Origin: a virus
Taxonomy: Duplodnaviria; Caudoviricetes
DNA length: 57,870 bases
Direction: 5' to 3' (one strand)
Virus record (IMG/VR): IMGVR_UViG_3300049489_000130
Span: 1 to 57,870 of that record
Part shown: piece by piece, positions 1 through 57,870 of the stretch
How positions within the stretch are numbered: position 1 is the stretch's first letter
How the letters are laid out: each line of letters starts with the position of its first letter
Notes under the pieces: model-generated
Database searches by the model: none
Told to the model about the DNA's origin: nothing
What the model saw: only the letters and a program-made list of their open reading frames with translations
Made by a program: the position numbers and the translations under genes

Positions 1-168
1 GTTCCGGAGGTTTCTTGCCGCAAAGTACGCTTGGAACGAGAGCATCCGCCGCATATCTACTCAGCACAACTTGAGGACAACTCTGCGATTCTGGGTATGG
101 CTCGTTGCTGGGGGTATCCAAGATACCGAGAAGAAGATTCGTTTGACGGTAAACCAAGAAATCTCAAA
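1..168. repeat. Terminal direct repeat, left copy (circular assembly overlap)
   Basis: Identical to 57703-57870 except A41 vs G57743; an ORF reads through the junction. Confidence 0.95.
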
Positions 169-197
169 GAGGCCGTGCAGCAGCTTCGTGATTCAAA

Positions 198-347
198 ATG
201 AAACACATACTCATCCATTGTCCTATGTGCAAAGAGAAGACTACATCACTTGTAGATGGTAATGGGGCAACTATCTGTTTGACATGTGGCACAACACAAT
301 ACGTTCATCCTTCGAGATATATGAGGAAAAATGACGACACAAAATGA
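198..347 (+). CDS. Small zinc-ribbon protein (49 aa)
   Basis: Hand translation MKHILIHCPMCKEK...ICLTCGT; two CxxC; ATGA overlap with the upstream ORF. Confidence 0.6.
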   Translation: MKHILIHCPMCKEKTTSLVDGNGATICLTCGTTQYVHPSRYMRKNDDTK

Positions 348-774
348 GTTAATAGAGAATCTACGTCGAGCGGTAGAAGATAAAGGGCGTGTTCCTGAAT
401 TCCATATTCATATGAAGCGTCAACACCAAAGTGAATGGCCTAAACTCTGGGAAGCAATCCATGCCTTGTTGAACTTCAAACCAAGAACATATCCGATCAA
501 TCGAACCTTTGTGATTGCGCCATCTTATCAAAAGGCTCAAGTATGGTGTGAGGATCACGACATCAACTATAGAAGCCCGTATGTGTATGTCATCACCCCT
601 TATTCACCAAAAGGTGTCTATGGTATGCGCCCCGGTGAAGGTGATGAAGTGAAGATCATATATCCTAATTTCGACGAAGCACCATACCCAGAAGAGTTTA
701 TTATGGTCCTACAGACAAATGGGTTTCTTATTTCATTTCAATATAAGGAGACTGCTAATGACAACATCAGCTAA
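331..774 (+). CDS. Hypothetical protein
   Basis: ORF with GAGG RBS, overlaps neighbours. Confidence 0.7.
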   Translation: MTTQNELIENLRRAVEDKGRVPEFHIHMKRQHQSEWPKLWEAIHALLNFKPRTYPINRTFVIAPSYQKAQVWCEDHDINYRSPYVYVITPYSPKGVYGMRPGEGDEVKIIYPNFDEAPYPEEFIMVLQTNGFLISFQYKETANDNIS

Positions 775-1597
775 GATCATCGCCGATTCGGTTAGCCCGG
801 AAGGTAAGCGTGTCACGACAATGGAAGTGGAGATGCACCGATTTGTGTTGGCGGAATTCAATACACATCGCGTCTTCAGCCGCAATAGTGCCTCGAGTAG
901 GGCCATTCCTGTGGTGAAGCAGCTCAACAACATCTGGGCGCGTCCGGCATATCCTGCAGTATGGGCCTCTGAGAAGCCCGGCATGCAGGGTGGCGATGAG
1001 CTCACGGGTACAGATCTAGAAGACGCTGAGGCCTTATTTCAGCGTTGTCTTGCGTATGTTGGTAACCAAGTAGAACGATATGTGGACGAACATCCCCTCG
1101 AAACTGAGGACAGCGTACGCTTACACAAGTCCTTGTTGAACCGATTGCTCGAGCCGTTCATGTGGCACAAGGTGATTGTGACGTCGACTGAGTGGGATAA
1201 CTTCTTCGCGCTGCGGTGCCATCCTCTGGCTCAACCCGAGATGCGTATTGCGGCAGAGATGATGTTCGACGCATACAACAACTCTGTCCCTCTACCTCTT
1301 GGTTACGGGGAATGGCACACACCATATGCGGATGAGGACACGCCACTCAACGAGCGTCTTATTACATCGGTAGCCCGATGCGCTTGGGTATCCACTGCGT
1401 CTCATGATGGCGATCATTCCTTTGATGCTTGTGTGCGTATGTACAACCGTCTCGCTGAGGCAAATCCTATGCATGCTAGCCCATTCGAACATCAATGCAC
1501 ACCAATGAACAAGGACCAATCTGCTCAGGTTGGGAACTTGCTCCGATTTCGGCAGCTTCGTCACTTCATTGAAAAGGATATTCCAGTATATGGCTGA
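758..1597 (+). CDS. thyX: Flavin-dependent thymidylate synthase (ThyX-like)
   Basis: EFNTHRVFSRNSASSR signature, FFALRC..AQPEMR and HASPFEH motifs; AAGGAG RBS before ATG 758. Confidence 0.85.
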   Translation: MTTSAKIIADSVSPEGKRVTTMEVEMHRFVLAEFNTHRVFSRNSASSRAIPVVKQLNNIWARPAYPAVWASEKPGMQGGDELTGTDLEDAEALFQRCLAYVGNQVERYVDEHPLETEDSVRLHKSLLNRLLEPFMWHKVIVTSTEWDNFFALRCHPLAQPEMRIAAEMMFDAYNNSVPLPLGYGEWHTPYADEDTPLNERLITSVARCAWVSTASHDGDHSFDACVRMYNRLAEANPMHASPFEHQCTPMNKDQSAQVGNLLRFRQLRHFIEKDIPVYG

Positions 1598-1790
1598 TGT
1601 AGTGAGGACATGTTTCGCTGTACCAGGAGGAAAGGTTCATATCTTAGAGCCTGACTTTGATAGAGATCGTTTTCCACTAGGTCGAGCCAAATGTGCACCC
1701 TTTCCTCGTAAGAAGTCGGACGCTCTTGTAGAGCCAAACCAAGTATCTAGTGAGGAGTTTTGTAATCTATGTCTCAAAATCAAAAACTAA
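1590..1790 (+). CDS. Small Cys-containing hypothetical protein
   Basis: ATG overlapping the thyX end, AAGGA RBS, C-terminal CxxC. Confidence 0.55.
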   Translation: MADVVRTCFAVPGGKVHILEPDFDRDRFPLGRAKCAPFPRKKSDALVEPNQVSSEEFCNLCLKIKN

Positions 1791-1903
1791 AAGAAAATTG
1801 TCCTCGTTGTGGAAATTCCCTATACCGAGATATGACTAATAACGGTTTCGTCACTCGATGTAGAAACCCGGCGTGTCCTGTCGATGCCGTGAGTAAGGGG
1901 TAA
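1769..1903 (+). CDS. Small zinc-ribbon protein (44 aa)
   Basis: Hand translation with CPRC...CRNPAC; GAGGAG upstream. Confidence 0.5.
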   Translation: MSQNQKLKENCPRCGNSLYRDMTNNGFVTRCRNPACPVDAVSKG

Positions 1904-1905
1904 AC

Positions 1906-2298
1906 ATGTCAAAACGAGTCCCTGTTAAATTTCAAAGTAATGAGACTGTCGGCATTGCGGAAGTGCGTGGTGACGGATACAGTATCACATTCATTGATAC
2001 CGAAGCGGGTCGTGCAGCAAAAGCTATAATGTTCGGTGAGGATGATCTTGGTCATTTAAGTATTGTTCTCGATCCGTCTGTACCGACAGAGTGGAACGAT
2101 AACGCATATACGGTTGTTGGTGAGCCTGCTACTCTGATCAACAATATGGTTAAACGGTCCTTCCCAGACGTTTTTGTAAAATCGGAATACCAAGACCATT
2201 GTCCTAAAGATGAAGATGGAATTCATTTCTTTAGAGGTAGATTCTGTATCTATTGTAACTGTACAGATCCTCTGATTGATAACGTATTTGAGGAGTAA
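1906..2298 (+). CDS. Hypothetical protein
   Basis: ORF with RBS and Cys-rich C-terminus. Confidence 0.65.
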   Translation: MSKRVPVKFQSNETVGIAEVRGDGYSITFIDTEAGRAAKAIMFGEDDLGHLSIVLDPSVPTEWNDNAYTVVGEPATLINNMVKRSFPDVFVKSEYQDHCPKDEDGIHFFRGRFCIYCNCTDPLIDNVFEE

Positions 2299-2309
2299 GG
2301 AGGTGAGAT

Positions 2310-3488
2310 ATGCCGGAACTGATGGAACACCAAAAAGAGGCTTTGAAGAATTTAGGTAATGGGAAGGTCCTTTGGGGTGGAGTTGGTTCTGGAAAGACAA
2401 TGACGGCGTGTGCATATTACATGCAAAACGAAGCGCCAAAGGATATCGTTGTCATCACCACCGCAAAGAAACGTGACAGTCTCGACTGGGAGGGTGAGTT
2501 TGCTGCCTTTGGTGTCAGTACGACTCGCTCTCTCAGTTGTGCTGGTACTCTTGTTGTAGACTCATGGAACAACATCGGCAACTACATAGACAAGGAAGAC
2601 GCATTCTTCATATTTGACGAGCAGAGGCTTGTTGGTAATGGGGCATGGGTCAAAGCGTTCCAGAAGATTGCTAAGAAAAACCAATGGATTCTGTTGAGTG
2701 CTACCCCCGGAGATACTTGGGTAGATTATGCTCCTTTGTTTCTGGCAAATGGTCTATATAGAAATGTAACAGAATTCAAGCGTGAACACATCGTATACGC
2801 GCCATTCTCGAAGTACCCCAAGATCGTACGATATGTAGGCGTTCGTACGTTAGAGAAATACCGCAACATGCTTTTGGTAGAAATGCCATATATGAAGCAT
2901 ACTTCTCGTGTATTCGAGGAGATTTCTGTAGGATATGATGAAGAAATGCTACGTCTTGTGAATGTGAAGCGTTGGCAACCATACGAGGACAGACCGTTGA
3001 CTGATGTCTCTGACATGTTCCGTACAATGCGTAAGGTAGTCAACTCAGATCCTTCACGTCTGGATGCGGTTAGAGCTTTGTTGAAAGACCATCCTAAACT
3101 CATCATCTACTACTCGTTCAACTACGAACTCGATATCTTGAGACAATTAGCGGATGAAGTAGAGGTAGCCGAGTGGAATGGTCATCGTAAACATCCTCTT
3201 CCTACTGGAGATCGTTGGGTGTATCTCGTACAGTATGTAGCTGGCGCGGAAGGATGGAACGCCATAACAACAGATACAATGGTGTTCTGGTCTTTGACGT
3301 ATTCATACAAGAACTTTCATCAAGCCCAAGGGCGGATTGACCGTCTGAATACCCCTTTCAAGACTCTCTATTACTTCGTTTTGATATCAGATTCTGTGGT
3401 TGATAAGGCCGTAAAGCGGAGTTTGGATGCTAAAGAGTTGTTCAGCGAGCGTAAATTCTTGGCTGAAAACTGGCCAGAATGGGGGTAA
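2310..3488 (+). CDS. Superfamily 2 (SNF2/DExH-like) DNA helicase
   Basis: Walker A GGVGSGKT, DEQ Walker B, SATP motif III, QAQGRIDR motif VI; AGGAGG RBS. Confidence 0.9.
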   Translation: MPELMEHQKEALKNLGNGKVLWGGVGSGKTMTACAYYMQNEAPKDIVVITTAKKRDSLDWEGEFAAFGVSTTRSLSCAGTLVVDSWNNIGNYIDKEDAFFIFDEQRLVGNGAWVKAFQKIAKKNQWILLSATPGDTWVDYAPLFLANGLYRNVTEFKREHIVYAPFSKYPKIVRYVGVRTLEKYRNMLLVEMPYMKHTSRVFEEISVGYDEEMLRLVNVKRWQPYEDRPLTDVSDMFRTMRKVVNSDPSRLDAVRALLKDHPKLIIYYSFNYELDILRQLADEVEVAEWNGHRKHPLPTGDRWVYLVQYVAGAEGWNAITTDTMVFWSLTYSYKNFHQAQGRIDRLNTPFKTLYYFVLISDSVVDKAVKRSLDAKELFSERKFLAENWPEWG

Positions 3489-3769
3489 AAAGTATCGAAA
3501 AAGGGGTCTTTACCTACCAGAGAGTATGTTCAAAAGTGGGTAAATTTGTATGAATTTTTTTGTTGTTTTTCTGTGAAATCTTGAACGTTTTTGAAAGCGT
3601 AGTGAAAATTTGGTGAAAATCGAGGGTAAATCGGTCAGTTTTGAGGGTTCGTTTTGGGTGTGAATTGGCATTTGGGATGGATTCAAAATTGGGTGAATTT
3701 GGTGAAAAATTGTCTCGAAATTCTAAAATTTTTGTTACGCTTTCAAAAAACGTTCAGATTTCACAGGAT

Positions 3770-4020
3770 GTTATACTACTTTTTGAGGTTTGGGTTTGGG
3801 TGAAAATGGCCTCTGACCTGGGGTTATGCCGAACGGGACAGTTGCGAAAAAAAGTAGTATAACATTTATTTTTTTTGAGGCAAAAACTTTTTATAAAAAA
3901 CGTAAATGTTATACTACTTTATTATTGTACGCGCGACCTTAGAGGTTATACTACCAACTAGTATAACATATGACGTTTTCTACAAAAGTTTTCACAAGAA
4001 AAAAAATAAATGTTATACTA
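3770..4020. promoter_or_regulatory. AT-rich iteron / inverted-repeat region, putative replication origin
   Basis: Six copies of GTTATACTA/TAGTATAAC (3770, 3855, 3908, 3945, 3959, 4012); two roughly 62-bp units in inverted orientation; long A/T tracts; non-coding. Confidence 0.6.
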
Positions 4021-4088
4021 CCCCAAAAAACAGTACCGTGGGTCCGTACCCCTACTTTGGGTAAAATTTTGAGTCAAGGAGATACCTA

Positions 4089-4598
4089 ATGGATGAAGTC
4101 TGGACTCCTATCGATGAACTACCAAATTATCTAGTAAGTAACACTGGACTCGTCATGAACGATTCAACAGGTAGGTTATTGAAACAGAGTTTAACAAAAC
4201 AAGGAGCATTGAAAGTAAACATATTTGATGGCGATCGATCACACAAGACATTATCAGTCAAAGTTCTCGTAGCAAGAGGCTTTGTGTATGGAAGAGATGA
4301 TATATTCAACACAGCCATCCAGTTAGATGGTAACCAGTTAAATGTAGACGCTTCTAATCTGATGTGGAGACCGAGACATTACGCCATATCTTACAGAAGA
4401 CAGTTCTCAAACCCAAACCCACATTACGAAGGACTTTATACTTTAATGCCTGTCATGGAAGTTGAGAGCGAAGAAGTATACGAGAACATTCGAGAAGCCG
4501 GGATCAAGTTTGGTTTGTTGTGTTCGGAGATATGGAAGTCTTGCGTGTACGGTAACCCTACTAGTTTAACAGGGCAGACCTTCAAATACGTAACTTAA
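4089..4598 (+). CDS. NUMOD4/HNH-like protein, apparently catalytically degenerate
   Basis: EVWTPI..PNYLVSNTGLV NUMOD4 start; HNH region lacks the usual His residues. Confidence 0.75.
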   Translation: MDEVWTPIDELPNYLVSNTGLVMNDSTGRLLKQSLTKQGALKVNIFDGDRSHKTLSVKVLVARGFVYGRDDIFNTAIQLDGNQLNVDASNLMWRPRHYAISYRRQFSNPNPHYEGLYTLMPVMEVESEEVYENIREAGIKFGLLCSEIWKSCVYGNPTSLTGQTFKYVT

Positions 4599-4685
4599 AA
4601 AGTAGTATAACCCACCCACAAAAACAACGGATATAATAGAAGGAGCCGCCTGTGTTGCTCGTTTTATCGTTTTTGGAGGCATAAT

Positions 4686-4982
4686 ATGACTGAAAGTCAA
4701 TACCAAGCACAGTTGGTAAAAAAATTGTACCGACTGTTTCCTGGTTGCTTCATTCAAAAAAACGATCCTAAGACAACGCAAGGGATTCCAGATCTTGTTA
4801 TATTCTTTGGTAAGTATTGGGCTATGCTTGAAGTTAAAATATCAGCAACAGCCAAAGAGCGGCCTAATCAACGTTATTATGTAGACATGCTCTCGGAGAT
4901 GTCGTTCGCCGCTTTTATATTTCCCGAGAATGAAGAGGACGTACTGTATGAACTTCAACTCGCATTACGCTCTGTCCGGTAA
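4686..4982 (+). CDS. VRR-NUC domain nuclease (resolvase-like)
   Basis: ESQYQ, GIPDL, LEVK and PNQ motifs. Confidence 0.85.
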   Translation: MTESQYQAQLVKKLYRLFPGCFIQKNDPKTTQGIPDLVIFFGKYWAMLEVKISATAKERPNQRYYVDMLSEMSFAAFIFPENEEDVLYELQLALRSVR

Positions 4983-5508
4983 ACACGCATTTCTATCGCC
5001 AAGCCAGTACCACTGGATCAATTATGATGAACACAAACTCGAAGCGCGTTTTGTTGCCGCCACTGCAGCTGCTAGGGGAACCGATCTACATGATCTAGCA
5101 CACCAGGCTATACGCTTGGGAATAAAGCTATCCAAAGCTAATAGAACTATATCTTCTTATGTGAATGACGCTATTGGATACAAGATGCAAAGCGAACAGA
5201 TGCTCTATTATTCGGACAACTGTTTTGGTACTGCTGACACTATATCTTTTAGACGAAACAAACTTCGTATACATGACTTGAAGACTGGTATCACTCCGTC
5301 TTCGGTTCATCAATTGGAAGTTTACGCTGCATTATTCTGTTTGGAGTATGACTTCTCACCTTTTGATATTGAGATAGAACTTCGCATTTATCAGAACGAT
5401 GAAGTCAGAATCTTTGATGGAGATCCTAACGTTATCCTGGACATCATGAACAAAATTGTCGAATTTGACATGCGTATTCAATTTATGCAGGAAAGGGGTG
5501 TCGGATGA
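4948..5508 (+). CDS. PD-(D/E)xK (Cas4/RecB-like) exonuclease
   Basis: LSPS, RGTDLH, FGTAD, IHDLKTG and QLEVYA motifs. Confidence 0.8.
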   Translation: MNFNSHYALSGKHAFLSPSQYHWINYDEHKLEARFVAATAAARGTDLHDLAHQAIRLGIKLSKANRTISSYVNDAIGYKMQSEQMLYYSDNCFGTADTISFRRNKLRIHDLKTGITPSSVHQLEVYAALFCLEYDFSPFDIEIELRIYQNDEVRIFDGDPNVILDIMNKIVEFDMRIQFMQERGVG

Positions 5509-8171
5509 TTATTGATGAAGATGAATATCTGGCGCACTATGGTATTCTCCGTAAGTCAGGGCGTTATCCTTGGGGGTCTGGTGATAATCAATCAGAGGTA
5601 AATAACGCGTTTCTGTCGTATGTTGCCGACCTTCGAGCTAAAGGTCTCAGTGAAGTAGAGATTGCTCGAGGGATTGGTGTTTCAACCACACAACTTCGTG
5701 CAGCAAAAGCCATTGCCAAGACTGAGCAAAAACAAACTCAGATCAACATGGCCCAGCGACTTAAGGATAAAGGTCTCTCGAATGTTGCCATTGGGCAACG
5801 TATGGGGATTCCGGATACGACAGTTGGAACACTTCTAAAACCAGGCGCCAAAGATAAAGCTGACGTCCTCCAAGGCATTACAACCATGCTCAAGGACCAA
5901 GTCGCCGAAAAGACCTATGTTGATGTTGGTAGTGGCGTAGAACAATCACTTAATATTAGCGATACAAAACTCAAGGTTGCTCTAGCTGCACTTAAAGAAG
6001 AAGGATACAACGTTTATTACGCTAAAGTCCTTCAGCTTGGTACCGGAATGGAAACGAGCTTGAAAGTTTTAGTTCCTCCTGGAACTACATATTCTGAGTT
6101 TTACAAGAACCGTGACAACATCAAACAGATAAATGCTTTTTCTGATGATGGTGGGCGAGACTTCAATCGAATCCAACCTCCTCTGCGAATCGATCCTAAA
6201 AGAGTTGATATCGTCTATGGAGATAAAGGTGGCGCTGCAGCCGACGGTGTTATTTATGTTCGTCCAGGCGTTCAAGATGTTTCGCTTGGTAAGAGTAGCT
6301 ACGCCCAGGTTCGTATTCAAGTAGGAGATGGTCATTACCTTAAAGGTATGGCTATGTATCGGGAAGATCTTCCTGATGGAGTAGATCTCCTCTTCAACAC
6401 GAACAAGTTGGATACTGGTAATAAGTTCGACGCTATGAAGAAAGTTAGCGACGATCCTGTTAATCCGTTTGGTTCAATGATCAAAAGACAACTTATTGAT
6501 CGAGACCCCAATGGTAAACCTGTAGTAACTTCAGCTATGAATATCGTTAACGAGGAGGGAGATTGGACCACTTGGTCTAAGAACCTTTCTTCTCAGATGC
6601 TTTCCAAGCAGAGCCCTCAGTTGGCTCGGGCTCAACTCAACATGGCTTATGAAAGAAGGGCTAGAGAGCTTGATAATATCTTAGCCCTTACGAACCCCGA
6701 AGTTCGTAAGAAGTTGTTGACAGAGTTCTCTGACGGCGCCGATTCTGCTGCTGTCCATTTGAAGGCTGCGCCTTTACCTGGGCAAGGGTCACATATTATC
6801 TTACCAATCAAATCAATCAAGCCTACCGAGATCTATGCTCCAAACTATCAGAATGGAGAAAGGGTTGTCCTGATCAGACACCCGCATGGTGGTACGTTTG
6901 AGATTCCAGAATTGACTGTCAACAACAATCATCGCGAATCTAAGCGTTTGTTGAAAGACGCTAAAGATGCTGTTGGTATTCACAGTAGCGTAGCAGAACG
7001 CCTTTCGGGCGCAGACTTCGATGGTGACACTGTTATTGTCATACCAAACTCTGGAAATAAAGTAAAGACCACACCAGCACTTGAAGGTTTGAAGAACTTT
7101 GATCCTCGGTCCGCATACCCAGCATATGAGGGTATGAAGCCGATATCACCTCGAACCAAACAACAAGAGATGGGTTATGCGTCCAACCTGATTACGGACA
7201 TGACTATCAAGCGAGCATCTACACAAGATCTTGCTAGAGCTGTTCGTTACTCCATGGTTGTTATTGACTCTGAGAAGCATAACTTAGACTATCGGCAGGC
7301 TGCACTTGATAACGGCATCAGGCAACTGAAAGAACGTTACCAAGGTAAGTCAAGAGGCGGTGCATCAACGCTGATCTCTAATGCGGGTAAAGAGTCTAAG
7401 GTTGCTATACCAGAGCGTAAAGCACGTACCTTTGCTAAGGGTGGACCAATAGATCCAAAGACGGGTAAGAAAGAATACGAACCAACTGGTGTTACCTATG
7501 TCAATTCAAAAGGGCAGACAGTAACCAAGACCGTTCGTGTTCCTAAACTATCAGTTGTGGATGATGTGTCTGTCTATTCATCAGGCACGCCAATGGAGCG
7601 CGTCTATGTAGAGCATGCGAATAAACTTAAGTCGTTGGCTAACTACGCAAGATTACAGTTAATTAATACCCCCCCTATCAAAGTATCGACCTCCGCAAAG
7701 AAAGTATACTCGAACGAGGTTGAGTCTTTGAACGCTAAATTAGCCCTCGCCATAAGAAACCGCCCCCTCGAGAGACAGGCACAGATTCTGGCTAATGCTG
7801 CTATCAAAGCTAAGGTTGCTGCTGATCCTGGAATGGATAGTGCTACTCTCAAGAAGATCAAGAATCAAGAGTTGGAGACCGCCCGTATTCGTACCGGCGC
7901 CAAGAAACAAAGGATTCAGATCTCCCCTGAAGAATGGGATGCTATTCAAGCCGGCGCTATTAGCGGAAGCCGTCTAGCCACCATACTGGACAATGCTGAT
8001 ATGGACATTGTTAGGGAGCTTGCTACACCACGTGATAGTGTTCTTATGACAACCGCCAAGACAAACAGAGCCAAGGCCATGCTTGCTGATGGTTACACAA
8101 GAGCCGAAGTTGCTGCACAATTGGGTGTGTCACTCTCTACTTTGGATGCTTCAACTAGTGAGGAAGGATAG
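5505..8171 (+). CDS. Single-chain two-barrel RNA polymerase (YonO / cellular RdRP-like) with HTH domains
   Basis: DG(247), QxR(268-270), KG(280), RHP(458), SGADFDGD (Asp 504/506/508) and DxxK(588) in the order of the cRdRP/YonO family; HTH-like segments at both ends. Confidence 0.8.
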   Translation: MIIDEDEYLAHYGILRKSGRYPWGSGDNQSEVNNAFLSYVADLRAKGLSEVEIARGIGVSTTQLRAAKAIAKTEQKQTQINMAQRLKDKGLSNVAIGQRMGIPDTTVGTLLKPGAKDKADVLQGITTMLKDQVAEKTYVDVGSGVEQSLNISDTKLKVALAALKEEGYNVYYAKVLQLGTGMETSLKVLVPPGTTYSEFYKNRDNIKQINAFSDDGGRDFNRIQPPLRIDPKRVDIVYGDKGGAAADGVIYVRPGVQDVSLGKSSYAQVRIQVGDGHYLKGMAMYREDLPDGVDLLFNTNKLDTGNKFDAMKKVSDDPVNPFGSMIKRQLIDRDPNGKPVVTSAMNIVNEEGDWTTWSKNLSSQMLSKQSPQLARAQLNMAYERRARELDNILALTNPEVRKKLLTEFSDGADSAAVHLKAAPLPGQGSHIILPIKSIKPTEIYAPNYQNGERVVLIRHPHGGTFEIPELTVNNNHRESKRLLKDAKDAVGIHSSVAERLSGADFDGDTVIVIPNSGNKVKTTPALEGLKNFDPRSAYPAYEGMKPISPRTKQQEMGYASNLITDMTIKRASTQDLARAVRYSMVVIDSEKHNLDYRQAALDNGIRQLKERYQGKSRGGASTLISNAGKESKVAIPERKARTFAKGGPIDPKTGKKEYEPTGVTYVNSKGQTVTKTVRVPKLSVVDDVSVYSSGTPMERVYVEHANKLKSLANYARLQLINTPPIKVSTSAKKVYSNEVESLNAKLALAIRNRPLERQAQILANAAIKAKVAADPGMDSATLKKIKNQELETARIRTGAKKQRIQISPEEWDAIQAGAISGSRLATILDNADMDIVRELATPRDSVLMTTAKTNRAKAMLADGYTRAEVAAQLGVSLSTLDASTSEEG

Positions 8172-8176
8172 AACTA

Positions 8177-8434
8177 ATGATGGTTTCAATGCTCACTACT
8201 GTTGACAATCCCCATGATCCTTTTGACGCCTACGATCAGTGGTATAGTTGGGATCAAAGAGCTGGTTACAACACCCCCGCCTTCCTGGCAAGGGTCACTG
8301 TAACTTCAGATGTTTTGTCTGAAGCAGATCAGATACTAGCTATTGAACGTGCAATCGATGAGATTGTTTTTGAAAACGTTCTTGGTGTGTATAGAAAAGT
8401 TACAAAAGAATTTCCTGACGATTTAGAGTTTTAA
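8177..8434 (+). CDS. Conserved hypothetical phage protein
   Basis: LTTVDNPHDPF...W motif; last gene before the putative cos site. Confidence 0.75.
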   Translation: MMVSMLTTVDNPHDPFDAYDQWYSWDQRAGYNTPAFLARVTVTSDVLSEADQILAIERAIDEIVFENVLGVYRKVTKEFPDDLEF

Positions 8435-8454
8435 TTCGTCGAGATTGCATGTTG

Positions 8455-8536
8455 GCATAGGGGGGGGAGGGGGTCTCCGGATTCTACCCCCCCTATGCAT
8501 CGCCCGACTCCCCAAAAAATACCCGGCGGGAGATTT
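8455..8536. other. Putative cos / genome-end region
   Basis: 12-bp perfect inverted repeat GCATAGGGGGGG / CCCCCCCTATGC, then CGCCCGACT (8501-8509), resembling the 9-nt 3' overhangs of related actinophages; upstream of the packaging genes. Confidence 0.6.
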
Positions 8537-8598
8537 CCGGAGGACTTTTTGGATTCCAGGGCAGGTTTAGATCCCTTTAGACTTAGGAGTAATCAACA

Positions 8599-8916
8599 AT
8601 GGACAAGTCAGTTGTGGTCTATAAGAATCGCACAAACGTTCTCACTGTTCGTTTGGGTATAGATGTTTCTGGGGATACCTTTGAGAGTGAAATTCGTGAT
8701 CGACCAAACTCCGACGCAAACCTCATTGCGACATGGGCTTTCAGTTTTCTGACAGATGGCACCGATGGTGTAGTGGTTTTAACCTGTGATAATTCACAAT
8801 TGTCCAATGTGGTGCACAAGACCGGTTACATGGACCTGAAGCGTGTCAGTAACGGAGAGCCGTACCAGGTATATGCTCCCGTCAAGGTACAGTTCGTTGA
8901 TACGGTGACCGCATGA
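8599..8916 (+). CDS. Putative structural adaptor (beta-sandwich), paralog of 23341-23733
   Basis: Similar pattern (EIRD.P...LI, TGYMD vs QLRE.P...LI, SGYYD); precedes a fibre-like gene. Confidence 0.6.
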   Translation: MDKSVVVYKNRTNVLTVRLGIDVSGDTFESEIRDRPNSDANLIATWAFSFLTDGTDGVVVLTCDNSQLSNVVHKTGYMDLKRVSNGEPYQVYAPVKVQFVDTVTA

Positions 8917-9386
8917 GTGATACTATAGATGTGTTTTCAAGAACACAGATCATCGAGGTTGATCCCACAGCACAGATCGTATTTGCTGAAAACCAAGAAT
9001 TAGTTATCGATCCATCGACACAAGAAGTTGACGTTGTTTCGGTTCTCTATGCCATAAATGTACTTAGTGCTCCTGCCTCGGTAAGCGTTATCAATGCCGG
9101 CCCGCAAGGTCCTCCGGGCGCTTCCAACATACCTTCAAATTTGGCCCAAGCTGCGTTCCAGAAAGCCGAGTCGCTCGGGAATAAAGAGATCGGCTATACT
9201 TCTGGGCTGCCAAGCATTATCCGTTACCTTGATGGTTTAACTTTAGTGTATGAGTCAGCTATAACCTATTCGTCTGGCCTACCGGTTTTGATTCAGTTAA
9301 CAAGACTATCGGATAACCAAGTATTTGAAAAAGAGATTACCTATACAAATAGTCTCCCGGTTTCTGTAGAATGGCGTGTCGTTTAG
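8913..9386 (+). CDS. Putative minor structural protein with short collagen-like motif
   Basis: GPQGPPG and repeated YxxGLP motifs. Confidence 0.6.
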   Translation: MSDTIDVFSRTQIIEVDPTAQIVFAENQELVIDPSTQEVDVVSVLYAINVLSAPASVSVINAGPQGPPGASNIPSNLAQAAFQKAESLGNKEIGYTSGLPSIIRYLDGLTLVYESAITYSSGLPVLIQLTRLSDNQVFEKEITYTNSLPVSVEWRVV

Positions 9387-9431
9387 ACCCATTCAGACTA
9401 ACCACCACATTCGAAAAGAAAGAAGAGTCAG

Positions 9432-10865
9432 ATGGCACTCATCACAGATCCCGACCTTTTGGACGATGGCCCAACCGACAACGGGACTACCGAAGTATTC
9501 ATCAACACCACAACCAAGACTATAAAGCTTACCACTACAGGGGCATTGTCTACTGACGGGGTTACCCTTAAAGCTCTTTATTCTTTCTTGAAGGAAGAGT
9601 GGAAGAACGATCCTCACACGAAGAATCTTGCGGCCTTCCCTTTCCCTCTCACCCCAATTACGGATGAATCATATGAGTTCATCGAAGGTTGGGACATGTT
9701 CAACGATGCTGCTCGGTATCTCATTCGAACTTCAGGGTGGACTGTTCGTAATACCTCAGGTCTTGTTACTCAACAGTGGGCGGGTATCATCGGACTTGGT
9801 AGCATCGAAGCGAACGACCAGTTGTATATCCAACAGTCTTCGGGTGGCGCAGCAACCAACATTGTTCTTACAGGGCAGGTAAACCAAGCGGTCCAAATCC
9901 TTAAGGACGACGATGGCGATGGTAACTTTGCCGAGGGTTCTGACTTTGATCGTCGTACTTACTTCACGCTTTTCGGTCGTGAGCAAGCACAGGTCTTTGG
10001 ACGCTCTAAACTCTCCGACATCGGTGTTGTTTCCATGGGCCCACAGGCTTATCGATTCCCAATCTCGACTGGTGCTGATCTCAAAGTAACGACTGCCGAC
10101 ACCGGAATCAAGGCTTCCGGGTCTGGTTATCCCGCGGATGTGGCTCCTTATTCCGGGATGAGTATTACTTATCATAGCACTCCGCAATCTAGAGCGATTG
10201 GTACTAATAACTATAACTTTGGGATCACTGTTGATGGAAACGGCCAGCCTCTCCAGAAGATTTATGAGTTCATTCAGTACGCACTTCGCCAGAACGTAGA
10301 CATCGCTGCTGGTGCTGCTAATGTTATCGGTAAGACTGCCGACCCACTCGCACGTTATGTTGGTGACACTTTCTATACTGTCGCTGCTTCCAACCCAGAA
10401 GGTGGTGGAACTGGAGTTTGGATCGCCAACTTTGCAACAGTCGACGTTAACTCTATTGTTCTTGTTGATAATACCGGCGCAGAGCGAACCTTCCCGTATA
10501 CCGCATCTCTTACCATCAACTTCAACGATAACCTTGACAATGATGCCGCTGCTGAGTACTGGGTGTATTTTACCACACTTCCTGGCGCTACAAATGACTT
10601 TGGCGAATCTGGCGCGGTTCTGGTTCAAGACGCGGATGATGTTGCTATGACCGGACTTGTTCCTGGTTCTTCAGTAACACATACGTTTGACTATGACGGT
10701 AATGTTCAGGGTGGTAGGACTGCCGGAACAGATGCTGGAATTACCGTAGTCGCGATTGGTCTGGCGACAGGGCAATATGTCCGTGCTACCGGGTCTATTC
10801 AGCGTTCTACTTCCAATTCAATCGCCCTTGTTGCACCATTGGAGCGCACATACGCCAACCCGTAA
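9432..10865 (+). CDS. Putative virion structural protein (477 aa)
   Basis: Thr/Gly/Asn-rich beta-type composition; N-terminus related to 13481-13930. Confidence 0.6.
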   Translation: MALITDPDLLDDGPTDNGTTEVFINTTTKTIKLTTTGALSTDGVTLKALYSFLKEEWKNDPHTKNLAAFPFPLTPITDESYEFIEGWDMFNDAARYLIRTSGWTVRNTSGLVTQQWAGIIGLGSIEANDQLYIQQSSGGAATNIVLTGQVNQAVQILKDDDGDGNFAEGSDFDRRTYFTLFGREQAQVFGRSKLSDIGVVSMGPQAYRFPISTGADLKVTTADTGIKASGSGYPADVAPYSGMSITYHSTPQSRAIGTNNYNFGITVDGNGQPLQKIYEFIQYALRQNVDIAAGAANVIGKTADPLARYVGDTFYTVAASNPEGGGTGVWIANFATVDVNSIVLVDNTGAERTFPYTASLTINFNDNLDNDAAAEYWVYFTTLPGATNDFGESGAVLVQDADDVAMTGLVPGSSVTHTFDYDGNVQGGRTAGTDAGITVVAIGLATGQYVRATGSIQRSTSNSIALVAPLERTYANP

Positions 10866-10875
10866 GAGGTGAATA

Positions 10876-13479
10876 ATGGCCACATTTACGATCACTACTG
10901 ATCAAAACTGGGACACTCTTGCTGGTAAAGCTGGCGGAGATACTTATAACATTAACAGTGGTGGTATTCTTCGTATCGATACAGATACGCGCTGGTGCGC
11001 CAACACATCTACAACTGTCGGTACCATTGGCCCAATGACCATAACCGCAGGAACCGTTCTCATGGACGGAACTAAGGTCCGGCTTATTCCTTATAACACC
11101 GGAACAGGTAACGTTCCTGCCGCTGGCACTACCATCACACAAGGCGGAGTGACTTCAGTATTCCTTTGCGCTATGTCTGCCGTAAACGCTGTGCCTACGG
11201 CTTATGGTTCCGCGATGCCCGCAACCGGCTTCATCAAAGTCAAGAATAAAACCGGCGGTGATTATGCTGCTGGAGCTTTGACTGGGATTGGAGCTTCGTC
11301 TACAGGTGCTGATGTTGTCGGATGGATTGAAATTGCTGCCGATGAGGTCGCCGCCAATGTTTTCACTATCCCTCGATTGGGGAAGTGGCAGATTACCGGC
11401 GAGTGGTATGCGGCGGGAACAACCAACGGATCTCGAGGTCAGACCATTCAGTTGCCAAACGGTACGGCTGGTGCTGGTCTCAGGACTCCTGGAGTCTGGA
11501 TTGAAACTTCCGCTGGATCCGACACGTATGAATTCTGGCCAGCCCTTTCCACGGCCAACGGGTTTGTTACTACAGCACATGGAACTGATGATCGTTCTCG
11601 TGTTGTACAAGACGCAACTGGTGGTCTGATTCGGATCGGATCCGATGGTACAAACAACATCGGCCATCTTCCTCCAACTGGGTGTAAGATTCGTATCCCA
11701 AATGTGATGCTCACCGGCAATACAACGGCGGCAAGACAGACCGCGGTTATCCCAAACTCTACAATAGCTACACGATTTGAGACTGTAACAACTTCCGCCG
11801 GTGTTATCGATATTAATAAAGCGGCTATTCACTGGTATCTCAATATTTCACAGGCATACAGCGTCAAGTTGAATTATTGTAGTGTCTTTGATGGGCCTCA
11901 TATTATTTCGGAAGTCGCTGCTCCTCTTGATCTAAATAATTTCAATATTGTTCCAGCTAATGCGCTTGATGCTCAGTCATTAACGCTTTCTTCATGTTTT
12001 GCGGGTGGGGCAATAACCGACTGTAAGTTTGGACGAGCTGGAACCATAGCGGCATCCGACCATATCGGGACTGTTTCTTTCTGCATTGGGCAGACTTGGA
12101 CCAGAGTTCATGCAATTGCATTTACAGTTAGAACAAACGCTACATATCCGAGATTCATCTTAACTTCATGTGATAATCAGGTTCTCGATGATTTTCGGGT
12201 TACTGGTTTGGCGCTTAACTTAGTGACCTGTTCGAACGTTAGTGTTTTGAACATGAAGTATTGCGATACATGTATCGCGCAAAGCACATCGAACCCCACG
12301 TATGCGTTGTTGATCGAGACGAGATGTAACGGAGTTACGGTTAACGGGTTTGGTCTTTATGGCTCAACTATCAACATGCATCCTTATTCTGGGTTGTTCA
12401 GTATAACAGCGAGTAAGAACATAAAGATCCGAAACATCGGAACTCCAGCAGCTCGATTCCAAATGGGTACAGCAAACGCTTCTGGCGTTATCGTCAACCA
12501 TGGCGGTAACAGCGACGGAATTGAAGTCAAAAGAGTTTATACTCAGAACACAAGAACAGGCATCTACACCACTCTGAACTCCGACACTAATGTTCTCTAT
12601 GAGAACGTATGGGGTGATGCTGGCGATGTTCCCAACGCTCAGTGTTTGAACATGCTTCAACGTGGAATGTACGCTGGAGGAACACCGACGGTTGCTTTTA
12701 CTTCAGTTTATGGGTCTATCTTTTGGGATGCGTTCATCAGTGCCACGCAAGGTCGCGTTGGATTGTTCGGAAACGAACCAACGGCATTACAGGCTTCTTA
12801 CGTCTACGACAAGACAATTAGCGGCGCCTCTGGGTGGACTTCAACAGGAGCACTTTCTCTTGTTGTTCTAAACAATACAGTCACGTACGAATGGCCCCAC
12901 TTCGTTAAAGGGTACACCTCGGGCGCTAACGTCGCTACCGTAGTCACAGGTACAAACGTAACTTTGTCTGGCAACGTTCATGGTAACCACACAATCACTT
13001 ACCAAATCGACAAAGGGTCTGGTTGGAACGGTTCGTGGATTCCGTTTACTCAGGCGAACATTGCTGCGGAAACTGGAATCAGCGCGACGGTCGGGTTTAA
13101 GTTGAAAATAAAAGTTGTTTGTAGTACAGCCGCGACTAATAACGCCATCACGGGAATTTATGCTACATTCACAACCGATTCGACGAGTCAACAAACGCAG
13201 TATCCACTTGATCTGAACACGTTGTCTCTTACCGGGCTTAAAAACCCAACCGAGATTCGGGTGTTCAATGCTGGAACTACCACGGAGATTGCAGGGCAAG
13301 AAGCAGTTACCTCTGGAACTTTCACTACATCTATTGACGCCGGAGCATATCCGTCCGTTGATATTTCTGTGATTTCTCTTGGGTATCAAAATACGCGATT
13401 GCTTTCTATTTCTATGGCAGGAGGAAACGTTTCAATCCCAGTACAGCAACAGATAGATCGACAGTATTGGAACGAGTGA
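10876..13479 (+). CDS. Putative beta-helix tailspike-like structural protein (867 aa)
   Basis: Beta-helix-like repeats (SNVSVLN, NGVTVNG, KNIKIRN) and Thr/Gly-rich composition. Confidence 0.6.
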   Translation: MATFTITTDQNWDTLAGKAGGDTYNINSGGILRIDTDTRWCANTSTTVGTIGPMTITAGTVLMDGTKVRLIPYNTGTGNVPAAGTTITQGGVTSVFLCAMSAVNAVPTAYGSAMPATGFIKVKNKTGGDYAAGALTGIGASSTGADVVGWIEIAADEVAANVFTIPRLGKWQITGEWYAAGTTNGSRGQTIQLPNGTAGAGLRTPGVWIETSAGSDTYEFWPALSTANGFVTTAHGTDDRSRVVQDATGGLIRIGSDGTNNIGHLPPTGCKIRIPNVMLTGNTTAARQTAVIPNSTIATRFETVTTSAGVIDINKAAIHWYLNISQAYSVKLNYCSVFDGPHIISEVAAPLDLNNFNIVPANALDAQSLTLSSCFAGGAITDCKFGRAGTIAASDHIGTVSFCIGQTWTRVHAIAFTVRTNATYPRFILTSCDNQVLDDFRVTGLALNLVTCSNVSVLNMKYCDTCIAQSTSNPTYALLIETRCNGVTVNGFGLYGSTINMHPYSGLFSITASKNIKIRNIGTPAARFQMGTANASGVIVNHGGNSDGIEVKRVYTQNTRTGIYTTLNSDTNVLYENVWGDAGDVPNAQCLNMLQRGMYAGGTPTVAFTSVYGSIFWDAFISATQGRVGLFGNEPTALQASYVYDKTISGASGWTSTGALSLVVLNNTVTYEWPHFVKGYTSGANVATVVTGTNVTLSGNVHGNHTITYQIDKGSGWNGSWIPFTQANIAAETGISATVGFKLKIKVVCSTAATNNAITGIYATFTTDSTSQQTQYPLDLNTLSLTGLKNPTEIRVFNAGTTTEIAGQEAVTSGTFTTSIDAGAYPSVDISVISLGYQNTRLLSISMAGGNVSIPVQQQIDRQYWNE

Positions 13480-13480
13480 T

Positions 13481-13930
13481 ATGGCTATAACGTTTGATGG
13501 ACCAACAAAGATAATCACTCTAACTTCCGGCACGACATCATTAGATGTGGTAGATCTTTATTCTCGCTGGAAAGACTGGGTGGCGTCTGGAAATGCTAAT
13601 TTTCTGTCGGCGTTTGATGTCGTTGGTGGAAATTCAATCGATGCTATATCTGGGACTTCTGTTCCTCTATACGCGTTCTTAACAAACGGTTGGCGCCTCC
13701 GGCCACAAGAAGCTAGTCATACCCTAAACGTTTTTGGCGGGGTTCTTCTTGTGGCTGGAGGTGGTGATCCATTCATCAATCCGGTTGGTAATTATGTTGT
13801 CCGAATCAATTACCAACAGCCAGTTCAGGCGATCACTGTCTCGACTGGTGGCGGAGCTGGTGGATTGACTCCAGAGCAAGAAGAGAAACTAACCAAAGCG
13901 GCAAATCTTGCCGGCATAAATCTAGTCTAA
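13481..13930 (+). CDS. Putative structural protein
   Basis: TKIITL..LYSRWKDW..GW pattern shared with the N-terminus of 9432-10865. Confidence 0.6.
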   Translation: MAITFDGPTKIITLTSGTTSLDVVDLYSRWKDWVASGNANFLSAFDVVGGNSIDAISGTSVPLYAFLTNGWRLRPQEASHTLNVFGGVLLVAGGGDPFINPVGNYVVRINYQQPVQAITVSTGGGAGGLTPEQEEKLTKAANLAGINLV

Positions 13931-13942
13931 CAAGGAGGTAGC

Positions 13943-14281
13943 GTGGCTTCAACACAAAGACGCAAAGAAGAAAAACCATTGCGGCCTGCCACTACCCCCG
14001 AGGGTAGAGAAAATCAACTCGTCTCTCTTGCTGTCGATCTTGCCGAAAGACAACTTAGAGATGGAACGGCCTCCGCTCAAGTCATAGGGCATTATCTCAA
14101 GATGGCCTCCACTCGAGAAAAGTTAGAGCAGAAAAGACTTGCTAGCGAGAATGAACTCCTCGCGGCAAAGATCAAACACATGGCTTCTGCTGAGCGCATC
14201 GAAGAACTGTATACTACGGCATTGAACGCTATGCGTACCTATGCAGGGCAGGATGAATTCGATTTCGATGACGAAGAATAG
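13943..14281 (+). CDS. Probable terminase small subunit
   Basis: GTG start with AGGAGG; helical protein directly upstream of the HNH and packaging genes. Confidence 0.55.
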   Translation: MASTQRRKEEKPLRPATTPEGRENQLVSLAVDLAERQLRDGTASAQVIGHYLKMASTREKLEQKRLASENELLAAKIKHMASAERIEELYTTALNAMRTYAGQDEFDFDDEE

Positions 14282-14681
14282 AACATATTCTGAACTTGAA
14301 CGACTACCTACTTTTGAGGAGCGTTATGATTACTTACGTCTTGGCGGAAGCGTTGGGGTTTCTACTTTTGGTTTCGACCGTTATATTAATCAAGATTTCT
14401 ACCGATCTAGGGATTGGAAACTCACTCGGGATTACGTGATAATCAGAGATAATGGATGTGATCTAGGTATATCTGGGTATGAAATTCATGATTCCATACT
14501 CGTGCACCATATGAATCCTATGTCTGCTGACGACGTTATTCATGGTGAAGAGTGGATATTAAATCCGGAATTCTTGATATCCACAACAAAAGATACACAT
14601 AACGCCATACATTATGGCGATCGCTCACTTCTAAGACAACTATTTGTCGAAAGAGGCCCGGGCGACACTAGACTCTGGTGA
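14268..14681 (+). CDS. Packaging-associated HNH endonuclease
   Basis: FYRSRDW, RDNGCD, VHHMNP and THNAIH motifs. Confidence 0.85.
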   Translation: MTKNRTYSELERLPTFEERYDYLRLGGSVGVSTFGFDRYINQDFYRSRDWKLTRDYVIIRDNGCDLGISGYEIHDSILVHHMNPMSADDVIHGEEWILNPEFLISTTKDTHNAIHYGDRSLLRQLFVERGPGDTRLW

Positions 14682-14691
14682 AGGAGTTAAA

Positions 14692-15621
14692 ATGGCGAAT
14701 ATTTATCCACGAGCATATATAGGAACACCCGAACCACCCCCAACAAGACCCAGACTTCGTCGGGTGAATGTTCTTCTCGCGCATGAGGTTGGTGTAAATA
14801 CGCCACTAAACGGAAGGTATCGGTCTTCTGATCCAGCTCGCGTTCTTTCGGACGCAAAAGCTGCTGCGTCTTATGGTATTTCTGCAAATAAAACCTGGGA
14901 ATACAACTGGATGATTGGCCTTGACGGTTCGATCTTCACGCAAGCCGGAGAGTTCTTAGGTGCACATTGCTTAAATTTCAACCCAAAGTCTGCGGGTTGT
15001 ATATTTTTAAACGCCACCGATGTTCCTCTCACACAGGCGCAAATTGATTCTTGGTTCCAAGTTCGACAGCATGCGGTCGATCTTGAGGTTCTGACGTCTG
15101 ATCATGAAGTCGCTCCTCATTATCGATACCGGTCAACTTCTTGCTGTGGAATTCACGCTGACAAACCAGGTTGGTACTGGGCTTCACCCACTGGCGAAGG
15201 TCGTGTCGGTAATCTTCGTTCGGTTCTTTTGGATCGTCCTGTTCCACCGACTCCACCACCAGTAGAAAACTATCAAAGGATCGCTATGGCATCTTCATTT
15301 GAATTCGCATCGGCCACACGTTGGGATACCCGAGGTTTTGGGGCTCCTCTTGCTGCTGGACAATACACGGTTAAACTTGACGGCTCTCTCGGTAAGGTCG
15401 GGGCTATGGTCAACATGACTATTGTTTCTCCAACCGCACCAGGTTTCGCTTCTCTTTGGAAGGACGGGCCTCGCCCAAATACCTCAAAGATTAACTATGT
15501 TCCTGGTGGCGCTATCGCCAATGAAGTTAGCGTGGCTCTTGCTGGAGACGGAAGTTTCCAGGTTTACATCTCGACCCCAGCGCACATCATTTTCGACCTT
15601 ACTGGCTACTGGCTGGCATAA
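14692..15621 (+). CDS. Endolysin: N-acetylmuramoyl-L-alanine amidase plus cell-wall-binding domain
   Basis: YNWMIGLDG, GAHC..FN and H....TSC Amidase_2 motifs; Pro-rich linker; C-terminal RWDTR...DLTGYW domain. Confidence 0.85.
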   Translation: MANIYPRAYIGTPEPPPTRPRLRRVNVLLAHEVGVNTPLNGRYRSSDPARVLSDAKAAASYGISANKTWEYNWMIGLDGSIFTQAGEFLGAHCLNFNPKSAGCIFLNATDVPLTQAQIDSWFQVRQHAVDLEVLTSDHEVAPHYRYRSTSCCGIHADKPGWYWASPTGEGRVGNLRSVLLDRPVPPTPPPVENYQRIAMASSFEFASATRWDTRGFGAPLAAGQYTVKLDGSLGKVGAMVNMTIVSPTAPGFASLWKDGPRPNTSKINYVPGGAIANEVSVALAGDGSFQVYISTPAHIIFDLTGYWLA

Positions 15622-15650
15622 GTCGCCAATAGTCTAAACGGAGGTTTTTC

Positions 15651-15995
15651 ATGGAAGACAGCATTCTAATCAGTACGAAAAAAATCCTTGGTGTTCCCGA
15701 AGAGTATACCGTATTTGATTTGGACATTATAACTCATATCAATGCTGCTTTCTCAGTTTTAACACAACTCGGCCTTGGGCCTGAGATTGGATTTATGATT
15801 GAGGATGATACAGCTCTTTGGTCTGAGTTCACGTCGAACATCTCAGCTTTGAATCTTATAAGAACTTACGTCTTTCTCAAAGTTAAGTTATTGTTTGATC
15901 CCCCAACTACTTCATTTCTAATTGATGCTACAAATCGCCAAATCGAGCAATATGAGTGGCGTCTTAACGTACTTAGAGAATCGGAGCTAACATGA
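15651..15995 (+). CDS. Head-to-tail connector / adaptor
   Basis: SIL.STKK.LG, FDLDI, LLFDPP and EWRL pattern; position among head genes. Confidence 0.7.
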   Translation: MEDSILISTKKILGVPEEYTVFDLDIITHINAAFSVLTQLGLGPEIGFMIEDDTALWSEFTSNISALNLIRTYVFLKVKLLFDPPTTSFLIDATNRQIEQYEWRLNVLRESELT

Positions 15996-16312
15996 TCATC
16001 GATTTAACCGATGACTTTCTCGAGCACTACGGCGTTAAAGGTCAGAAGTGGGGTGTTCGCCGAAAGTCAAAAGGACGAATTAGCGAACCTAATCCGAAAT
16101 TCATGTCGGATGACCAGCTTCGTAAAGCCATTAATCGAATGGAAATGCAAAAGAAGTACAAAGCATTAACCACTGAACAAAAAACTCATCCTGGTAAAAA
16201 GGTTGCTAACGATCTTCTTAAGAAAGCCGGGATGACTTTGTTTGGTGTTGCTGTTAGTACTGGCGCTAGTCTTGCTGTGAAAAAGGCTATGGGCGCTGTT
16301 GCAAAAACTTGA
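15992..16312 (+). CDS. HYG-motif (DUF7211-like) small protein
   Basis: N-terminal DDFLEHYGVKGQKWGVRR. Confidence 0.8.
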   Translation: MIIDLTDDFLEHYGVKGQKWGVRRKSKGRISEPNPKFMSDDQLRKAINRMEMQKKYKALTTEQKTHPGKKVANDLLKKAGMTLFGVAVSTGASLAVKKAMGAVAKT

Positions 16313-16330
16313 TATAGGGAGGCGGTCTAA

Positions 16331-18076
16331 TTGGGATTATCAAATACCGCTACACCAAAGTACTACGGAGAATTTCGTGAGGCAGTTCTTAGGGGAGAGA
16401 TCCCCGTAAATCGTGAAGTCTCAATGGAGATGAATCGAATCGATGAATTGATCGCCAATCCAGACATTTACTACGACGACAAAGCTGTTGAAGGTTTCGT
16501 CAAGTACTGTGAGATGGAATTAACTCTCACTGATGGTGGAGATTTACATCTGTTACCTACGTTCAAACTCTGGGCTGAACAGTTATTCGGCTGGTTCTAC
16601 TTTGTTGAACGTAGCGTCTATCAACCAGGACCAGAAGGTTCTATTGGTGGGTTCGTAACAAAGATGATTAAAAAAAGGCTTACTACAAAGCAATATTTGA
16701 TTGTTGCTCGAGGTGCGGCCAAGTCTATGTATGCGGCTTGCATTCAAGCGTATTTTCTGAATGTAGACACCGCTACTACCCATCAGATCACAACCGCTCC
16801 GACAATGAAACAGGCCGACGAAGTTATGTCGCCTATCCGCACCGCGGTTACCAGAGCTAAGGGCCCTCTTTTCAAATTCCTGACTGAAGGAAGTCTTCAA
16901 AACACAACGGGCTCAAGAGCTAACCGCGTAAAGTTGGCGTCAACTAAAAAGGGCGTCGAAAACTTTCTTACTGGCTCTTTGCTTGAGATTCGCCCAATGG
17001 CAATCAATAAGCTTCAGGGTCTTCGCCCTAAAGTCTCGACCATTGACGAATGGCTTTCTGGCGATATTCGAGAAGACATTGTCGGCGCAGTCGAACAGGG
17101 CGCTTCAAAACTAGAAGATTATGTTATCGTCGCTATTAGTTCTGAGGGCACCGTTCGAAATGGTTCTGGCGACACCATCAAGATGGAATTAGCAAGCATT
17201 CTAAAAGGTGAATACGTTGCCCCACATGTTTCGATATGGCATTACAAACTTGACGAAATTGAGGAAGTGGCAGATCCTTCAAAGTGGATCAAAGCAAACC
17301 CAAATTTAGGACTGACTGTTACCTATGACGTTTATCATCTTGATGTTGAAAGAGCAGAGAAAGCGCCTGCTTCTCGAAATGATATTCTTGCTAAGCGTTT
17401 TGGTATTCCTATGGAGGGATACACTTACTTCTTCACGTATGAAGAAACCATTATACATCGACCGAGAGATTTCTGGGGTATGCCTTGTGCTCTTGGCGCC
17501 GACCTATCGCAAGGCGATGACTTCTGTGCATTCACGTTCCTTTTCCCGTTGCCGAATGGTTCATTCGGGGTAAAGACACGCAGTTATATCACCACTCTTA
17601 CGTTAATGCGACTCCCTGGTGCTATGAGAGCCAAATATGAAGACTTCATCGCAGAAGGAAGTCTACACGTCTTAGAAGGCACTGTGTTGGACATGATAGA
17701 GGTCTATGACGACCTTGATGCGTTCATATTAGAAGCCGAATACGACGTTCGCTGCCTTGGTTTCGACCCTTATAACGCAAAAGAGTTTGTTAGTCGTTGG
17801 GAAGCCGAAAACGGCCCATATGGTATCGAGAAGGTTATTCAAGGTGCAAAGACTGAATCTGTTCCTCTTGGCGAGCTTAAATTGTTCAGCGAACAAAGAA
17901 TGCTTATATTTGACCAGGAATTGATGTCTTTTGCTATGGGTAATGCAATTACTCTTGAAGACACAAATGGAAACCGTAAACTTCTTAAGAAACGAACCGA
18001 AGAGAAAATTGACAACGTGTCCGCTTTGATGGACGCTTATGTAGCATACAAAGCCAATAAGGATGGTTTCGAATGA
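16331..18076 (+). CDS. terL: Terminase large subunit
   Basis: VARGAAKS Walker A variant, IDE Walker B, GADLS..DD nuclease motif, KIDNVSA. Confidence 0.95.
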   Translation: MGLSNTATPKYYGEFREAVLRGEIPVNREVSMEMNRIDELIANPDIYYDDKAVEGFVKYCEMELTLTDGGDLHLLPTFKLWAEQLFGWFYFVERSVYQPGPEGSIGGFVTKMIKKRLTTKQYLIVARGAAKSMYAACIQAYFLNVDTATTHQITTAPTMKQADEVMSPIRTAVTRAKGPLFKFLTEGSLQNTTGSRANRVKLASTKKGVENFLTGSLLEIRPMAINKLQGLRPKVSTIDEWLSGDIREDIVGAVEQGASKLEDYVIVAISSEGTVRNGSGDTIKMELASILKGEYVAPHVSIWHYKLDEIEEVADPSKWIKANPNLGLTVTYDVYHLDVERAEKAPASRNDILAKRFGIPMEGYTYFFTYEETIIHRPRDFWGMPCALGADLSQGDDFCAFTFLFPLPNGSFGVKTRSYITTLTLMRLPGAMRAKYEDFIAEGSLHVLEGTVLDMIEVYDDLDAFILEAEYDVRCLGFDPYNAKEFVSRWEAENGPYGIEKVIQGAKTESVPLGELKLFSEQRMLIFDQELMSFAMGNAITLEDTNGNRKLLKKRTEEKIDNVSALMDAYVAYKANKDGFE

Positions 18077-18498
18077 TTTACCAAGAGGATATTGACTTTC
18101 TCGAACATTATGGTGTTAAGGGGCAACGTTGGGGCGTTCGACGTGATCGTCGTGCTAACACACTTAAGAAGGTTGGGTCTGGTAAAGGATCAGGAACCGA
18201 GAAATTGAGGGCGTATACTACTGTTTCTCCTCTAGACGTTGCTAGAGGCAGAGGTTTTAAAGGAGCCGCCAAACTTAGAGGTGAGCGTCAGTTAAGTCGA
18301 AACGCCAGAATTAGAAAAGGTGAGGCTAGTGTACGCGATATACTTGTTTATTATGGTGGCACAAAACATCAGGATTTGATTCCTACTAACAAGAAGAAGA
18401 CAAATACTAAAGCTGCGTTAGGCGCATCTATAGCCGGTGTTGTTCTGGTAAGCATCGGCTCTAACGCCATTGGTGCCGCACTTAAAACAAATGCCTAA
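18073..18498 (+). CDS. HYG-motif (DUF7211-like) small basic protein
   Basis: N-terminal DFLEHYGVKGQRWGVRR. Confidence 0.8.
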   Translation: MIYQEDIDFLEHYGVKGQRWGVRRDRRANTLKKVGSGKGSGTEKLRAYTTVSPLDVARGRGFKGAAKLRGERQLSRNARIRKGEASVRDILVYYGGTKHQDLIPTNKKKTNTKAALGASIAGVVLVSIGSNAIGAALKTNA

Positions 18499-18533
18499 TT
18501 CTCCAACGCAATACTAAAAGGAGGTGAGCCAGC

Positions 18534-19730
18534 TTGCCAGTTCTCGATCAAGTACGAAAAGCATGGAATGCATTTAGAGGTGGAGGAGAAGATCATACAT
18601 ACAGGTCTTATGGACCTAGCGAGAGCACACACCCAGAACGTCGAACCTTTGGTTTTTACAACGAACGCTCTATTATCACCTCGATCTACACTAGAATCGG
18701 AATTGATGTAGCTGGAGTTGGCTTACGTCACGTACTTCTGGATGACGCAAATCGTTATGCGGATGACATTGTCAGTCCTCTTAACGATTGTCTTACTCTT
18801 GAACCAAACATGGACCAAGCGCCTCGAGCATTTAAGCAAGATATTGTTGCTACAATGTTTTCAAAGGGGGTTGCTGCAATAGTCCCTGTTGATACGGCGC
18901 AAAATCCGAATACTCACAGTAAATTTGACATCTACACATTACGTGTCGGCGAGATTGTTAAATGGTATCCGAAACATGTGAGAATTAGTCTCTACAATGA
19001 AGCTGAAGGTAAACGAGAAGAAATTACTCTCGAAAAAAGATTTGTGGCCATTGTAGAGAATCCGCTTTATGCCGTAATGAATGAACCCAACTCAACTCTT
19101 CAGCGTCTTATTAGGAAGCTTAGTCTTCTAGATGCTGTTGATGAACAGTCAAGTTCTGGTAAGTTGGATTTAATTATTCAACTTCCTTACGTGATCAAGT
19201 CGGAGGCTCGACGTCAACAGGCGGAACAACGCCGACAAGACATAGAGATCCAACTCAAAGGAAGTCAGTATGGAATTGCCTATACTGATGGTACCGAGAA
19301 GATCACTCAACTCAACCGTCCTGCTGAAAACAATTTGTTAAAGCAGGTAGAGTATCTTACCAATATGCTGTACGGTCAGCTAGGTATAACCGAAGACATC
19401 ATGAATGGCACCGCAGATGAAAAGGCCATGCTCAATTATTTCAATAGAACGATTGAGCCCATCCTTGATTCTATTGTGGAAGCCATGCAGCGATCGTTTA
19501 TCGGTCCTATGGGCACAAAAGAGAAGGAAAGGATTCGGTACTTCCGAGATCCGTTCAAGTTAGTCCCAGTTACTGAAATTGCCGAAATCGCAGACAAGTT
19601 TACTCGTAATGAAATTCTTACGTCAAACGAAATTCGCGGTTTCCTTGGGATCCCTCCATCTAAGGATCCTAAAGCAGATCAACTAATCAACAGTAACATG
19701 CCACAATCCGAAGCGGACTCTGAGTCTTAG
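18534..19730 (+). CDS. Portal protein (HK97-like)
   Basis: L..EPN and ILTSNEIR motifs; between terminase and capsid genes. Confidence 0.9.
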   Translation: MPVLDQVRKAWNAFRGGGEDHTYRSYGPSESTHPERRTFGFYNERSIITSIYTRIGIDVAGVGLRHVLLDDANRYADDIVSPLNDCLTLEPNMDQAPRAFKQDIVATMFSKGVAAIVPVDTAQNPNTHSKFDIYTLRVGEIVKWYPKHVRISLYNEAEGKREEITLEKRFVAIVENPLYAVMNEPNSTLQRLIRKLSLLDAVDEQSSSGKLDLIIQLPYVIKSEARRQQAEQRRQDIEIQLKGSQYGIAYTDGTEKITQLNRPAENNLLKQVEYLTNMLYGQLGITEDIMNGTADEKAMLNYFNRTIEPILDSIVEAMQRSFIGPMGTKEKERIRYFRDPFKLVPVTEIAEIADKFTRNEILTSNEIRGFLGIPPSKDPKADQLINSNMPQSEADSES

Positions 19731-19752
19731 CTCTTCGAAAGGAAACCTCAAA

Positions 19753-21729
19753 ATGAAAGCAGATTTTAGCGGTTACGCCACTAAGGCTGGACTCAAGTGC
19801 ACCGACGGTCGGACCATCATGCCTGATGCGTTCAAACACCAGGATAAGTCTCGAGTTCCGCTTGTGTGGCAGCACGGCCATACCAATCCCGAAAACGTTC
19901 TCGGCCACGCTATTCTTGAGAACCGTGATGACGGCGTTTACGCCTACGGTTTCTTCAATAGCACGGATAAGGCCGAGCACACTAAACAGCTCCTTGAGCA
20001 TGGTGACATCAGTATGTTGTCCATTTGGGCAAATAACCTGATCGAGCGTTCGGGTAACGTCCTTCATGGAGCTATCCGTGAGGTCAGCCTTGTACTGTCG
20101 GGTGCAAACCCAGGGGCAGTCATCGAAAATGTTTCTATTCGCCATTCCGATGGTGACACCGAAGTCGTGGACGATGAGGCGATTATCTACACCGGTCTCG
20201 AACTTGAGCACGGTGACTTGAAAGAAGATGACACCGACGATGAAGACAAAACAATCGTTGATGAAGTCGAGGAAATCAAGCACGCCGATGAAGACGCAGA
20301 CGAAGAGGATGAGGAAACCGTCCAGGACGTCTACGACTCTCTCACGGACAAGCAGAAGGACGTTGTGCATTATATGATTGGGGAAGCACTCCAGTCAGCA
20401 GACGCCGAAATGAAACAAAGCAGTACTGATGATACCAACAATACCGATCCGGAAGGAAAAGAAATGACGCACAACGTTTTCGAGACCAAGGGCGATGCCG
20501 AGGGTAAGACCGTGATCTCGCACGATGACATGAAGTCCATTGTTAACACTGCGGCCCGGACCGGTTCGCTCAAGCACGCCGTCGAAGAGTACGCTCTGGC
20601 GCACGGCATCACCAACATCGAAGTTCTCTTCCCTGAGGCTCAGCTTGTTGGTAACGTGCCTGAATGGGTCAAGCGTCGCACCGAATGGGTCGACACCCTT
20701 CTGGGCGCAACCCGTAAGAGCCCGTTCTCGCGGATCAAGACGATCAGTGCAGACATCACCTTCGAAGAGGCTCGCGCCAAGGGTTATGTTACCGGGACGT
20801 TGAAGAAGGAAGAGTTCTTCGGCGTTCAGACTCGTAGCACGACTCCGACGACCATCTACAAGAAGCAGGCGCTGGATCGTGACGACGTTCTCGATATCAC
20901 CGACTTCGATGTGGTTTCTTGGCTCAAGGCCGAGATGCGGCTTATGCTTGATGAGGAATTGGCTCGCGCCATCCTGATCGGTGACGGTCGTGACATTGCC
21001 AGCGAAGACAAGGTCAACGAGGGTAACATCCGTCCCATCGCTAAGGATCATGAGCTCTACACCACGACGGTTAGTGTTAACGTCACGGATGCAAACTCCT
21101 CGATGACCGAGGTTGTCGATGCTGTCATCCTGAACCGCCACAAGCTCAAGGGCACTGGTATGCCAACGTTCTTTACGACCGAGTATTGGATCGCACGATT
21201 CCTGCTCCTTCGTGATGCTGACGGTCACCGCATCTACAAGACCCTCGATGATCTGGCCGCGGAGCTCCGCGTTTCCTCGATCGTTGCTGTTGAGGCGATG
21301 ATGGATGACCCGACGATTGTCGGTATCATGGTGAACCCGGTTGACTATGTCATCGGCGCCGATAAGGGCGGAAACGTCAGCATGTTTGACGACTTCGACA
21401 TTGACTATAACAAGCAGAAGTATCTGATCGAGACCCGCGTTTCTGGCGCGTTGGTCAAGGTCAAGTCTGCTATGGTCATCAAGAGCGTTCCTGGAACTGA
21501 TGTTCTGGTCAGCCCGAATGAGCCGACCTTCAACACCACGACGGGTGTTCTGTCGATTGTCAACCAGACGGGTGTCATCTACAAGAATGGCGCAACCGTG
21601 GTTAACGCTGCCGGCTCGCCGTACGCTGCAATCGCATCTGGTGCTTCTATCACCATCGACGCAACGCCTGCTCCGGGTTACTACTTCGCCACGAGCGACA
21701 ACGACTCCTGGACTTTCACGCGCGACTGA
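19753..21729 (+). CDS. Prohead protease - scaffold - major capsid protein fusion (HK97 fold) with C-terminal Ig-like extension
   Basis: FSGYA, PLVWQH and EVSLV..GANP protease motifs; acidic linker; AILIGDG capsid motif. Confidence 0.92.
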   Translation: MKADFSGYATKAGLKCTDGRTIMPDAFKHQDKSRVPLVWQHGHTNPENVLGHAILENRDDGVYAYGFFNSTDKAEHTKQLLEHGDISMLSIWANNLIERSGNVLHGAIREVSLVLSGANPGAVIENVSIRHSDGDTEVVDDEAIIYTGLELEHGDLKEDDTDDEDKTIVDEVEEIKHADEDADEEDEETVQDVYDSLTDKQKDVVHYMIGEALQSADAEMKQSSTDDTNNTDPEGKEMTHNVFETKGDAEGKTVISHDDMKSIVNTAARTGSLKHAVEEYALAHGITNIEVLFPEAQLVGNVPEWVKRRTEWVDTLLGATRKSPFSRIKTISADITFEEARAKGYVTGTLKKEEFFGVQTRSTTPTTIYKKQALDRDDVLDITDFDVVSWLKAEMRLMLDEELARAILIGDGRDIASEDKVNEGNIRPIAKDHELYTTTVSVNVTDANSSMTEVVDAVILNRHKLKGTGMPTFFTTEYWIARFLLLRDADGHRIYKTLDDLAAELRVSSIVAVEAMMDDPTIVGIMVNPVDYVIGADKGGNVSMFDDFDIDYNKQKYLIETRVSGALVKVKSAMVIKSVPGTDVLVSPNEPTFNTTTGVLSIVNQTGVIYKNGATVVNAAGSPYAAIASGASITIDATPAPGYYFATSDNDSWTFTRD

Positions 21730-21750
21730 TTTTAACGTAAGGAAGTCAAA

Positions 21751-22101
21751 ATGGCACGATTTTATGGAGAAATCGGTTATGGTACCACCTTAGAGTCCCC
21801 TCCAGACTCGGGTATTTATGTTGACGACATCACGGAATATTCATATTTCGGGGATGTTATACGTAATACTCGTAAATCGGAGAGTGGGGAATATCTGAAC
21901 AATGATATTTCCGTTGGGAACTCTATAAGTATCGTTGCTGATCAATATGCCATTGAACACTTCTTTGCCATTCGTTATATTCGGTGGGCGGGGGCTCTTT
22001 GGACTGTGACTGATGTCGAAGTCCGGAGCCCCCGCCTTATCCTTAGCCTTGGGAGTGTATACAATGGCCCCACGAGTCCAGTTGCAGGCCCTTTTTATTG
22101 A
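21751..22101 (+). CDS. Head closure / stopper protein
   Basis: Position after the capsid gene and small beta-rich character. Confidence 0.65.
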   Translation: MARFYGEIGYGTTLESPPDSGIYVDDITEYSYFGDVIRNTRKSESGEYLNNDISVGNSISIVADQYAIEHFFAIRYIRWAGALWTVTDVEVRSPRLILSLGSVYNGPTSPVAGPFY

Positions 22102-22369
22102 GCTCCTAGGGTCAAATAACGTATATTTTCAACCACCTCCTAACCTGCAGATGAAATACCCCTGTATCGTCTATAAAAGAGATGATCAGAGAATTCGTTC
22201 TGCAAACAATAAACCGTATAGCCATCGAACGCGGTATCAGGTCACGGTCATCGACCAAAATCCGGATAGCGTCATTCCATCAAAGATAGCTGAGTTACCT
22301 CTCTGTGTTTTTGATCGATTCTACACGGCCGAAAACCTCAACCATGATGTCTACAACATATTCTTCTAA
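22064..22369 (+). CDS. Tail terminator protein
   Basis: VYFQPP..YPCIVY motif; directly precedes the major tail gene. Confidence 0.7.
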   Translation: MAPRVQLQALFIELLGSNNVYFQPPPNLQMKYPCIVYKRDDQRIRSANNKPYSHRTRYQVTVIDQNPDSVIPSKIAELPLCVFDRFYTAENLNHDVYNIFF

Positions 22370-22380
22370 AGGAGAAAGAA

Positions 22381-23271
22381 ATGGCAGTTCTTACGTGGGA
22401 CAATGTCGGGCAGCGGTTCTATGAGACCGGTGTCGATCGCGGCGTCCTTTATATCCCTGATAACTTTGGTGTCTACAATGACGGTGTAGCTTGGAACGGT
22501 CTTACGAGCGTTACCGAGTCGCCTTCCGGCGCCGAGCCGAATGCGATGTATGCTGATAATATCAAGTACCTCAACCTCTTTTCGGTCGAGGAATTCAGCG
22601 CCACGCTTGAGGCCTATACTTACCCGGATGAGTTTGCTCTGTTCGACGGTTTCGTTTCGCCTTCGGCGGGCGTGACTATCGGTCAGCAGACGCGTGGAGT
22701 GTTTGGTCTTTCATATCGTACTCGTTTGGGTAATGATGTGGACCAGGACGACTATGGCTATAAGTTGCACCTCATCTACGGCTGCAAGGCATCTCCTTCG
22801 GAGCGTAACTACGCAACGATTAACGATTCGCCTGAGGCGATTTCGTTTAGTTGGGAGATTTCTACTACTCCGGTGGCATCGACTGGTAACAAGCCGACTT
22901 CCATCATCACGATTGATTCCACGAAGGTTCTCCCGGCTAACCTGGTGACCCTCGAGAACCTTCTGTATGGTACGGCCGGCTCCGAGCCTTCGCTTCCGCT
23001 TCCGGATGATGTTGTTGCCATCTTTGCTGGTGGTCAGACGGCAGTGACAACTCAGAACCCGACCTTTGTGTCGGCAACTGGTGTTATTACTATCCCGTCG
23101 GTTACTGGTGTCACGTATCGTCGCGCTGACACCAACGCCATCGTTACTGGCACTGTCACCATTTCTGGTGGCGCAGGAGCAAACCTTGTCATCACGGCCG
23201 CTCCGACGAACAGCACTTATGTGTTCACGCCGCAGAGCGACACCGATTGGTCGTTCACTCGCACCGCGTAA
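22381..23271 (+). CDS. Major tail protein with C-terminal Ig-like extension
   Basis: YETGVDRGVLY, WNGLTSV, YADNIKY and AYTYPDEF motifs. Confidence 0.9.
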   Translation: MAVLTWDNVGQRFYETGVDRGVLYIPDNFGVYNDGVAWNGLTSVTESPSGAEPNAMYADNIKYLNLFSVEEFSATLEAYTYPDEFALFDGFVSPSAGVTIGQQTRGVFGLSYRTRLGNDVDQDDYGYKLHLIYGCKASPSERNYATINDSPEAISFSWEISTTPVASTGNKPTSIITIDSTKVLPANLVTLENLLYGTAGSEPSLPLPDDVVAIFAGGQTAVTTQNPTFVSATGVITIPSVTGVTYRRADTNAIVTGTVTISGGAGANLVITAAPTNSTYVFTPQSDTDWSFTRTA

Positions 23272-23285
23272 TTTTCAAGTTCAAT

Positions 23286-23325
23286 AAGGGGGTTGGGAGT
23301 CTTAGTTGGCTCTCAGCCCCCTTTT
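23286..23325 (+). terminator. Rho-independent terminator
   Basis: AAGGGGGTTGGGAGTC / GGCTCTCAGCCCCCTTTT hairpin after the major tail gene. Confidence 0.8.
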
Positions 23326-23340
23326 GATCACAAAACCTGA

Positions 23341-23733
23341 ATGGAGTATATCGTGGCTCAGCAATTTCCTATGAACATTACTGCCGGCATTCCCTATGGG
23401 AAATTAGTTACTGTTACGTTACCTTCAGGTCGTGTTTGGTGGACTTCTGGATCGCAATTCGAGGTCCTGTTCCAACTTCGTGAAGGACCCGATGTCAATT
23501 CGGCGCTTATTTCCGATTTAAGGCAGTATTTAACAGTCACTTATACAGGACCGAATACCGTCAGCATTGCGTTTGACATGACAGGGGAAGACACTCGAAC
23601 TTTAACCAAATCCGGCTATTACGATATGATCATATCTGATGTTGGTGTTGTGGATAACAGAGCGTTTATCGTTTTGAGTGGTGTTGTATATCTCACATCG
23701 ACAGTCACCGATTCTGTGGAGGCTAGCACATGA
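23341..23733 (+). CDS. Putative fibre adaptor protein
   Basis: Paralogous pattern to 8599-8916; precedes the fibre genes. Confidence 0.6.
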   Translation: MEYIVAQQFPMNITAGIPYGKLVTVTLPSGRVWWTSGSQFEVLFQLREGPDVNSALISDLRQYLTVTYTGPNTVSIAFDMTGEDTRTLTKSGYYDMIISDVGVVDNRAFIVLSGVVYLTSTVTDSVEAST

Positions 23734-26513
23734 GCGAACCATATGAGATTCTTGTTACTGTCGTCGATCTAGAGGGTAATAAAGGCGTCACTGGAGCTAC
23801 GGGTATTCAAGGTGTTCCGGGTCAGGTCACTAATGCGACACTCACGTCGGAAATGGCGCTGAAGGCGAATGTTGCCTCCCCGACTTTCACAGGCACACCG
23901 GCTGCTCCCACAGCGGCAACGAACACGAACACAACTCAGATTGCCACTACCGCACATGCACGCGCAAACCGAGCCGAGCTCGAGGCAGTCGATGCGCTCA
24001 AGGCGCCTCTTGCTTCCCCAACGCTGACTGGCACTCCGGCTGCTCCAACTGCAGCGACATCCACAAACACGACTCAGATTGCTACCACGGCGTATGTTCG
24101 TGCCAACCGTGCTGAGTTGGAGGCTGTAGATGCCGTAAAAGCACCTATAGTTTCTCCCGAGTTGACCGGTACTCCGGCTGCCCCAACACCATCTACCGCG
24201 GACAACACGACAAAAATTGCTACAACTGCTCATGTTCGCGCAAACCGGGCTGAGCTTCAGGTCGGGTTGGATCTAAAAACAACTATCGCCAACCCGAGTT
24301 TCACTGGTAACGTTGTCGTACCAGACGCTGTTGATGATGGTGCTATGGTGCAGAAGGTTCAGATGGAAGCCGCGATCGCAGAAGCGGACGCTGAACTCTA
24401 TCCGCATATTTCGCCTATTCCACCAGAAAATAACATTCCTGGTCGCCTCTGGATGAAGACGCCGGAAAATCACACGGCTATCAACATTGGGGGAGATAAT
24501 TTTGCCCCTCTCTGGCCCCCTACCGATAACCGTGCAGTGAATTCGAAAGCTGCTATTGAGTTATTAGAAGAAGCCGTCGGTTGGTGGGACGCAGCATATG
24601 CCGTTCCTGGAGAACAGTATGTCAAGAACCGCGGAAGTGGTGGAAGTGCTTTGGATGCTCGATATGGCACAACTGCTGGTAACACGATCATTCAGGATGG
24701 AAAAGCAGTTCTTCCCGGAACGGGTGGTTATTATCTTTCTGTACCCGACGATACCACCCTTGATATTACTGGTGATATTGAGATTGCAGTTCGCGCATCT
24801 GCCACTGATTGGACTCCAGGTTTAGTACAAACACTGGCTTCAAAACACGGAGCCTCTGGGCAACGTAGCTGGATATTGCGACTTGAGGTTGATGGTAGTC
24901 TTTCTTTTCATTACTCGGCAAATGGTTCCACTGTTACTGTCGTATACTCCATAGCCGTCTTACCTTTTTCAGACATACAAACTGGCTGGGTAAAACTGGT
25001 CTTTGATGCCAATAACGGTTCTGCTGGAACAACGACGAAGTTCTACTATGCATCTGATGAAGTAACAGAACCAACAGTCTGGACACAATTAGGGACGGAT
25101 AGAGTAACGGCAACGGCAATTAGTTTGTTTGCTTCTACGGCTACCGTATCGGTCGGCGCTACCTCAGAAGGGTTTTGGCCTTGGGTCGGCACAATCTACC
25201 GCGCCATAGTCCGTAACGGAATCGGCGGAACTACAGTGCTCGACGTAGACTGCTCAGTCGCAGCAGACCATGTGAGTACGTTCTACGCTCGTACCGGGCA
25301 ACTGGTGACTGTGAATCCGAGTGGTATTGACGCTTCAGAACCATTGTTTTTGCCGCATACGGGCGATAATTACCTGGCGTCAGTTGATGCAGAGTCAAGA
25401 ACTTCGGCAAATGGATTGTCGTTGACGTTTGCTGGCGATGCAGAAATGTTGGTGCGGTGCTCGTACCGAAACTGGCAAACGTCAAATGTCGAAACAGCAA
25501 TCTGGGCGCAGTTCGGAAGCATCTATAACCGATCGGCTGGACAGATTCATATTTCAATCAACACGAGCGGTGGCAGCGGAAGCGCCTCCATGACGGGTGT
25601 GAATCCATTTAACGCTGACCAGATCGTATGGTTGCGCTGGCGACGTATTGCATCCAGTGGCGTAACCACCTTGGACTGGGCGCCTAATTCTGTGCAGCCG
25701 CCATCGACAGGGTGGGTAAACATAATCAACACCACGTTCCGTGCTGGGGAACAGTTGGTTTCGGTGGTTGACATTGGTGTTGGTAGTTCTGGTATTGGTG
25801 CCGTCACAGACATGAACGGAGACATATATCGCACCATCATCCGCAACGGCATTGACGGCCCCACGGTCTTCGACTTTAACGCCGCCACCGACATTACCTC
25901 ATCTGCTGCAACTTCATTCACAGCAACAACCGGCCAAACCGTTACAGTCAACCGAGCAACAACTGGTCGCAAAACAACTCTAGTAACTCGCCCAGTTTGG
26001 CTCTTAGGTTCAGATGATCATTTAGAAGTTCTTGATAATCCTCTCATTAACTTCGACGTGACAAAATCATTCAGCGTTCTTATTATTTGTAAAATGTGGC
26101 ATTCTGCTAACTACTCCTCATTAATCTCAAAAAGACTAAGTGCAACAAACACAAACTATGGTTGGGCAATTCTTACGCCTAATAGTTTACGTCTTTTGGT
26201 TGAGTATAGAGGTGGTGGCGTTACTGATGACTGGGCTGCAACCTTACCCAGCCCTTCGTTTTCAGCAGGTCAAAATATTCTAGCGGCTTTAATACACAGT
26301 TCATCTGGGTCTAACAAAACCGTAGTAAATAATGTAGAAACAGTTTCTACAGATGCCTTAATAGACATGACGAATACTGAATCTCTCCTCATTGGAAAAG
26401 GTAATACTGGTGGAGATGGTTTTAATTTTGAGGTATATGCTGCAGCTATATTTGATCGAGCCCTAACAACAGAAGAAATTGCACTGATCAACAACTTCTA
26501 CGGGACGGTCTAA
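23730..26513 (+). CDS. Tail fibre / receptor-binding protein A (ASPTxTGTP repeats plus LamG-like domains)
   Basis: Collagen-like start, roughly 46-aa repeats, concanavalin/LamG-like motifs, ending RALTTEEI. Confidence 0.8.
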   Translation: MSEPYEILVTVVDLEGNKGVTGATGIQGVPGQVTNATLTSEMALKANVASPTFTGTPAAPTAATNTNTTQIATTAHARANRAELEAVDALKAPLASPTLTGTPAAPTAATSTNTTQIATTAYVRANRAELEAVDAVKAPIVSPELTGTPAAPTPSTADNTTKIATTAHVRANRAELQVGLDLKTTIANPSFTGNVVVPDAVDDGAMVQKVQMEAAIAEADAELYPHISPIPPENNIPGRLWMKTPENHTAINIGGDNFAPLWPPTDNRAVNSKAAIELLEEAVGWWDAAYAVPGEQYVKNRGSGGSALDARYGTTAGNTIIQDGKAVLPGTGGYYLSVPDDTTLDITGDIEIAVRASATDWTPGLVQTLASKHGASGQRSWILRLEVDGSLSFHYSANGSTVTVVYSIAVLPFSDIQTGWVKLVFDANNGSAGTTTKFYYASDEVTEPTVWTQLGTDRVTATAISLFASTATVSVGATSEGFWPWVGTIYRAIVRNGIGGTTVLDVDCSVAADHVSTFYARTGQLVTVNPSGIDASEPLFLPHTGDNYLASVDAESRTSANGLSLTFAGDAEMLVRCSYRNWQTSNVETAIWAQFGSIYNRSAGQIHISINTSGGSGSASMTGVNPFNADQIVWLRWRRIASSGVTTLDWAPNSVQPPSTGWVNIINTTFRAGEQLVSVVDIGVGSSGIGAVTDMNGDIYRTIIRNGIDGPTVFDFNAATDITSSAATSFTATTGQTVTVNRATTGRKTTLVTRPVWLLGSDDHLEVLDNPLINFDVTKSFSVLIICKMWHSANYSSLISKRLSATNTNYGWAILTPNSLRLLVEYRGGGVTDDWAATLPSPSFSAGQNILAALIHSSSGSNKTVVNNVETVSTDALIDMTNTESLLIGKGNTGGDGFNFEVYAAAIFDRALTTEEIALINNFYGTV

Positions 26514-26566
26514 TGCATCACGCCCCGTCTACAAATACGCCAGTCTAGATCCCATAAGGAGTAAAA

Positions 26567-28729
26567 ATGGCTGATACATATAACATTACTGTAACGGTAA
26601 GCAACCTTAAGGGCGCGACTGGCGACACGGGGCTTCAAGGGCCACAGGGAATTCCGGGGGAGGTGCAGACCGCTGATCTCAACGCCGCACTGGCATTGAA
26701 GGCGAATCTGGCCTCCCCCACCCTGACCGGTACACCAGCAGCTCCTACGGCCGCTACTGCTACCAATACGACACAGATTGCGACAACCGCATTCGTTCGG
26801 GCAAACCGTACTGAGTTGGAAGCTGTGGATGCCCTCAAGGCACCTATTGCTTCTCCAACGTTCACCGGTACACCTGCTGCTCCGACGGCTTCGGTTGCAA
26901 CCAACACCACGCAGATCGCAACCACGGCGTTCGTGCGTACAAACCGCGCAGAGCTAGAGGCGGTTGATACGCTCAAGGCGCCGCTTGCATCACCCACGTT
27001 CACGGGCACGCCTGCTGCCCCAACACCGCCAGTTGCGACCAACACGACTCAGATCGCCACGACAGCATATGTCCAGGCGAACCGGGCAGAGCTTCAGGCC
27101 GCAATTGATTTGAAGGCGCCTATCTCCAACCCGACATTTACGGGTAACGTGGTTGTACCGACGGCAGACGCTCCCACAGAAGCAGTCAACAAACTCCAGA
27201 TGGAGACCGCGATTGCTGCTGCAGATGCTGCTAACTTCACGGTGATCTCACCTAACCCCCCGGAGACCAACAAGCCGGGACGAGTCTGGTTGAAGACGCC
27301 GCAGTTTCACGCCGCAATCAATGCGAGTGGAGACAACTTCGCTCCTCTTTGGCCTCCTACCGACAACCGAGCCGTAGAATCCAAGGCGGCTGTCAAGCTT
27401 CTCAAGGAAGCCGTCGGTTGGTGGGATGCTGGTTATTCGGTTCCTGGCGAACAGTATGCTGTGAACCGCGGTACGGGTGGAAGTGCTTTGGATGCCAGGT
27501 ATGGATCTGCTGCTGGGGTAGACAGTTCAGACCCATTGTTGCTGCCGCATACCGGTGAGAATTATGTGTATATCGAAACGCCACCCCATCCCGCAGGCCC
27601 TTTATTTGCTCCTTATCAAGCAGATTTTCATGCTCCTGGCAACTTTTCCTTCACCGCCAAATTTCAGCTTCCCGATTCTGGAGTAACTTATGGTATAGGA
27701 GGCCGGCAAAACGGAACTATAGGGGTGTTCAATCTTAATTTGAATTCAGATAGAACCCTTGGTTTGGAACTAGATGATGGCACCGGTAGCACTGGAGCAA
27801 ACTCTACTGTTTCTCTTAGTAGTGTTGGTTACTCATTAGGGGGCATTCTTTGGGTAAAGATGACTTTTAGATCTTCAGATAGAAGAGTTCAGTTTTTTTA
27901 CGCTGAAAATAGCTTGAATGAGCCCACTCTTTGGACTAACTTAGGCGCAGATGTTACTCATTCAAAATCTGGGCAACAGGCAACTAGTGCGGTTGGGATC
28001 GTTCTTGGCGCCAGGTATGGGGCGCAAAATGTTTTAAAAACAGCTTTATTTCGAGCTATTTATCATAACGATACCGCAAAAGTCTTCGACTTTAATGCCG
28101 CCACCGACATTACCTCATCCGGTGCAACTTCATTCACGGCCACAACCGGTCAGACCGTCACTGTAAACCGAGCCACTACAGGCCGCAAAACCGCACTAGT
28201 CACTCGCCCAGTTTGGTTATTTGGCACAGATGACTATATGGAAGTTCCTGACAATGCTTTGTTGGACTTTGGTGTCAATGATGATTTTACGGTATTAGCC
28301 ATATTCCGATCATGGGATCCTGGTCTTGGTTCAACTAATTTTGCCGCTGTATCTAAAGGCAATGGGGCAATGAATGCGAACGGATGGGTTCTTGCACAGC
28401 AGGGAACCATCAGAAATATATATGCCGGAATAAGAGATACAACTCTGACTCAATCGGTTGGTGGAGCTCCAGCGTTTGGCGCTTTATCCCTAGCCTTAAT
28501 GTTGGTTGATAGAACTGCGGATACATTAAAAGCTGGACATAATAACACTATTACTGCTGGATCAGCTATTCTTTCAACGGAAGCCTTTTCTAACTCTCTA
28601 AATCTTAGGATCGGTTCTTATTCAGATTCACCGCAATCAAATGGTGAGATTATCGCAGCAGCAGTCTTCCGTCGTGTCCTCACCACCAACGAAATCTTAC
28701 TCATCAACCAATTCTACGGGACGGTATAA
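26567..28729 (+). CDS. Tail fibre / receptor-binding protein B, paralog of A
   Basis: Same repeats, shared blocks and the same FYGTV C-terminus. Confidence 0.8.
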   Translation: MADTYNITVTVSNLKGATGDTGLQGPQGIPGEVQTADLNAALALKANLASPTLTGTPAAPTAATATNTTQIATTAFVRANRTELEAVDALKAPIASPTFTGTPAAPTASVATNTTQIATTAFVRTNRAELEAVDTLKAPLASPTFTGTPAAPTPPVATNTTQIATTAYVQANRAELQAAIDLKAPISNPTFTGNVVVPTADAPTEAVNKLQMETAIAAADAANFTVISPNPPETNKPGRVWLKTPQFHAAINASGDNFAPLWPPTDNRAVESKAAVKLLKEAVGWWDAGYSVPGEQYAVNRGTGGSALDARYGSAAGVDSSDPLLLPHTGENYVYIETPPHPAGPLFAPYQADFHAPGNFSFTAKFQLPDSGVTYGIGGRQNGTIGVFNLNLNSDRTLGLELDDGTGSTGANSTVSLSSVGYSLGGILWVKMTFRSSDRRVQFFYAENSLNEPTLWTNLGADVTHSKSGQQATSAVGIVLGARYGAQNVLKTALFRAIYHNDTAKVFDFNAATDITSSGATSFTATTGQTVTVNRATTGRKTALVTRPVWLFGTDDYMEVPDNALLDFGVNDDFTVLAIFRSWDPGLGSTNFAAVSKGNGAMNANGWVLAQQGTIRNIYAGIRDTTLTQSVGGAPAFGALSLALMLVDRTADTLKAGHNNTITAGSAILSTEAFSNSLNLRIGSYSDSPQSNGEIIAAAVFRRVLTTNEILLINQFYGTV

Positions 28730-28731
28730 CC

Positions 28732-29298
28732 ATGGCATGGCAAATCGGAGATACACTCGCCGCATGGCGAACTAGAAACGCGACAACCTTTGCACCTACG
28801 ACTCCTCCTGTAGTTGGGGCCTCTGCTCCCGTAACCGCATACGATGCCACTACTGGTCGTCTAGCTATTGGCGGAGTTGAAATGGGTGATACTGGGTGGA
28901 GAGTGTTCAACTCTACCAATAGTAACGTCACTTCCAGTAGCGTTAGGGTTCGTCGCATTGGGTCTACTATCATGTTAGACTTCGTGCAAAACATTGTTTG
29001 TTCTGATACTTCATCGAGTGCTTCTGACCCTATCGATTTGGGAATTAATCTAGGTACCGGTTGGCGTCCTCTCGGCGAAGGTAATCAGACGCACGCACTT
29101 CTTCAAGATAATGCGTCATCTCAGAGACACGTTTTAATAACAGGTACGGCGCAAATACAGTATCTATGGCGACAAGCATACCCCGGTTCTGGATCATTCC
29201 ATACGGGTAGAGATTCGGTTCAGTATTCTACATCGGATACATGGCCTGCCTCACTACCCGGTGCCCTTGGCACAGCTCCACTCACAGTAGCTCTATAA
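28732..29298 (+). CDS. Minor tail protein
   Basis: GDTGWR, VRRIG and W.P motifs typical of phage fibre C-terminal domains. Confidence 0.65.
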   Translation: MAWQIGDTLAAWRTRNATTFAPTTPPVVGASAPVTAYDATTGRLAIGGVEMGDTGWRVFNSTNSNVTSSSVRVRRIGSTIMLDFVQNIVCSDTSSSASDPIDLGINLGTGWRPLGEGNQTHALLQDNASSQRHVLITGTAQIQYLWRQAYPGSGSFHTGRDSVQYSTSDTWPASLPGALGTAPLTVAL

Positions 29299-29313
29299 CC
29301 AAAAGGACACATC

Positions 29314-29571
29314 ATGGCAGTAACACTACAAGTACTCGTATCCGACGAGGAGCAGGCTTACATCGTAGACCTGGCCTCCAAGATTGCCCCCGGCATGACA
29401 GGCCCCCAGTTGGTCCAGTGGGCTCAGGGCGTTTGTAAGAAGGCCCTCAAGGAAGAAGTGCTCAAGCAGGCCCGAGACCTCCTCATGCAAGAAGAACTCG
29501 AGGCGGCAAATGAAGCACGTCGACAATTTGAGGCAGCAGCTCAGACGGCTTGGCCAGAAGAGCAGGTTTGA
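29314..29571 (+). CDS. Hypothetical protein (possible fibre chaperone)
   Basis: Small acidic helical ORF with RBS. Confidence 0.55.
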   Translation: MAVTLQVLVSDEEQAYIVDLASKIAPGMTGPQLVQWAQGVCKKALKEEVLKQARDLLMQEELEAANEARRQFEAAAQTAWPEEQV

Positions 29572-29590
29572 TCACGAGGGAGACCAAAGA

Positions 29591-30133
29591 ATGCTCAAGG
29601 TAACAATTCCAGGAGATGAATTCTTCGACGAAGTAACCGACACATTCTTGACGGTCGGAGATGTCGAATTGGAGTTCGAGCATTCTTTGGTCTCTTTGTC
29701 AAAATGGGAGTCAGAATTCGAGAAACCCTTTCTCTCAAAAGAAGACAAGACTTCCGAAGAAACTTTAAAGTATGTTTACCACATGCTTTTAACACCTAAC
29801 GTGTCTTTTGATGTTATCGAAAAACTCACGAAACAAAATCTTGACGCGTTGAACACTTATATCAATTCGTTACAGTCAGCCACTACATTCGGCGAGATGC
29901 CTAAAACTCGCGGTAGCGGAGAGGTCATAACATCCGAACTCATATATTATTGGATGATTGCGTTCAACATACCGTTTGAATGTCAACACTGGCATATCAA
30001 TCGGCTTTTCTCTCTAGTGCGTATATGTAACATCAAGAACTCAAAGCCTAAAAAGATGGGGCGTCACGAGTTGGCGGCTCGTAATCGTGAGTTGAATGCA
30101 CAACGTCGCGAAAAGCTTGGTACCTCAGGATGA
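29591..30133 (+). CDS. Probable tail assembly chaperone
   Basis: EHSLVSLSKWES and ITSELIYYWM..FNIP motifs; tail module position. Confidence 0.65.
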   Translation: MLKVTIPGDEFFDEVTDTFLTVGDVELEFEHSLVSLSKWESEFEKPFLSKEDKTSEETLKYVYHMLLTPNVSFDVIEKLTKQNLDALNTYINSLQSATTFGEMPKTRGSGEVITSELIYYWMIAFNIPFECQHWHINRLFSLVRICNIKNSKPKKMGRHELAARNRELNAQRREKLGTSG

Positions 30134-30143
30134 AAGGACTATC

Positions 30144-30965
30144 ATGACCAGACTTCTTTGGGATCAAGTCGGAGAAAGAACTTATGAAAGTGGTGTCGAC
30201 CGAGGCGTTTTGTATCTTCTTGATGGTACGGGCGTACCTTGGAATGGGCTCATCTCCGTAAACGAAACGATCTCCACCTCTGTTTCCCCGGTCTATTTCG
30301 ATGGCAACAAGTACAATGAAATAATTTCTTCTGGTAACTACGCGGCCAAACTCAGAGCTTATACTTACCCAGACGAGTTCTCGGTATTCGAAGGTGTTTA
30401 TGATGATACCTCTGGATTCTCTGTGGCAGACCAACCGCCAACTCGCTTTCATCTCTCATACAGAACTAAAGTAAACAGCGATGTAGAGGGTGAAGCGCAA
30501 GCATACAAGATTCATATTTTGTATAATGTAACAGCGGTTCCTTCGACCAAGGCATATCAAACTGATTCTTTGACTGTCTCGCCGATTGAGTTTGAATGGG
30601 ATATTTCAGCGGTTCCATCAGAAGTGAGTGGCTTCAAACCCACCGCGCATATAATAATTGACAGCCGTAAGATAGAACCATTTCTCCTTGAGGATGTCGA
30701 AGAACTTCTCTATGGTAGCGATGATGTAGACCCAAGACTTCCTCTTGCCGAAGGGCTTGCGAAGTTCCTTCGTGATTGGGATCGTCTTATTATCACATCA
30801 ACAAGCGAAGGTATATGGACCGCATTTTCTATCAAAGATGGGTTCATCGAGATGCTCGACGAGACAACGTTTCAGATCAATAACGCTAATGCCGTATATT
30901 TGGATGCTGACACTTACGAAATTTCTAATACAGAACGAGAAGAGGTACAAATATGGCTACCGTAA
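30144..30965 (+). CDS. Second major-tail-protein paralog
   Basis: YESGVDRGVLY, WNGLISV and AYTYPDEF motifs shared with 22381-23271. Confidence 0.85.
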   Translation: MTRLLWDQVGERTYESGVDRGVLYLLDGTGVPWNGLISVNETISTSVSPVYFDGNKYNEIISSGNYAAKLRAYTYPDEFSVFEGVYDDTSGFSVADQPPTRFHLSYRTKVNSDVEGEAQAYKIHILYNVTAVPSTKAYQTDSLTVSPIEFEWDISAVPSEVSGFKPTAHIIIDSRKIEPFLLEDVEELLYGSDDVDPRLPLAEGLAKFLRDWDRLIITSTSEGIWTAFSIKDGFIEMLDETTFQINNANAVYLDADTYEISNTEREEVQIWLP

Positions 30966-31831
30966 CAAGCTTCACCGCAGCAAGAATGCTTGCTATGGAA
31001 GCAGACACCATCATTGATGGTAATGTTGTTGGCGACAACCTGATCCTTATCAAAAAGGACTCCAGCACTGTTGACGCGGGGAGCGTTCGTGGTCCTGTCG
31101 GCCCGCAAGGTCCCGATGGTAACCCCACAGGAACCATCATCATGGGCGGTTGGGCGGTTGCTCCGTCTGGGTATCTTCTTCTAAATGGTGCTACTGTTGT
31201 TGGAGGTACCGCGACATATGCTGCCCTTGCCGCAATGTATCCCTCTTGGGTTGTCGGACCAAACTTGGTTCTTCCGGATACTGCTGGAGTTGTTCCTCTT
31301 GGTGGGGCTACCCCGGGTGTTGTTTCAGGGTCGATGACTCACACACTGGTCGAAGCTAACCTGCCTTCGCATACACATAGCATTTCGGCACATACGCACC
31401 CTGTTCCTTCGCATACTCATACTACCCCAGATCACAGTCATGCTGGGCCTAGTCACACACACGGGGTAAACATAAACTCGGCTGGAATGGGATACGAACT
31501 TGTTTATCGTATTGCTACTGGCGGAGCAGGTTTCTGGACCGGTCGTGACACAGACGGTGACGGCAACTTCGATTCTTCTAACGGCGCGTATGTTGTTACG
31601 GGTATGCATGTGGATTACATTGGTGACCACGCGCACAACGTATCTGGTAACACCGGCTCTTCCGGGACAGGTTCGACGGGTGGGGCAAGTGATGGTAACA
31701 CTACATCCGGTACCTCTCTAACTACATCTAATAACACATCCGCATTGGTTACCGGTTCTGGTGCCGGAACTGGCACGGCAATCAACCACACCCCAAAGAA
31801 TCTCACGGTTCGATACGCAGTGAAGACCTGA
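30953..31831 (+). CDS. Tail collar / short fibre protein
   Basis: PTGTII..APSGYLLLNG collar motif; HxH repeats; collagen-like triplets. Confidence 0.75.
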   Translation: MATVTSFTAARMLAMEADTIIDGNVVGDNLILIKKDSSTVDAGSVRGPVGPQGPDGNPTGTIIMGGWAVAPSGYLLLNGATVVGGTATYAALAAMYPSWVVGPNLVLPDTAGVVPLGGATPGVVSGSMTHTLVEANLPSHTHSISAHTHPVPSHTHTTPDHSHAGPSHTHGVNINSAGMGYELVYRIATGGAGFWTGRDTDGDGNFDSSNGAYVVTGMHVDYIGDHAHNVSGNTGSSGTGSTGGASDGNTTSGTSLTTSNNTSALVTGSGAGTGTAINHTPKNLTVRYAVKT

Positions 31832-31845
31832 TTCTAGGAGGCATT

Positions 31846-32223
31846 GTGATTAGGATTAATCAGTCTGGTTCTTTCAAAAAGACCATGACGTCTCTGAACG
31901 CAATGTCTCGAATTGGTCTATACTCAGATTTGGACAGATACGGCAAAATGGGAGTAGATGCTTTAGCGAAAGCGACTCCTTCCGAAAGCGGATTAACCGC
32001 CAAATCTTGGGGATACCGTATTTACCGTAACAGAAATTCTACAGGTATCGAATGGTATAACTCCAATGAAAACAACGGAGTAAACATCGCCATACTTCTA
32101 CAGTATGGTCATGGTACTGGTACCGGAGGATATGTTTCCGGACAAGACTACATTAACCCAGCTATCCGACCGATATTCGATCGAATCGCGGAAGACGTTT
32201 GGAAGAAGGTGACCAGTGTCTAG
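31846..32223 (+). CDS. HK97 gp10-like tail completion protein
   Basis: ATP.ESG.T..SW, LQYGHGT and YINPA motifs. Confidence 0.75.
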   Translation: MIRINQSGSFKKTMTSLNAMSRIGLYSDLDRYGKMGVDALAKATPSESGLTAKSWGYRIYRNRNSTGIEWYNSNENNGVNIAILLQYGHGTGTGGYVSGQDYINPAIRPIFDRIAEDVWKKVTSV

Positions 32224-35200
32224 TGTAGACAACAAAATCGTATCGATGCAGTTCGACAATGCTGCATTTGAGTCCAAGATTTCCGCGACAATAAAAAGTC
32301 TGGACGCCCTTACCAAAAGTCTTGATATGGCCAGCACCAAGAAAGGTCTCGAAGATCTTTCCACGGCGACTAAAGGGTTTAATGTTGGTGATATGACCTC
32401 GGCTATCGAGGGTGTTAGTAACAAGTTCCTTGCTCTTTCGACTATTGGTATCACCGCTTTAGCAAACATCACAACGAAAGCCATTGCCACTGGCGCCCAG
32501 TTGGTCAAGTCACTTACTCTCGAACCCGTCATGCAGGGGTTCCAAGAGTATGAAACAAACATGAACTCCATCCAGACCATCCTGGCTAACACGGATAGTA
32601 AGGGCACGACGCTCGAGCAGGTCAATGCCGCTCTTGATCAGTTGAATACCTATTCTGACCAAACGATCTACAACTTCGCCGAGATGGCGAGGAACATCGG
32701 TACCTTCACGGCTGCCGGTGTGGATCTGGATACGTCAGTCAACTCGATTAAGGGTATCGCTAACCTTGCCGCTATCTCGGGTTCAAACTCGATGCAGGCT
32801 TCGACGGCGATGTATCAGCTCTCGCAGGCAATCGCTACCGGTTCTGTAAAGCTCATGGACTGGAACTCGGTTGTCAATGCCGGTATGGGTGGCGAAGTTT
32901 TCCAGAAAGCTTTGTTCGAAACCGGTAAGTCTCTCGGGACGATCAAAGATACTCCAATCGATACGACGTTTGAACAATGGACCGATGCTGGTAACTCCTT
33001 CCGAGGCTCGCTCGAGTCAGGATGGTTGACCGCCGACGTCCTGACGAACACGCTTCAGGGTTTCACTGGCGACTTAACTGCCGCACAACTTATGGCCCTT
33101 GGGTACACCGAGGCTCAGGCCCAGGAAATGCTTCGTCTCGGAGCGCTGGGTAAATCGGCTGCTACGGAAGTCAAGACACTCACGCAGCTTCTGAGTACAG
33201 TCAAGGAAAGTGTTGCTTCGGGTTGGTCGGCTTCATTCCGACTCATATTTGGCGACTTTGAAGAGGCAAAAGAACTCTTCACTGGCATCAACAATGCTAT
33301 TGGTGGGTTCGTATCCGCCTCTGCCGATGCACGTAACGCGCTTCTTCAGGGTTGGAAGGACATGGGTGGGCGTACGCTCCTCATCACAGCTCTCAAGAAC
33401 GCATTTTATGCGCTTGGTCAAATTCTCACACCAATCAAAGAGGCATTCCGTTCTGTCTTTCCAAAGACAACGTCAGAGGAGTTGTTCACTCTCACCCAAC
33501 GGATTGCCCTTCTAGCACAAAAGCTTATTCCAGCTCAAGAAACCATTGAGAATTTGAAGTCTGGTTTCCAGGGTTTCTTCTATGCCATAAAGATTGGTAT
33601 GGAAGTACTCAAGGGTATCGCTCGAGTTATCGGTGACGTTATTGATGCTATTATTCCCGAAGGAGCCGGTGGCGGCCTTCTCGAATTCTTTGGTGAATTT
33701 GGTCGGACCATCACAAACTTTTATGGCACCCTCCTTGCCACTCAGGCTATTCCTGAATTCTTCGAGAGGGTTAGCACGGCACTCACCAACGTCGTAACTT
33801 TTATTCAGGAAAGTATATCGGCATTCAAGGAGTTCTTTACTTCGATCGATATTGGAGAATTGGATTCGCTTGGTAGTGCATTCGACCGTATTAGAGATCG
33901 CTTCGCAAATATATTCTCATTTGACATTGATTTCGGAGCTATGCTTGGGCCGTTCGAAGGTCTATTTGAAGCGATCAAGGGCGTCTTCGAGGATATTTGG
34001 ACATACATTAAAGATTGGTTTGCTGATCTCGGTGATGATATGGCCGCGGCGACGGAAGAGGGCGATTACTCCAAGGTTCTTGATACTCTCAACGTAGCAT
34101 TACTCGGAGGAATTGTCGGGCTTCTTGCCAGCATAAAGAAGGGTCTGAAGATTGATTTTGGGGACGGTCTCTTTGGGCCGGGTGTTGTTGAGAGTATCAA
34201 TGATACGTTTGGTGCTTTGAATAACCATCTCCAAGCACTTACTCTGAACGTCAAAGCCGAAGCACTTCTCAAACTCGCAGCCGCTCTGGCGCTTCTTACT
34301 GCGTCTGTGTTGGTGTTGTCACTCATTGACTCCGCCGCCTTGACTAAGGCTCTTGCTGCCATGGCGGTTGGGTTTGGACAACTTATTGGGTCAATGCTTC
34401 TTCTCACCAAGATGGATCTCGGACCCATGAGTGCGGCTAAGATGGCGTTGATGTCAGCGGGGCTTATTCTTCTTGCTGGCGCTATTCTTGTATTGTCGGT
34501 TGCCGTCAAGATTCTTTCTACGATGGATACGGCCGAATTGACTCGTGGTCTGGTTGCCGTAACTGTGTTGCTTGCTGCTCTCAGTGCTGCGGCTATTCCG
34601 CTGTCCGCCAACGCAAGTGGTCTTGTCCGAGCTGGTCTCGCTATGATTCCTCTGGCAATTGCATTGAATCTTCTGGCTGTAGCTATGAAGATATTTGCAA
34701 CGATGTCCTGGGAAGAGATGGCTAAGGGTTTGGTTGCTGTTGGCGGAAGTCTTCTTCTCATCGCAGCGGCAATGCAACTCATGCCGGCCAACATGCCTCT
34801 TACGGCAGCAGGACTTGTTCTTGTCGGTGGGGCGCTTAATCTTATTGCCGCGTCTATGCTTCTCTTTGCCACTATGGATTGGGAAGATATTGGTAAGGGT
34901 ATTGTCGGTGTCGCCGGAGGTTTGCTTGCTATCGCATTGGCAATGAACTTAATGCCTGTTACGCTTCCTATTACAGCGTCCGGGCTTGTTCTTGTCGGTG
35001 TAGCACTCGGCCTTATTGCCGGAGCGATGATGCTCATTGCAGACATGTCCTGGGAAGAGATTGGGCGAGGTCTTGCCGGCATGGCAGGCGCATTGCTTGT
35101 TCTTGCCGTGGCGACAGCGGCTATGACTGGGTCTATTGTCGGTGCAGCAGCACTCGGTATCGTAACCCTTGCGTTGTTTGGGCTGGTACGAGTTGTCAAA

Positions 35201-36991
35201 GAGTTCTCCGGTCTTAGTTTGAAAGAACTCGGGATTGGGCTTCTCGGAATGGCGGCAACTCTAGCGGTTCTTGCTGCAGCAGCACTTCTTCTCGGCCCCG
35301 CCATCGGCCCAATGCTTGCTCTTGGAGCGGCGTTGTTTGTCATTGGCGCAGGCTTTGCGTTGTTTGGTGTTGGTGTTTCAGGAATTGCAAAAGCATTTGA
35401 GATTCTGGCTAAAGCTGGAGCAGCAGGCGCAGAAGCATTTGTTGCTGCTTTGGATGTCATGCTCAAATGGTTGCCAAAGATTGCGACCGCGCTTGCTCAG
35501 GCCATATTGGACTTTGCTGCTACGTTCCTTGAAGGTCTACCGGTTATTGTTACGGCGCTCGGCGTTTTGATCGAGCAGATTCTCGACACGTTTATTACAC
35601 TAATCCCCAAAATAGGAGAAGTTGTTAGTAAATATGTCGCTGAATTCCTTCGGGTTATTCGTGAGGCGTCGCCCGATATCATCGCGACAGGCATTAAACT
35701 AGTCAAGGATTTCCTAACGGCTATTCGTGATAACATCGAAGAGATTGTTACTCTTGGTCTTGAGATCATCACGACTTTCCTCCAGGGTATTGCCGACAAT
35801 ATCGACGAAGTCATCGCTGCTGGCACGAACTTGATTGTCGAATTCATCAAGGGCATTGGTAACGCATATGTAGATATTGTTGCCGCTGGCGCTCAGATGA
35901 TTGCCGATATTATTACTGGTATTGGTCAGGCAGCAGAAGATATTGTTGCCGCTGGTGCTAATGCTATCATCAGCTTCCTTGAAGGTGTTGCGTCAAATGT
36001 CGTCAAGGTTGTAGAGGCCGGTTTCCAAATTGTCATTGACATGCTCAATGGTCTGGCTGACAGTATTGAGAGAAACCGTGGTGCACTTGCTGCCGCCGGA
36101 TTCAACGTATTGGACGCTATATTTGGTGGCGTTCTGTCCCGAGCAATTGGGGTCTTTGAATGGTTTACCAACCTTCCAGGAGCAATACTTGGAAAGATTG
36201 CCAACTTTGCCGAGACCTTTGCCGAAAAAGGTAGAGATCTCATTCGTGGAATCTGGACGGGTATTGTTGAGAGATGGGCTGGCGTTCGGGATTGGTTCGC
36301 TGGGCTGGATGATCTTATCTTGGAGAAGATCGGTGATCTAGGCGACCTTCTTTACAACGTCGGTAAGGCAATTATCCAAGGTCTTTGGGACGGTATGAAA
36401 TGGCTTTGGGACCACGGTCCTGCTGGCTGGATCAAGGGTCTCGGAGGCTGGATTGAAGACCATAAAGGTCCTCTCGCATACGACAAAGTCATGCTCTTTG
36501 AGAATGGTAAAGCCATAATGCAGGGATTGTATAATGGTATGCAGGAAGGCTGGCAAGACGGAGCAGATTGGGTAGATGGTCTTGGGGACGCAATTATATC
36601 TAGTATAGATGTCGACCCTAATGACCTTACTCGTCCTCTTACCCAAGCACTCAATGCCGTCGTGGACCGTCTTGGTGATGTTGAGGAATTCAACCCGACA
36701 ATAACCCCAGTTCTCGATCTGAGTAATATTCAGAGAGATGCCAAGACAATTGGCGGTTTGTTGGGGGGTTCCTCAATCGGGGCCGAAGTATCGCTCAATC
36801 AGGCCAGAGTTATATCTAGTGCCACGGAGGCCCAGCGGGTCGAATCAGACCTCGCTACGGCTAACACAGGACCCTCTGAGGTCAAGTTTGAGCAGAACAT
36901 ATTCTCTCCCACGGCACTTTCTACCAATGATATTTACCGACAGACACGTAGCCAAATTGCACTAGCGAAGTTGGAATTGGAGATCCCATGA
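32216..36991 (+). CDS. Tape measure protein
   Basis: 1591 aa, Ala/Gly/Leu-rich helical repeats, tape-measure domain, hydrophobic middle. Confidence 0.95.
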   Translation: MSSVDNKIVSMQFDNAAFESKISATIKSLDALTKSLDMASTKKGLEDLSTATKGFNVGDMTSAIEGVSNKFLALSTIGITALANITTKAIATGAQLVKSLTLEPVMQGFQEYETNMNSIQTILANTDSKGTTLEQVNAALDQLNTYSDQTIYNFAEMARNIGTFTAAGVDLDTSVNSIKGIANLAAISGSNSMQASTAMYQLSQAIATGSVKLMDWNSVVNAGMGGEVFQKALFETGKSLGTIKDTPIDTTFEQWTDAGNSFRGSLESGWLTADVLTNTLQGFTGDLTAAQLMALGYTEAQAQEMLRLGALGKSAATEVKTLTQLLSTVKESVASGWSASFRLIFGDFEEAKELFTGINNAIGGFVSASADARNALLQGWKDMGGRTLLITALKNAFYALGQILTPIKEAFRSVFPKTTSEELFTLTQRIALLAQKLIPAQETIENLKSGFQGFFYAIKIGMEVLKGIARVIGDVIDAIIPEGAGGGLLEFFGEFGRTITNFYGTLLATQAIPEFFERVSTALTNVVTFIQESISAFKEFFTSIDIGELDSLGSAFDRIRDRFANIFSFDIDFGAMLGPFEGLFEAIKGVFEDIWTYIKDWFADLGDDMAAATEEGDYSKVLDTLNVALLGGIVGLLASIKKGLKIDFGDGLFGPGVVESINDTFGALNNHLQALTLNVKAEALLKLAAALALLTASVLVLSLIDSAALTKALAAMAVGFGQLIGSMLLLTKMDLGPMSAAKMALMSAGLILLAGAILVLSVAVKILSTMDTAELTRGLVAVTVLLAALSAAAIPLSANASGLVRAGLAMIPLAIALNLLAVAMKIFATMSWEEMAKGLVAVGGSLLLIAAAMQLMPANMPLTAAGLVLVGGALNLIAASMLLFATMDWEDIGKGIVGVAGGLLAIALAMNLMPVTLPITASGLVLVGVALGLIAGAMMLIADMSWEEIGRGLAGMAGALLVLAVATAAMTGSIVGAAALGIVTLALFGLVRVVKEFSGLSLKELGIGLLGMAATLAVLAAAALLLGPAIGPMLALGAALFVIGAGFALFGVGVSGIAKAFEILAKAGAAGAEAFVAALDVMLKWLPKIATALAQAILDFAATFLEGLPVIVTALGVLIEQILDTFITLIPKIGEVVSKYVAEFLRVIREASPDIIATGIKLVKDFLTAIRDNIEEIVTLGLEIITTFLQGIADNIDEVIAAGTNLIVEFIKGIGNAYVDIVAAGAQMIADIITGIGQAAEDIVAAGANAIISFLEGVASNVVKVVEAGFQIVIDMLNGLADSIERNRGALAAAGFNVLDAIFGGVLSRAIGVFEWFTNLPGAILGKIANFAETFAEKGRDLIRGIWTGIVERWAGVRDWFAGLDDLILEKIGDLGDLLYNVGKAIIQGLWDGMKWLWDHGPAGWIKGLGGWIEDHKGPLAYDKVMLFENGKAIMQGLYNGMQEGWQDGADWVDGLGDAIISSIDVDPNDLTRPLTQALNAVVDRLGDVEEFNPTITPVLDLSNIQRDAKTIGGLLGGSSIGAEVSLNQARVISSATEAQRVESDLATANTGPSEVKFEQNIFSPTALSTNDIYRQTRSQIALAKLELEIP

Positions 36992-37836
36992 GGATTACAA
37001 ACATAGGTTTATATTCTAATAACTTTCAGGTGGCTAACTTCAACTTTAGGGACCCTGAGACGATTAATCCCTATGTGATCCAAGGTATATTTGGTTTGGA
37101 CGCCGATGAGATCGTTCCGAAGTTTTACGGATTTTCTACTACCTCAAAAATACGCCAGTATGATATGACTCTTCCGAAAAGGGAGATCACTATTCGTATA
37201 GCGTTGATCCCACAACCTGGGACGGGTAAGACATATTCGGATCTTCGGGACGATCTCTATCGTGCGATTTCTTCGTCACGATCGGGTCTGATCGAGTTGA
37301 AGTTTAACAACCGTTCTGCTACGATTGCCACGACAACCGGATTCATTACCAAATTTGAAGCAGCGCTTTCGACAAAACAACCTGAAGTGCAGATCACGAT
37401 AAAATGTGTAGATGCAATGCTCAAAGGACCTTCGGCTGTTGAAGTTGACACGGTTTTGATTGGGAACTCATTTACCATCGTCGATAACATCTCGACGGCC
37501 CCTCATGGTATGACCATGCAACTGGCCTTCACGGCAGACACGACCGACATAGTCATAAAAGACGTAACTACCCCAGAGTGGTCCTTCACGATTACTCCTG
37601 GGGATGTTGCTGGAGGTACGGGTTTTAAAAGTGGTGATGTTTTAACACTCTCGAGTGAATCCAACGCCAAAGAATTATATATCACAAGAAGTAGCGTCGA
37701 TTATTACCTCGTAGACAAGATTCTAAGCGGTTCCACCTGGCCATGCATATTTCCCGGAGCTAATAATTTCGAGATTGTGACCGGAACATTCACCTGGAAT
37801 TTCATTAAATATTGGCAAACGTTCTGGGGGATTTAA
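36988..37836 (+). CDS. Distal tail (Dit-like) protein
   Basis: Follows the tape measure gene; PGANNF C-terminal motif. Confidence 0.75.
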   Translation: MRITNIGLYSNNFQVANFNFRDPETINPYVIQGIFGLDADEIVPKFYGFSTTSKIRQYDMTLPKREITIRIALIPQPGTGKTYSDLRDDLYRAISSSRSGLIELKFNNRSATIATTTGFITKFEAALSTKQPEVQITIKCVDAMLKGPSAVEVDTVLIGNSFTIVDNISTAPHGMTMQLAFTADTTDIVIKDVTTPEWSFTITPGDVAGGTGFKSGDVLTLSSESNAKELYITRSSVDYYLVDKILSGSTWPCIFPGANNFEIVTGTFTWNFIKYWQTFWGI

Positions 37837-37837
37837 T

Positions 37838-39616
37838 ATGGATCTATTCAAATTCGTCAAAACTGGAAGTGGGCCAAGTACTGTTGGTGAAGGTGAAGTA
37901 ATAAACGACTTAAAGTCTAAGTTGTGGATAGAGCGATATCGAGAAGCCGGCGAGTTCAAACTTACTGCCGGATTGGAATCTGATATTCGTAATAAACTTC
38001 CGGAGGGAACGCTTATCTCTCATGTTGATACTCGGGAGATCATGGTCGTCGAAAACCATCAAATTGTCGAGAATGCTGAAGATGGTGAATCCGAAATAGT
38101 TGTTACCGGAAGAAGTTTAGAGACTTTTCTAGAACAGAGAATCATTGGAGCTAACAGAGCATGGCCAGCAGTATCCGGTTCAACTCCACCAACATATTCT
38201 TTGTCCTCTGCATACACGTGGCTTCAAACTCAATCTTTGGTAAATACATATATTCGGCCTTCACTTCTTGTTGATAATAACGATATTCTCCCTGAAGTTG
38301 AAGTTGTTGTTGACGCTTCTCTTTCTGGAGCTACCGGTATTCAAGAGGTTAGAACTCTGAATCGTAAAGAAGACGTTTACAAAACGGCTTTAGGGTTACT
38401 TGAAGTTGATGACTTAGGCATCAAGGTTCTTCGACCGGATGCTACATCACCGGCATATAGGGATTTCGAAGCAACTTACAGTCTTACTGTCGTTGCGCCC
38501 GAGACGGTACATGGTCAATGGCCTAACTTCTTTTTCAGATGCCAAAATACCGCGTCTATTGGCGCGCAGGGTCCAAGAAGTTCCTATTCTTTAGAGCTCG
38601 ACCTTGTTTCCAATAAACTGGATTTTATTCGGAGAGGTTCTGCCGGAAATAATGTTTCTATAGCTAACACTTCTGGAACTTTAGACGGCGTAACGCTTGG
38701 AACGGATGCCACAAAGCGTAATTACCGAGTAACAATGGTCGGAACGACAATGATGGCTAAGTGGTGGCATGACGGTAATCCAGAGCCAGTTAATTGGATG
38801 CTTGAAGCAACAGATACAAACTACACTTATGGTGCTATCGGTCTTTTCTCTGTTAGTAACGTGCCTTTGAGTAGCGATCTGCCTGTGTCTAAACACAGAT
38901 ATGACAATATGGTAATAAGTTGTCCTCCAGGAAATCCTATATTTTCCGAAACGTGGACTGGAACTGACGGCGCTGCATGGGATTCCTCAAAATGGGGAGA
39001 CTACCTTGAAACCGTTTCTCAGTCAACCTATACGATTCAATCAAATAGCGGCGAATTAGCCGTTGGGCGAAATCAGATCGTAGCAAAAGTGACAACGCCA
39101 AAAATACCATATACCGTTTTAAACATCCACAAAGGCGTTGACAAATCGAAAAACGTTATGTTTTCATATGGTGCCGGAGACATATCAGCCGCTGAGTATC
39201 TGTGGAGTATCAAGAAATTGAAGACTTCCGCTTTGGTCAGTGGTAAATGGGTTGAAGTTATGATACACGGGTCGCAAGTGGGGTATGACCGTCGCGTTAT
39301 GTTTGTGGATGCTTCGGATCTTGATGATTCTCTTTCCGCATCTCCTACTGGTGGAACTTGGACGGATATCGAAACGAAAATGACCATTAGGGGAAGAGAA
39401 GCATTGGCCGCACAGAAAGCGGTTTCAATAGCTAGTGTACAGATTTCTCCAAATGCGAATCGGTATAAATATCGTCAGGATTATGACGTTGGCGACCTTG
39501 TTGCTGTTGATGGTAATTACGACACCTCTAGCATCATGCGAGTTACAGAACACGTGGAAATTGAAGACGAACGCGGTAACAACAGTTACCCAACGCTATC
39601 TGCGATAGAGAGTTGA
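37838..39616 (+). CDS. Baseplate hub / Tal-like (ReqiPepy6 Gp37-like) protein with inserted lectin-like domain
   Basis: WIERY..GEF, VTGRSLE and YRQDYDVGDLV motifs; central insertion with AKWW..PEP..W. Confidence 0.75.
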   Translation: MDLFKFVKTGSGPSTVGEGEVINDLKSKLWIERYREAGEFKLTAGLESDIRNKLPEGTLISHVDTREIMVVENHQIVENAEDGESEIVVTGRSLETFLEQRIIGANRAWPAVSGSTPPTYSLSSAYTWLQTQSLVNTYIRPSLLVDNNDILPEVEVVVDASLSGATGIQEVRTLNRKEDVYKTALGLLEVDDLGIKVLRPDATSPAYRDFEATYSLTVVAPETVHGQWPNFFFRCQNTASIGAQGPRSSYSLELDLVSNKLDFIRRGSAGNNVSIANTSGTLDGVTLGTDATKRNYRVTMVGTTMMAKWWHDGNPEPVNWMLEATDTNYTYGAIGLFSVSNVPLSSDLPVSKHRYDNMVISCPPGNPIFSETWTGTDGAAWDSSKWGDYLETVSQSTYTIQSNSGELAVGRNQIVAKVTTPKIPYTVLNIHKGVDKSKNVMFSYGAGDISAAEYLWSIKKLKTSALVSGKWVEVMIHGSQVGYDRRVMFVDASDLDDSLSASPTGGTWTDIETKMTIRGREALAAQKAVSIASVQISPNANRYKYRQDYDVGDLVAVDGNYDTSSIMRVTEHVEIEDERGNNSYPTLSAIES

Positions 39617-39617
39617 T

Positions 39618-40010
39618 ATGTTAGCCATAGAATTCGTCTACATGACGACATTTCTTACAAGACTCACTTCTCTAATCGTCGCAACTGTTAGTATAGTTAG
39701 CTTATATAGAACTATAATTCTTAGGCGACGATTAGGCGTGACTATACCGTGGGCCATGACCATTTTTACTATATTTTGGTTATTGGTCATAAGCGTTGCA
39801 ACTTTTTCTGCGATGCTCATATCACCTAAACCAATTGCTGGAGGTTTATACATAACAGTTCTTGGTGCAGGATATACATGGTCTATAGCTGGAATGGCTT
39901 GGCATATTTTGTATTTTGTAAAGCATGCATCAGAAAAGATGTTGATACCAATTACAAAGCTAGCCGACACTCTTGTTACTATCGAAAAGGAAGCGCGCGG
40001 TAAGACATGA
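39618..40010 (+). CDS. Membrane protein
   Basis: Three hydrophobic segments. Confidence 0.7.
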   Translation: MLAIEFVYMTTFLTRLTSLIVATVSIVSLYRTIILRRRLGVTIPWAMTIFTIFWLLVISVATFSAMLISPKPIAGGLYITVLGAGYTWSIAGMAWHILYFVKHASEKMLIPITKLADTLVTIEKEARGKT

Positions 40011-40306
40011 CACCAGCTATGTGGGCCGCAATCGCCGCTTTACTTGGACCTATCCTATTATTCATAACATATCTAATGTCTCGAAAGCAGACAAGTCGTA
40101 CGTTTATGTCGGATCTCATGACAGCACAAATCAATAGTGCTTTATCGACGACAGAGACAATGCGTACACTTTTAGAACCATTAGAGTCTGAAATATCAGA
40201 TTTGAGACAAGAGATAGTTATATTACGAAATCACATAACAGTTTTAGAAGCCAAGATTGTAGAACTAGGCCACCAACCACCAGAATTTCCATATTCAAGT
40301 TACTAG
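40007..40306 (+). CDS. Membrane-anchored coiled-coil protein (lysis region)
   Basis: N-terminal TM segment plus heptad C-terminus. Confidence 0.7.
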   Translation: MTPAMWAAIAALLGPILLFITYLMSRKQTSRTFMSDLMTAQINSALSTTETMRTLLEPLESEISDLRQEIVILRNHITVLEAKIVELGHQPPEFPYSSY

Positions 40307-40318
40307 AAACGAGTAATC

Positions 40319-40693
40319 ATGACTGATTCCAACACAGATTCGACTCCTCTGTTGAGTGATAAGAACTATAATTTAATGAAAACCTTTGTGCAGCTCTGGC
40401 TCCCGGCCTTTGCTACGCTGTACATGACGGTCGCAACTATTTGGGGATTACCAAATCCTCAAGGTGTTGTGGCTACTATTGTGGCCATTACGACCTTCTT
40501 GGGTATCGTGTTGCGGATCAGCACGAAATCGTATGAGAATAGCGGGGTTGGTAATGTAGGTACGCTTGTTGTATCGAATCCTACTCCCGATTCGCTCTCA
40601 TACAGTCTCGAACTGAATGGCGATCCTGCAGACTTGCAGTTCAAGGATTCGGTTACTTTTAAGGTGGCAAACGCGCCCACAGTTTCGGAATAG
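40319..40693 (+). CDS. Holin
   Basis: LSDKNY, LPAFATLY, WGLP and TFLG.VL.IS two-TM holin pattern. Confidence 0.8.
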   Translation: MTDSNTDSTPLLSDKNYNLMKTFVQLWLPAFATLYMTVATIWGLPNPQGVVATIVAITTFLGIVLRISTKSYENSGVGNVGTLVVSNPTPDSLSYSLELNGDPADLQFKDSVTFKVANAPTVSE

Positions 40694-40698
40694 GTCTC

Positions 40699-40726
40699 TC
40701 GCAAAGCGAACATCGCTTATAATGAG
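40699..40726 (+). promoter_or_regulatory. Cassette promoter motif, copy 1
   Basis: TCGCA AAGCGA ACAT CGCT TATAAT GAG. Confidence 0.85.
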
Positions 40727-40747
40727 AACCTACCGAAAGGATTTATA

Positions 40748-41035
40748 ATGATCGGAAGATCTGAAACGACAGAGTCAGTCAAGCTGAACTTTGCCATCAA
40801 TCGCGTATTGGACGATATGGACACATATGGCCCGGACGCCCCGGAATACCCCGCACTGCTTGCCAGCCTGGAAAGGCTGACCGAACTGAGAACGACATCA
40901 CGTTCCGCTCGAGTCAGCCCTGACACCATGGCGATTGTCGCTGGGAACCTCCTCGGCATCCTTGTCATTGTAGCATACGAACATACGCACGTTGTGGTAT
41001 CGAAGAGCTTGCCGCTGCTTCTGAAGACAAGATAA
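40748..41035 (+). CDS. Cassette 1 cargo: small membrane protein
   Basis: GAAAGGA RBS; C-terminal TM segment. Confidence 0.75.
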   Translation: MIGRSETTESVKLNFAINRVLDDMDTYGPDAPEYPALLASLERLTELRTTSRSARVSPDTMAIVAGNLLGILVIVAYEHTHVVVSKSLPLLLKTR

Positions 41036-41052
41036 CCGTCACGTAACCAAAC

Positions 41053-41117
41053 GTAGCGAACGACGTAAAGGTCGTGTAAGAGAATACAAACTTACACGGC
41101 CTTTACGTTTTCGCTAT
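41053..41117 (+). terminator. Long (about 27-bp) hairpin closing cassette 1
   Basis: GTAGCGAACGACGTAAAGGTCGTGTAAG / CTTACACGGCCTTTACGTTTTCGCTAT. Confidence 0.75.
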
Positions 41118-41180
41118 TTCTACAAATGGTATAAATTTTTGTTTCTCTGAAAAACCCCGCGGGGTAATTTTGGCAAAAAG

Positions 41181-41208
41181 TCGCAGTTCTAACATCGGTT
41201 ATAATGAG
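41181..41208 (+). promoter_or_regulatory. Cassette promoter motif, copy 2
   Basis: TCGCA GTTCTA ACAT CGGT TATAAT GAG. Confidence 0.85.
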
Positions 41209-41232
41209 AATCATCTACCGAAAGGAGCCATC

Positions 41233-41439
41233 ATGTTTAATCGCACTATCGAGTTGAAGGTGATCAAACCGAAGAAGGCCCAACAGCCCGAACCACCCGC
41301 TGAAGATGGATATCTGGAGAAAGTCGTTTACACGACCCAATCCGCGAAGTCCCTCCTCGACGATGCGGTCAAACTTGTTGGTGCGTATATTCTGTTTGAC
41401 ACTTTCCGCAAGGTAATGATCGAACTGGCCAAGAAGTAA
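41233..41439 (+). CDS. Cassette 2 cargo: small protein
   Basis: GAAAGGAG RBS before ATG 41233; amphipathic C-terminus. Confidence 0.75.
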   Translation: MFNRTIELKVIKPKKAQQPEPPAEDGYLEKVVYTTQSAKSLLDDAVKLVGAYILFDTFRKVMIELAKK

Positions 41440-41446
41440 TGATCAA

Positions 41447-41480
41447 AAGGCCAAGGTCCTGTAGCAAGGGCTTTGGTTTT
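41447..41480 (+). terminator. Hairpin closing cassette 2
   Basis: AAGGCCAAGGTCCT-gtagca-AGGGCTTTGGTTTT with G-U pairs. Confidence 0.75.
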
Positions 41481-41483
41481 CGC

Positions 41484-41511
41484 TCGCAAGAATTACTGCT
41501 CTTATAATGAG
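41484..41511 (+). promoter_or_regulatory. Cassette promoter motif, copy 3
   Basis: TCGCA AGAATT ACTG CTCT TATAAT GAG. Confidence 0.8.
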
Positions 41512-41632
41512 AAGAAAGATAAGACACGACAGTGTAGGTGCAAGACCTACCTATCTGGTGTGGAAGCAAAGCCACTAAATTACCGTTGTCATTGGGCGGT
41601 AATACCCTAGTTCTTCTCGCCTTATATTTTTT
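41509..41632 (+). ncRNA. Putative structured small RNA (cassette 3)
   Basis: GAGAAGAA / TTCTTCTC closing stem, several internal hairpins, T-tract, no RBS-ORF. Confidence 0.6.
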
Positions 41633-41647
41633 CGAAATTGTATAAGG

Positions 41648-41675
41648 TCGCAAAAAGAACATCGCATATAATGAG
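41648..41675 (+). promoter_or_regulatory. Cassette promoter motif, copy 4
   Basis: TCGCA AAAAGA ACAT CGCA TATAAT GAG. Confidence 0.85.
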
Positions 41676-41766
41676 AAGAGGCCTGATTTACAATCAGCTT
41701 TGGAGGAACGAGCCCTACAACCGAATGGTTAAAGCACAAAACGTCCACTCTTCTTTTATAATTTTT
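41673..41766 (+). ncRNA. Putative structured small RNA (cassette 4)
   Basis: GAGAAGAG / CTCTTCTT closing stem, CTGA-TTTACAA-TCAG and AACC/GGTT hairpins, T-tract. Confidence 0.55.
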
Positions 41767-41791
41767 CAAACTGAATAAGAAAGGAAAAGTC

Positions 41792-41932
41792 ATGTGTAAT
41801 TGTAACCAAAACTGTTGTTGTAACTGTAAAAGCTACGGTTTCTTCAATTTCATCTGGGACGTCTTCATGACATTCTTGACGTTTGGAATTTGGTTGATTT
41901 GGGTATTTGTCCGTGAAATGAGAAGGAACTAA
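41792..41932 (+). CDS. Small membrane protein with Cys-rich N-terminus (46 aa)
   Basis: Hand translation MCNCNQNCCCNCKSYGFFNFIWDVFMT...WLIWVFVREMRRN; AAGGA RBS. Confidence 0.8.
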   Translation: MCNCNQNCCCNCKSYGFFNFIWDVFMTFLTFGIWLIWVFVREMRRN

Positions 41933-41944
41933 TAGGAGAATATT

Positions 41945-42058
41945 ATGCGTAATCGTTATGGTTTTTTCAACTTCTGTCTTGATGCTTTCATGACAATTGT
42001 AACCGCCGGATTCTGGCTTATCTGGGTTTTCATCCGAGAAATGCGAAGGAAGAACTAA
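41945..42058 (+). CDS. Small membrane protein (37 aa), tandem paralog of the previous gene
   Basis: MRNRYGFFNFCLDAFMT...WLIWVFIREMRRKN; AGGAG RBS. Confidence 0.8.
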   Translation: MRNRYGFFNFCLDAFMTIVTAGFWLIWVFIREMRRKN

Positions 42059-42160
42059 TGTTCTCAACTAGAGCACTTATCTTTATATTTGTAGTGTTGG
42101 TTGTTTTTATGCTTCTGACAGGTGCAAGTGACGATATGGGTATTCGCGGAAGAGGTTAAT

Positions 42161-42337
42161 ATGATGGATTTTATTGCATATTGGGGAGGGTTCGTCTTCG
42201 GGCTCTCCCTGATTGCATCGCTTTTGTTTTTGCTTGGGCTTTTTGTAGTTAGGCCATTAGTAGAGCGATATTGTATAAGAAAAGAAATAAAGAAATTTAA
42301 CATGCGAGCAGAGGACTTCTTTGATGTATATGAATGA
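42161..42337 (+). CDS. Small membrane protein
   Basis: GAGG RBS; one TM segment. Confidence 0.6.
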   Translation: MMDFIAYWGGFVFGLSLIASLLFLLGLFVVRPLVERYCIRKEIKKFNMRAEDFFDVYE

Positions 42338-43064
42338 AATTGTGAAGAAACTTGAACGTCTTGCTCGAGTAAATTCGCCAGTTATCCTTACTGCCATCGG
42401 CGTTAGTGGAACAATCACGACTGCATATTTGACCGGGCGTGCTGCATACGAATCTGCGTTTGTCATTCTCGAGAAGGAACATGAGCTTGAGACTGGATAT
42501 TTGACCACAAAGGAAAAGACAGAATACGTCTGGCGGCTTTATATCCCAGCTACGGTCTCTGGGGTCGCGACAATCGTTTGTATTATAGGTGCCACGAGAA
42601 TAGGCGCACGTCGAGCAGCAGCGTTGACAGCGGCGTATTCTTTGAGCGACAAAGCGTTTGCTGAATATCGAGAAAAGATTACGGAATCAATCGGCGCCAA
42701 AAAAGAAAAAGCGTTACGCGACGAAATTGCTCAGCAACAAATCACTCAGAATCCCCCAACTAAAGAATTGATTATTGCCGGATCTGGAAGTGTTCTATGC
42801 TGTGAGCTGTTTACGGGTCGATATTTCCATTCTGATATGGAAACGCTTCGAAAGGCTCAGAACGATATCAATGCAAAATTGGTTGGGCATGAGTATGCGA
42901 GTCTTGCTGACTTCTATTACATCGTCGGGCTTCCATACACCTCATATTGTAGTGATATTGGGTGGACTTCAGACAAACTGATGTCTCTTGATTTCTCTAC
43001 TGTTCTTTCGGACGATAACCGACCATGTATTGCGTTTGATTACAATTATACAAAACCATTTTAA
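42330..43064 (+). CDS. DUF6353-like conserved phage protein
   Basis: NSPVIL, LYIPA, AAYS, FAEYREK and IGW pattern; paralog of 45473-46330. Confidence 0.7.
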   Translation: MNEIVKKLERLARVNSPVILTAIGVSGTITTAYLTGRAAYESAFVILEKEHELETGYLTTKEKTEYVWRLYIPATVSGVATIVCIIGATRIGARRAAALTAAYSLSDKAFAEYREKITESIGAKKEKALRDEIAQQQITQNPPTKELIIAGSGSVLCCELFTGRYFHSDMETLRKAQNDINAKLVGHEYASLADFYYIVGLPYTSYCSDIGWTSDKLMSLDFSTVLSDDNRPCIAFDYNYTKPF

Positions 43065-43073
43065 GGAGAAGAA

Positions 43074-43241
43074 ATGAAGCTTAATATTTTTGAGATCTAT
43101 ATCGATCGCGATGGACTTTGGAGGTGGCGTCTTTGGTCTGGCAATAAAAAGATTATTGCTGACTCAGGGCAAGGATATTCGACCAAGTCAAATGCTAAGC
43201 GAGCGATTCGTTCAATGATGGCAGAATTCGAGATTCAGTGA
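43074..43241 (+). CDS. DUF1508 / YegP-like small protein (55 aa)
   Basis: Hand translation FEIYIDRDGLWRWRLWSGNKKIIADSGQGYSTKSNAKRAI. Confidence 0.8.
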   Translation: MKLNIFEIYIDRDGLWRWRLWSGNKKIIADSGQGYSTKSNAKRAIRSMMAEFEIQ

Positions 43242-43546
43242 ACTCCGAAGAATTCAACAAACTCCTTGGTGGTCAATTAGACATGGTTGAAAGTATTCTT
43301 GGTGTAAAAGCTAAGGAGTACGCAACAGACGACCGCCTTCACAATTTCAAGGTCGCGGCTGAACTTCAAGGTTTGACGCCTAAGGAGGCGTTGGCTGGAA
43401 TGATGGCCAAGCACACTGTATCCGTGTATGATATGGCTACTTCGGAAAAGATATTTCCTCTAGCCCAGTGGGAAGAGAAGATTACCGATCATATCAACTA
43501 CCTTATTCTCCTAAAAGCTATTGTAATCGAAGAGGGTTCCTGTTAA
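43238..43546 (+). CDS. Nucleotide-modification-associated all-alpha NTP-PPase-like protein
   Basis: K..EYA..DRLHNF, MAKH and EKITDHINYLILL pattern. Confidence 0.65.
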   Translation: MNSEEFNKLLGGQLDMVESILGVKAKEYATDDRLHNFKVAAELQGLTPKEALAGMMAKHTVSVYDMATSEKIFPLAQWEEKITDHINYLILLKAIVIEEGSC

Positions 43547-43547
43547 C

Positions 43548-43575
43548 TCGCAAGATTAACATCTCATATAATGAG
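43548..43575 (+). promoter_or_regulatory. Cassette promoter motif, copy 5
   Basis: TCGCA AGATTA ACAT CTCA TATAAT GAG. Confidence 0.85.
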
Positions 43576-43598
43576 AACCCACTACAAAGGAGAATCTA

Positions 43599-43787
43599 AT
43601 GGAAAACGAAGTCAACCTCGTTGCAGAAACCGCTGAGACCACCTCGTGGATCGAAAACCCCGTTGCCGCAGTCGCAGTACAGGTCGTCATGACCGTTGCT
43701 GTGCTCGCCACAACTGGATATTTCCTCCGCAAGTGGACTGAGAGGTCCATCCGCAAGAGCCAACTCGAATCCGTCGAGACCAACTGA
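43599..43787 (+). CDS. Cassette 5 cargo: single-TM protein
   Basis: AAAGGAG RBS; one TM segment; C-rich codons. Confidence 0.75.
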   Translation: MENEVNLVAETAETTSWIENPVAAVAVQVVMTVAVLATTGYFLRKWTERSIRKSQLESVETN

Positions 43788-43796
43788 AAAAGTTCC

Positions 43797-43832
43797 AAAA
43801 GTAGAAGCGCCGTAACAAGTGCTTCTGCTTTT
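43797..43832 (+). terminator. Hairpin closing cassette 5
   Basis: AAAAGTAGAAGCGC-cgtaacaa-GTGCTTCTGCTTTT. Confidence 0.8.
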
Positions 43833-43863
43833 GTTTTTGCCTCATACAGAAAAGGAATGCATA

Positions 43864-44331
43864 ATGCTCAAGCGCACTATTACATATGAAGACTTCAACG
43901 ATAACCAGATTACCGAAGACTTCTATTTTAACATGTCAAAGTCGGAACTGGTCGAACTCGAAGTCAGCTATGAAAAGGGTTTTGGTGAAACGCTTCAAGC
44001 CATTATTGAAGCCAAGGATCACAAGCAGTTGATCACCGAGTTCAAGAAGCTTATTCTCATGGCTTATGGCGTCAAGTCTCCCGATGGAAAACGATTCATC
44101 AAGAATGACGAACTTCGTGAAGAGTTCTCACAAACGGCTGCGTATAACGCCTTGTTCATGGAACTGGCAACCGATGAGAATGCTGCTGCAAGTTTCATTC
44201 AAGCAGTCATCCCAAAGGATATGGCAGCCCAGATTGTTGTTGCCGAATCGACCTCTGCCGCTCCGGTTCAAGATTCCCCAGCTCTTCCGCCACCTCCTCC
44301 GGAGACGCCTTTGGTCGGAATCAAGCCCTGA
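43864..44331 (+). CDS. Conserved phage protein (possible displaced tail chaperone)
   Basis: TITYEDF..EDFYFN.SK.EL and AYG.KS.DGKRF motifs. Confidence 0.6.
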   Translation: MLKRTITYEDFNDNQITEDFYFNMSKSELVELEVSYEKGFGETLQAIIEAKDHKQLITEFKKLILMAYGVKSPDGKRFIKNDELREEFSQTAAYNALFMELATDENAAASFIQAVIPKDMAAQIVVAESTSAAPVQDSPALPPPPPETPLVGIKP

Positions 44332-44333
44332 CC

Positions 44334-44361
44334 TCGCTATATTTACATCGGGTATAATGAG
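44334..44361 (+). promoter_or_regulatory. Cassette promoter motif, copy 6
   Basis: TCGCT ATATTT ACAT CGGG TATAAT GAG. Confidence 0.8.
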
Positions 44362-44381
44362 AACTATTGAAAGGACCCACT

Positions 44382-44621
44382 ATGAACAAACTCGAAATTC
44401 TTAAACAAGCCGCTGGCCTCGTCGCCGGTCTTGGTGTAAGTAAGATTGTTGCCGGAATTGTTGCCAATAACGTCGCCACAGAAACCAACTACCAAAAAGT
44501 AGTCGTGTTTGCTGGACGAACCGCTATTGCTGCAGTCATCAGCTCAGTCGTACAAGATCACATCAATACCGTCGTTGATGACGGTGCTGCTTGGGTGAAT
44601 TCGAATATCCTAGTCAAATAA
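44382..44621 (+). CDS. Cassette 6 cargo: small hydrophobic protein
   Basis: GAAAGGA RBS; two hydrophobic helices. Confidence 0.75.
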   Translation: MNKLEILKQAAGLVAGLGVSKIVAGIVANNVATETNYQKVVVFAGRTAIAAVISSVVQDHINTVVDDGAAWVNSNILVK

Positions 44622-44637
44622 CTAATCCCTAGTAATC

Positions 44638-44670
44638 AAAATTAGAAGATCTAACCGGTCTTCTAGTTTT
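44638..44670 (+). terminator. Hairpin closing cassette 6
   Basis: AAAATTAGAAGATC-taacc-GGTCTTCTAGTTTT. Confidence 0.8.
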
Positions 44671-44690
44671 ATAACTTTTGAAGGACATAC

Positions 44691-45311
44691 ATGGAATCAT
44701 TTCCAAGCAACAGTCACAAGAAGACCAAGCCGATGTCGCCGGATCAAAAAAATGTAACCAAAGTCGTTACTGGTGAGGTGGTTCAGCGAAAAAAGTCACT
44801 CGGTCGACGATTTAAGGATATTTTTATGGGTGGAGACATTCGAGGCGTTACTCGTTATATTGCCGCCGACGTTCTTCTTCCAGCCGTTCGAAACATGGTG
44901 GTTGACGCTACAACCGAGGGTATTCGACGCGCAGTGTATGGAGAATCACCGGCACGACGTGGGAGAAGCTCGGATCCAATGCGGTCACGGGTTTCTTATC
45001 ACTCGCCAATGGAACGCTCCCCAATGCGTCCAACTATGCTCCCGGACCAGCCGCCATATTCTGCCAGACGGAAACAAGATCCAAATGAAATCATTCTGGT
45101 TTCTCGAGAAGAAGCAGAATTGGTTGTCGAGCGCCTCGCCGATTTGATTGATAATTTTGATGTTGCCACTGTCGGGGATTTCCATGAGCTCGTTGGACTT
45201 CCCTCTACGTATGTAGATAATAAGTGGGGTTGGACCGCAATCCGAGGTGTTGATATTCGGCAGGTCCGTGAAGGCTATCTAATTGAATTGCCGCCAATAG
45301 AACCAATCTAA
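44691..45311 (+). CDS. Conserved hypothetical phage protein
   Basis: FPSNSH, DVLLPA and DNKWGW motifs. Confidence 0.75.
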   Translation: MESFPSNSHKKTKPMSPDQKNVTKVVTGEVVQRKKSLGRRFKDIFMGGDIRGVTRYIAADVLLPAVRNMVVDATTEGIRRAVYGESPARRGRSSDPMRSRVSYHSPMERSPMRPTMLPDQPPYSARRKQDPNEIILVSREEAELVVERLADLIDNFDVATVGDFHELVGLPSTYVDNKWGWTAIRGVDIRQVREGYLIELPPIEPI

Positions 45312-45328
45312 AATAGGAGTAACACATT

Positions 45329-45463
45329 ATGAGTAATGTAGAACGTGAAGCCCTAAAGAAAGCCTACCCAAACTCTAAGTCTTGGGCCGAAAAAGTAGAC
45401 AAGATGCAACCAAATCAAGTCACAGCGGTTTATATTCGCCTTCGGTCACAACAGAAACTCTAA
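45329..45463 (+). CDS. Small hypothetical protein (44 aa)
   Basis: AGGAG RBS; MSNVEREALKKAYP..WAEKVDKM. Confidence 0.7.
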   Translation: MSNVEREALKKAYPNSKSWAEKVDKMQPNQVTAVYIRLRSQQKL

Positions 45464-45472
45464 GGAGAAATA

Positions 45473-46330
45473 ATGAAGTTGATCCCAAACGCTGTAACCC
45501 GGCAAGTTGCACGTAAGATTCTAATTGCCCAGAAACATTCACCTCGTATTCTGTTTGTTGCTGGTGTTGCTGGTGTCGTCACAAGTACGGTGCTTGCATG
45601 TCGAGCAACATTGAAGCTTCCTGAAGTGGCCGGCGAACTCGAGCATGAGATCGAGGGTGTGAAGATGAATCTTCATGGCACCGACGGCTACCACAAGGAT
45701 TTGGCATACGTCTACATCAAGGGTACGTATCAGATCGGGCGTCTTTACGCTCCTTCTGTGATGCTTGGCGTCGTTTCTATTGGTGCTCTAACCGGTTCAC
45801 ATATCACTCTCACTCGACGTAATGCTTCTTTGACGGCTGCTTATGCTGCAGTATCAAAGGGATTCGATGAGTACCGTGAACGAGTCCGAACTGAGCTCGG
45901 CGAAGAGCGTGAGCGCGAAATTTATCACGCTGTTACTATCGAGCAGATGATTGACGAAGATGGTAAGAAAGTCTTTGTCCCTGTTGCGGACCCGAATCGT
46001 TGGTCGCCTTACGCGCGCTTCTTCGATGAGTCTTCGCCAAACTGGGTCAAAAACGCCGAGCTCAATCGTTTGTTTGTTCAGTGTCAACAGAACTATGCTA
46101 ATCATCTACTGCATGCTCGAGGTCATGTGTTCCTCAATGAAGTGTACGACATGCTAGGTCTCGATCGGTGCAAAGCCGGTCAGACCGTAGGGTGGGTTAT
46201 CGGGCACGATGGTGACAATTATATTGACTTCGGTTTGTATGAAGCAAGTAGTTCTAGATTTGTAAACGGTATTGAACGTAGTATCCTTCTCGACTTCAAT
46301 GTCGACGGCGTAATTATCGATAATATTTAA
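45473..46330 (+). CDS. DUF6353-like conserved phage protein
   Basis: HSPRIL, LYAP, FLNEVYD.LG, VGW and LDFNVDG pattern. Confidence 0.75.
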   Translation: MKLIPNAVTRQVARKILIAQKHSPRILFVAGVAGVVTSTVLACRATLKLPEVAGELEHEIEGVKMNLHGTDGYHKDLAYVYIKGTYQIGRLYAPSVMLGVVSIGALTGSHITLTRRNASLTAAYAAVSKGFDEYRERVRTELGEEREREIYHAVTIEQMIDEDGKKVFVPVADPNRWSPYARFFDESSPNWVKNAELNRLFVQCQQNYANHLLHARGHVFLNEVYDMLGLDRCKAGQTVGWVIGHDGDNYIDFGLYEASSSRFVNGIERSILLDFNVDGVIIDNI

Positions 46331-46339
46331 GGAGATGTA

Positions 46340-47038
46340 ATGAATATTCAATTGTCAACTCTCCTGGAAAGGAAGTGGGTTCTTCCAACTTTTGTTGGGG
46401 TCACTGCTTTTTCTACCGGAGCTGTCATCGGACATGTCGTCACAAAGCGATATTTCAAGTCGTTTGATGAAATTGTTCCACCGCAAGCAGAGCAAATGTC
46501 GCTCTTTGATACTTGGAATGATGTTGTGGAACGAGAAACTGTTTATATCGAAGAAATCGAAACGGTTGCCGAAATCGATGAGATTATCGAAGAAATCGTC
46601 GAAGAGACTGCGCCAACTTATATTCTTGAGACGAACAACGTCTTTGCGAACAACGAATCCGAATGGGACTACGAAACTGAGCTTTCAACAAGAACTGGAG
46701 TCGATCCGTATGTGATTCATGCTGACGAATTCATTTCTGGAGAGATGGGTTTTGCTCAGTCGACCATTACGTATTATGCCGGCGACGACATCATGGCTGA
46801 TGAATTGGATACCCCAATTTACAACTATATGGGAATCATGGGTGAACTTAAGTTCGGGCATGGATCTAAGGATCCAAACGTCGTCTATATTCGTAACGAG
46901 ACCATGAACCACGAATGGGAAGTACTGCTCCATCAGGGTAAGTATGAAACCGAGGTTCTTGGCCACGATATCGAAGACGCCTATGAAGAACAAGAACTGA
47001 AGCACGCCAATTCGGTTCCTAAATTCAGGCGGGAATAA
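46340..47038 (+). CDS. Acidic hypothetical protein with N-terminal membrane anchor
   Basis: ORF with RBS; PYVI, ITYY and VYIRN motifs. Confidence 0.7.
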   Translation: MNIQLSTLLERKWVLPTFVGVTAFSTGAVIGHVVTKRYFKSFDEIVPPQAEQMSLFDTWNDVVERETVYIEEIETVAEIDEIIEEIVEETAPTYILETNNVFANNESEWDYETELSTRTGVDPYVIHADEFISGEMGFAQSTITYYAGDDIMADELDTPIYNYMGIMGELKFGHGSKDPNVVYIRNETMNHEWEVLLHQGKYETEVLGHDIEDAYEEQELKHANSVPKFRRE

Positions 47039-47574
47039 TGACAGACGAGCCAATTGAAGACCTATATTTCAACTGGCTATATTCAAAGGTTGCATCCCCG
47101 TTGGCAGTTTCGACACCATCTCTTACATACTGGACTCTCATGCGAGATCTACACTCAACCGAGTTTGTCTGGTCAGTTTTAGGTGATGATAATCGAGTTG
47201 CCGATGGATTAGATTTACGTAAAGAATTCCTTAGGGAGGCGTATTTAGAACAAAACCCAAACTGGTTGAGCATACCATGCTCTGTTCTAGAAATGATGAT
47301 AGCGTTTTCCCGCAGGGCTTCGTTCGAAACTGAGCTTAGCCCTCGGGAATGGTTTTGGATATTTCTAGACAACTTAGGTTTAGCCGAACTCAACGATGCT
47401 TCTCTTGGCATAACAAGAATAGTAAGCGCAGTCCTAGATACTTTTGTATGGAGGACATATTCTCACGATGGGTATGGCGGAATGTTTCCTTTGAAAGATG
47501 CCGAACACGATCAACGAAAAGTAGAACTTTATTACCAATTCTGCGAATATCTTGTTGATCAAGAAATGATCTGA
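47038..47574 (+). CDS. Conserved hypothetical protein
   Basis: YFNWL, DNR..DG.DLR, SVLEM and GGMFP motifs. Confidence 0.7.
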   Translation: MTDEPIEDLYFNWLYSKVASPLAVSTPSLTYWTLMRDLHSTEFVWSVLGDDNRVADGLDLRKEFLREAYLEQNPNWLSIPCSVLEMMIAFSRRASFETELSPREWFWIFLDNLGLAELNDASLGITRIVSAVLDTFVWRTYSHDGYGGMFPLKDAEHDQRKVELYYQFCEYLVDQEMI

Positions 47575-47585
47575 AGGGAGGTTAT

Positions 47586-50500
47586 GTGGATTTCTATCAA
47601 ATAATTGTCAAAGAGAAAAAAGAAGGATTACCGCAAATCTCTCCAGATTGGACAGTAGGAAGATCAAGCGACCTTATGGTCCGAGGCCGTTCTTTCTATG
47701 CTATTTGGGACGAAGCCAAAGGGCTTTGGTCTACAGATGAATACGATGTACAACGACTTGTCGATGAGGACCTACATCGGTATAATCAAGAACATGGTAA
47801 AGCATACCAAATCATGAATATGAAATCCTTCAGTACGCAAAGCTGGAGTACGTTTCGAAAGTTCATGCAGAATATCAGCGATAATAGTCACCAACTTGAC
47901 GAGAAGCTTGTGTTTGCAAACACAGATGTCAAGAAGACCGACTATGCCAGCAGGCGTCTACCATATGCACTCGAACCTGGAACATGCGATGCTTGGGATG
48001 AACTTCTCGGAGTTTTATATTCCGAAGAAGAACGAACTAAGATTGAGTGGGCTATTGGCTCGGTTGTTTCTGGTGATTCAAAGAAAATTCAGAAATTCTT
48101 TGTCTTCTATGGGCCCGCTGGAAGTGGTAAGTCAACCGTTCTTAACATAATCCAACAGTTATTTGATGGGTACGTTTCAACGTTTGACGCCAAAGCGCTT
48201 GGTAGTAATAATAACGCATTTGCTACCGAAGTGTTTCGTTCAAACCCGCTTGTTGCAATTCAACACGACGGCGATCTTTCCAAAATAGACGACAACACAA
48301 AGCTAAACTCAATCATTTCCCACGAAGAAATGACAATGAACGAGAAGTATAAGTCGAGCTACATGGCACGAGTGAATGCTATATTGTTTATGGGCACAAA
48401 CCAGCCAGTCAAGATCAGTGACGCAAAGTCTGGTATTATCCGGCGATTGATTGATATTCACCCAACAGGTGCTAAGATCGAAGCCGATCGATACCACGCT
48501 TTAATGCGTCAGATTGAATTTGAACTTGGAGCCATAGCACATAAGTGTCTTGACCGATACCGTGAACTTGGTAAGAACTACTACAACTCATATCGCCCGC
48601 TAGAGATGATGTTGCAAACAGATGTGTTCTACAACTTCATTGAGGGATATTACGATGTCTTTAAAAAACAAGATGGCGTTACACTCAAACAAGCGTATGA
48701 GATGTATAAAGAATTCGGTCTTGAAACTGGGTTACCAAGGTTACTTCCGCAATACAAATTCCGAGAAGAACTCAGAAATTATTTTGACAGATTTGAGGAT
48801 CGGAAAGAATTGGGTGGCGTTATAGTGCATAGTTATTATTCAGGATTCAAACCCCTTACTCCGCCCAACCCATTCAAGCCCGACGAGACTTATGTTGTTG
48901 ATTTCAACATCGAAGAATCGTTGTTTGATAAGTTGTACCCAGATCTTCCAGCTCAGTACGCTCGGGCAAGCGGATATCCTGGGCGTAAATGGGAGTCGGT
49001 TACAACCACGCTTTCAGATCTGAACACCAAAAAACTACACTTTGTCAAAGTTCCAGAAAATCATATTGTCATCGACTTCGATCTTGTGGATGAGAATGGT
49101 GAAAAAGATCTGGCGAAGAATATAGAAGAAGCCTCAAAATGGCCCCCCACTTATGCGGAACTGAGTAAAAGTGGTGCGGGCATCCATCTTCATTATTTCT
49201 ATGGCGGTAACGTTCACGAACTAGCGCAGATATTTGATGTTGGTATTGAGGTAAAAACGCTTCTTGGCGACAGCTCATTACGACGTAAGGTGACTAAGTG
49301 TAACGCACTTGAGATTGCCACATTAACAAGCGGCTTGCCGATTAAGGAACAGCCTATGCTGGATACTAAAACCATTCAAAGTGAGAAAGCATTACGCGAA
49401 CTTATCGAACGTAATCTTCGTAAAGAGATTCATCCTGGTACTAAATCCTCGGTTGATTTCATTCAGAAGATTCTTGATGAAGCATACGAATCTGATATGC
49501 CATATGATGTTCGTGATATGCGATCCACAGTTTTGGCGTTTGCGGCAGGCAGCACTAATCAAGCAGCAACGGCAATCAAAACTGTGCAAAAGATGCATTT
49601 CGTAAGCGACGATGCAATGACTCCCCCGGAGCATTCCGAGACAAAGCCTTTGGTATTCTTCGACGTTGAAGTGTATCCAAACCTGTTTGTTGTGTGTTGG
49701 AAATATGCTGGAAGAGACGCCAAAACTGGAGAAGTTGAAGTCGTCAAGATGATCAATCCGACACCGGCAGAAATCGAGCCTCTGTTTGGTATGAGACTTG
49801 TCGGTTTCAATAATCGACGCTACGACAACCATATTCTTTACGGTCGTTTCCTTGGGTATTCTGTTGAAGAGTTGTATAAACTCAGTCAGAAGATTATCAA
49901 TGGTAATGGACAAAGTGGTTTGTTTGGTGAAGCATACAATCTCTCATATACCGATATTTATGACTTCAGCTCAAAGAAACAGGGTTTGAAGAAGTTTGAA
50001 ATCGAGCTTGGTATCCATCATATGGAATTGGATCTTCCTTGGGATGAACCTGTTCCTGAAGAAAAATGGCCTCTTGTTGTCGAATACTGTTCTAATGACG
50101 TAGTAGCGACAGAAGCCGTCTTTGATGATCGAAAGCAAGATTTCGTCGCCAGAGAAATTCTGGCGGATCTTTCCGGGTTATCTGTTAATCACACTACTCA
50201 ACAACATACAGCACAGATCATATTTGATGGTGAGAAAAATCCACAGTCAAGTTTTATCTATACTGATCTCAGCACCATATTCGATGGGTACACCTTCGAT
50301 GGGAAAGAGAGTATTTATCGTGGAGAAGTCACCGGAGAAGGAGGTTATGTTTATGCCGAGCCAGGAATGTACGAAAACGTCGCCCTCCTGGACGTGGCGA
50401 GTATGCATCCGACCAGTATTGAGGCGCTCAACCTCTTCGGACCTTATACATCTAATTTCTCCGCGCTTAAAGACGCTCGGATGGCAATCAAACATAAAGA

Positions 50501-51335
50501 GTACGAAAGGGCACGTAACGATCTCCTTGGAGGGAAGCTACGGAAGTTTCTGGACGGTGCTGAAACTGATCCCAGCTCAGCTGAGGCTTTGTCGTACGCT
50601 CTCAAGATCGTCATCAACATCGTATATGGACTCACCAGCGCCAGATTCCCAAACGCATTCAAAGACAACAGAAACGTCGATAACATTGTAGCGAAGCGTG
50701 GGGCTTTGTTTATGATTGATTTGAAGCATGAGGTGCAAAAACGTGGATTTACAGTTGCGCATATCAAAACTGATTCAATCAAAATCCCTAACGCCACACC
50801 AGAAATTATTGATTTCGTCTTTGAATTCGGGCGAAAGTACGGCTATGATTTTGAGCATGAGGCAACATACGAGAAGTTCTGTCTCGTCAATGATGCAGTC
50901 TATATTGCTCGAAATGGAACCAAATGGTCGGCCGTTGGTGCTCAATTCCAGCACCCTTACGTCTACAAGACCCTCTTTACGGGGGAACCGTTAGAGTTCG
51001 ACGACTTCTGTGAGACCAAGAGCGTTACCCAGGGTACGATGTATCTCGACTTCAATGCAGACCCACTACGAAAAGTTATGGAGTTTGTTCATGTCGGGCG
51101 TACCGGAAGTTTTATTCCTGTTGTTCACGGCGGAGCTACTCTCTGGCGCATCAAAGACGACAAGAAGTACGCTGTAACTGGAACTAAAGGTTATCGCTGG
51201 GTCGAAAGGGATATGGCTATTGCTAGAGAAGGGAAGGATCAACTCGAAATTGACATGCGGTATTTCGAAGCTCTTCGGAATGCTGCTTATGAAGCAATTG
51301 ATTTCTTTGGACCATTTGAAAGGTTTGTTTCTTAA
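47586..51335 (+). CDS. SF3 helicase - primase (AEP-like) - 3'-5' exonuclease - family B DNA polymerase fusion
   Basis: GPAGSGKST; VIDFD and SKSGAGIHLH; DVEVY, GFNNRRYD, YCSND; LDVASMHP, KIVINIVYG, KTDS; GTG start. Confidence 0.88.
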   Translation: MDFYQIIVKEKKEGLPQISPDWTVGRSSDLMVRGRSFYAIWDEAKGLWSTDEYDVQRLVDEDLHRYNQEHGKAYQIMNMKSFSTQSWSTFRKFMQNISDNSHQLDEKLVFANTDVKKTDYASRRLPYALEPGTCDAWDELLGVLYSEEERTKIEWAIGSVVSGDSKKIQKFFVFYGPAGSGKSTVLNIIQQLFDGYVSTFDAKALGSNNNAFATEVFRSNPLVAIQHDGDLSKIDDNTKLNSIISHEEMTMNEKYKSSYMARVNAILFMGTNQPVKISDAKSGIIRRLIDIHPTGAKIEADRYHALMRQIEFELGAIAHKCLDRYRELGKNYYNSYRPLEMMLQTDVFYNFIEGYYDVFKKQDGVTLKQAYEMYKEFGLETGLPRLLPQYKFREELRNYFDRFEDRKELGGVIVHSYYSGFKPLTPPNPFKPDETYVVDFNIEESLFDKLYPDLPAQYARASGYPGRKWESVTTTLSDLNTKKLHFVKVPENHIVIDFDLVDENGEKDLAKNIEEASKWPPTYAELSKSGAGIHLHYFYGGNVHELAQIFDVGIEVKTLLGDSSLRRKVTKCNALEIATLTSGLPIKEQPMLDTKTIQSEKALRELIERNLRKEIHPGTKSSVDFIQKILDEAYESDMPYDVRDMRSTVLAFAAGSTNQAATAIKTVQKMHFVSDDAMTPPEHSETKPLVFFDVEVYPNLFVVCWKYAGRDAKTGEVEVVKMINPTPAEIEPLFGMRLVGFNNRRYDNHILYGRFLGYSVEELYKLSQKIINGNGQSGLFGEAYNLSYTDIYDFSSKKQGLKKFEIELGIHHMELDLPWDEPVPEEKWPLVVEYCSNDVVATEAVFDDRKQDFVAREILADLSGLSVNHTTQQHTAQIIFDGEKNPQSSFIYTDLSTIFDGYTFDGKESIYRGEVTGEGGYVYAEPGMYENVALLDVASMHPTSIEALNLFGPYTSNFSALKDARMAIKHKEYERARNDLLGGKLRKFLDGAETDPSSAEALSYALKIVINIVYGLTSARFPNAFKDNRNVDNIVAKRGALFMIDLKHEVQKRGFTVAHIKTDSIKIPNATPEIIDFVFEFGRKYGYDFEHEATYEKFCLVNDAVYIARNGTKWSAVGAQFQHPYVYKTLFTGEPLEFDDFCETKSVTQGTMYLDFNADPLRKVMEFVHVGRTGSFIPVVHGGATLWRIKDDKKYAVTGTKGYRWVERDMAIAREGKDQLEIDMRYFEALRNAAYEAIDFFGPFERFVS

Positions 51336-51574
51336 TGCATGAGATTACCGTTAAATTCGACAGGTATAAACTTAATGAAGTCACCTGTACGTGTGGTTAT
51401 AAGCAATATTTTGATGACGGTGTGAAAACAAGGTATGCGGCAGACATTCATGCAAAACGTAATACACCCGCAGCCTTGACGTATTTTGATAATGGTGTGA
51501 AAACACAACCCCCAAGTCGTACGGCCAAGCCCGGTCGTCACGATGGTTATTCCCAAGGCGCATACGCGCAGTAA
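51335..51574 (+). CDS. Hypothetical protein
   Basis: ORF overlapping the polymerase stop; CTCG and an internal YFDxGVKT duplication. Confidence 0.5.
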   Translation: MHEITVKFDRYKLNEVTCTCGYKQYFDDGVKTRYAADIHAKRNTPAALTYFDNGVKTQPPSRTAKPGRHDGYSQGAYAQ

Positions 51575-51587
51575 CGAGAGGTATATT

Positions 51588-52046
51588 ATGTCAGATAAAC
51601 CAGCCACATTTATGGTTGAAGACGCGAAGATCATTTTCCGAAACTTTGCTGGAAGAGAAGATCAGTACAACCGAGAAGGTGACCGTAACTTTGCAGTCGT
51701 CTTGCCTGACGATGTTGCAGAACAGATGCTCAAGGACGGATGGAACGTCAAGTATCTAGAGGCTCGCGAAGAAGGAGACGTGCCGACAGCTTATATTTCT
51801 GTTGCCGTCAACTTCAAAAACCGACCTCCTCGAGTTGTCATGCTTACCTCACGAGCGCGAACTGCCATCCATGAAGATACAATTGAGGTTCTTGACTGGG
51901 CCGAAATCGCTAAGGCCGACTTGATCGCCACGGCATACACCTGGACTGTGAACGGTAAGAGTGGTGTAAAGGCGTATCTGAAGTCTCTCTTTGTCACCAT
52001 CGAAGAGGATGAGCTCGAGCGAAAGTACGCTATCGAGGATGAGTGA
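51588..52046 (+). CDS. Probable single-stranded DNA-binding protein
   Basis: FRNFAG, RNF and KAYL motifs, acidic tail, directly after the polymerase. Confidence 0.65.
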   Translation: MSDKPATFMVEDAKIIFRNFAGREDQYNREGDRNFAVVLPDDVAEQMLKDGWNVKYLEAREEGDVPTAYISVAVNFKNRPPRVVMLTSRARTAIHEDTIEVLDWAEIAKADLIATAYTWTVNGKSGVKAYLKSLFVTIEEDELERKYAIEDE

Positions 52047-52215
52047 ACCAACTAAGAAGGAAAAGCGTCGGGCAAATCTTCTCGATGACTACTGGTTCAA
52101 GTTGTATGGCGACCCAAAAAAGCCTAAGTCAAACACCAGGAACTGGCGGAAGCATATGAAGAACCCAGCTCTCAAGCATTCTGTTACGTCTGATAAACAT
52201 CATCGAGTCGCGTAA
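52039..52215 (+). CDS. Small basic hypothetical protein
   Basis: ATG overlapping the previous gene. Confidence 0.4.
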   Translation: MSEPTKKEKRRANLLDDYWFKLYGDPKKPKSNTRNWRKHMKNPALKHSVTSDKHHRVA

Positions 52216-52299
52216 TGGAAATAGTTCTCGGCGCAATTATCATGCTGGCAGGAATTCTTGTCGGCGCAGCAATCAAGACCACAAATCAAAAGGACGATT

Positions 52300-52677
52300 A
52301 TGGAACCTGAATACGGATTTATCACTTTTAATCGAAAGCCGTTCACTGTTGAGGCGGTCCAGATTACCGAGGAAAACATTGACGCCCTTGGGCCTCTTGT
52401 CGGTTCGGTTAAGACCAGCGGAGAAGGGGAGAAATTCATTACTCTTGATCGGCGTATTGTCCCGAACGTTCGTCGGGCATATGTTGGTTGGTGGATCACC
52501 CGAATGAATGACAACCTTCGCTGTTACTCGCCGAAGATTTTCGAGGAACAGTTTGAAATTGATGAGGGGTATGTTCCGGTCAGTCACTTGGCTACGTTGG
52601 AGACACCTACCACTACCTCATCTTCTTCCCCTAATCTCACGGTGACAACCTTGATTGTCAACGATCCTGACGCATGA
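52300..52677 (+). CDS. Conserved phage protein (KPxxVEAVQ family)
   Basis: RKPFTVEAVQ, VGWWI and F...FE motifs; AAGGA RBS. Confidence 0.7.
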   Translation: MEPEYGFITFNRKPFTVEAVQITEENIDALGPLVGSVKTSGEGEKFITLDRRIVPNVRRAYVGWWITRMNDNLRCYSPKIFEEQFEIDEGYVPVSHLATLETPTTTSSSSPNLTVTTLIVNDPDA

Positions 52678-52769
52678 GCTTCTGGATGATGAGTATTGCC
52701 GCAGTCTCGCTTGTCGGGATTGGGGTATATCTGTACGCTTCTTGGCGTATGGATAACGATGTCGACTGA
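52674..52769 (+). CDS. Small single-TM protein (31 aa)
   Basis: ATGA overlap; hydrophobic. Confidence 0.45.
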   Translation: MSFWMMSIAAVSLVGIGVYLYASWRMDNDVD

Positions 52770-53272
52770 GCGACGTTAAATAGCCTTTAGGCTCAGAGCG
52801 GTAGTGGTTCCCGAATTGCGCTGTGAGCGTGGCATGGGATTAAATGACATAGAGCGAGATCATTGTCAGCCACTACATAGACTGTGAAGGACACACAGAG
52901 CGCCATTGGGGACTGCCTGAGCGGTTCCACGCGCACCAATGGTTCGGGTAAAAAACAAACCGGTTTGGAAGCTACAGGCGGCGGGATTACCTACTCGAGG
53001 AGCCCGCATTTCTGGAAGGTGAGAGCTCCGGAATATTCAAATGACAACGTAGGTTATGAAGACTGAGTCCTGAGACCAGCACCTATGTTTACCACCTATC
53101 TTGTGGAAAACTAAACAGCATGTTCACCGAAAGCTGTTGGATAATCTAAAGTCCCTGTGGTGGCAGGGCAAATACGACGGTACTGACATCCGCAATTCCC
53201 CCTCCTGCAAAAGTCAGTTAAATCAGAGATGTTCTGTCCCCCCATACAGAGGACCTCTTAGCCTAAACGCTC
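52768..53272 (+). ncRNA. Large (about 505 nt) highly structured non-coding RNA
   Basis: 5'-3' closing helix GAGCG..TTTAGGCT.AGAG / CTCT.AGCCTAAACGCTC and more than 10 internal helices in an otherwise gene-dense genome. Confidence 0.75.
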
Positions 53273-53300
53273 TACCCAATAATAATCAAAGGAGAATAAT

Positions 53301-53531
53301 ATGGATGAGACCACTGAAACTCGTAATGTTTTGTATGAAGTATTTGTTCGTTATACAGATTATCCTGCTGATCATATTAAAAATGTCGAAGCATGGCGTT
53401 TGGAAGATGAGGTTTACTTCTTCTTTGTCAAATCATTTCTCGATCCAAAGATTCCGGCCATTCAAACTTTTTGGGTAAAAAACCCAAACGTTATTTCGAT
53501 CAATATCGTTCCCGTTAAATTTGCTGATTGA
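53301..53531 (+). CDS. Hypothetical protein
   Basis: AAGGAG RBS. Confidence 0.65.
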   Translation: MDETTETRNVLYEVFVRYTDYPADHIKNVEAWRLEDEVYFFFVKSFLDPKIPAIQTFWVKNPNVISINIVPVKFAD

Positions 53532-53540
53532 GGTAATTCA

Positions 53541-53960
53541 ATGCAGACTTTCGTTCCATTTGAGAATTATGAAGACAGCGCCGAATGCCTCGATCGCCAA
53601 AGATTGGGTAAGCAGCGTGTAGAAGTACTGCAGATATACAATGCTCTTACCGGTCATTCACATGGTTGGGCTAACCATCCCGCTACTCGTATGTGGCGTG
53701 GACACGCCGGAGCTTTGTTAGATTACGGCATCATGGTTTGCCTTGTGTGGACAGCTCGAGGTTATATCGATAACACACGTGATAAGCTTCTAACGCTACG
53801 CGACAACGTGGATCTTGGCGAATCTTTTCACTACCCTCCTTGGTGGGGTGGCCCTATTCATGAATCTCATCAAGCGGCCTTAGTCCGTAAAGATCCAAAT
53901 TTCTATCGACCTATTTTTCCCGATGTGGATGATACGATCCCGTACTATTGGCCGGTATAA
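53541..53960 (+). CDS. Pyrimidine-dimer DNA glycosylase / endonuclease V-like (MSMEG_6728-type)
   Basis: MQTF, LD..RLGKQRVE..QI, HPA..MW and SHQAALVRKDP motifs. Confidence 0.85.
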   Translation: MQTFVPFENYEDSAECLDRQRLGKQRVEVLQIYNALTGHSHGWANHPATRMWRGHAGALLDYGIMVCLVWTARGYIDNTRDKLLTLRDNVDLGESFHYPPWWGGPIHESHQAALVRKDPNFYRPIFPDVDDTIPYYWPV

Positions 53961-53961
53961 C

Positions 53962-54129
53962 ATGATAAACATTTTAGTACTTATAGCTTTCATTCACGTC
54001 ATTCAAGATAATGCTCGAGCTTACGGATTTGAAGCTGGTAGACAAGGGGTTGTGAAACAAAACTTTATGTCTAGCCCGGATAACCCGTTCGTGCACAATT
54101 GGCGTCATATTTATGGATTGGATAGATGA
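53962..54129 (+). CDS. Small hypothetical protein
   Basis: Tightly packed ORF. Confidence 0.5.
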   Translation: MINILVLIAFIHVIQDNARAYGFEAGRQGVVKQNFMSSPDNPFVHNWRHIYGLDR

Positions 54130-54326
54130 TGTCTAGTCGGCATGAAAAAGAAGACAATATTGCTGACTTAGCGCTTTGGGCAGTAATTTTCTTCGGTATT
54201 GGTAGTCTTATATTCATGAATCGTTCACCACAAAACCAGGGGGGCTTCTTGATTGCTGGAACAATTTCCTTTGTTACTGCTATCGTATTCGTGTTTCTTA
54301 TCTTTCTGAGTAGAGACGATCGATGA
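54126..54326 (+). CDS. Two-TM membrane protein
   Basis: Two hydrophobic segments; ATGA overlaps. Confidence 0.6.
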   Translation: MMSSRHEKEDNIADLALWAVIFFGIGSLIFMNRSPQNQGGFLIAGTISFVTAIVFVFLIFLSRDDR

Positions 54327-54489
54327 AATACGTTTTGATAACTGTAGCTCCTTCGGGAACGATGACAGCCAAACCCACGGACAACTACATGCAGGCGAAA
54401 GCAGAAGTCCTAGATGAGGGATGGTCTGCCTTTGTGGTAGAGGTTAAGTCGTTTCAGATAAATCGAAACCCCTATCCTGGAAGAGACTA

Positions 54490-54714
54490 ATGGATGAAGA
54501 CATTATTGAAGATCTTGCCGATGCTTTTGCGGGGCAGTTAAAATATATCGAAGAGAAATTCTTCACCCATTCCGCACTTAAAGAAGTAGTATATGATAGT
54601 ATGTATGCAGTCGCGACTGTAATAAACAATCATAACCCAACATATGATCTTCGTTACTTCTATAAGCGTGCGGGATTCCCAGAACCTTATCCGATTCATC
54701 CTATTCAGTATTGA
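54490..54714 (+). CDS. Hypothetical protein
   Basis: ORF with NP.YD..YF motif. Confidence 0.6.
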   Translation: MDEDIIEDLADAFAGQLKYIEEKFFTHSALKEVVYDSMYAVATVINNHNPTYDLRYFYKRAGFPEPYPIHPIQY

Positions 54715-54722
54715 TGGTTCTC

Positions 54723-54748
54723 CCACCTGGGCATGTGGTAAACTGCCC
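54723..54748 (+). ncRNA. H-type pseudoknot motif, copy 1
   Basis: CCAC-CTGGGCAT-GTGG-TAAAC-TGCCC. Confidence 0.5.
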
Positions 54749-54752
54749 GTTC

Positions 54753-54824
54753 GCATCTCTAGCTCAATGGAAGAGCAGTAGGCTTTTAACCTATTGGTTC
54801 TGGGTTCGAGCCCCAGGGGATGCA
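54753..54824 (+). tRNA. tRNA-Lys (UUU)
   Basis: Cloverleaf; anticodon loop CT-TTT-AA; TTCGAG T-loop; no encoded CCA. Confidence 0.92.
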
Positions 54825-54904
54825 CTCATATGAAAGGAGAGTGGTGTCACCATGCCCTAACTTAAAGGTAATGCGCATAACTAAAGAGAGCACATGCATG
54901 ATTG

Positions 54905-54937
54905 CGATCCTGGGTATGATCGACTAAAAAACTGCCC
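54905..54937 (+). ncRNA. H-type pseudoknot motif, copy 2
   Basis: CGATC-CTGGGTAT-GATCG-ACTAAAAAAC-TGCCC. Confidence 0.5.
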
Positions 54938-54969
54938 ACCCCATAATCACATTTATCAAAGGAGTAGTA

Positions 54970-55173
54970 ATGTACGTGTTTACTTGCAACGATTTCGAAG
55001 GTTTTTATCCGGTTGGGACGGCCGCGGTGGTTGTTGCCAATAATGAGGAAGAAGCCAAAAAGATGCTCATTGACGAATTGGATAAGCGCGGTCTCCCGCA
55101 GACAGACCCGACCTTGACTTTTGTCCACACGTTGTCCCCCTCGGTACATATTCTCTGCGATGGGAACTACTGA
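54970..55173 (+). CDS. Hypothetical protein
   Basis: AAGGAG RBS; VVANNEEEA motif. Confidence 0.7.
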   Translation: MYVFTCNDFEGFYPVGTAAVVVANNEEEAKKMLIDELDKRGLPQTDPTLTFVHTLSPSVHILCDGNY

Positions 55174-55520
55174 TGGACATCACATGTAAATTCTGTGGCA
55201 CAAAACACGAGCACGTTGAGGGTGGACCAGACGCAAGGATCACATGTCAATGTGGTCGTGAACTGACCGGCGTATTCTCTATGAGCACAAACAAGCTGGT
55301 AGAAGATGTAAGCCGCGCGTTCCGACGTGGCCTTCTTCGATCCTTCTCTTCACAGGATCTTCTTGGAGAAGTGAGCGATCGTATCGATGACCAAATCAAA
55401 GCCGAAGAGGCTGCTAATGTAGAAAGAGAGGGGTTCATGGAACTATTGAATCATCCTACCATGACTACAGAAGAGGCTTGCCGCATCTTTCTGCAGAACA
55501 AGGGATGGGAAGTTCTATGA
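55173..55520 (+). CDS. Hypothetical protein with N-terminal zinc ribbon
   Basis: CKFC...CQCG. Confidence 0.65.
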   Translation: MDITCKFCGTKHEHVEGGPDARITCQCGRELTGVFSMSTNKLVEDVSRAFRRGLLRSFSSQDLLGEVSDRIDDQIKAEEAANVEREGFMELLNHPTMTTEEACRIFLQNKGWEVL

Positions 55521-55702
55521 TGACTCGTTGGATTGTTCACATTACGTCTATCGAAAATATGACGAACCAGACAGAAAAGATCACCGAGGTTATTGTGGTC
55601 GCGGACAACATGGGAGGTGTTCTTGACATTGTTGAGTCTATGCTCCGCAATGTCACATTGTACACCCTTATTGTAGCAATCAACATCACTAAGGAACGGT
55701 AA
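55517..55702 (+). CDS. Small hypothetical protein
   Basis: ATGA overlap. Confidence 0.5.
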   Translation: MMTRWIVHITSIENMTNQTEKITEVIVVADNMGGVLDIVESMLRNVTLYTLIVAINITKER

Positions 55703-55708
55703 GTCACA

Positions 55709-55783
55709 GCCCCCATAGCCCAACTGGCAGAGGCAATTGGCTTAAACCCGATCAAGTGCTGGGTTCGAATCCCGCTGGGGGCA
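55709..55783 (+). tRNA. tRNA-Leu (UAA), short variable arm
   Basis: GCCCCCA / TGGGGGC acceptor; loop CT-TAA-AC; TTCGAAT T-loop. Confidence 0.88.
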
Positions 55784-55787
55784 CTGG

Positions 55788-55861
55788 ACTCCCGTAGCTC
55801 AGTTGGTTAGAGCAGCATGCTTATAACATGCAGGTCGCGGGTTCAATCCCCGCCGGGGGTA
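55788..55861 (+). tRNA. tRNA-Ile (UAU)
   Basis: ACTCCCG / CGGGGGT acceptor; GCATG-CT-TAT-AA-CATGC anticodon arm. Confidence 0.88.
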
Positions 55862-55862
55862 C

Positions 55863-55890
55863 TCGCATAAGAAACATGTGTTATAATGAG
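55863..55890 (+). promoter_or_regulatory. Cassette promoter motif, copy 7
   Basis: TCGCA TAAGAA ACAT GTGT TATAAT GAG. Confidence 0.85.
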
Positions 55891-55910
55891 ACCTACCGAA
55901 AGGATTAATA

Positions 55911-56165
55911 ATGAGAAAATCAACCATCATCCTCACTACGGCAACCGCACTTTGTGTTGGAGACGCTATCGGCGTAACCAGAGCAAATCGTCGTGCGCGA
56001 AAGATCATCTCGAAGAAGAACGCCCACATTGAGGGGCTGGCACTTCGACTGCTTTCCATCATGACTCTAATGCAAAACATCACCAATGGTGTTTCCACGC
56101 AGGATGCCATTGCCCGTTTTGTTGAAGAATCGGAATTCATCGCTATTGTCACTGAAAAGATCTAA
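55911..56165 (+). CDS. Cassette 7 cargo: small protein with hydrophobic N-terminus
   Basis: CTACCGAAAGGA leader shared with cassettes 1 and 2. Confidence 0.75.
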   Translation: MRKSTIILTTATALCVGDAIGVTRANRRARKIISKKNAHIEGLALRLLSIMTLMQNITNGVSTQDAIARFVEESEFIAIVTEKI

Positions 56166-56194
56166 GGAGATCGCCCGCAAGGGCTTTCTCTTTT
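56164..56194 (+). terminator. Hairpin closing cassette 7
   Basis: AAGGAGATCGCCC-gcaa-GGGCTTTCTCTTTT. Confidence 0.75.
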
Positions 56195-56209
56195 CTTATT
56201 TGGAGGGGT

Positions 56210-56602
56210 ATGAGATCACCAAAGAAACAGAAAGAACGACGTAGAGTTCTTCGTAGGCGTCTAGAAATTCGAAGTGGTAAGACCGAGCTTGAAATAGAAT
56301 ATGCGGTATGGCGTTTGTTCATGTTAGAAGAAGGTATTAGTCCTGTTGAGATCGACCGCAGAATTGATGCTCTAGTATTCAACGCTTTGGCCTCACGACA
56401 TTCGACCGAACGAGCTTTGGAGATTACCGGGTTTTATAGACAAGAAGACGGTTATGTTTCCCCAGATGACAAAAAGTACAAACCAACTTCAGTACTCAAA
56501 GAATTAAATGGTGTAGCCAGAGCTACTGGTGAAACTGCCAAAGCTATTAAACGTGGTAAGACAATCACTAAGTGGCAATATGATGAGAGGACTAAGGAAT
56601 AA
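56210..56602 (+). CDS. Basic hypothetical protein
   Basis: GGAGG RBS. Confidence 0.6.
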   Translation: MRSPKKQKERRRVLRRRLEIRSGKTELEIEYAVWRLFMLEEGISPVEIDRRIDALVFNALASRHSTERALEITGFYRQEDGYVSPDDKKYKPTSVLKELNGVARATGETAKAIKRGKTITKWQYDERTKE

Positions 56603-56931
56603 TGAAAACATCTCTACGAAATGTAACGTCCGGAGGCATACATTACCAAGCATTAGCGTTCTGGTGTCCTGGGTGTGCATCGATGAAAGATTTGGGTAGT
56701 GGACTTCATATGCTTCCTGTGAACTCTACAGAACGTAGTCCTTCCTGGGATTTTGACGGAAATTTAGAATCACCTACATTATCGCCATCAATTTTAACTC
56801 GTTACAACGATCAGGTGTGCCATTCATTTTTAAGAAATGGTGTTTTTGAATTTCTTAGCGATTGTACACATGAATTTGCTGGGCAAAACATTCCAATTCC
56901 AGATCTACCAGAAGGTTATTTTGAGGAGTAA
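56602..56931 (+). CDS. DUF6527-like Cys/His metal-binding protein
   Basis: FWCPGC, W.FDG..PTLSPSIL, CHSF and SDCTH motifs. Confidence 0.75.
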   Translation: MKTSLRNVTSGGIHYQALAFWCPGCASMKDLGSGLHMLPVNSTERSPSWDFDGNLESPTLSPSILTRYNDQVCHSFLRNGVFEFLSDCTHEFAGQNIPIPDLPEGYFEE

Positions 56932-56933
56932 TT

Positions 56934-57218
56934 ATGGCGTGGAGCGATAATGTATCATTTGTAAGCCCCGAAAGACTAGCTGAGAAATTAGATCTACCCA
57001 TCGCCGCCGTTCATATGTGGCGTACTAACATGAACTACATGCGTTTCGGAGGGGCAATATGCATGGGGTGTGGGCGATATATTAAACCGCATTCTCATCA
57101 TTGTTGTTTTGAGGATGGTTCATATTACACAATTACTTACGATTTAATGAGAAGTACGAATATCCCATACGAACTCACAAGAGGTAATAATGAAAGCCAT
57201 AACAATCACGGAAACTAA
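56934..57218 (+). CDS. Hypothetical Cys/His protein
   Basis: GAGGAG RBS; CMGC..HHCC. Confidence 0.55.
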   Translation: MAWSDNVSFVSPERLAEKLDLPIAAVHMWRTNMNYMRFGGAICMGCGRYIKPHSHHCCFEDGSYYTITYDLMRSTNIPYELTRGNNESHNNHGN

Positions 57219-57417
57219 CAAACAGACAATCGCAACAAAGTTCTCTATCATGAATACGGATATCGAGGCTGTCTTGCCTACTGGTTATATCCTCATTACG
57301 GATTTTGGTGTGGATGAACACTTCGAGGTTCTTACTCCTGAGAGATTCGCGATCTATTTCCGGAAGACCGGTTTGAAATTGAAAAATGACTTCTACGAGA
57401 TCATGCCGAAAGTTTGA
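57190..57417 (+). CDS. Hypothetical protein
   Basis: GAGGT RBS. Confidence 0.6.
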   Translation: MKAITITETNKQTIATKFSIMNTDIEAVLPTGYILITDFGVDEHFEVLTPERFAIYFRKTGLKLKNDFYEIMPKV

Positions 57418-57421
57418 GTCA

Positions 57422-57449
57422 TCGCATATTCTACATCGGTTATAATGAA
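57422..57449 (+). promoter_or_regulatory. Cassette promoter motif, copy 8 (no cargo)
   Basis: TCGCA TATTCT ACAT CGGT TATAAT GAA. Confidence 0.8.
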
Positions 57450-57452
57450 GAT

Positions 57453-57488
57453 AAGACTAAGGCCCCTTTAACAAGGGCTTTAGTTTTT
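57453..57488 (+). terminator. Hairpin directly after promoter copy 8
   Basis: AAGACTAAGGCCC-ctttaacaa-GGGCTTTAGTTTT. Confidence 0.8.
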
Positions 57489-57515
57489 GCCATGTTATAC
57501 TAAAAAGGAGTTATC

Positions 57516-57692
57516 ATGGAAAACGGTTTTCAACCTGATTATCTAGACCACATGGTGTATGGCGCGACGCTGGCTGTACGAAAAGAATACGTTGCTGCAT
57601 GTAAGCGACTTGGTCAAACGCCAAGACAACTGTCACCTTTAATTGTCGGGATGCGAAGTGTTAGACCACTGGAGAACAATCATGACGTTTGA
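57516..57692 (+). CDS. Small hypothetical protein (58 aa)
   Basis: AAGGAG RBS; hand translated. Confidence 0.6.
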   Translation: MENGFQPDYLDHMVYGATLAVRKEYVAACKRLGQTPRQLSPLIVGMRSVRPLENNHDV

Positions 57693-57870
57693 TCCAGGGC
57701 ATGTTCCGGAGGTTTCTTGCCGCAAAGTACGCTTGGAACGAGGGCATCCGCCGCATATCTACTCAGCACAACTTGAGGACAACTCTGCGATTCTGGGTAT
57801 GGCTCGTTGCTGGGGGTATCCAAGATACCGAGAAGAAGATTCGTTTGACGGTAAACCAAGAAATCTCAAA
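57682..57870 (+). CDS. Hypothetical protein spanning the circular junction (continues to position 201)
   Basis: GGAG RBS; MTFDPGHVPEV... reads through the repeat to TGA at 199-201. Confidence 0.6.
   Translation, partial: MTFDPGHVPEVSCRKVRLERGHPPHIYSAQLEDNSAILGMARCWGYPRYREEDSFDGKPRNLK
57703..57870. repeat. Terminal direct repeat, right copy
   Basis: Matches 1-168 with one mismatch. Confidence 0.95.

Follow-up and report, generated by a model that had tools for sequence, protein, structure and literature searches.

Eight sites in this viral DNA (the window, 57,870 nucleotides, analysed over its whole length) are almost certainly promoters of a special, phage-specific class that is not of the sigma-70 type. 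They are likely to be promoters of the phage's own RNA polymerase, encoded at 5505..8171, and to head an array of swappable promoter-cargo-terminator units. A pattern scan of the whole window with the 27-base motif TCGCW-N6-ACWK-N4-TATAATGA finds exact copies at 40699, 41181, 41484, 41648, 43548, 44334, 55863 and 57422, all on the plus strand, which confirms the eight fixed-spacing copies listed in the original prediction. No exact match is present on the minus strand of the window or in 100 dinucleotide-preserving shuffles of it, and when up to three mismatches are allowed, the number of sites is still eight (0.85 expected). TATAATGA by itself occurs nine times on the plus strand and never on the minus strand. 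Among 10- and 11-mers, those repeated most often in the window belong to this motif, and no other multi-copy motif was found there. Five of the copies begin 1-5 nt past a stop codon or tRNA end (the holin stop at 40693, the stops at 43546, 44331 and 57417, and the tRNA-Ile end at 55862) and the remaining three follow another cassette, at the positions predicted.

The end of TCGCA is separated from TATAAT by 14 nt, and the hexamer 16-18 nt upstream of TATAAT is TTGACA-like at none of the eight sites. Thus no -35 box is present, and the earlier view that TCGCA is not a sigma-70 -35 element is borne out. TGn precedes TATAAT only in the copy at 55863. Transcription probably starts directly after TATAAT, unlike in sigma-70 geometry, because the predicted closing stems of the non-coding cargos begin 1-4 nt downstream of it in 15 of 21 non-coding units (at nt 1 in 11); these stems are minimum-energy predictions, and six of the 21 units are without one under the rule applied. 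The paired sequences co-vary, as in GAGAGG/CCTCTC, GAAGAGCC/GGCTCTTC and GAGGA/TCCTC. Numbered from the G that follows TATAAT (+1), the elements of the promoter would be TCGCA upstream at -25 to -21, a spacer rich in A and T, a conserved CA at -13/-12, four variable positions rich in G and C, TATAAT itself at -6 to -1 and GAGA where initiation occurs. Within the -10 hexamer, sigma-70 depends most on position 2, which in record G012 is A at only 8 of 16 sites, with TAATGA retained. The sites thus behave as promoters of a non-sigma-70 class, in support of the non-canonical reading first proposed.

Downstream of each motif lies either a short leader with a small ORF or a structured non-coding RNA, and a U-tract hairpin comes next; as had been claimed, all eight cassettes have a hairpin or closing stem with a T-tract behind it. 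All of the features described here lie on the plus strand. Promoter 1 (TCGCA...TATAATGA, 40699..40725, putative start G at 40724) lies 5 nt past the holin stop and precedes a 95-aa protein with a C-terminal hydrophobic segment (40748..41035, phrog_5818), which is the conserved first cassette behind the holin in nine phages. Its terminator hairpin with a T-tract (41053..41117) is followed by a second such hairpin, CCCCGCGGGG, at about 41149-41175. Promoter 2 (41181..41207) heads a 68-aa protein belonging to a family of two (41233..41439), with a terminator hairpin (41447..41480) that adjoins promoter 3 (41484..41510). The third cargo is a structured non-coding RNA (41509..41632), in which 41509-41516 pairs with 41611-41618 ahead of a T-run at 41627-41632; the closing stem of this RNA (41509-41618) is kept with compensatory changes in three other phage contigs. 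Promoter 4 (41648..41674) is followed by a structured RNA or leader of about 85 nt (41673..41765; stem 41675-41680 with 41748-41753, then a U-tract) and, downstream, by a T-rich operon of six genes (41792..43546) encoding two paralogous tiny membrane proteins, a 58-aa protein, phrog_2152, phrog_1422 and phrog_6802.

Promoter 5 (43548..43574) precedes a singleton 62-aa protein with one hydrophobic segment (43599..43787) and a terminator with a 15-bp stem followed by TTTTTG (43796..43843). Promoter 6 (44334..44360) precedes a 79-aa protein with two hydrophobic segments (44382..44621), one of a family of five across the phage group, and a terminator at 44638..44680. Promoter 7 (55863..55889), beginning 1 nt past tRNA-Ile, heads a singleton 84-aa protein (55911..56165) and a terminator at 56166..56201. 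Behind promoter 8 (57422..57448), a 35-nt hairpin with a T-tract (57453..57488) begins 7 nt past TATAAT and might be an attenuator or an RNA of about 42 nt; it is followed by an ORF (57516-57692) and then by a long operon reaching the polymerase gene. The claim of one small cargo per promoter fails at 41648, with its structured RNA and six-gene operon, and at 57422, with its hairpin and long operon.

The cargo ORFs are richer in C (mean 0.253) than their neighbours (0.193) and the genome (0.222), as had been noted. Profile searches found no family hit with a function for the cargos, and so nothing in support of the host-takeover, exclusion or anti-defence roles first suggested for them. Across the phage group, 116 cargo proteins fall into 86 families, which agrees with the proposal of exchangeable cargo; because the units differ so much between related phages, they act as exchangeable modules. 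The protein cargos were also said to be unrelated. This does not apply to those at 40748-41035 and 44382-44621, which are not 'unrelated' extras since their families are conserved across the group. Related phages lose homology to one another at the promoters, in line with modular units: 17 of 156 homology-block ends lie at motif sites, against 5.6 +/- 2.3 expected. These breakpoints are compatible with recombination at the conserved ends, although conserved islands beside diverged cargo would look identical.

The motif recurs 1-16 times per genome, on the gene strand, in phages that carry a gene for an HTH-flanked two-barrel (YonO/QDE-1-like, PHROG 4291) polymerase. Among them are Streptomyces, Arthrobacter and Gordonia phages, with Lactococcus phages retaining the core only. 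Streptomyces phage Scap1 has five sites at up to three mismatches (0.05 expected), the first directly behind its holin, while Arthrobacter phage Gordon has seven and Gordonia phage Crocheter eight, all on the plus strand. In Lactococcus phage P078, the core TTACAyACCCTATAATG occurs nine times on the plus strand and never on the minus strand, without TCGCA. Among 49 IMG/VR records retrieved by the exact motif alone, 31 contain a polymerase homologue. In those at least 90% complete the proportion is 15 of 16, so that motif and polymerase gene occur together as anticipated; the sixteenth has seven motif copies and the DNA polymerase of the group, and its sequence stops before the place of the polymerase gene. 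Common descent confounds this linkage, since every gene of the group co-occurs with the others. In the 16 near-complete records all 107 motif matches lie on the gene strand; a reversed-pattern control gave one match. In a set of 135 sites from the window and 21 related stretches, one site is on the opposite strand; 116 sites have a ribosome site plus ORF (median 72 aa) within the next 70 nt, and the other 19 precede non-coding RNA. A hairpin with a T-tract is found within 130 nt past the stop in 96 of 115 units, compared with 88 of 345 random places.

The candidate reader (5505..8171, +) is a predicted single-chain two-barrel RNA polymerase of 888 aa. It matches phrog_4291 (E = 0) and has GADFDGD at residues 502-508. 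Since none of 17 homologues departs from the catalytic ADFDGD, the protein appears to be kept as an enzyme and would need promoters of its own. HTH matches are located at both ends (residues 80-112 and 852-881), including Sigma70_r4_2 below the cut-off. The predicted structure (pLDDT 78.9) best matches QDE-1 (E 1e-7), and then the P23-45-family phage polymerases gp64 and gp62 (1.6e-5 and 7e-5), RDR2 and beta-prime subunits; phmmer against PDB chains gave no polymerase match. The product is 50-60% identical to supercluster signature proteins that have been predicted as RNA polymerase (Koert et al., bioRxiv 10.1101/842583), and the word 'promoter' is absent from the available portion of that text. 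The polymerase family has thus already been predicted in print, whereas its promoter apparently has not.

RNA from three units is found in a metatranscriptome run of another study (X4, contigs), in which three contigs identical to the window each lie directly downstream of a motif: 41512-41742 in cassette 3, beginning 4 nt past TATAAT, 44372-44544 in cassette 6 (depth 97.5) and 55915-56162 in cassette 7 (depth 73.9). Such contigs give no start, end or strand, and the RNA library may hold DNA; by our own arithmetic the eight units together make up about 1.8 kb of the 17.9 kb considered.

In the mechanism that we infer, the phage polymerase, rather than the host enzyme with a phage factor, would read these sites. 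Its built-in HTH modules would bind the duplex upstream part of the promoter, and the enzyme would melt TATAAT and initiate at the G just downstream without a host sigma factor. A protein unit has a leader of 22-36 nt with a ribosome site of the GAAAGGA type, followed by an ORF that is about 60-95 aa long and often codes for a hydrophobic product; in an RNA unit the 5' and 3' ends of a structured RNA pair with each other. Every unit is closed by a U-tract hairpin. The units are arrayed in tandem where the non-structural arm begins, behind the holin, and again behind the tRNAs. The polymerase itself might either be delivered with the virion or be made from host-type promoters. Against this reading, TATAAT is the exact sigma-70 -10 consensus, and Streptomyces phages drift to TATAGT, which also matches the host TANNNT type. 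No motif copy lies ahead of the structural genes (8.6-40.7 kb), and therefore this class cannot explain all phage transcription. The host enzyme is probably used as well, because extended -10-like TGTTATACT sites are present upstream of the polymerase operon and past the 57422 hairpin.

It is possible, if rather unlikely, that the host primary-sigma holoenzyme reads TATAAT while a phage DNA-binding protein on TCGCA/ACA replaces the -35 contact, the binder being either the 888-aa protein, through its HTH modules, or some other factor, as with MotA/AsiA at T4 middle promoters. The perfect TATAAT at 8/8 sites, TATAGT in a Streptomyces phage, an upstream element centred near the position of the MotA box and the sigma region 4-like HTH fit such activation. 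On the other hand, conservation of the TTACAy and GAGA flanks extends from actinobacterial phages to those of Lactococcus although a host sigma has no need of them, and a start 6-8 nt downstream would cut the closing stems found in 15 of 21 non-coding cargos. The variable second hexamer base in G012, the invariant ADFDGD together with the lack of another multi-copy motif in the window and, weakly, the RNA contig starting 4 nt past TATAAT also speak against it. An improbable variant has the host holoenzyme using TATAAT early at a low level and the phage polymerase using the full 27-bp site later, giving two expression phases. The combination of a consensus -10 with phage-specific flanks and the TGn of copy 55863 would suit dual use, but TGn is confined to that one site, a -35 is found at none, and two starts are not called for by any of these data. 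That the sites are not promoters at all, and are binding or recombination sites (for cassette attachment, or operators of the HTH protein) that happen to be intergenic, is very improbable. The excess of block ends at the sites agrees with this, but four observations do not: the strand bias is strict (135 to 1 and 107 to 0), ribosome sites and start codons follow at a fixed distance, structured RNAs have their 5' ends directly behind the sites, and the RNA contigs lie just downstream.

Several known systems are close to the proposed one. T7-class promoters have a conserved duplex of more than 20 bp in many same-strand copies, with an upstream binding part and an A/T-rich melting part before the G start, and strong ribosome sites and hairpin terminators downstream. 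The promoters of the window share this layout and would work in the same mode, although the polymerase folds are unrelated (a Pol I-like right hand in T7, two-barrel here), and the sequence likeness (CTATA...GAGA) is at most an analogy. T4 middle promoters, where MotA/AsiA appropriate sigma, use the host core with sigma-70 and start at the usual -10 distance. They resemble the present sites in a -10-like TATAAT with a phage-specific upstream box replacing the -35, but the putative start here abuts TATAAT and the phage has its own predicted polymerase. Morons are reportedly promoter-gene-terminator units inserted in phage genomes, as described by Hendrix and co-workers; the classical ones have host-type promoters, are single and are expressed from prophages. 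The units of the window are likewise autonomous, each with its promoter, small gene and terminator, lie between core genes and vary among related phages, but they share one phage-specific promoter and form tandem arrays, and a PHROGs scan of the 51 larger ORFs showed no integrase.

To our knowledge, YonO of the Bacillus prophage SPbeta has no HTH flanks. YonO is the nearest tested relative of the 888-aa polymerase and is likewise a siphophage single-chain two-barrel DNA-dependent RNA polymerase with a DxDGD loop that transcribes a defined set of phage genes; according to the portion of the report consulted, it transcribes the late operon from one start with a promoter sequence left undetermined, whereas the window has many short units in the non-structural arm (PMC5467207, Nat Commun 2017). 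The P23-45 family has two-barrel phage polymerases, gp64 (non-virion) and gp96 (virion), and two promoter motifs (PMC10770324, Nat Commun 2024). Here too a single-chain enzyme is accompanied by its own conserved motifs upstream of early genes, confined to relatives carrying it (PMC10770324, as far as its available text goes), and the structure search with the 888-aa protein places gp64 and gp62 among its best matches. The two are separate sequence families, with 12% identity in the structural match. The P23-45 motifs are described as AT-rich and GC-rich, in contrast to the bipartite 27-mer, and their starts were mapped by experiment, whereas those of the window are deduced from sequence; the words HTH and helix-turn-helix are absent from the same portion of text, whereas the 888-aa protein has HTH modules (PMC10770324). 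An HTH-flanked 'RdRP-like' signature protein characterizes the supercluster of Streptomyces BI, Arthrobacter AM-AU-AW, Gordonia DJ, Lactococcus 1706 and Faecalibacterium phages (bioRxiv 10.1101/842583), and the product of 5505-8171 is a member, with the same genome-end place, DxDGD and terminal HTHs. In the available portion of their text Koert et al. describe the protein only.

The sequence TCGCW-N6-ACWK-N4-TATAATGA (27 bases), hereafter the motif, occurs exactly eight times in the window, starting at 40699, 41181, 41484, 41648, 43548, 44334, 55863 and 57422, all on the plus strand, and never in 100 shuffles. A tolerance of three mismatches adds no further site in the window, and among the 10- and 11-mers of the window the motif is the one repeated most. 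Each copy heads a unit made of the motif, a leader, a small ORF or structured RNA (the cargo), and a hairpin with a T-tract. Five copies begin 1–5 nt past a stop codon or the end of the tRNA-Ile, and the other three come after another unit. At 40699, 41181, 43548, 44334 and 55863, a ribosome binding site and an ORF of 62–95 aa follow 22–27 nt on; at 41484 and 41648, structured non-coding RNA lies downstream; and at 57422, a 35-nt hairpin with a T-tract comes first and an ORF only afterwards. In each of the eight units, a G+C-containing hairpin or closing stem is followed by a T-run, as in intrinsic terminators, and the polymerase may stop there. The mean C content is 0.253 in cargo ORFs and 0.193 in their neighbours. 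The original prediction had described the eight sites, their placement, the closing hairpins and the C-richness of the protein cargos in the same terms. Its further claim of one small cargo per cassette applies to six units, but the unit at 41648 is followed by an operon of six genes and that at 57422 by a long operon ending with the polymerase gene. Two paralogous tiny proteins of 46 and 37 aa (41792–41932 and 41945–42058) share YGFFNF...W(L)IWVF(V/I)REMRR and open a T-rich operon (G+C 36–44%, against 46% for the genome); the 46-aa protein has a Cys-rich N-terminus (MCNCNQNCCCNC).

TATAAT is present at all eight sites. A TTGACA-like hexamer 16–18 bp upstream of it is absent from the motif sites, the hexamers at the −35 distance being TCTCTC, AAAGTC, TCGCTC, AAGGTC, TAACTC, GACCTC, GTACTC and GTCATC, and the TGn of an extended −10 element is lacking at seven of them, TG occurring only at 55863. 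A sigma-70 consensus scan of 39500–57870 returned 37 sites against 32.7 ± 6.2 in shuffles and caught a single motif site, 43548 (TTAACT-18-TATAAT, 10/12). The second base of the −10 hexamer is the one most needed by sigma-70. In one related IMG/VR record (G012), A occupies this position at just 8 of the 16 sites, with TAATGA retained. The lack of a −35-like hexamer and of TGn, together with this variable second base, argues against a promoter of sigma-70 type.

The anatomy of the units was compared in the window and 21 related stretches with a looser regular expression; of its matches, 135 lie on the gene strand and one on the opposite strand. Among positions left free by the expression, A is conserved at position 5 (86% of the 135 sites) and at position 14 (94%), and the third and fourth bases past TATAAT are G in 70% and A in 83%. 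A ribosome binding site with an ORF lies within 70 nt of 116 sites, and the remaining 19 lead into non-coding RNA. In coding units the leader has its mode at 22–36 nt, and the ORF has a median of 72 aa, not exceeding 120 aa in 111 of the 116. A hairpin with a T-tract follows the stop codon within 130 nt in 96 of the 115 coding units; among 345 random places, 88 have one. A CCTAC element occurs in 28 of the 116 leaders and was rejected as a general feature, being lineage-specific.

BLASTP sorts the 116 cargo proteins into 86 families, of which 72 have a single member. When three related records are compared, entire units sit between promoter copies in one record and are missing in another. The cargo is thus variable, as modular units had been expected to be. 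In these three records, 17 of 156 BLASTN block ends lie at promoters, against 5.6 ± 2.3 in random sets, none of which (0/2000) reaches 17. Such breakpoints, with the presence or absence of units, are compatible with modular exchange without proving its mechanism. In the window, the cargo at 40748–41035 belongs to a family of nine that is invariably the first unit behind the holin, that at 44382–44621 belongs to a family of five, and the remaining protein cargos are private or nearly so. By a crude Kyte–Doolittle rule, 60 of the 116 cargo proteins have at least one hydrophobic segment.

For the non-coding cargos, an Rfam scan gave no family; its only hits, tRNAs and a Pistol ribozyme, lie elsewhere. 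One structured RNA of about 110 nt, with a closing stem and four hairpins that show compensatory changes, forms a family in four phage contigs (window 41509–41632; L011 804–911; L058, reverse; L157 2324–2443) and has no Rfam match. Many non-coding cargos of relatives are tRNA-like or have a T-arm (GGTTCGAAYCC) together with a closing stem that resembles an acceptor stem (related stretches L147 at 23224 and 23318, L149 at 22384, L161 at 15320, L164 at 1382, L170 at 2087 and L148 at 19544); the L170 cargo resembles a complete tRNA gene without CCA. The Pistol ribozyme (RF02679) is intergenic at 52760–52806 (+) and scores 41.4 bits against a gathering score of 34.5. DNA contigs of a freshwater-sediment run, X1, break at 52760–52902.

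Three lines point to a probable transcription start directly after TATAAT. Minimum-energy folds of 21 non-coding units (the 19 and two in Lactococcus phage P078), each taken from the base next to TATAAT up to the first T-tract, predict a closing stem in 15, the 5' strand of which begins at nt 1 (11 units), nt 3 (two) or nt 4 (two). The pairs of these stems vary among phages in a compensatory manner. The window RNA 41509–41618 is represented by homologues in three further contigs, among which double changes preserve the pairing of the closing stem GAGAAGAA/TTCTTCTC and of two inner hairpins. As predicted, the closing stems would tell against a sigma-70-type start 6–8 nt downstream, which would remove most of them. 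The third line, which would tell against it too, is a contig from a metatranscriptome that is identical to the window and starts at 41512, the fourth base past TATAAT.

The freshwater-sediment run X1 contains the window DNA in full and may be its source. An RNA run of another study, X4, was compared with window 40000–57870 and gave three contigs without differences from it, each directly downstream of a motif: 41512–41742 (depth 3.1), 44372–44544 (depth 97.5) and 55915–56162 (depth 73.9). By our arithmetic, the eight units make up about one tenth of the 17.9 kb compared. The rest of this region has no cover except tRNA-like pieces from other organisms, which is not taken as silence. The X4 contigs, whose ends and strand are not readable and whose library possibly contained DNA, are a hint rather than proof that the units are transcribed. 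The DNA runs X2 and X3, with small shares of the window, yielded scattered pieces of 151–226 nt, from which no conclusion was drawn.

The candidate reader of the motif is the polymerase of 888 aa encoded at 5505–8171 (+). It matches PHROG family phrog_4291 ('RNA-dependent RNA polymerase') over its full length (E = 0; residues 4–886 on profile positions 7–907 of 909) and contains the catalytic loop GADFDGD at residues 502–508, DFDGD being present in all 17 aligned homologues. Helix-turn-helix (HTH) matches occur at both ends: HTH_38/CENP-B_N of Pfam at 80–112, and HTH_23, HTH_7, Sigma70_r4_2 and GerE at 852–881, some of the latter below the curated cut-off, as is the case for Sigma70_r4_2. Pfam gave nothing beyond HTH families, and searches of PDB chains with the single sequence or with a profile found HTH proteins only, in the profile search at 853–883; the two-barrel fold was therefore shown through structure. 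An AlphaFold2 model from a 17-row alignment (pLDDT 78.9, pTM 0.58) was compared by Foldseek, and among the matches listed at E ≤ 0.001, 22 of 22 were QDE-1, RDR2 or polymerases of the P23-45 family (QDE-1, E ~1e-7; gp64, 1.6e-5, and gp62, 7e-5, of the P23-45 family; plant RDR2). Matches to gp96 and beta-prime subunits were weaker, and the global TM-scores of the structural matches were low (0.22–0.32). From DFDGD, the HTH matches and the structural matches, the protein as modelled is a two-barrel polymerase whose single chain also carries DNA-binding modules. In their text, Koert et al. (bioRxiv 10.1101/842583) had already predicted an RNA polymerase, citing its HHpred match to RdRP together with the DxDGD loop and the HTHs at its ends.

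Homologues of this polymerase are found in 250 GenBank phage records, with 38–60% identity among the records listed, and the hosts include Arthrobacter (95), Gordonia (55), Streptomyces (54) and Lactococcus (13), among others. The group corresponds to the 'supercluster' in the text of the same preprint. The gene order of the window matches those of Streptomyces phage Scap1, Arthrobacter phage Gordon, Gordonia phage Crocheter and Lactococcus phage P078. Scap1 has five motif copies at three or fewer mismatches against 0.05 expected, the first one directly behind the holin, and a loose expression finds seven copies in Gordon and eight in Crocheter, all on the plus strand. In P078 (33% G+C), the sequence is TTACAyACCCTATAATG, with nine copies on the plus strand and none on the minus strand; the core is common with the other phages, and (A/T)TTTA replaces TCGCA.

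An exact-pattern scan of IMG/VR found the motif in at least 137 stretches, many holding two to four copies. Among the 49 records behind the first 50 motif loci, 31 have the polymerase gene; this homologue set was drawn from records found by the motif (a locus search with the single protein gave five loci) and is biased to motif carriers. The predicted co-occurrence of motif and polymerase gene was upheld in 15 of the 16 records that are at least 90% complete. The sixteenth, G018, has seven motif copies and the DNA polymerase of the group and lacks the polymerase gene; it ends about 5 kb past the DNA polymerase gene, and the exonuclease preceding the polymerase is also missing, so it is cut off before the polymerase place. 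A slightly loosened pattern gave 107 gene-strand matches and none opposite in the 16 records, and a reversed control gave one. A long conserved sequence on the same strand before genes, as expected of a phage-specific promoter, is thus found in both samples (135 against 1 in the 22 stretches; 107 against 0 in the 16 records). The motif also accompanies the polymerase in phages of different hosts, a linkage confounded by shared descent. In eight of the 31 records (G007, G008, G010, G013, G024, G032, G047 and G048), the polymerase homologue matched as two separate pieces, some with one in-frame stop, and the DNA polymerase gene of G018 (41771–46993) has an interruption of about 1.4 kb; these features could reflect introns, inteins or homing-endonuclease insertions.

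The window, an entire IMG/VR virus record (57,870 bp; estimated completeness 97%), repeats its first bases at its end over about 168 bases (1–168 and 57703–57870, one difference) and is therefore a circular permutation of a complete genome. Its called genes are all on the plus strand, and PHROG scans show a siphovirus layout of terminase (16331–18076), portal, protease/capsid and tail genes, with a tape measure protein of 1591 aa, up to the holin (40319–40693). The non-structural arm follows, with a primase-polymerase of 1249 aa (47586–51335) and then an annealing protein, three tRNAs, thymidylate synthase, helicase, HNH endonuclease and exonuclease. The polymerase gene is the last before a G/C-rich palindrome (8435–8598) directly behind its operon, probably the physical (cos) end of the genome in view of relatives in which the polymerase gene is last. 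A megablast of window 40000–46000 against GenBank phages gave no match.

Two readings are considered for the timing and supply of the polymerase. Virion delivery is hinted at by a GenBank note on the homologue of ReqiPoco6 ('structural protein, similar to phage 1706 gp75 structural protein') and by the polymerase N-terminus, MIIDxDxYLxHYG (5505–5560), common to two small proteins (15992–16050 and 18073–18130) that flank the terminase and portal genes. Matches to this piece also occur at the N-terminus in 14 PHROG families, among them one that bears the name virion structural protein. A strict expression for this N-terminal motif found the polymerase alone, the likeness to the two small proteins being a looser one seen on reading the N-termini, and literature searches on 1706 orf75 found no virion evidence, the ReqiPoco6 note being the sole source of 'structural protein'. 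The shared piece would fit a capsid-targeting tag. In the other reading, the host enzyme could express the polymerase. An AT-rich non-coding gap at 3489–4089, between the helicase and HNH genes, contains TGTTATACT(AC) on the forward strand at 3769, 3907 and 4011 and on the reverse strand at 3864 and 3968, as well as GGGTGAAAAT-like repeats; the same gap in Crocheter and Scap1 contains TTGTCAAA-type repeats. The three forward, extended −10-like copies of TGTTATACT lie upstream of the HNH–exonuclease–polymerase operon, and a fourth, at 57493, lies directly behind the 57422 hairpin. They could be host promoters of extended −10 type for the polymerase operon, or they could mark a replication origin.

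Taken as a whole, these observations may be accommodated, tentatively, in a self-contained, sigma-free system of a virion-packed two-barrel polymerase with its own HTHs, a 27-bp promoter and exchangeable units. The polymerase would be packed in the virion through its N-terminal tag and injected with the DNA; its own HTH modules would read the bipartite promoter and start at the G right after TATAAT. Its targets would form an array of freely exchangeable promoter–cargo–terminator units, whose cargos, small membrane proteins and RNAs that are tRNA-like or otherwise structured, would ready the cell ahead of any host transcription of phage genes. Three rivals were weighed against the motif as a probable promoter of this polymerase. 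Recognition of the sites by the host holoenzyme with a phage activator bound at TCGCA, in the manner of MotA, is suggested by TATAAT being the exact −10 consensus, which turns into TATAGT in Streptomyces phages. It is nevertheless rather unlikely, leaving unexplained the conserved flanks in Lactococcus phages, the closing stems and an enzyme with an invariant active site in phages without any other repeated motif. Dual use of the same sites appears quite improbable, and a role other than that of a promoter, for sites lying on one strand before genes, would be hard to credit.

If real, the sigma-free system would amount to an array of cassettes carried by a phage together with a polymerase to read it. 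The polymerase family has already been predicted in print, and no description of its promoter was found in the literature searched. The word 'promoter' is absent from the text of Koert et al. (bioRxiv 10.1101/842583). Among the papers listed for the literal motif, none is on phages by title, and literature searches on YonO, two-barrel or YonO-like polymerases, Scap1, Arthrobacter clusters and ReqiPepy6/1706/FP_oengus gave no description of a promoter with this motif. A large cultured phage group (250 GenBank records; Arthrobacter, Gordonia, Streptomyces and Lactococcus) now has a compact promoter candidate together with a polymerase carrying sigma-like HTHs in its chain, and existing phages allow a direct test of how promoters are found without sigma by a minimal two-barrel polymerase. 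If confirmed, the system would provide orthogonal expression for Gram-positive hosts, and the cassette array would be a defined site in which to seek small proteins and RNAs that act on the host early.

Phage polymerases with their own promoters, such as those of T7, SP6 and N4, are central tools and models, and the system of the window presumably functions like T7-class promoters. To our knowledge, promoter recognition by single-chain two-barrel polymerases, relatives of the cellular catalytic core, is known only for a pair from a Thermus phage. For YonO, the source (PMC5467207) gives no promoter sequence. The polymerase pair of Thermus phage P23-45 (PMC10770324) is the closest homologous system with known promoters.

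What the first reader, a model, noticed from the sequence alone, without database searches (positions are those of the whole stretch)
52768..53272. Large ornate non-coding RNA of about 505 nt
Seen: the ends pair (GAGCG/CGCTC, TTTAGGCT/AGCCTAAA, AGAG/CTCT). Internal helices include GTAGTGGT/GCCACTAC, TGACA/TGTCA, CTGTG/CACAG, GCCATTGG/CCAATGGT, GCGGG/CCCGC, TTCTGGA/TCCGGAA, GTAGGT/ACCTAT, AACAGC/GCTGTT, CCCTGT/GCAGGG, ACTGAC/GTCAGT and TCTGT/ACAGA. C-rich loops could form pseudoknots with GGG tracts. Established: ROOL and GOLLD are large phage- and tRNA-associated RNAs of this size class. I cannot assign a family, so it may be new.
Basis: partly seen in the sequence, partly recalled or inferred. 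Interest (0 to 1): 0.8.

Follow-up and report, generated by a model that had tools for sequence, protein, structure and literature searches.

The report
Pistol ribozyme heading new phage RNA
This gene-free 500-base stretch of an uncultured phage encodes a known self-cutting "pistol" ribozyme joined to a conserved, uncatalogued folded RNA that the ribozyme should cut free, and one loop of that RNA varies in a way that suggests two copies pair with each other.

Summary
The stretch is real, non-coding and structured, but it is not one closed 505-nt RNA. It has three parts.

- **52760-52882:** a pistol self-cleaving ribozyme (Rfam RF02679, 41.4 bits against a cut-off of 34.5). Its P3 is enlarged and it has A-U instead of G-U at the cleavage site.
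- **52878-53089:** a member of an RNA family that Rfam 15 does not hold. I collected 95 members from phage and metagenome contigs, and 91 of 100 pattern hits have a pistol core directly upstream.
- **53090-53272:** a lineage-specific 3' extension.

The family fold runs hairpin A, hairpin B, an A-tract ending CCG, long-range stem C, GAC, hairpin D. Stem C is present in 71 of 95 members (3.6% in shuffles) with 45 different strands. A model built without the window hits it at E about 1e-11.

The loop of hairpin B switches between palindromes, the signature reported for the intermolecular kissing loops of OLE and GOLLD.

No RNA data exist. Cleavage, the 3' end and self-association are inferred.

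The scan has noted pistol-headed phage RNAs on other DNA before, but none with this sequence.

The parts
52760..52882 (+). Pistol self-cleaving ribozyme. P1 52760-63/52772-75; pseudoknot CUGAGC 52766-71 with GCUCAG 52791-96; linker UUAAAUA 52776-82; P2 GCCU 52783-86 with AGAC 52879-82 (3 of 4 pairs, one C.A); enlarged P3 GUAGUGG 52801-07 with CCACUAC 52870-76.
   Evidence: Rfam RF02679, 41.4 bits against cut-off 34.5. The layout was corrected by homology with the Gordonia phage GTE7 pistol (48.1 bits) and with L003. Coordinates.
52877..52878 (+). Predicted cleavage site, A-U where the class consensus has G-U. The cut would leave a 2',3'-cyclic phosphate on A52877 and a 5'-OH on U52878.
   Evidence: Position by alignment with relatives...CCACUAC GU GAAC in L003 against ...CCACUAC AU AGAC here. 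Among 80 family members with a parsed pistol core the purine is G in 43 and A in 36. The chemistry is established for the class (Harris 2015, PMC4604425, passages read). Cleavage here is untested.
52808..52869 (+). Insert in P3, with two hairpins (UUCCC 52808 / GGGA 52836; UGACA 52845 / UGUCA 52864).
   Evidence: Minimum-energy fold of 52758-52884, z = -2.24. P3 inserts of 12 to 186 nt occur in relatives. The insert sequence is not conserved.
52882..52898 (+). Hairpin A: CUGUG/CACAG with loop AAGGACA.
   Evidence: Present in 24 of 111 unique pistol loci collected without regard to it. The stems covary: CUGUG/CACAG, CGGAG/CUCCG, CGGUC/GACCG, CGGUG/CACCG.
52902..52943 (+). Hairpin B: outer stem GCCAUUGG 52902-09 with CCAAUGGU 52936-43; inner hairpin 52909-28; self-complementary CGCGC at 52930-34.
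   Evidence: A closing helix of at least 7 bp occurs in 65 of 95 members against 12% of shuffles, with 67 different strands. A palindrome of at least 6 nt lies in the loop of 48 of 92 members against 15.7% of shuffles. Palindrome columns 90-91 are the top mutual-information pair of alignment A4. Pair counts.
52950..52962 (+). Single-stranded A-tract ending in CCG. Here AAAAAACAAACCG; the family consensus is AAACAAAAAACCG.
   Evidence: Nearly invariant in alignments A3 and A4. Partly by construction, because the search pattern required AAAAAACCG. In the 24 pistol-first loci it was seen without that requirement.
52963..53045 (+). Long-range stem C, GUUUGGA 52963-69 with UUCAAAU 53036-42, followed by the junction triplet GAC 53043-45. 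It encloses two hairpins (GCGGG 52981 / CCCGC 53003; UUCUGGA 53010 / UCCGGAA 53027).
   Evidence: A helix of at least 6 bp that starts right after CCG and ends right before GAC, GAT or GGC occurs in 71 of 95 members against 3.6% of shuffles. There are 45 different 5' strands and 4 to 6 pair types per position, including G.U. Forcing it in the window costs 1.8 kcal/mol (-62.6 against -64.4).
53046..53089 (+). Hairpin D: AACGUAGGU 53046-54 with ACCUAUGUU 53081-89.
   Evidence: A helix of at least 9 bp that starts within 8 nt of GAC occurs in 49 of 70 members against 7.8% of shuffles. It is in the window's minimum-energy fold.
53090..53272 (+). Lineage-specific 3' extension with five predicted hairpins (53092/53103, 53114/53133, 53153/53164, 53182/53213, 53233/53246). 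Whether it belongs to the same RNA molecule is unknown.
   Evidence: Only AAAGUCCCUG-UGGUGG-CAGGGCAA (about 53148-53171) recurs, in L206 and L304, with a compensatory change. Fold z = -1.01. No terminator-like site was found on the + strand here.
53289..53303 (+). Ribosome-binding site AAGGAG (53289-94) and start codon (53301) of the next gene, a 76-aa protein with no family match.

Best explanation
The locus is a composite RNA gene. A pistol ribozyme (52760-82) sits directly after the stop codon of a small upstream ORF. It is fused to a roughly 210-nt folded RNA (52878-53089) of a conserved, uncatalogued phage family, followed by a roughly 180-nt lineage-specific extension.

As the long replication-module transcript is made, the ribozyme folds and cuts between A52877 and U52878. 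This detaches the upstream message and gives the downstream RNA a defined 5'-hydroxyl end that starts with hairpin A.

The released RNA folds as hairpin A, hairpin B, an A-tract, stem C (closing a variable two-hairpin domain), GAC and hairpin D. It most likely acts as a folded RNA in its own right. The palindromic loop of hairpin B suggests that two copies associate through a symmetric kissing loop.

Shown: ribozyme family membership, the conserved covarying fold, and the near-universal pistol-core linkage.
Inferred: cleavage itself, the 5'-OH end, the 3' end, self-association, and any function in trans.
For: 1. Pistol match above the curated cut-off. Its core is 95% identical over 43 nt to pistols of Gordonia phages. 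The pseudoknot covaries among relatives.
2. Of 100 unique hits to a pattern that specifies only hairpin A and the A-tract, 91 have a pistol-like core directly upstream and 3 lack enough upstream sequence. Of the other 6, 4 are chance hits in unrelated DNA.
3. In 16 other member loci Rfam finds only Pistol: 17 hits at E up to 0.1, in all 16 loci.
4. Features not in the search pattern are conserved with covariation:
   - stem C, 71 of 95 against 3.6%
   - hairpin B, 65 of 95 against 12%
   - hairpin D, 49 of 70 against 7.8%
   - tool count on alignment A4: covariation score 0.300 against 0.136, 0 of 500 shuffles as high, slid registers at most 0.165
5. A covariance model built from 68 members without the window hits 52874-52970 at 53.7 bits, E 9.8e-12. 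The next hit in the window has E 0.19.
6. G.U pairs in stem C fix the strand.
7. There is no conserved ORF. The median longest ORF in the core is 38 aa across 71 members.
8. The first downstream genes of 58 members fall into 51 unrelated clusters, which argues against a gene-specific regulator.
9. In L213 the unit ends in a terminator-like hairpin with a U-run, followed by a fresh promoter motif. There the RNA is an end product.
10. Hairpin B loops switch between different palindromes: UGAUCA 18, UAGCUA 6, and also UGUACA, UGGCCA, UGCGCA, UAGCGCUA. A second copy of the hexamer in the same RNA is no commoner than chance, 5 of 48 against about 5.8 expected. The same signature was used to support the intermolecular bridges of OLE and GOLLD (PMC12286853, passages read).
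Against: - No RNA evidence of any kind exists for this locus.
- Folding energy is only modestly better than shuffles.
- The cleavage-site purine is A, not the class-typical G. P2 has a C.A mismatch. I found no published test of that substitution.
- The window's palindrome is only 4-5 nt (CGCGC) and sits beside an inserted hairpin. Its A-tract is a variant.
- The 3' end is undefined. No terminator lies between the RNA and the next gene, so here the RNA may simply remain the 5' leader of the downstream message.
- Most of the family was gathered with a pattern that fixes hairpin A and the A-tract, so their conservation is partly by construction.
- My shuffles are mononucleotide and the members are related, so the counts overstate independent events.
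- Hairpin B columns in A4 are only 60.5% paired, because that alignment is not structure-aware.
Confidence: 0.6

Rival explanations
1. Processing-plus-leader element. The ribozyme cuts the polycistronic transcript, and the folded RNA stays attached as a 5' leader. The leader protects the downstream message from 5'-end-dependent decay through its 5'-OH and stable structure, or loads ribosomes through the Shine-Dalgarno-like AAGGA loop of hairpin A. There is no separate RNA product.
For: In the window no terminator separates the RNA from the next gene, and a ribosome-binding site follows at 53289. In many members a ribosome-binding site and start codon follow the core; the median distance from GAC to the start codon is 141 nt. 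13 of 87 members have the phage promoter motif just upstream of the pistol, which puts the RNA at the head of an operon. Varied downstream genes fit a generic leader.
Against: L213 ends the unit with a terminator-like hairpin before a new promoter. The distance to the start codon ranges from 59 to 575 nt. A covarying multi-helix fold of about 226 nt (median) with a palindromic loop is more than known 5' stabilisers need; that comparison is from my own knowledge.
Confidence: 0.25
2. The pistol domain in this subfamily is catalytically dead or very slow because of A at the cleavage site and a weak P2. It serves as a structural 5' domain of one large RNA of about 500 nt.
For: A replaces the class-typical G here and in 36 of 80 relatives. 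P2 often carries a mismatch. P3 carries large inserts that are partly conserved.
Against: All other conserved core positions and the covarying pseudoknot are kept. The nucleophile is the 2'-OH, not the base (Harris 2015, PMC4604425). G and A forms share the same core, and members with a minimal 12-14-nt P3 exist.
Confidence: 0.1
3. One reading: one closed, ornate RNA of about 505 nt in the ROOL/GOLLD size class, with its two ends paired.
For: The end complementarity exists (8 bp plus 5 bp) and appears in the minimum-energy fold.
Against: The pairing uses the ribozyme's P2 and pseudoknot strands and is not conserved. Rfam gives no ROOL or GOLLD match at E up to 10. The tRNA association is weak.
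Confidence: 0.04

Closest known systems
Pistol self-cleaving ribozyme (Rfam RF02679; Harris et al. 2015, PMC4604425, passages read; Weinberg et al. 2015, cited from reference lists only)
   Same: P1, the six-base pseudoknot, the AAAUA linker, the UUAGGC...AGAGCG core, P2 and P3 are all present. The score is above the curated cut-off. The phage setting matches the class's reported association with bacteriophages.
   Different: It has A-U instead of G-U at the cleavage site, a C.A mismatch in P2 and a 76-nt P3 where a short hairpin is usual. It is fused at its 3' side to a conserved large RNA. I found no such fusion in print.
ROOL, GOLLD and OLE large ornate RNAs (Kretsch et al. 2025, PMC12286853, abstract and passages read)
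   Same: It is a phage-encoded, multi-helix non-coding RNA of unknown function with no dedicated protein gene. One loop switches between different palindromes, the pattern used there to support the intermolecular kissing loops OLE L9.3 and GOLLD L21a.
   Different: There is no sequence or structure match in Rfam. The core is smaller (median 226 nt). It is rarely next to tRNA genes (4 of 95). Its 5' end is set by a ribozyme. Quaternary structure here is only inferred.
Theta (minimal HDV-like) ribozymes next to phage tRNAs (PMC10879173; only title and abstract start seen in a search listing)
   Same: A small self-cleaving ribozyme placed beside a phage non-coding RNA gene, where it would shape that RNA's end.
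   Different: A different ribozyme class and a different cargo (tRNAs). I did not read the paper beyond the listing.
Pistol followed by unannotated structured gap in Gordonia phages of the GTE7 group (NC_016166 and relatives)
   Same: The pistol core is almost identical (95% over 43 nt). It sits just after a stop codon and is followed by about 310 nt without annotated genes.
   Different: The RNA after the ribozyme has no hairpin A, A-tract or stem C, so it is not the same family.

Membership tests
Pistol ribozyme (RF02679) | Covariance-model score at or above the curated gathering score | tested here: met
   41.4 bits against 34.5. E = 3.4e-4 over the whole window and 5.9e-6 over 1 kb.
Pistol ribozyme (RF02679) | P1 hairpin whose loop forms a pseudoknot with the internal loop | tested here: met
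   CUGAGC 52766-71 is complementary to GCUCAG 52791-96. Relatives show compensatory forms, for example UUGGGC with GCCCAA and CUGUGC with GCACAG.
Pistol ribozyme (RF02679) | Conserved linker and core nucleotides (AAAUA; UUAGGC...AGAGCG) | tested here: met
   All upper-case consensus positions of the Rfam alignment are matched up to AGAGCG.
Pistol ribozyme (RF02679) | P2 helix of four pairs bracketing P3 and the cleavage site | tested here: inconclusive
   GCCU with AGAC gives 3 of 4 pairs (C.A at the second position), or 4 of 5 if the flanking A-U is counted. Similar mismatches are common in the subfamily.
Pistol ribozyme (RF02679) | G-U dinucleotide at the cleavage site | tested here: not met
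   A52877-U52878. Among 80 subfamily members with a parsed pistol core, 43 have G and 36 have A. The Rfam alignment placed GU on 52801-02 by skipping P3, which homology with GTE7 and L003 shows to be wrong.
Pistol ribozyme (RF02679) | Mg2+-dependent self-cleavage | not testable with these tools
   Needs a bench assay.
Uncatalogued pistol-linked phage RNA family (defined here) | Match to a model of hairpin A, hairpin B region and A-tract that was built without the window | tested here: met
   Model R1 built from 68 sequences. Window 52874-52970 scores 53.7 bits, E 9.8e-12.
Uncatalogued pistol-linked phage RNA family (defined here) | Stem C starts right after CCG and ends right before GAC; hairpin D follows | tested here: met
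   GUUUGGA 52963-69 with UUCAAAU 53036-42, then GAC 53043-45. Hairpin D is 53046-54 with 53081-89.
Uncatalogued pistol-linked phage RNA family (defined here) | Self-complementary sequence in the loop of hairpin B | tested here: inconclusive
   The window has only CGCGC (4-nt palindromes CGCG and GCGC) at 52930-34, beside an inserted hairpin. 48 of 92 members have at least 6 nt.
ROOL / GOLLD / OLE | Match to the Rfam covariance models | tested here: not met
   No such hit at E up to 10 in 52500-53500, nor at gathering thresholds in the whole window.
ROOL / GOLLD | Frequent position next to tRNA genes | tested here: not met
   4 of 95 family members have a tRNA within 900 nt downstream. The window's nearest tRNA starts at 54753.

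The most novel reading that the evidence does not exclude
This is a new class of self-processing, self-associating phage RNA. A pistol ribozyme trims the 5' end of a roughly 230-430-nt RNA. That RNA then forms a symmetric homodimer, or a larger RNA-only assembly, through the palindromic kissing loop of hairpin B, perhaps helped by the invariant A-tract. This would be analogous to OLE, ROOL and GOLLD, and it would give the pistol class its first concrete biological job.
Probability: 0.35. Interest if true: 0.8.

Novelty: new variant of a known kind. Interest (0 to 1): 0.66.

Why it matters
The review passages I read say the biological roles of the newer self-cleaving ribozyme classes are still being sought (PMC6765202, title and passages). 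Here the ribozyme is almost always fused to one conserved folded RNA. That gives a testable role: it makes the 5' end of a phage non-coding RNA.

The RNA itself is a well-supported new family. I collected 95 members, and it has several covarying helices. One of its loops carries the same evolutionary signature that flagged RNA-RNA bridges in OLE and GOLLD. At about 230 nt it is small enough for quick dimerisation and cryo-EM tests.

Tried and rejected
- **Known families:** Rfam for ROOL, GOLLD, OLE, tmRNA, RNase P and group I gave nothing at E up to 10. The weak MS2-operator, msr and snoRNA hits are far below their cut-offs and lie outside the RNA or are trivial.
- **End-to-end closing helix:** not conserved.
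- **Coding:** the 60-aa (52884-53066) and 125-aa (53101-53478) ORFs have no counterpart. The median longest ORF in 71 cores is 38 aa. I ran no protein database search on them.
- **RNAalifold on the MAFFT alignment A3:** it found only hairpin A, because hairpin B is misaligned. I therefore tested hairpin B, stem C and hairpin D with register-free scripts.
- **Close homologues of the 3' extension:** only one 24-nt hairpin is shared.
- **Relatives through the polymerase gene:** 80 loci were kept of 225 relatives. Only 7 carry a pistol core downstream (2 further regex hits were false), and none is alignable beyond the first hairpin.
- **Cultured phages:** blastn of the window's stretch finds only the pistol core in 5 Gordonia phage records. 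A typical family member finds nothing.
- **Bacterial genomes:** 2 pattern hits. One is a true member on a 5.3-kb contig of a Chitinophagaceae bin. The other is a chance hit in a Pseudomonas chromosome.
- **Expression:** no RNA holder listed among public runs.
- **L243 and L302:** these family cores lack a recognisable pistol, and Rfam finds nothing upstream at E up to 1.
- **Literature on a G-to-A change at the pistol cleavage site:** not found in the passages read or the listing. One paper was not held.
- **Print search for a pistol-linked large RNA:**, plus passages. Nothing was found. The supplements of Weinberg 2015 and 2017 (motif lists and alignments) were not opened and could bear on this.
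- **Earlier notes of this scan:** they describe pistol-headed RNAs on other genomes. Sequence look-ups found no look-alike of this RNA in them.

Full report
**What is in the sequence.** The window is a 57,870-bp virus record rated 97% complete, and it holds this stretch once. Between a 31-aa ORF that ends at 52769 and a start codon with a ribosome-binding site at 53301 lie about 530 nt. They contain no convincing gene. Folding energy is only modestly better than chance. The whole stretch has z = -2.08, with 3 of 100 shuffles as good, and the opposite strand has z = -0.91. The three sub-domains give -2.24, -1.02 and -1.01. Thermodynamics alone therefore does not settle the matter.

**The 5' quarter is a pistol ribozyme.** Rfam reports Pistol (RF02679) at 52760-52806 with 41.4 bits against a cut-off of 34.5. 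No other family is near its cut-off at E up to 10 in 52500-53500.

The Rfam alignment skips P3. Homology corrects this. The core is 95% identical over 43 nt to unannotated pistols of five Gordonia phage records. In GTE7 the layout is canonical and scores 48.1 bits. An IMG/VR contig, L003, has the same P3 base (GUAGUGG...CCACUAC) followed by GU.

By that alignment the window has these elements:
- P1: 52760-63 with 52772-75
- pseudoknot: 52766-71 with 52791-96
- P2: 52783-86 with 52879-82 (3 of 4 pairs)
- P3: a 76-nt arm, 52801-76
- cleavage dinucleotide: A52877-U52878 instead of G-U

In the subfamily defined below the purine is G in 43 and A in 36 of the 80 members with a parsed pistol core. 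A is therefore a common natural form, but I found no published test of it.

**The rest belongs to a conserved, uncatalogued family.** These gave 111 unique pistols. Of them, 24 are followed by the same elements as the window. The first is a 5-bp hairpin with an AAGG-type loop (hairpin A; its stems covary). Then come a variable hairpin B and a single-stranded A-tract ending in CCG.

A pattern that specifies only hairpin A and the A-tract then found 25 viral, 87 metagenome and 2 genome stretches. After removing duplicates there were 100 unique hits:
- 91 have a pistol-like core directly upstream.
- 3 have too little upstream sequence.
- 4 are chance hits in unrelated DNA, which I dropped (L009+11101, L220, L233, L305).
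- 2 (L243, L302) are true cores behind an element that Rfam does not recognise.

I also dropped one duplicate row (L274-353). That leaves 95 members.

Features that were not part of any search pattern are conserved and covary:
- **Stem C.** A helix of at least 6 bp starts exactly after CCG and ends exactly before GAC, GAT or GGC, 40-230 nt downstream. It occurs in 71 of 95 members against 3.6% of shuffles. There are 45 different 5' strands and 4-6 pair types per position, including G.U pairs that fix the strand.
- **Hairpin B.** A closing helix of at least 7 bp occurs in 65 of 95 members against 12% of shuffles.
- **Hairpin D.** A helix of at least 9 bp just after GAC occurs in 49 of 70 members against 7.8% of shuffles. 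The median core length is 226 nt.

A covariance model built from 68 members without the window hits window 52874-52970 at 53.7 bits, E 9.8e-12. It gives 97 hits in the 95 source loci. On that alignment the tool count gives a covariation score of 0.300 against 0.136 in shuffles, with 0 of 500 shuffles as high and slid registers at most 0.165.

In the window, stem C is 52963-69 with 53036-42, followed by GAC 53043-45. Forcing it costs only 1.8 kcal/mol. In 16 other member loci Rfam finds nothing but Pistol.

Caveats: hairpin A and the A-tract are partly conserved by construction. My shuffles are mononucleotide. The members are related to one another, so the counts overstate independent events.

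**What is not supported.** It has no counterpart in 57 relatives (mean longest complement 6.18 against 6.37 in shuffles).

The 3' 180 nt (53090-53272) are lineage-specific. Only the hairpin at 53153-68 and its flanks recur, in L206 and L304, with a compensatory change.

The family is rarely next to tRNA genes (4 of 95).

There is no conserved ORF (median longest 38 aa).

**Context and likely working.** The RNA follows the replication and recombination genes: a 1249-aa polymerase fusion and a single-strand-binding or annealing protein (PF24083). It precedes small genes, including a pyrimidine-dimer glycosylase (PF03013), and three tRNAs.

The window's phage promoter motif (TCGCA..ACAT..TATAATGAGA) occurs at eight sites, none of them near the RNA. 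No terminator-like site flanks the RNA on its strand. Here it is therefore probably made as part of a long transcript, and the ribozyme would sever it from the upstream message.

In 13 of 87 members a TATAATGAGA promoter motif lies just upstream of the pistol. In L213 the unit ends with a terminator-like hairpin and U-run, and a new promoter follows. In that phage the RNA is an end product.

The first downstream genes of 58 members fall into 51 unrelated clusters. That argues against a gene-specific regulator.

**A clue to mechanism.** The loop of hairpin B holds a perfect palindrome of at least 6 nt in 48 of 92 members, against 15.7% of shuffles. Different palindromes occur: UGAUCA 18, UAGCUA 6, and also UGUACA, UGGCCA, UGCGCA and UAGCGCUA.

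The central palindrome columns are the strongest mutual-information pair of the whole alignment. They show AU 43, GC 18, CG 4 and UA 4.

A second copy of the hexamer in the same RNA is no commoner than chance (5 of 48 against about 5.8 expected). Neighbouring bases in a loop cannot pair with each other.

Kretsch et al. used exactly this pattern of switching between palindromes to support the intermolecular kissing loops of OLE and GOLLD (PMC12286853, passages read). I therefore infer that the RNA self-associates.

The window itself has only CGCGC (52930-34) beside an inserted hairpin, so the inference is weaker for this member.

**Verdict.** The locus is a known ribozyme fused to a well-supported new RNA family plus a private extension.

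Cleavage, the RNA's ends and dimerisation are inferred. No RNA data could be obtained.

The main rival is that the fold stays attached as a protective or ribosome-loading leader of the downstream genes.

Earlier notes of this scan describe pistol-headed RNAs in other phages, but none shares this sequence. I found nothing in print that links pistol ribozymes to a conserved downstream RNA. The supplements of the discovery papers were not seen.

Noticed in passing
window 54721-54748 and 54904-54937; also L184, L210, L211, L219, L232, L234, L245, L257, L260, L263, L300: A small H-type pseudoknot module (stem, CUGRGCAU loop, stem, A-run, UGCYC) flanks tRNA-Lys in the window. It recurs downstream of the new RNA core in 11 of 95 family members. 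The loop-to-tail pairing covaries: GGGCA with UGCCC against GAGCA with UGCUC.
   Followed up: partly
L032, L109, L110, L131, L148, L181, L188, L200, L204, L209 and others; L003, L219, L302 downstream; L210-L212 upstream of the pistol: An accessory module, YUAC(A/U)GUCUG ... GUCAGRCC, sits inside pistol P3 in most of the 24 members that have it upstream of hairpin A. In others it lies before the pistol or at the 3' end of the RNA. It appears to be a movable RNA domain. The window has only a GUCAG remnant at 52865-69.
   Followed up: partly
L243 (about 2530-2730, - strand) and L302 (about 2780-2977): Two true family cores are preceded by a different structured element instead of a recognisable pistol. 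Rfam finds nothing there at E up to 1. It may be a variant or another ribozyme.
   Followed up: partly
window 40699, 41181, 41484, 41648, 43548, 44334, 55863, 57422: The window's repeated promoter motif (TCGCA-N-ACAT-N-TATAATGAGA) is the same motif that lies just upstream of the pistol-RNA unit in other contigs, such as L204, L207 and L211.
   Followed up: partly
L001 (Gordonia phage GTE7, NC_016166) 2494-2888 and the same gap in Amore2, HayZem and Austin: Cultured Gordonia phages carry an unannotated canonical pistol ribozyme (48.1 bits) right after a stop codon. About 310 nt of hairpin-rich, gene-free sequence of a different kind follow it.
   Followed up: partly
L279 6506-6589 and 7151-7227; L270 344-390 and 974-1024; L163 3988 and 4211: Some contigs carry two copies: two family cores about 640 nt apart in L279, and two pistols in L270 and L163.
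   Followed up: no
window 52674-52769: A 31-aa hydrophobic ORF ends with the UGA that lies in the P1 loop of the pistol, so its stop codon and the ribozyme overlap.
   Followed up: no
window 53449-53476: There is a weak match to the MS2 operator hairpin model (23.7 bits, cut-off 40) inside the 76-aa ORF. It is probably chance.
   Followed up: no
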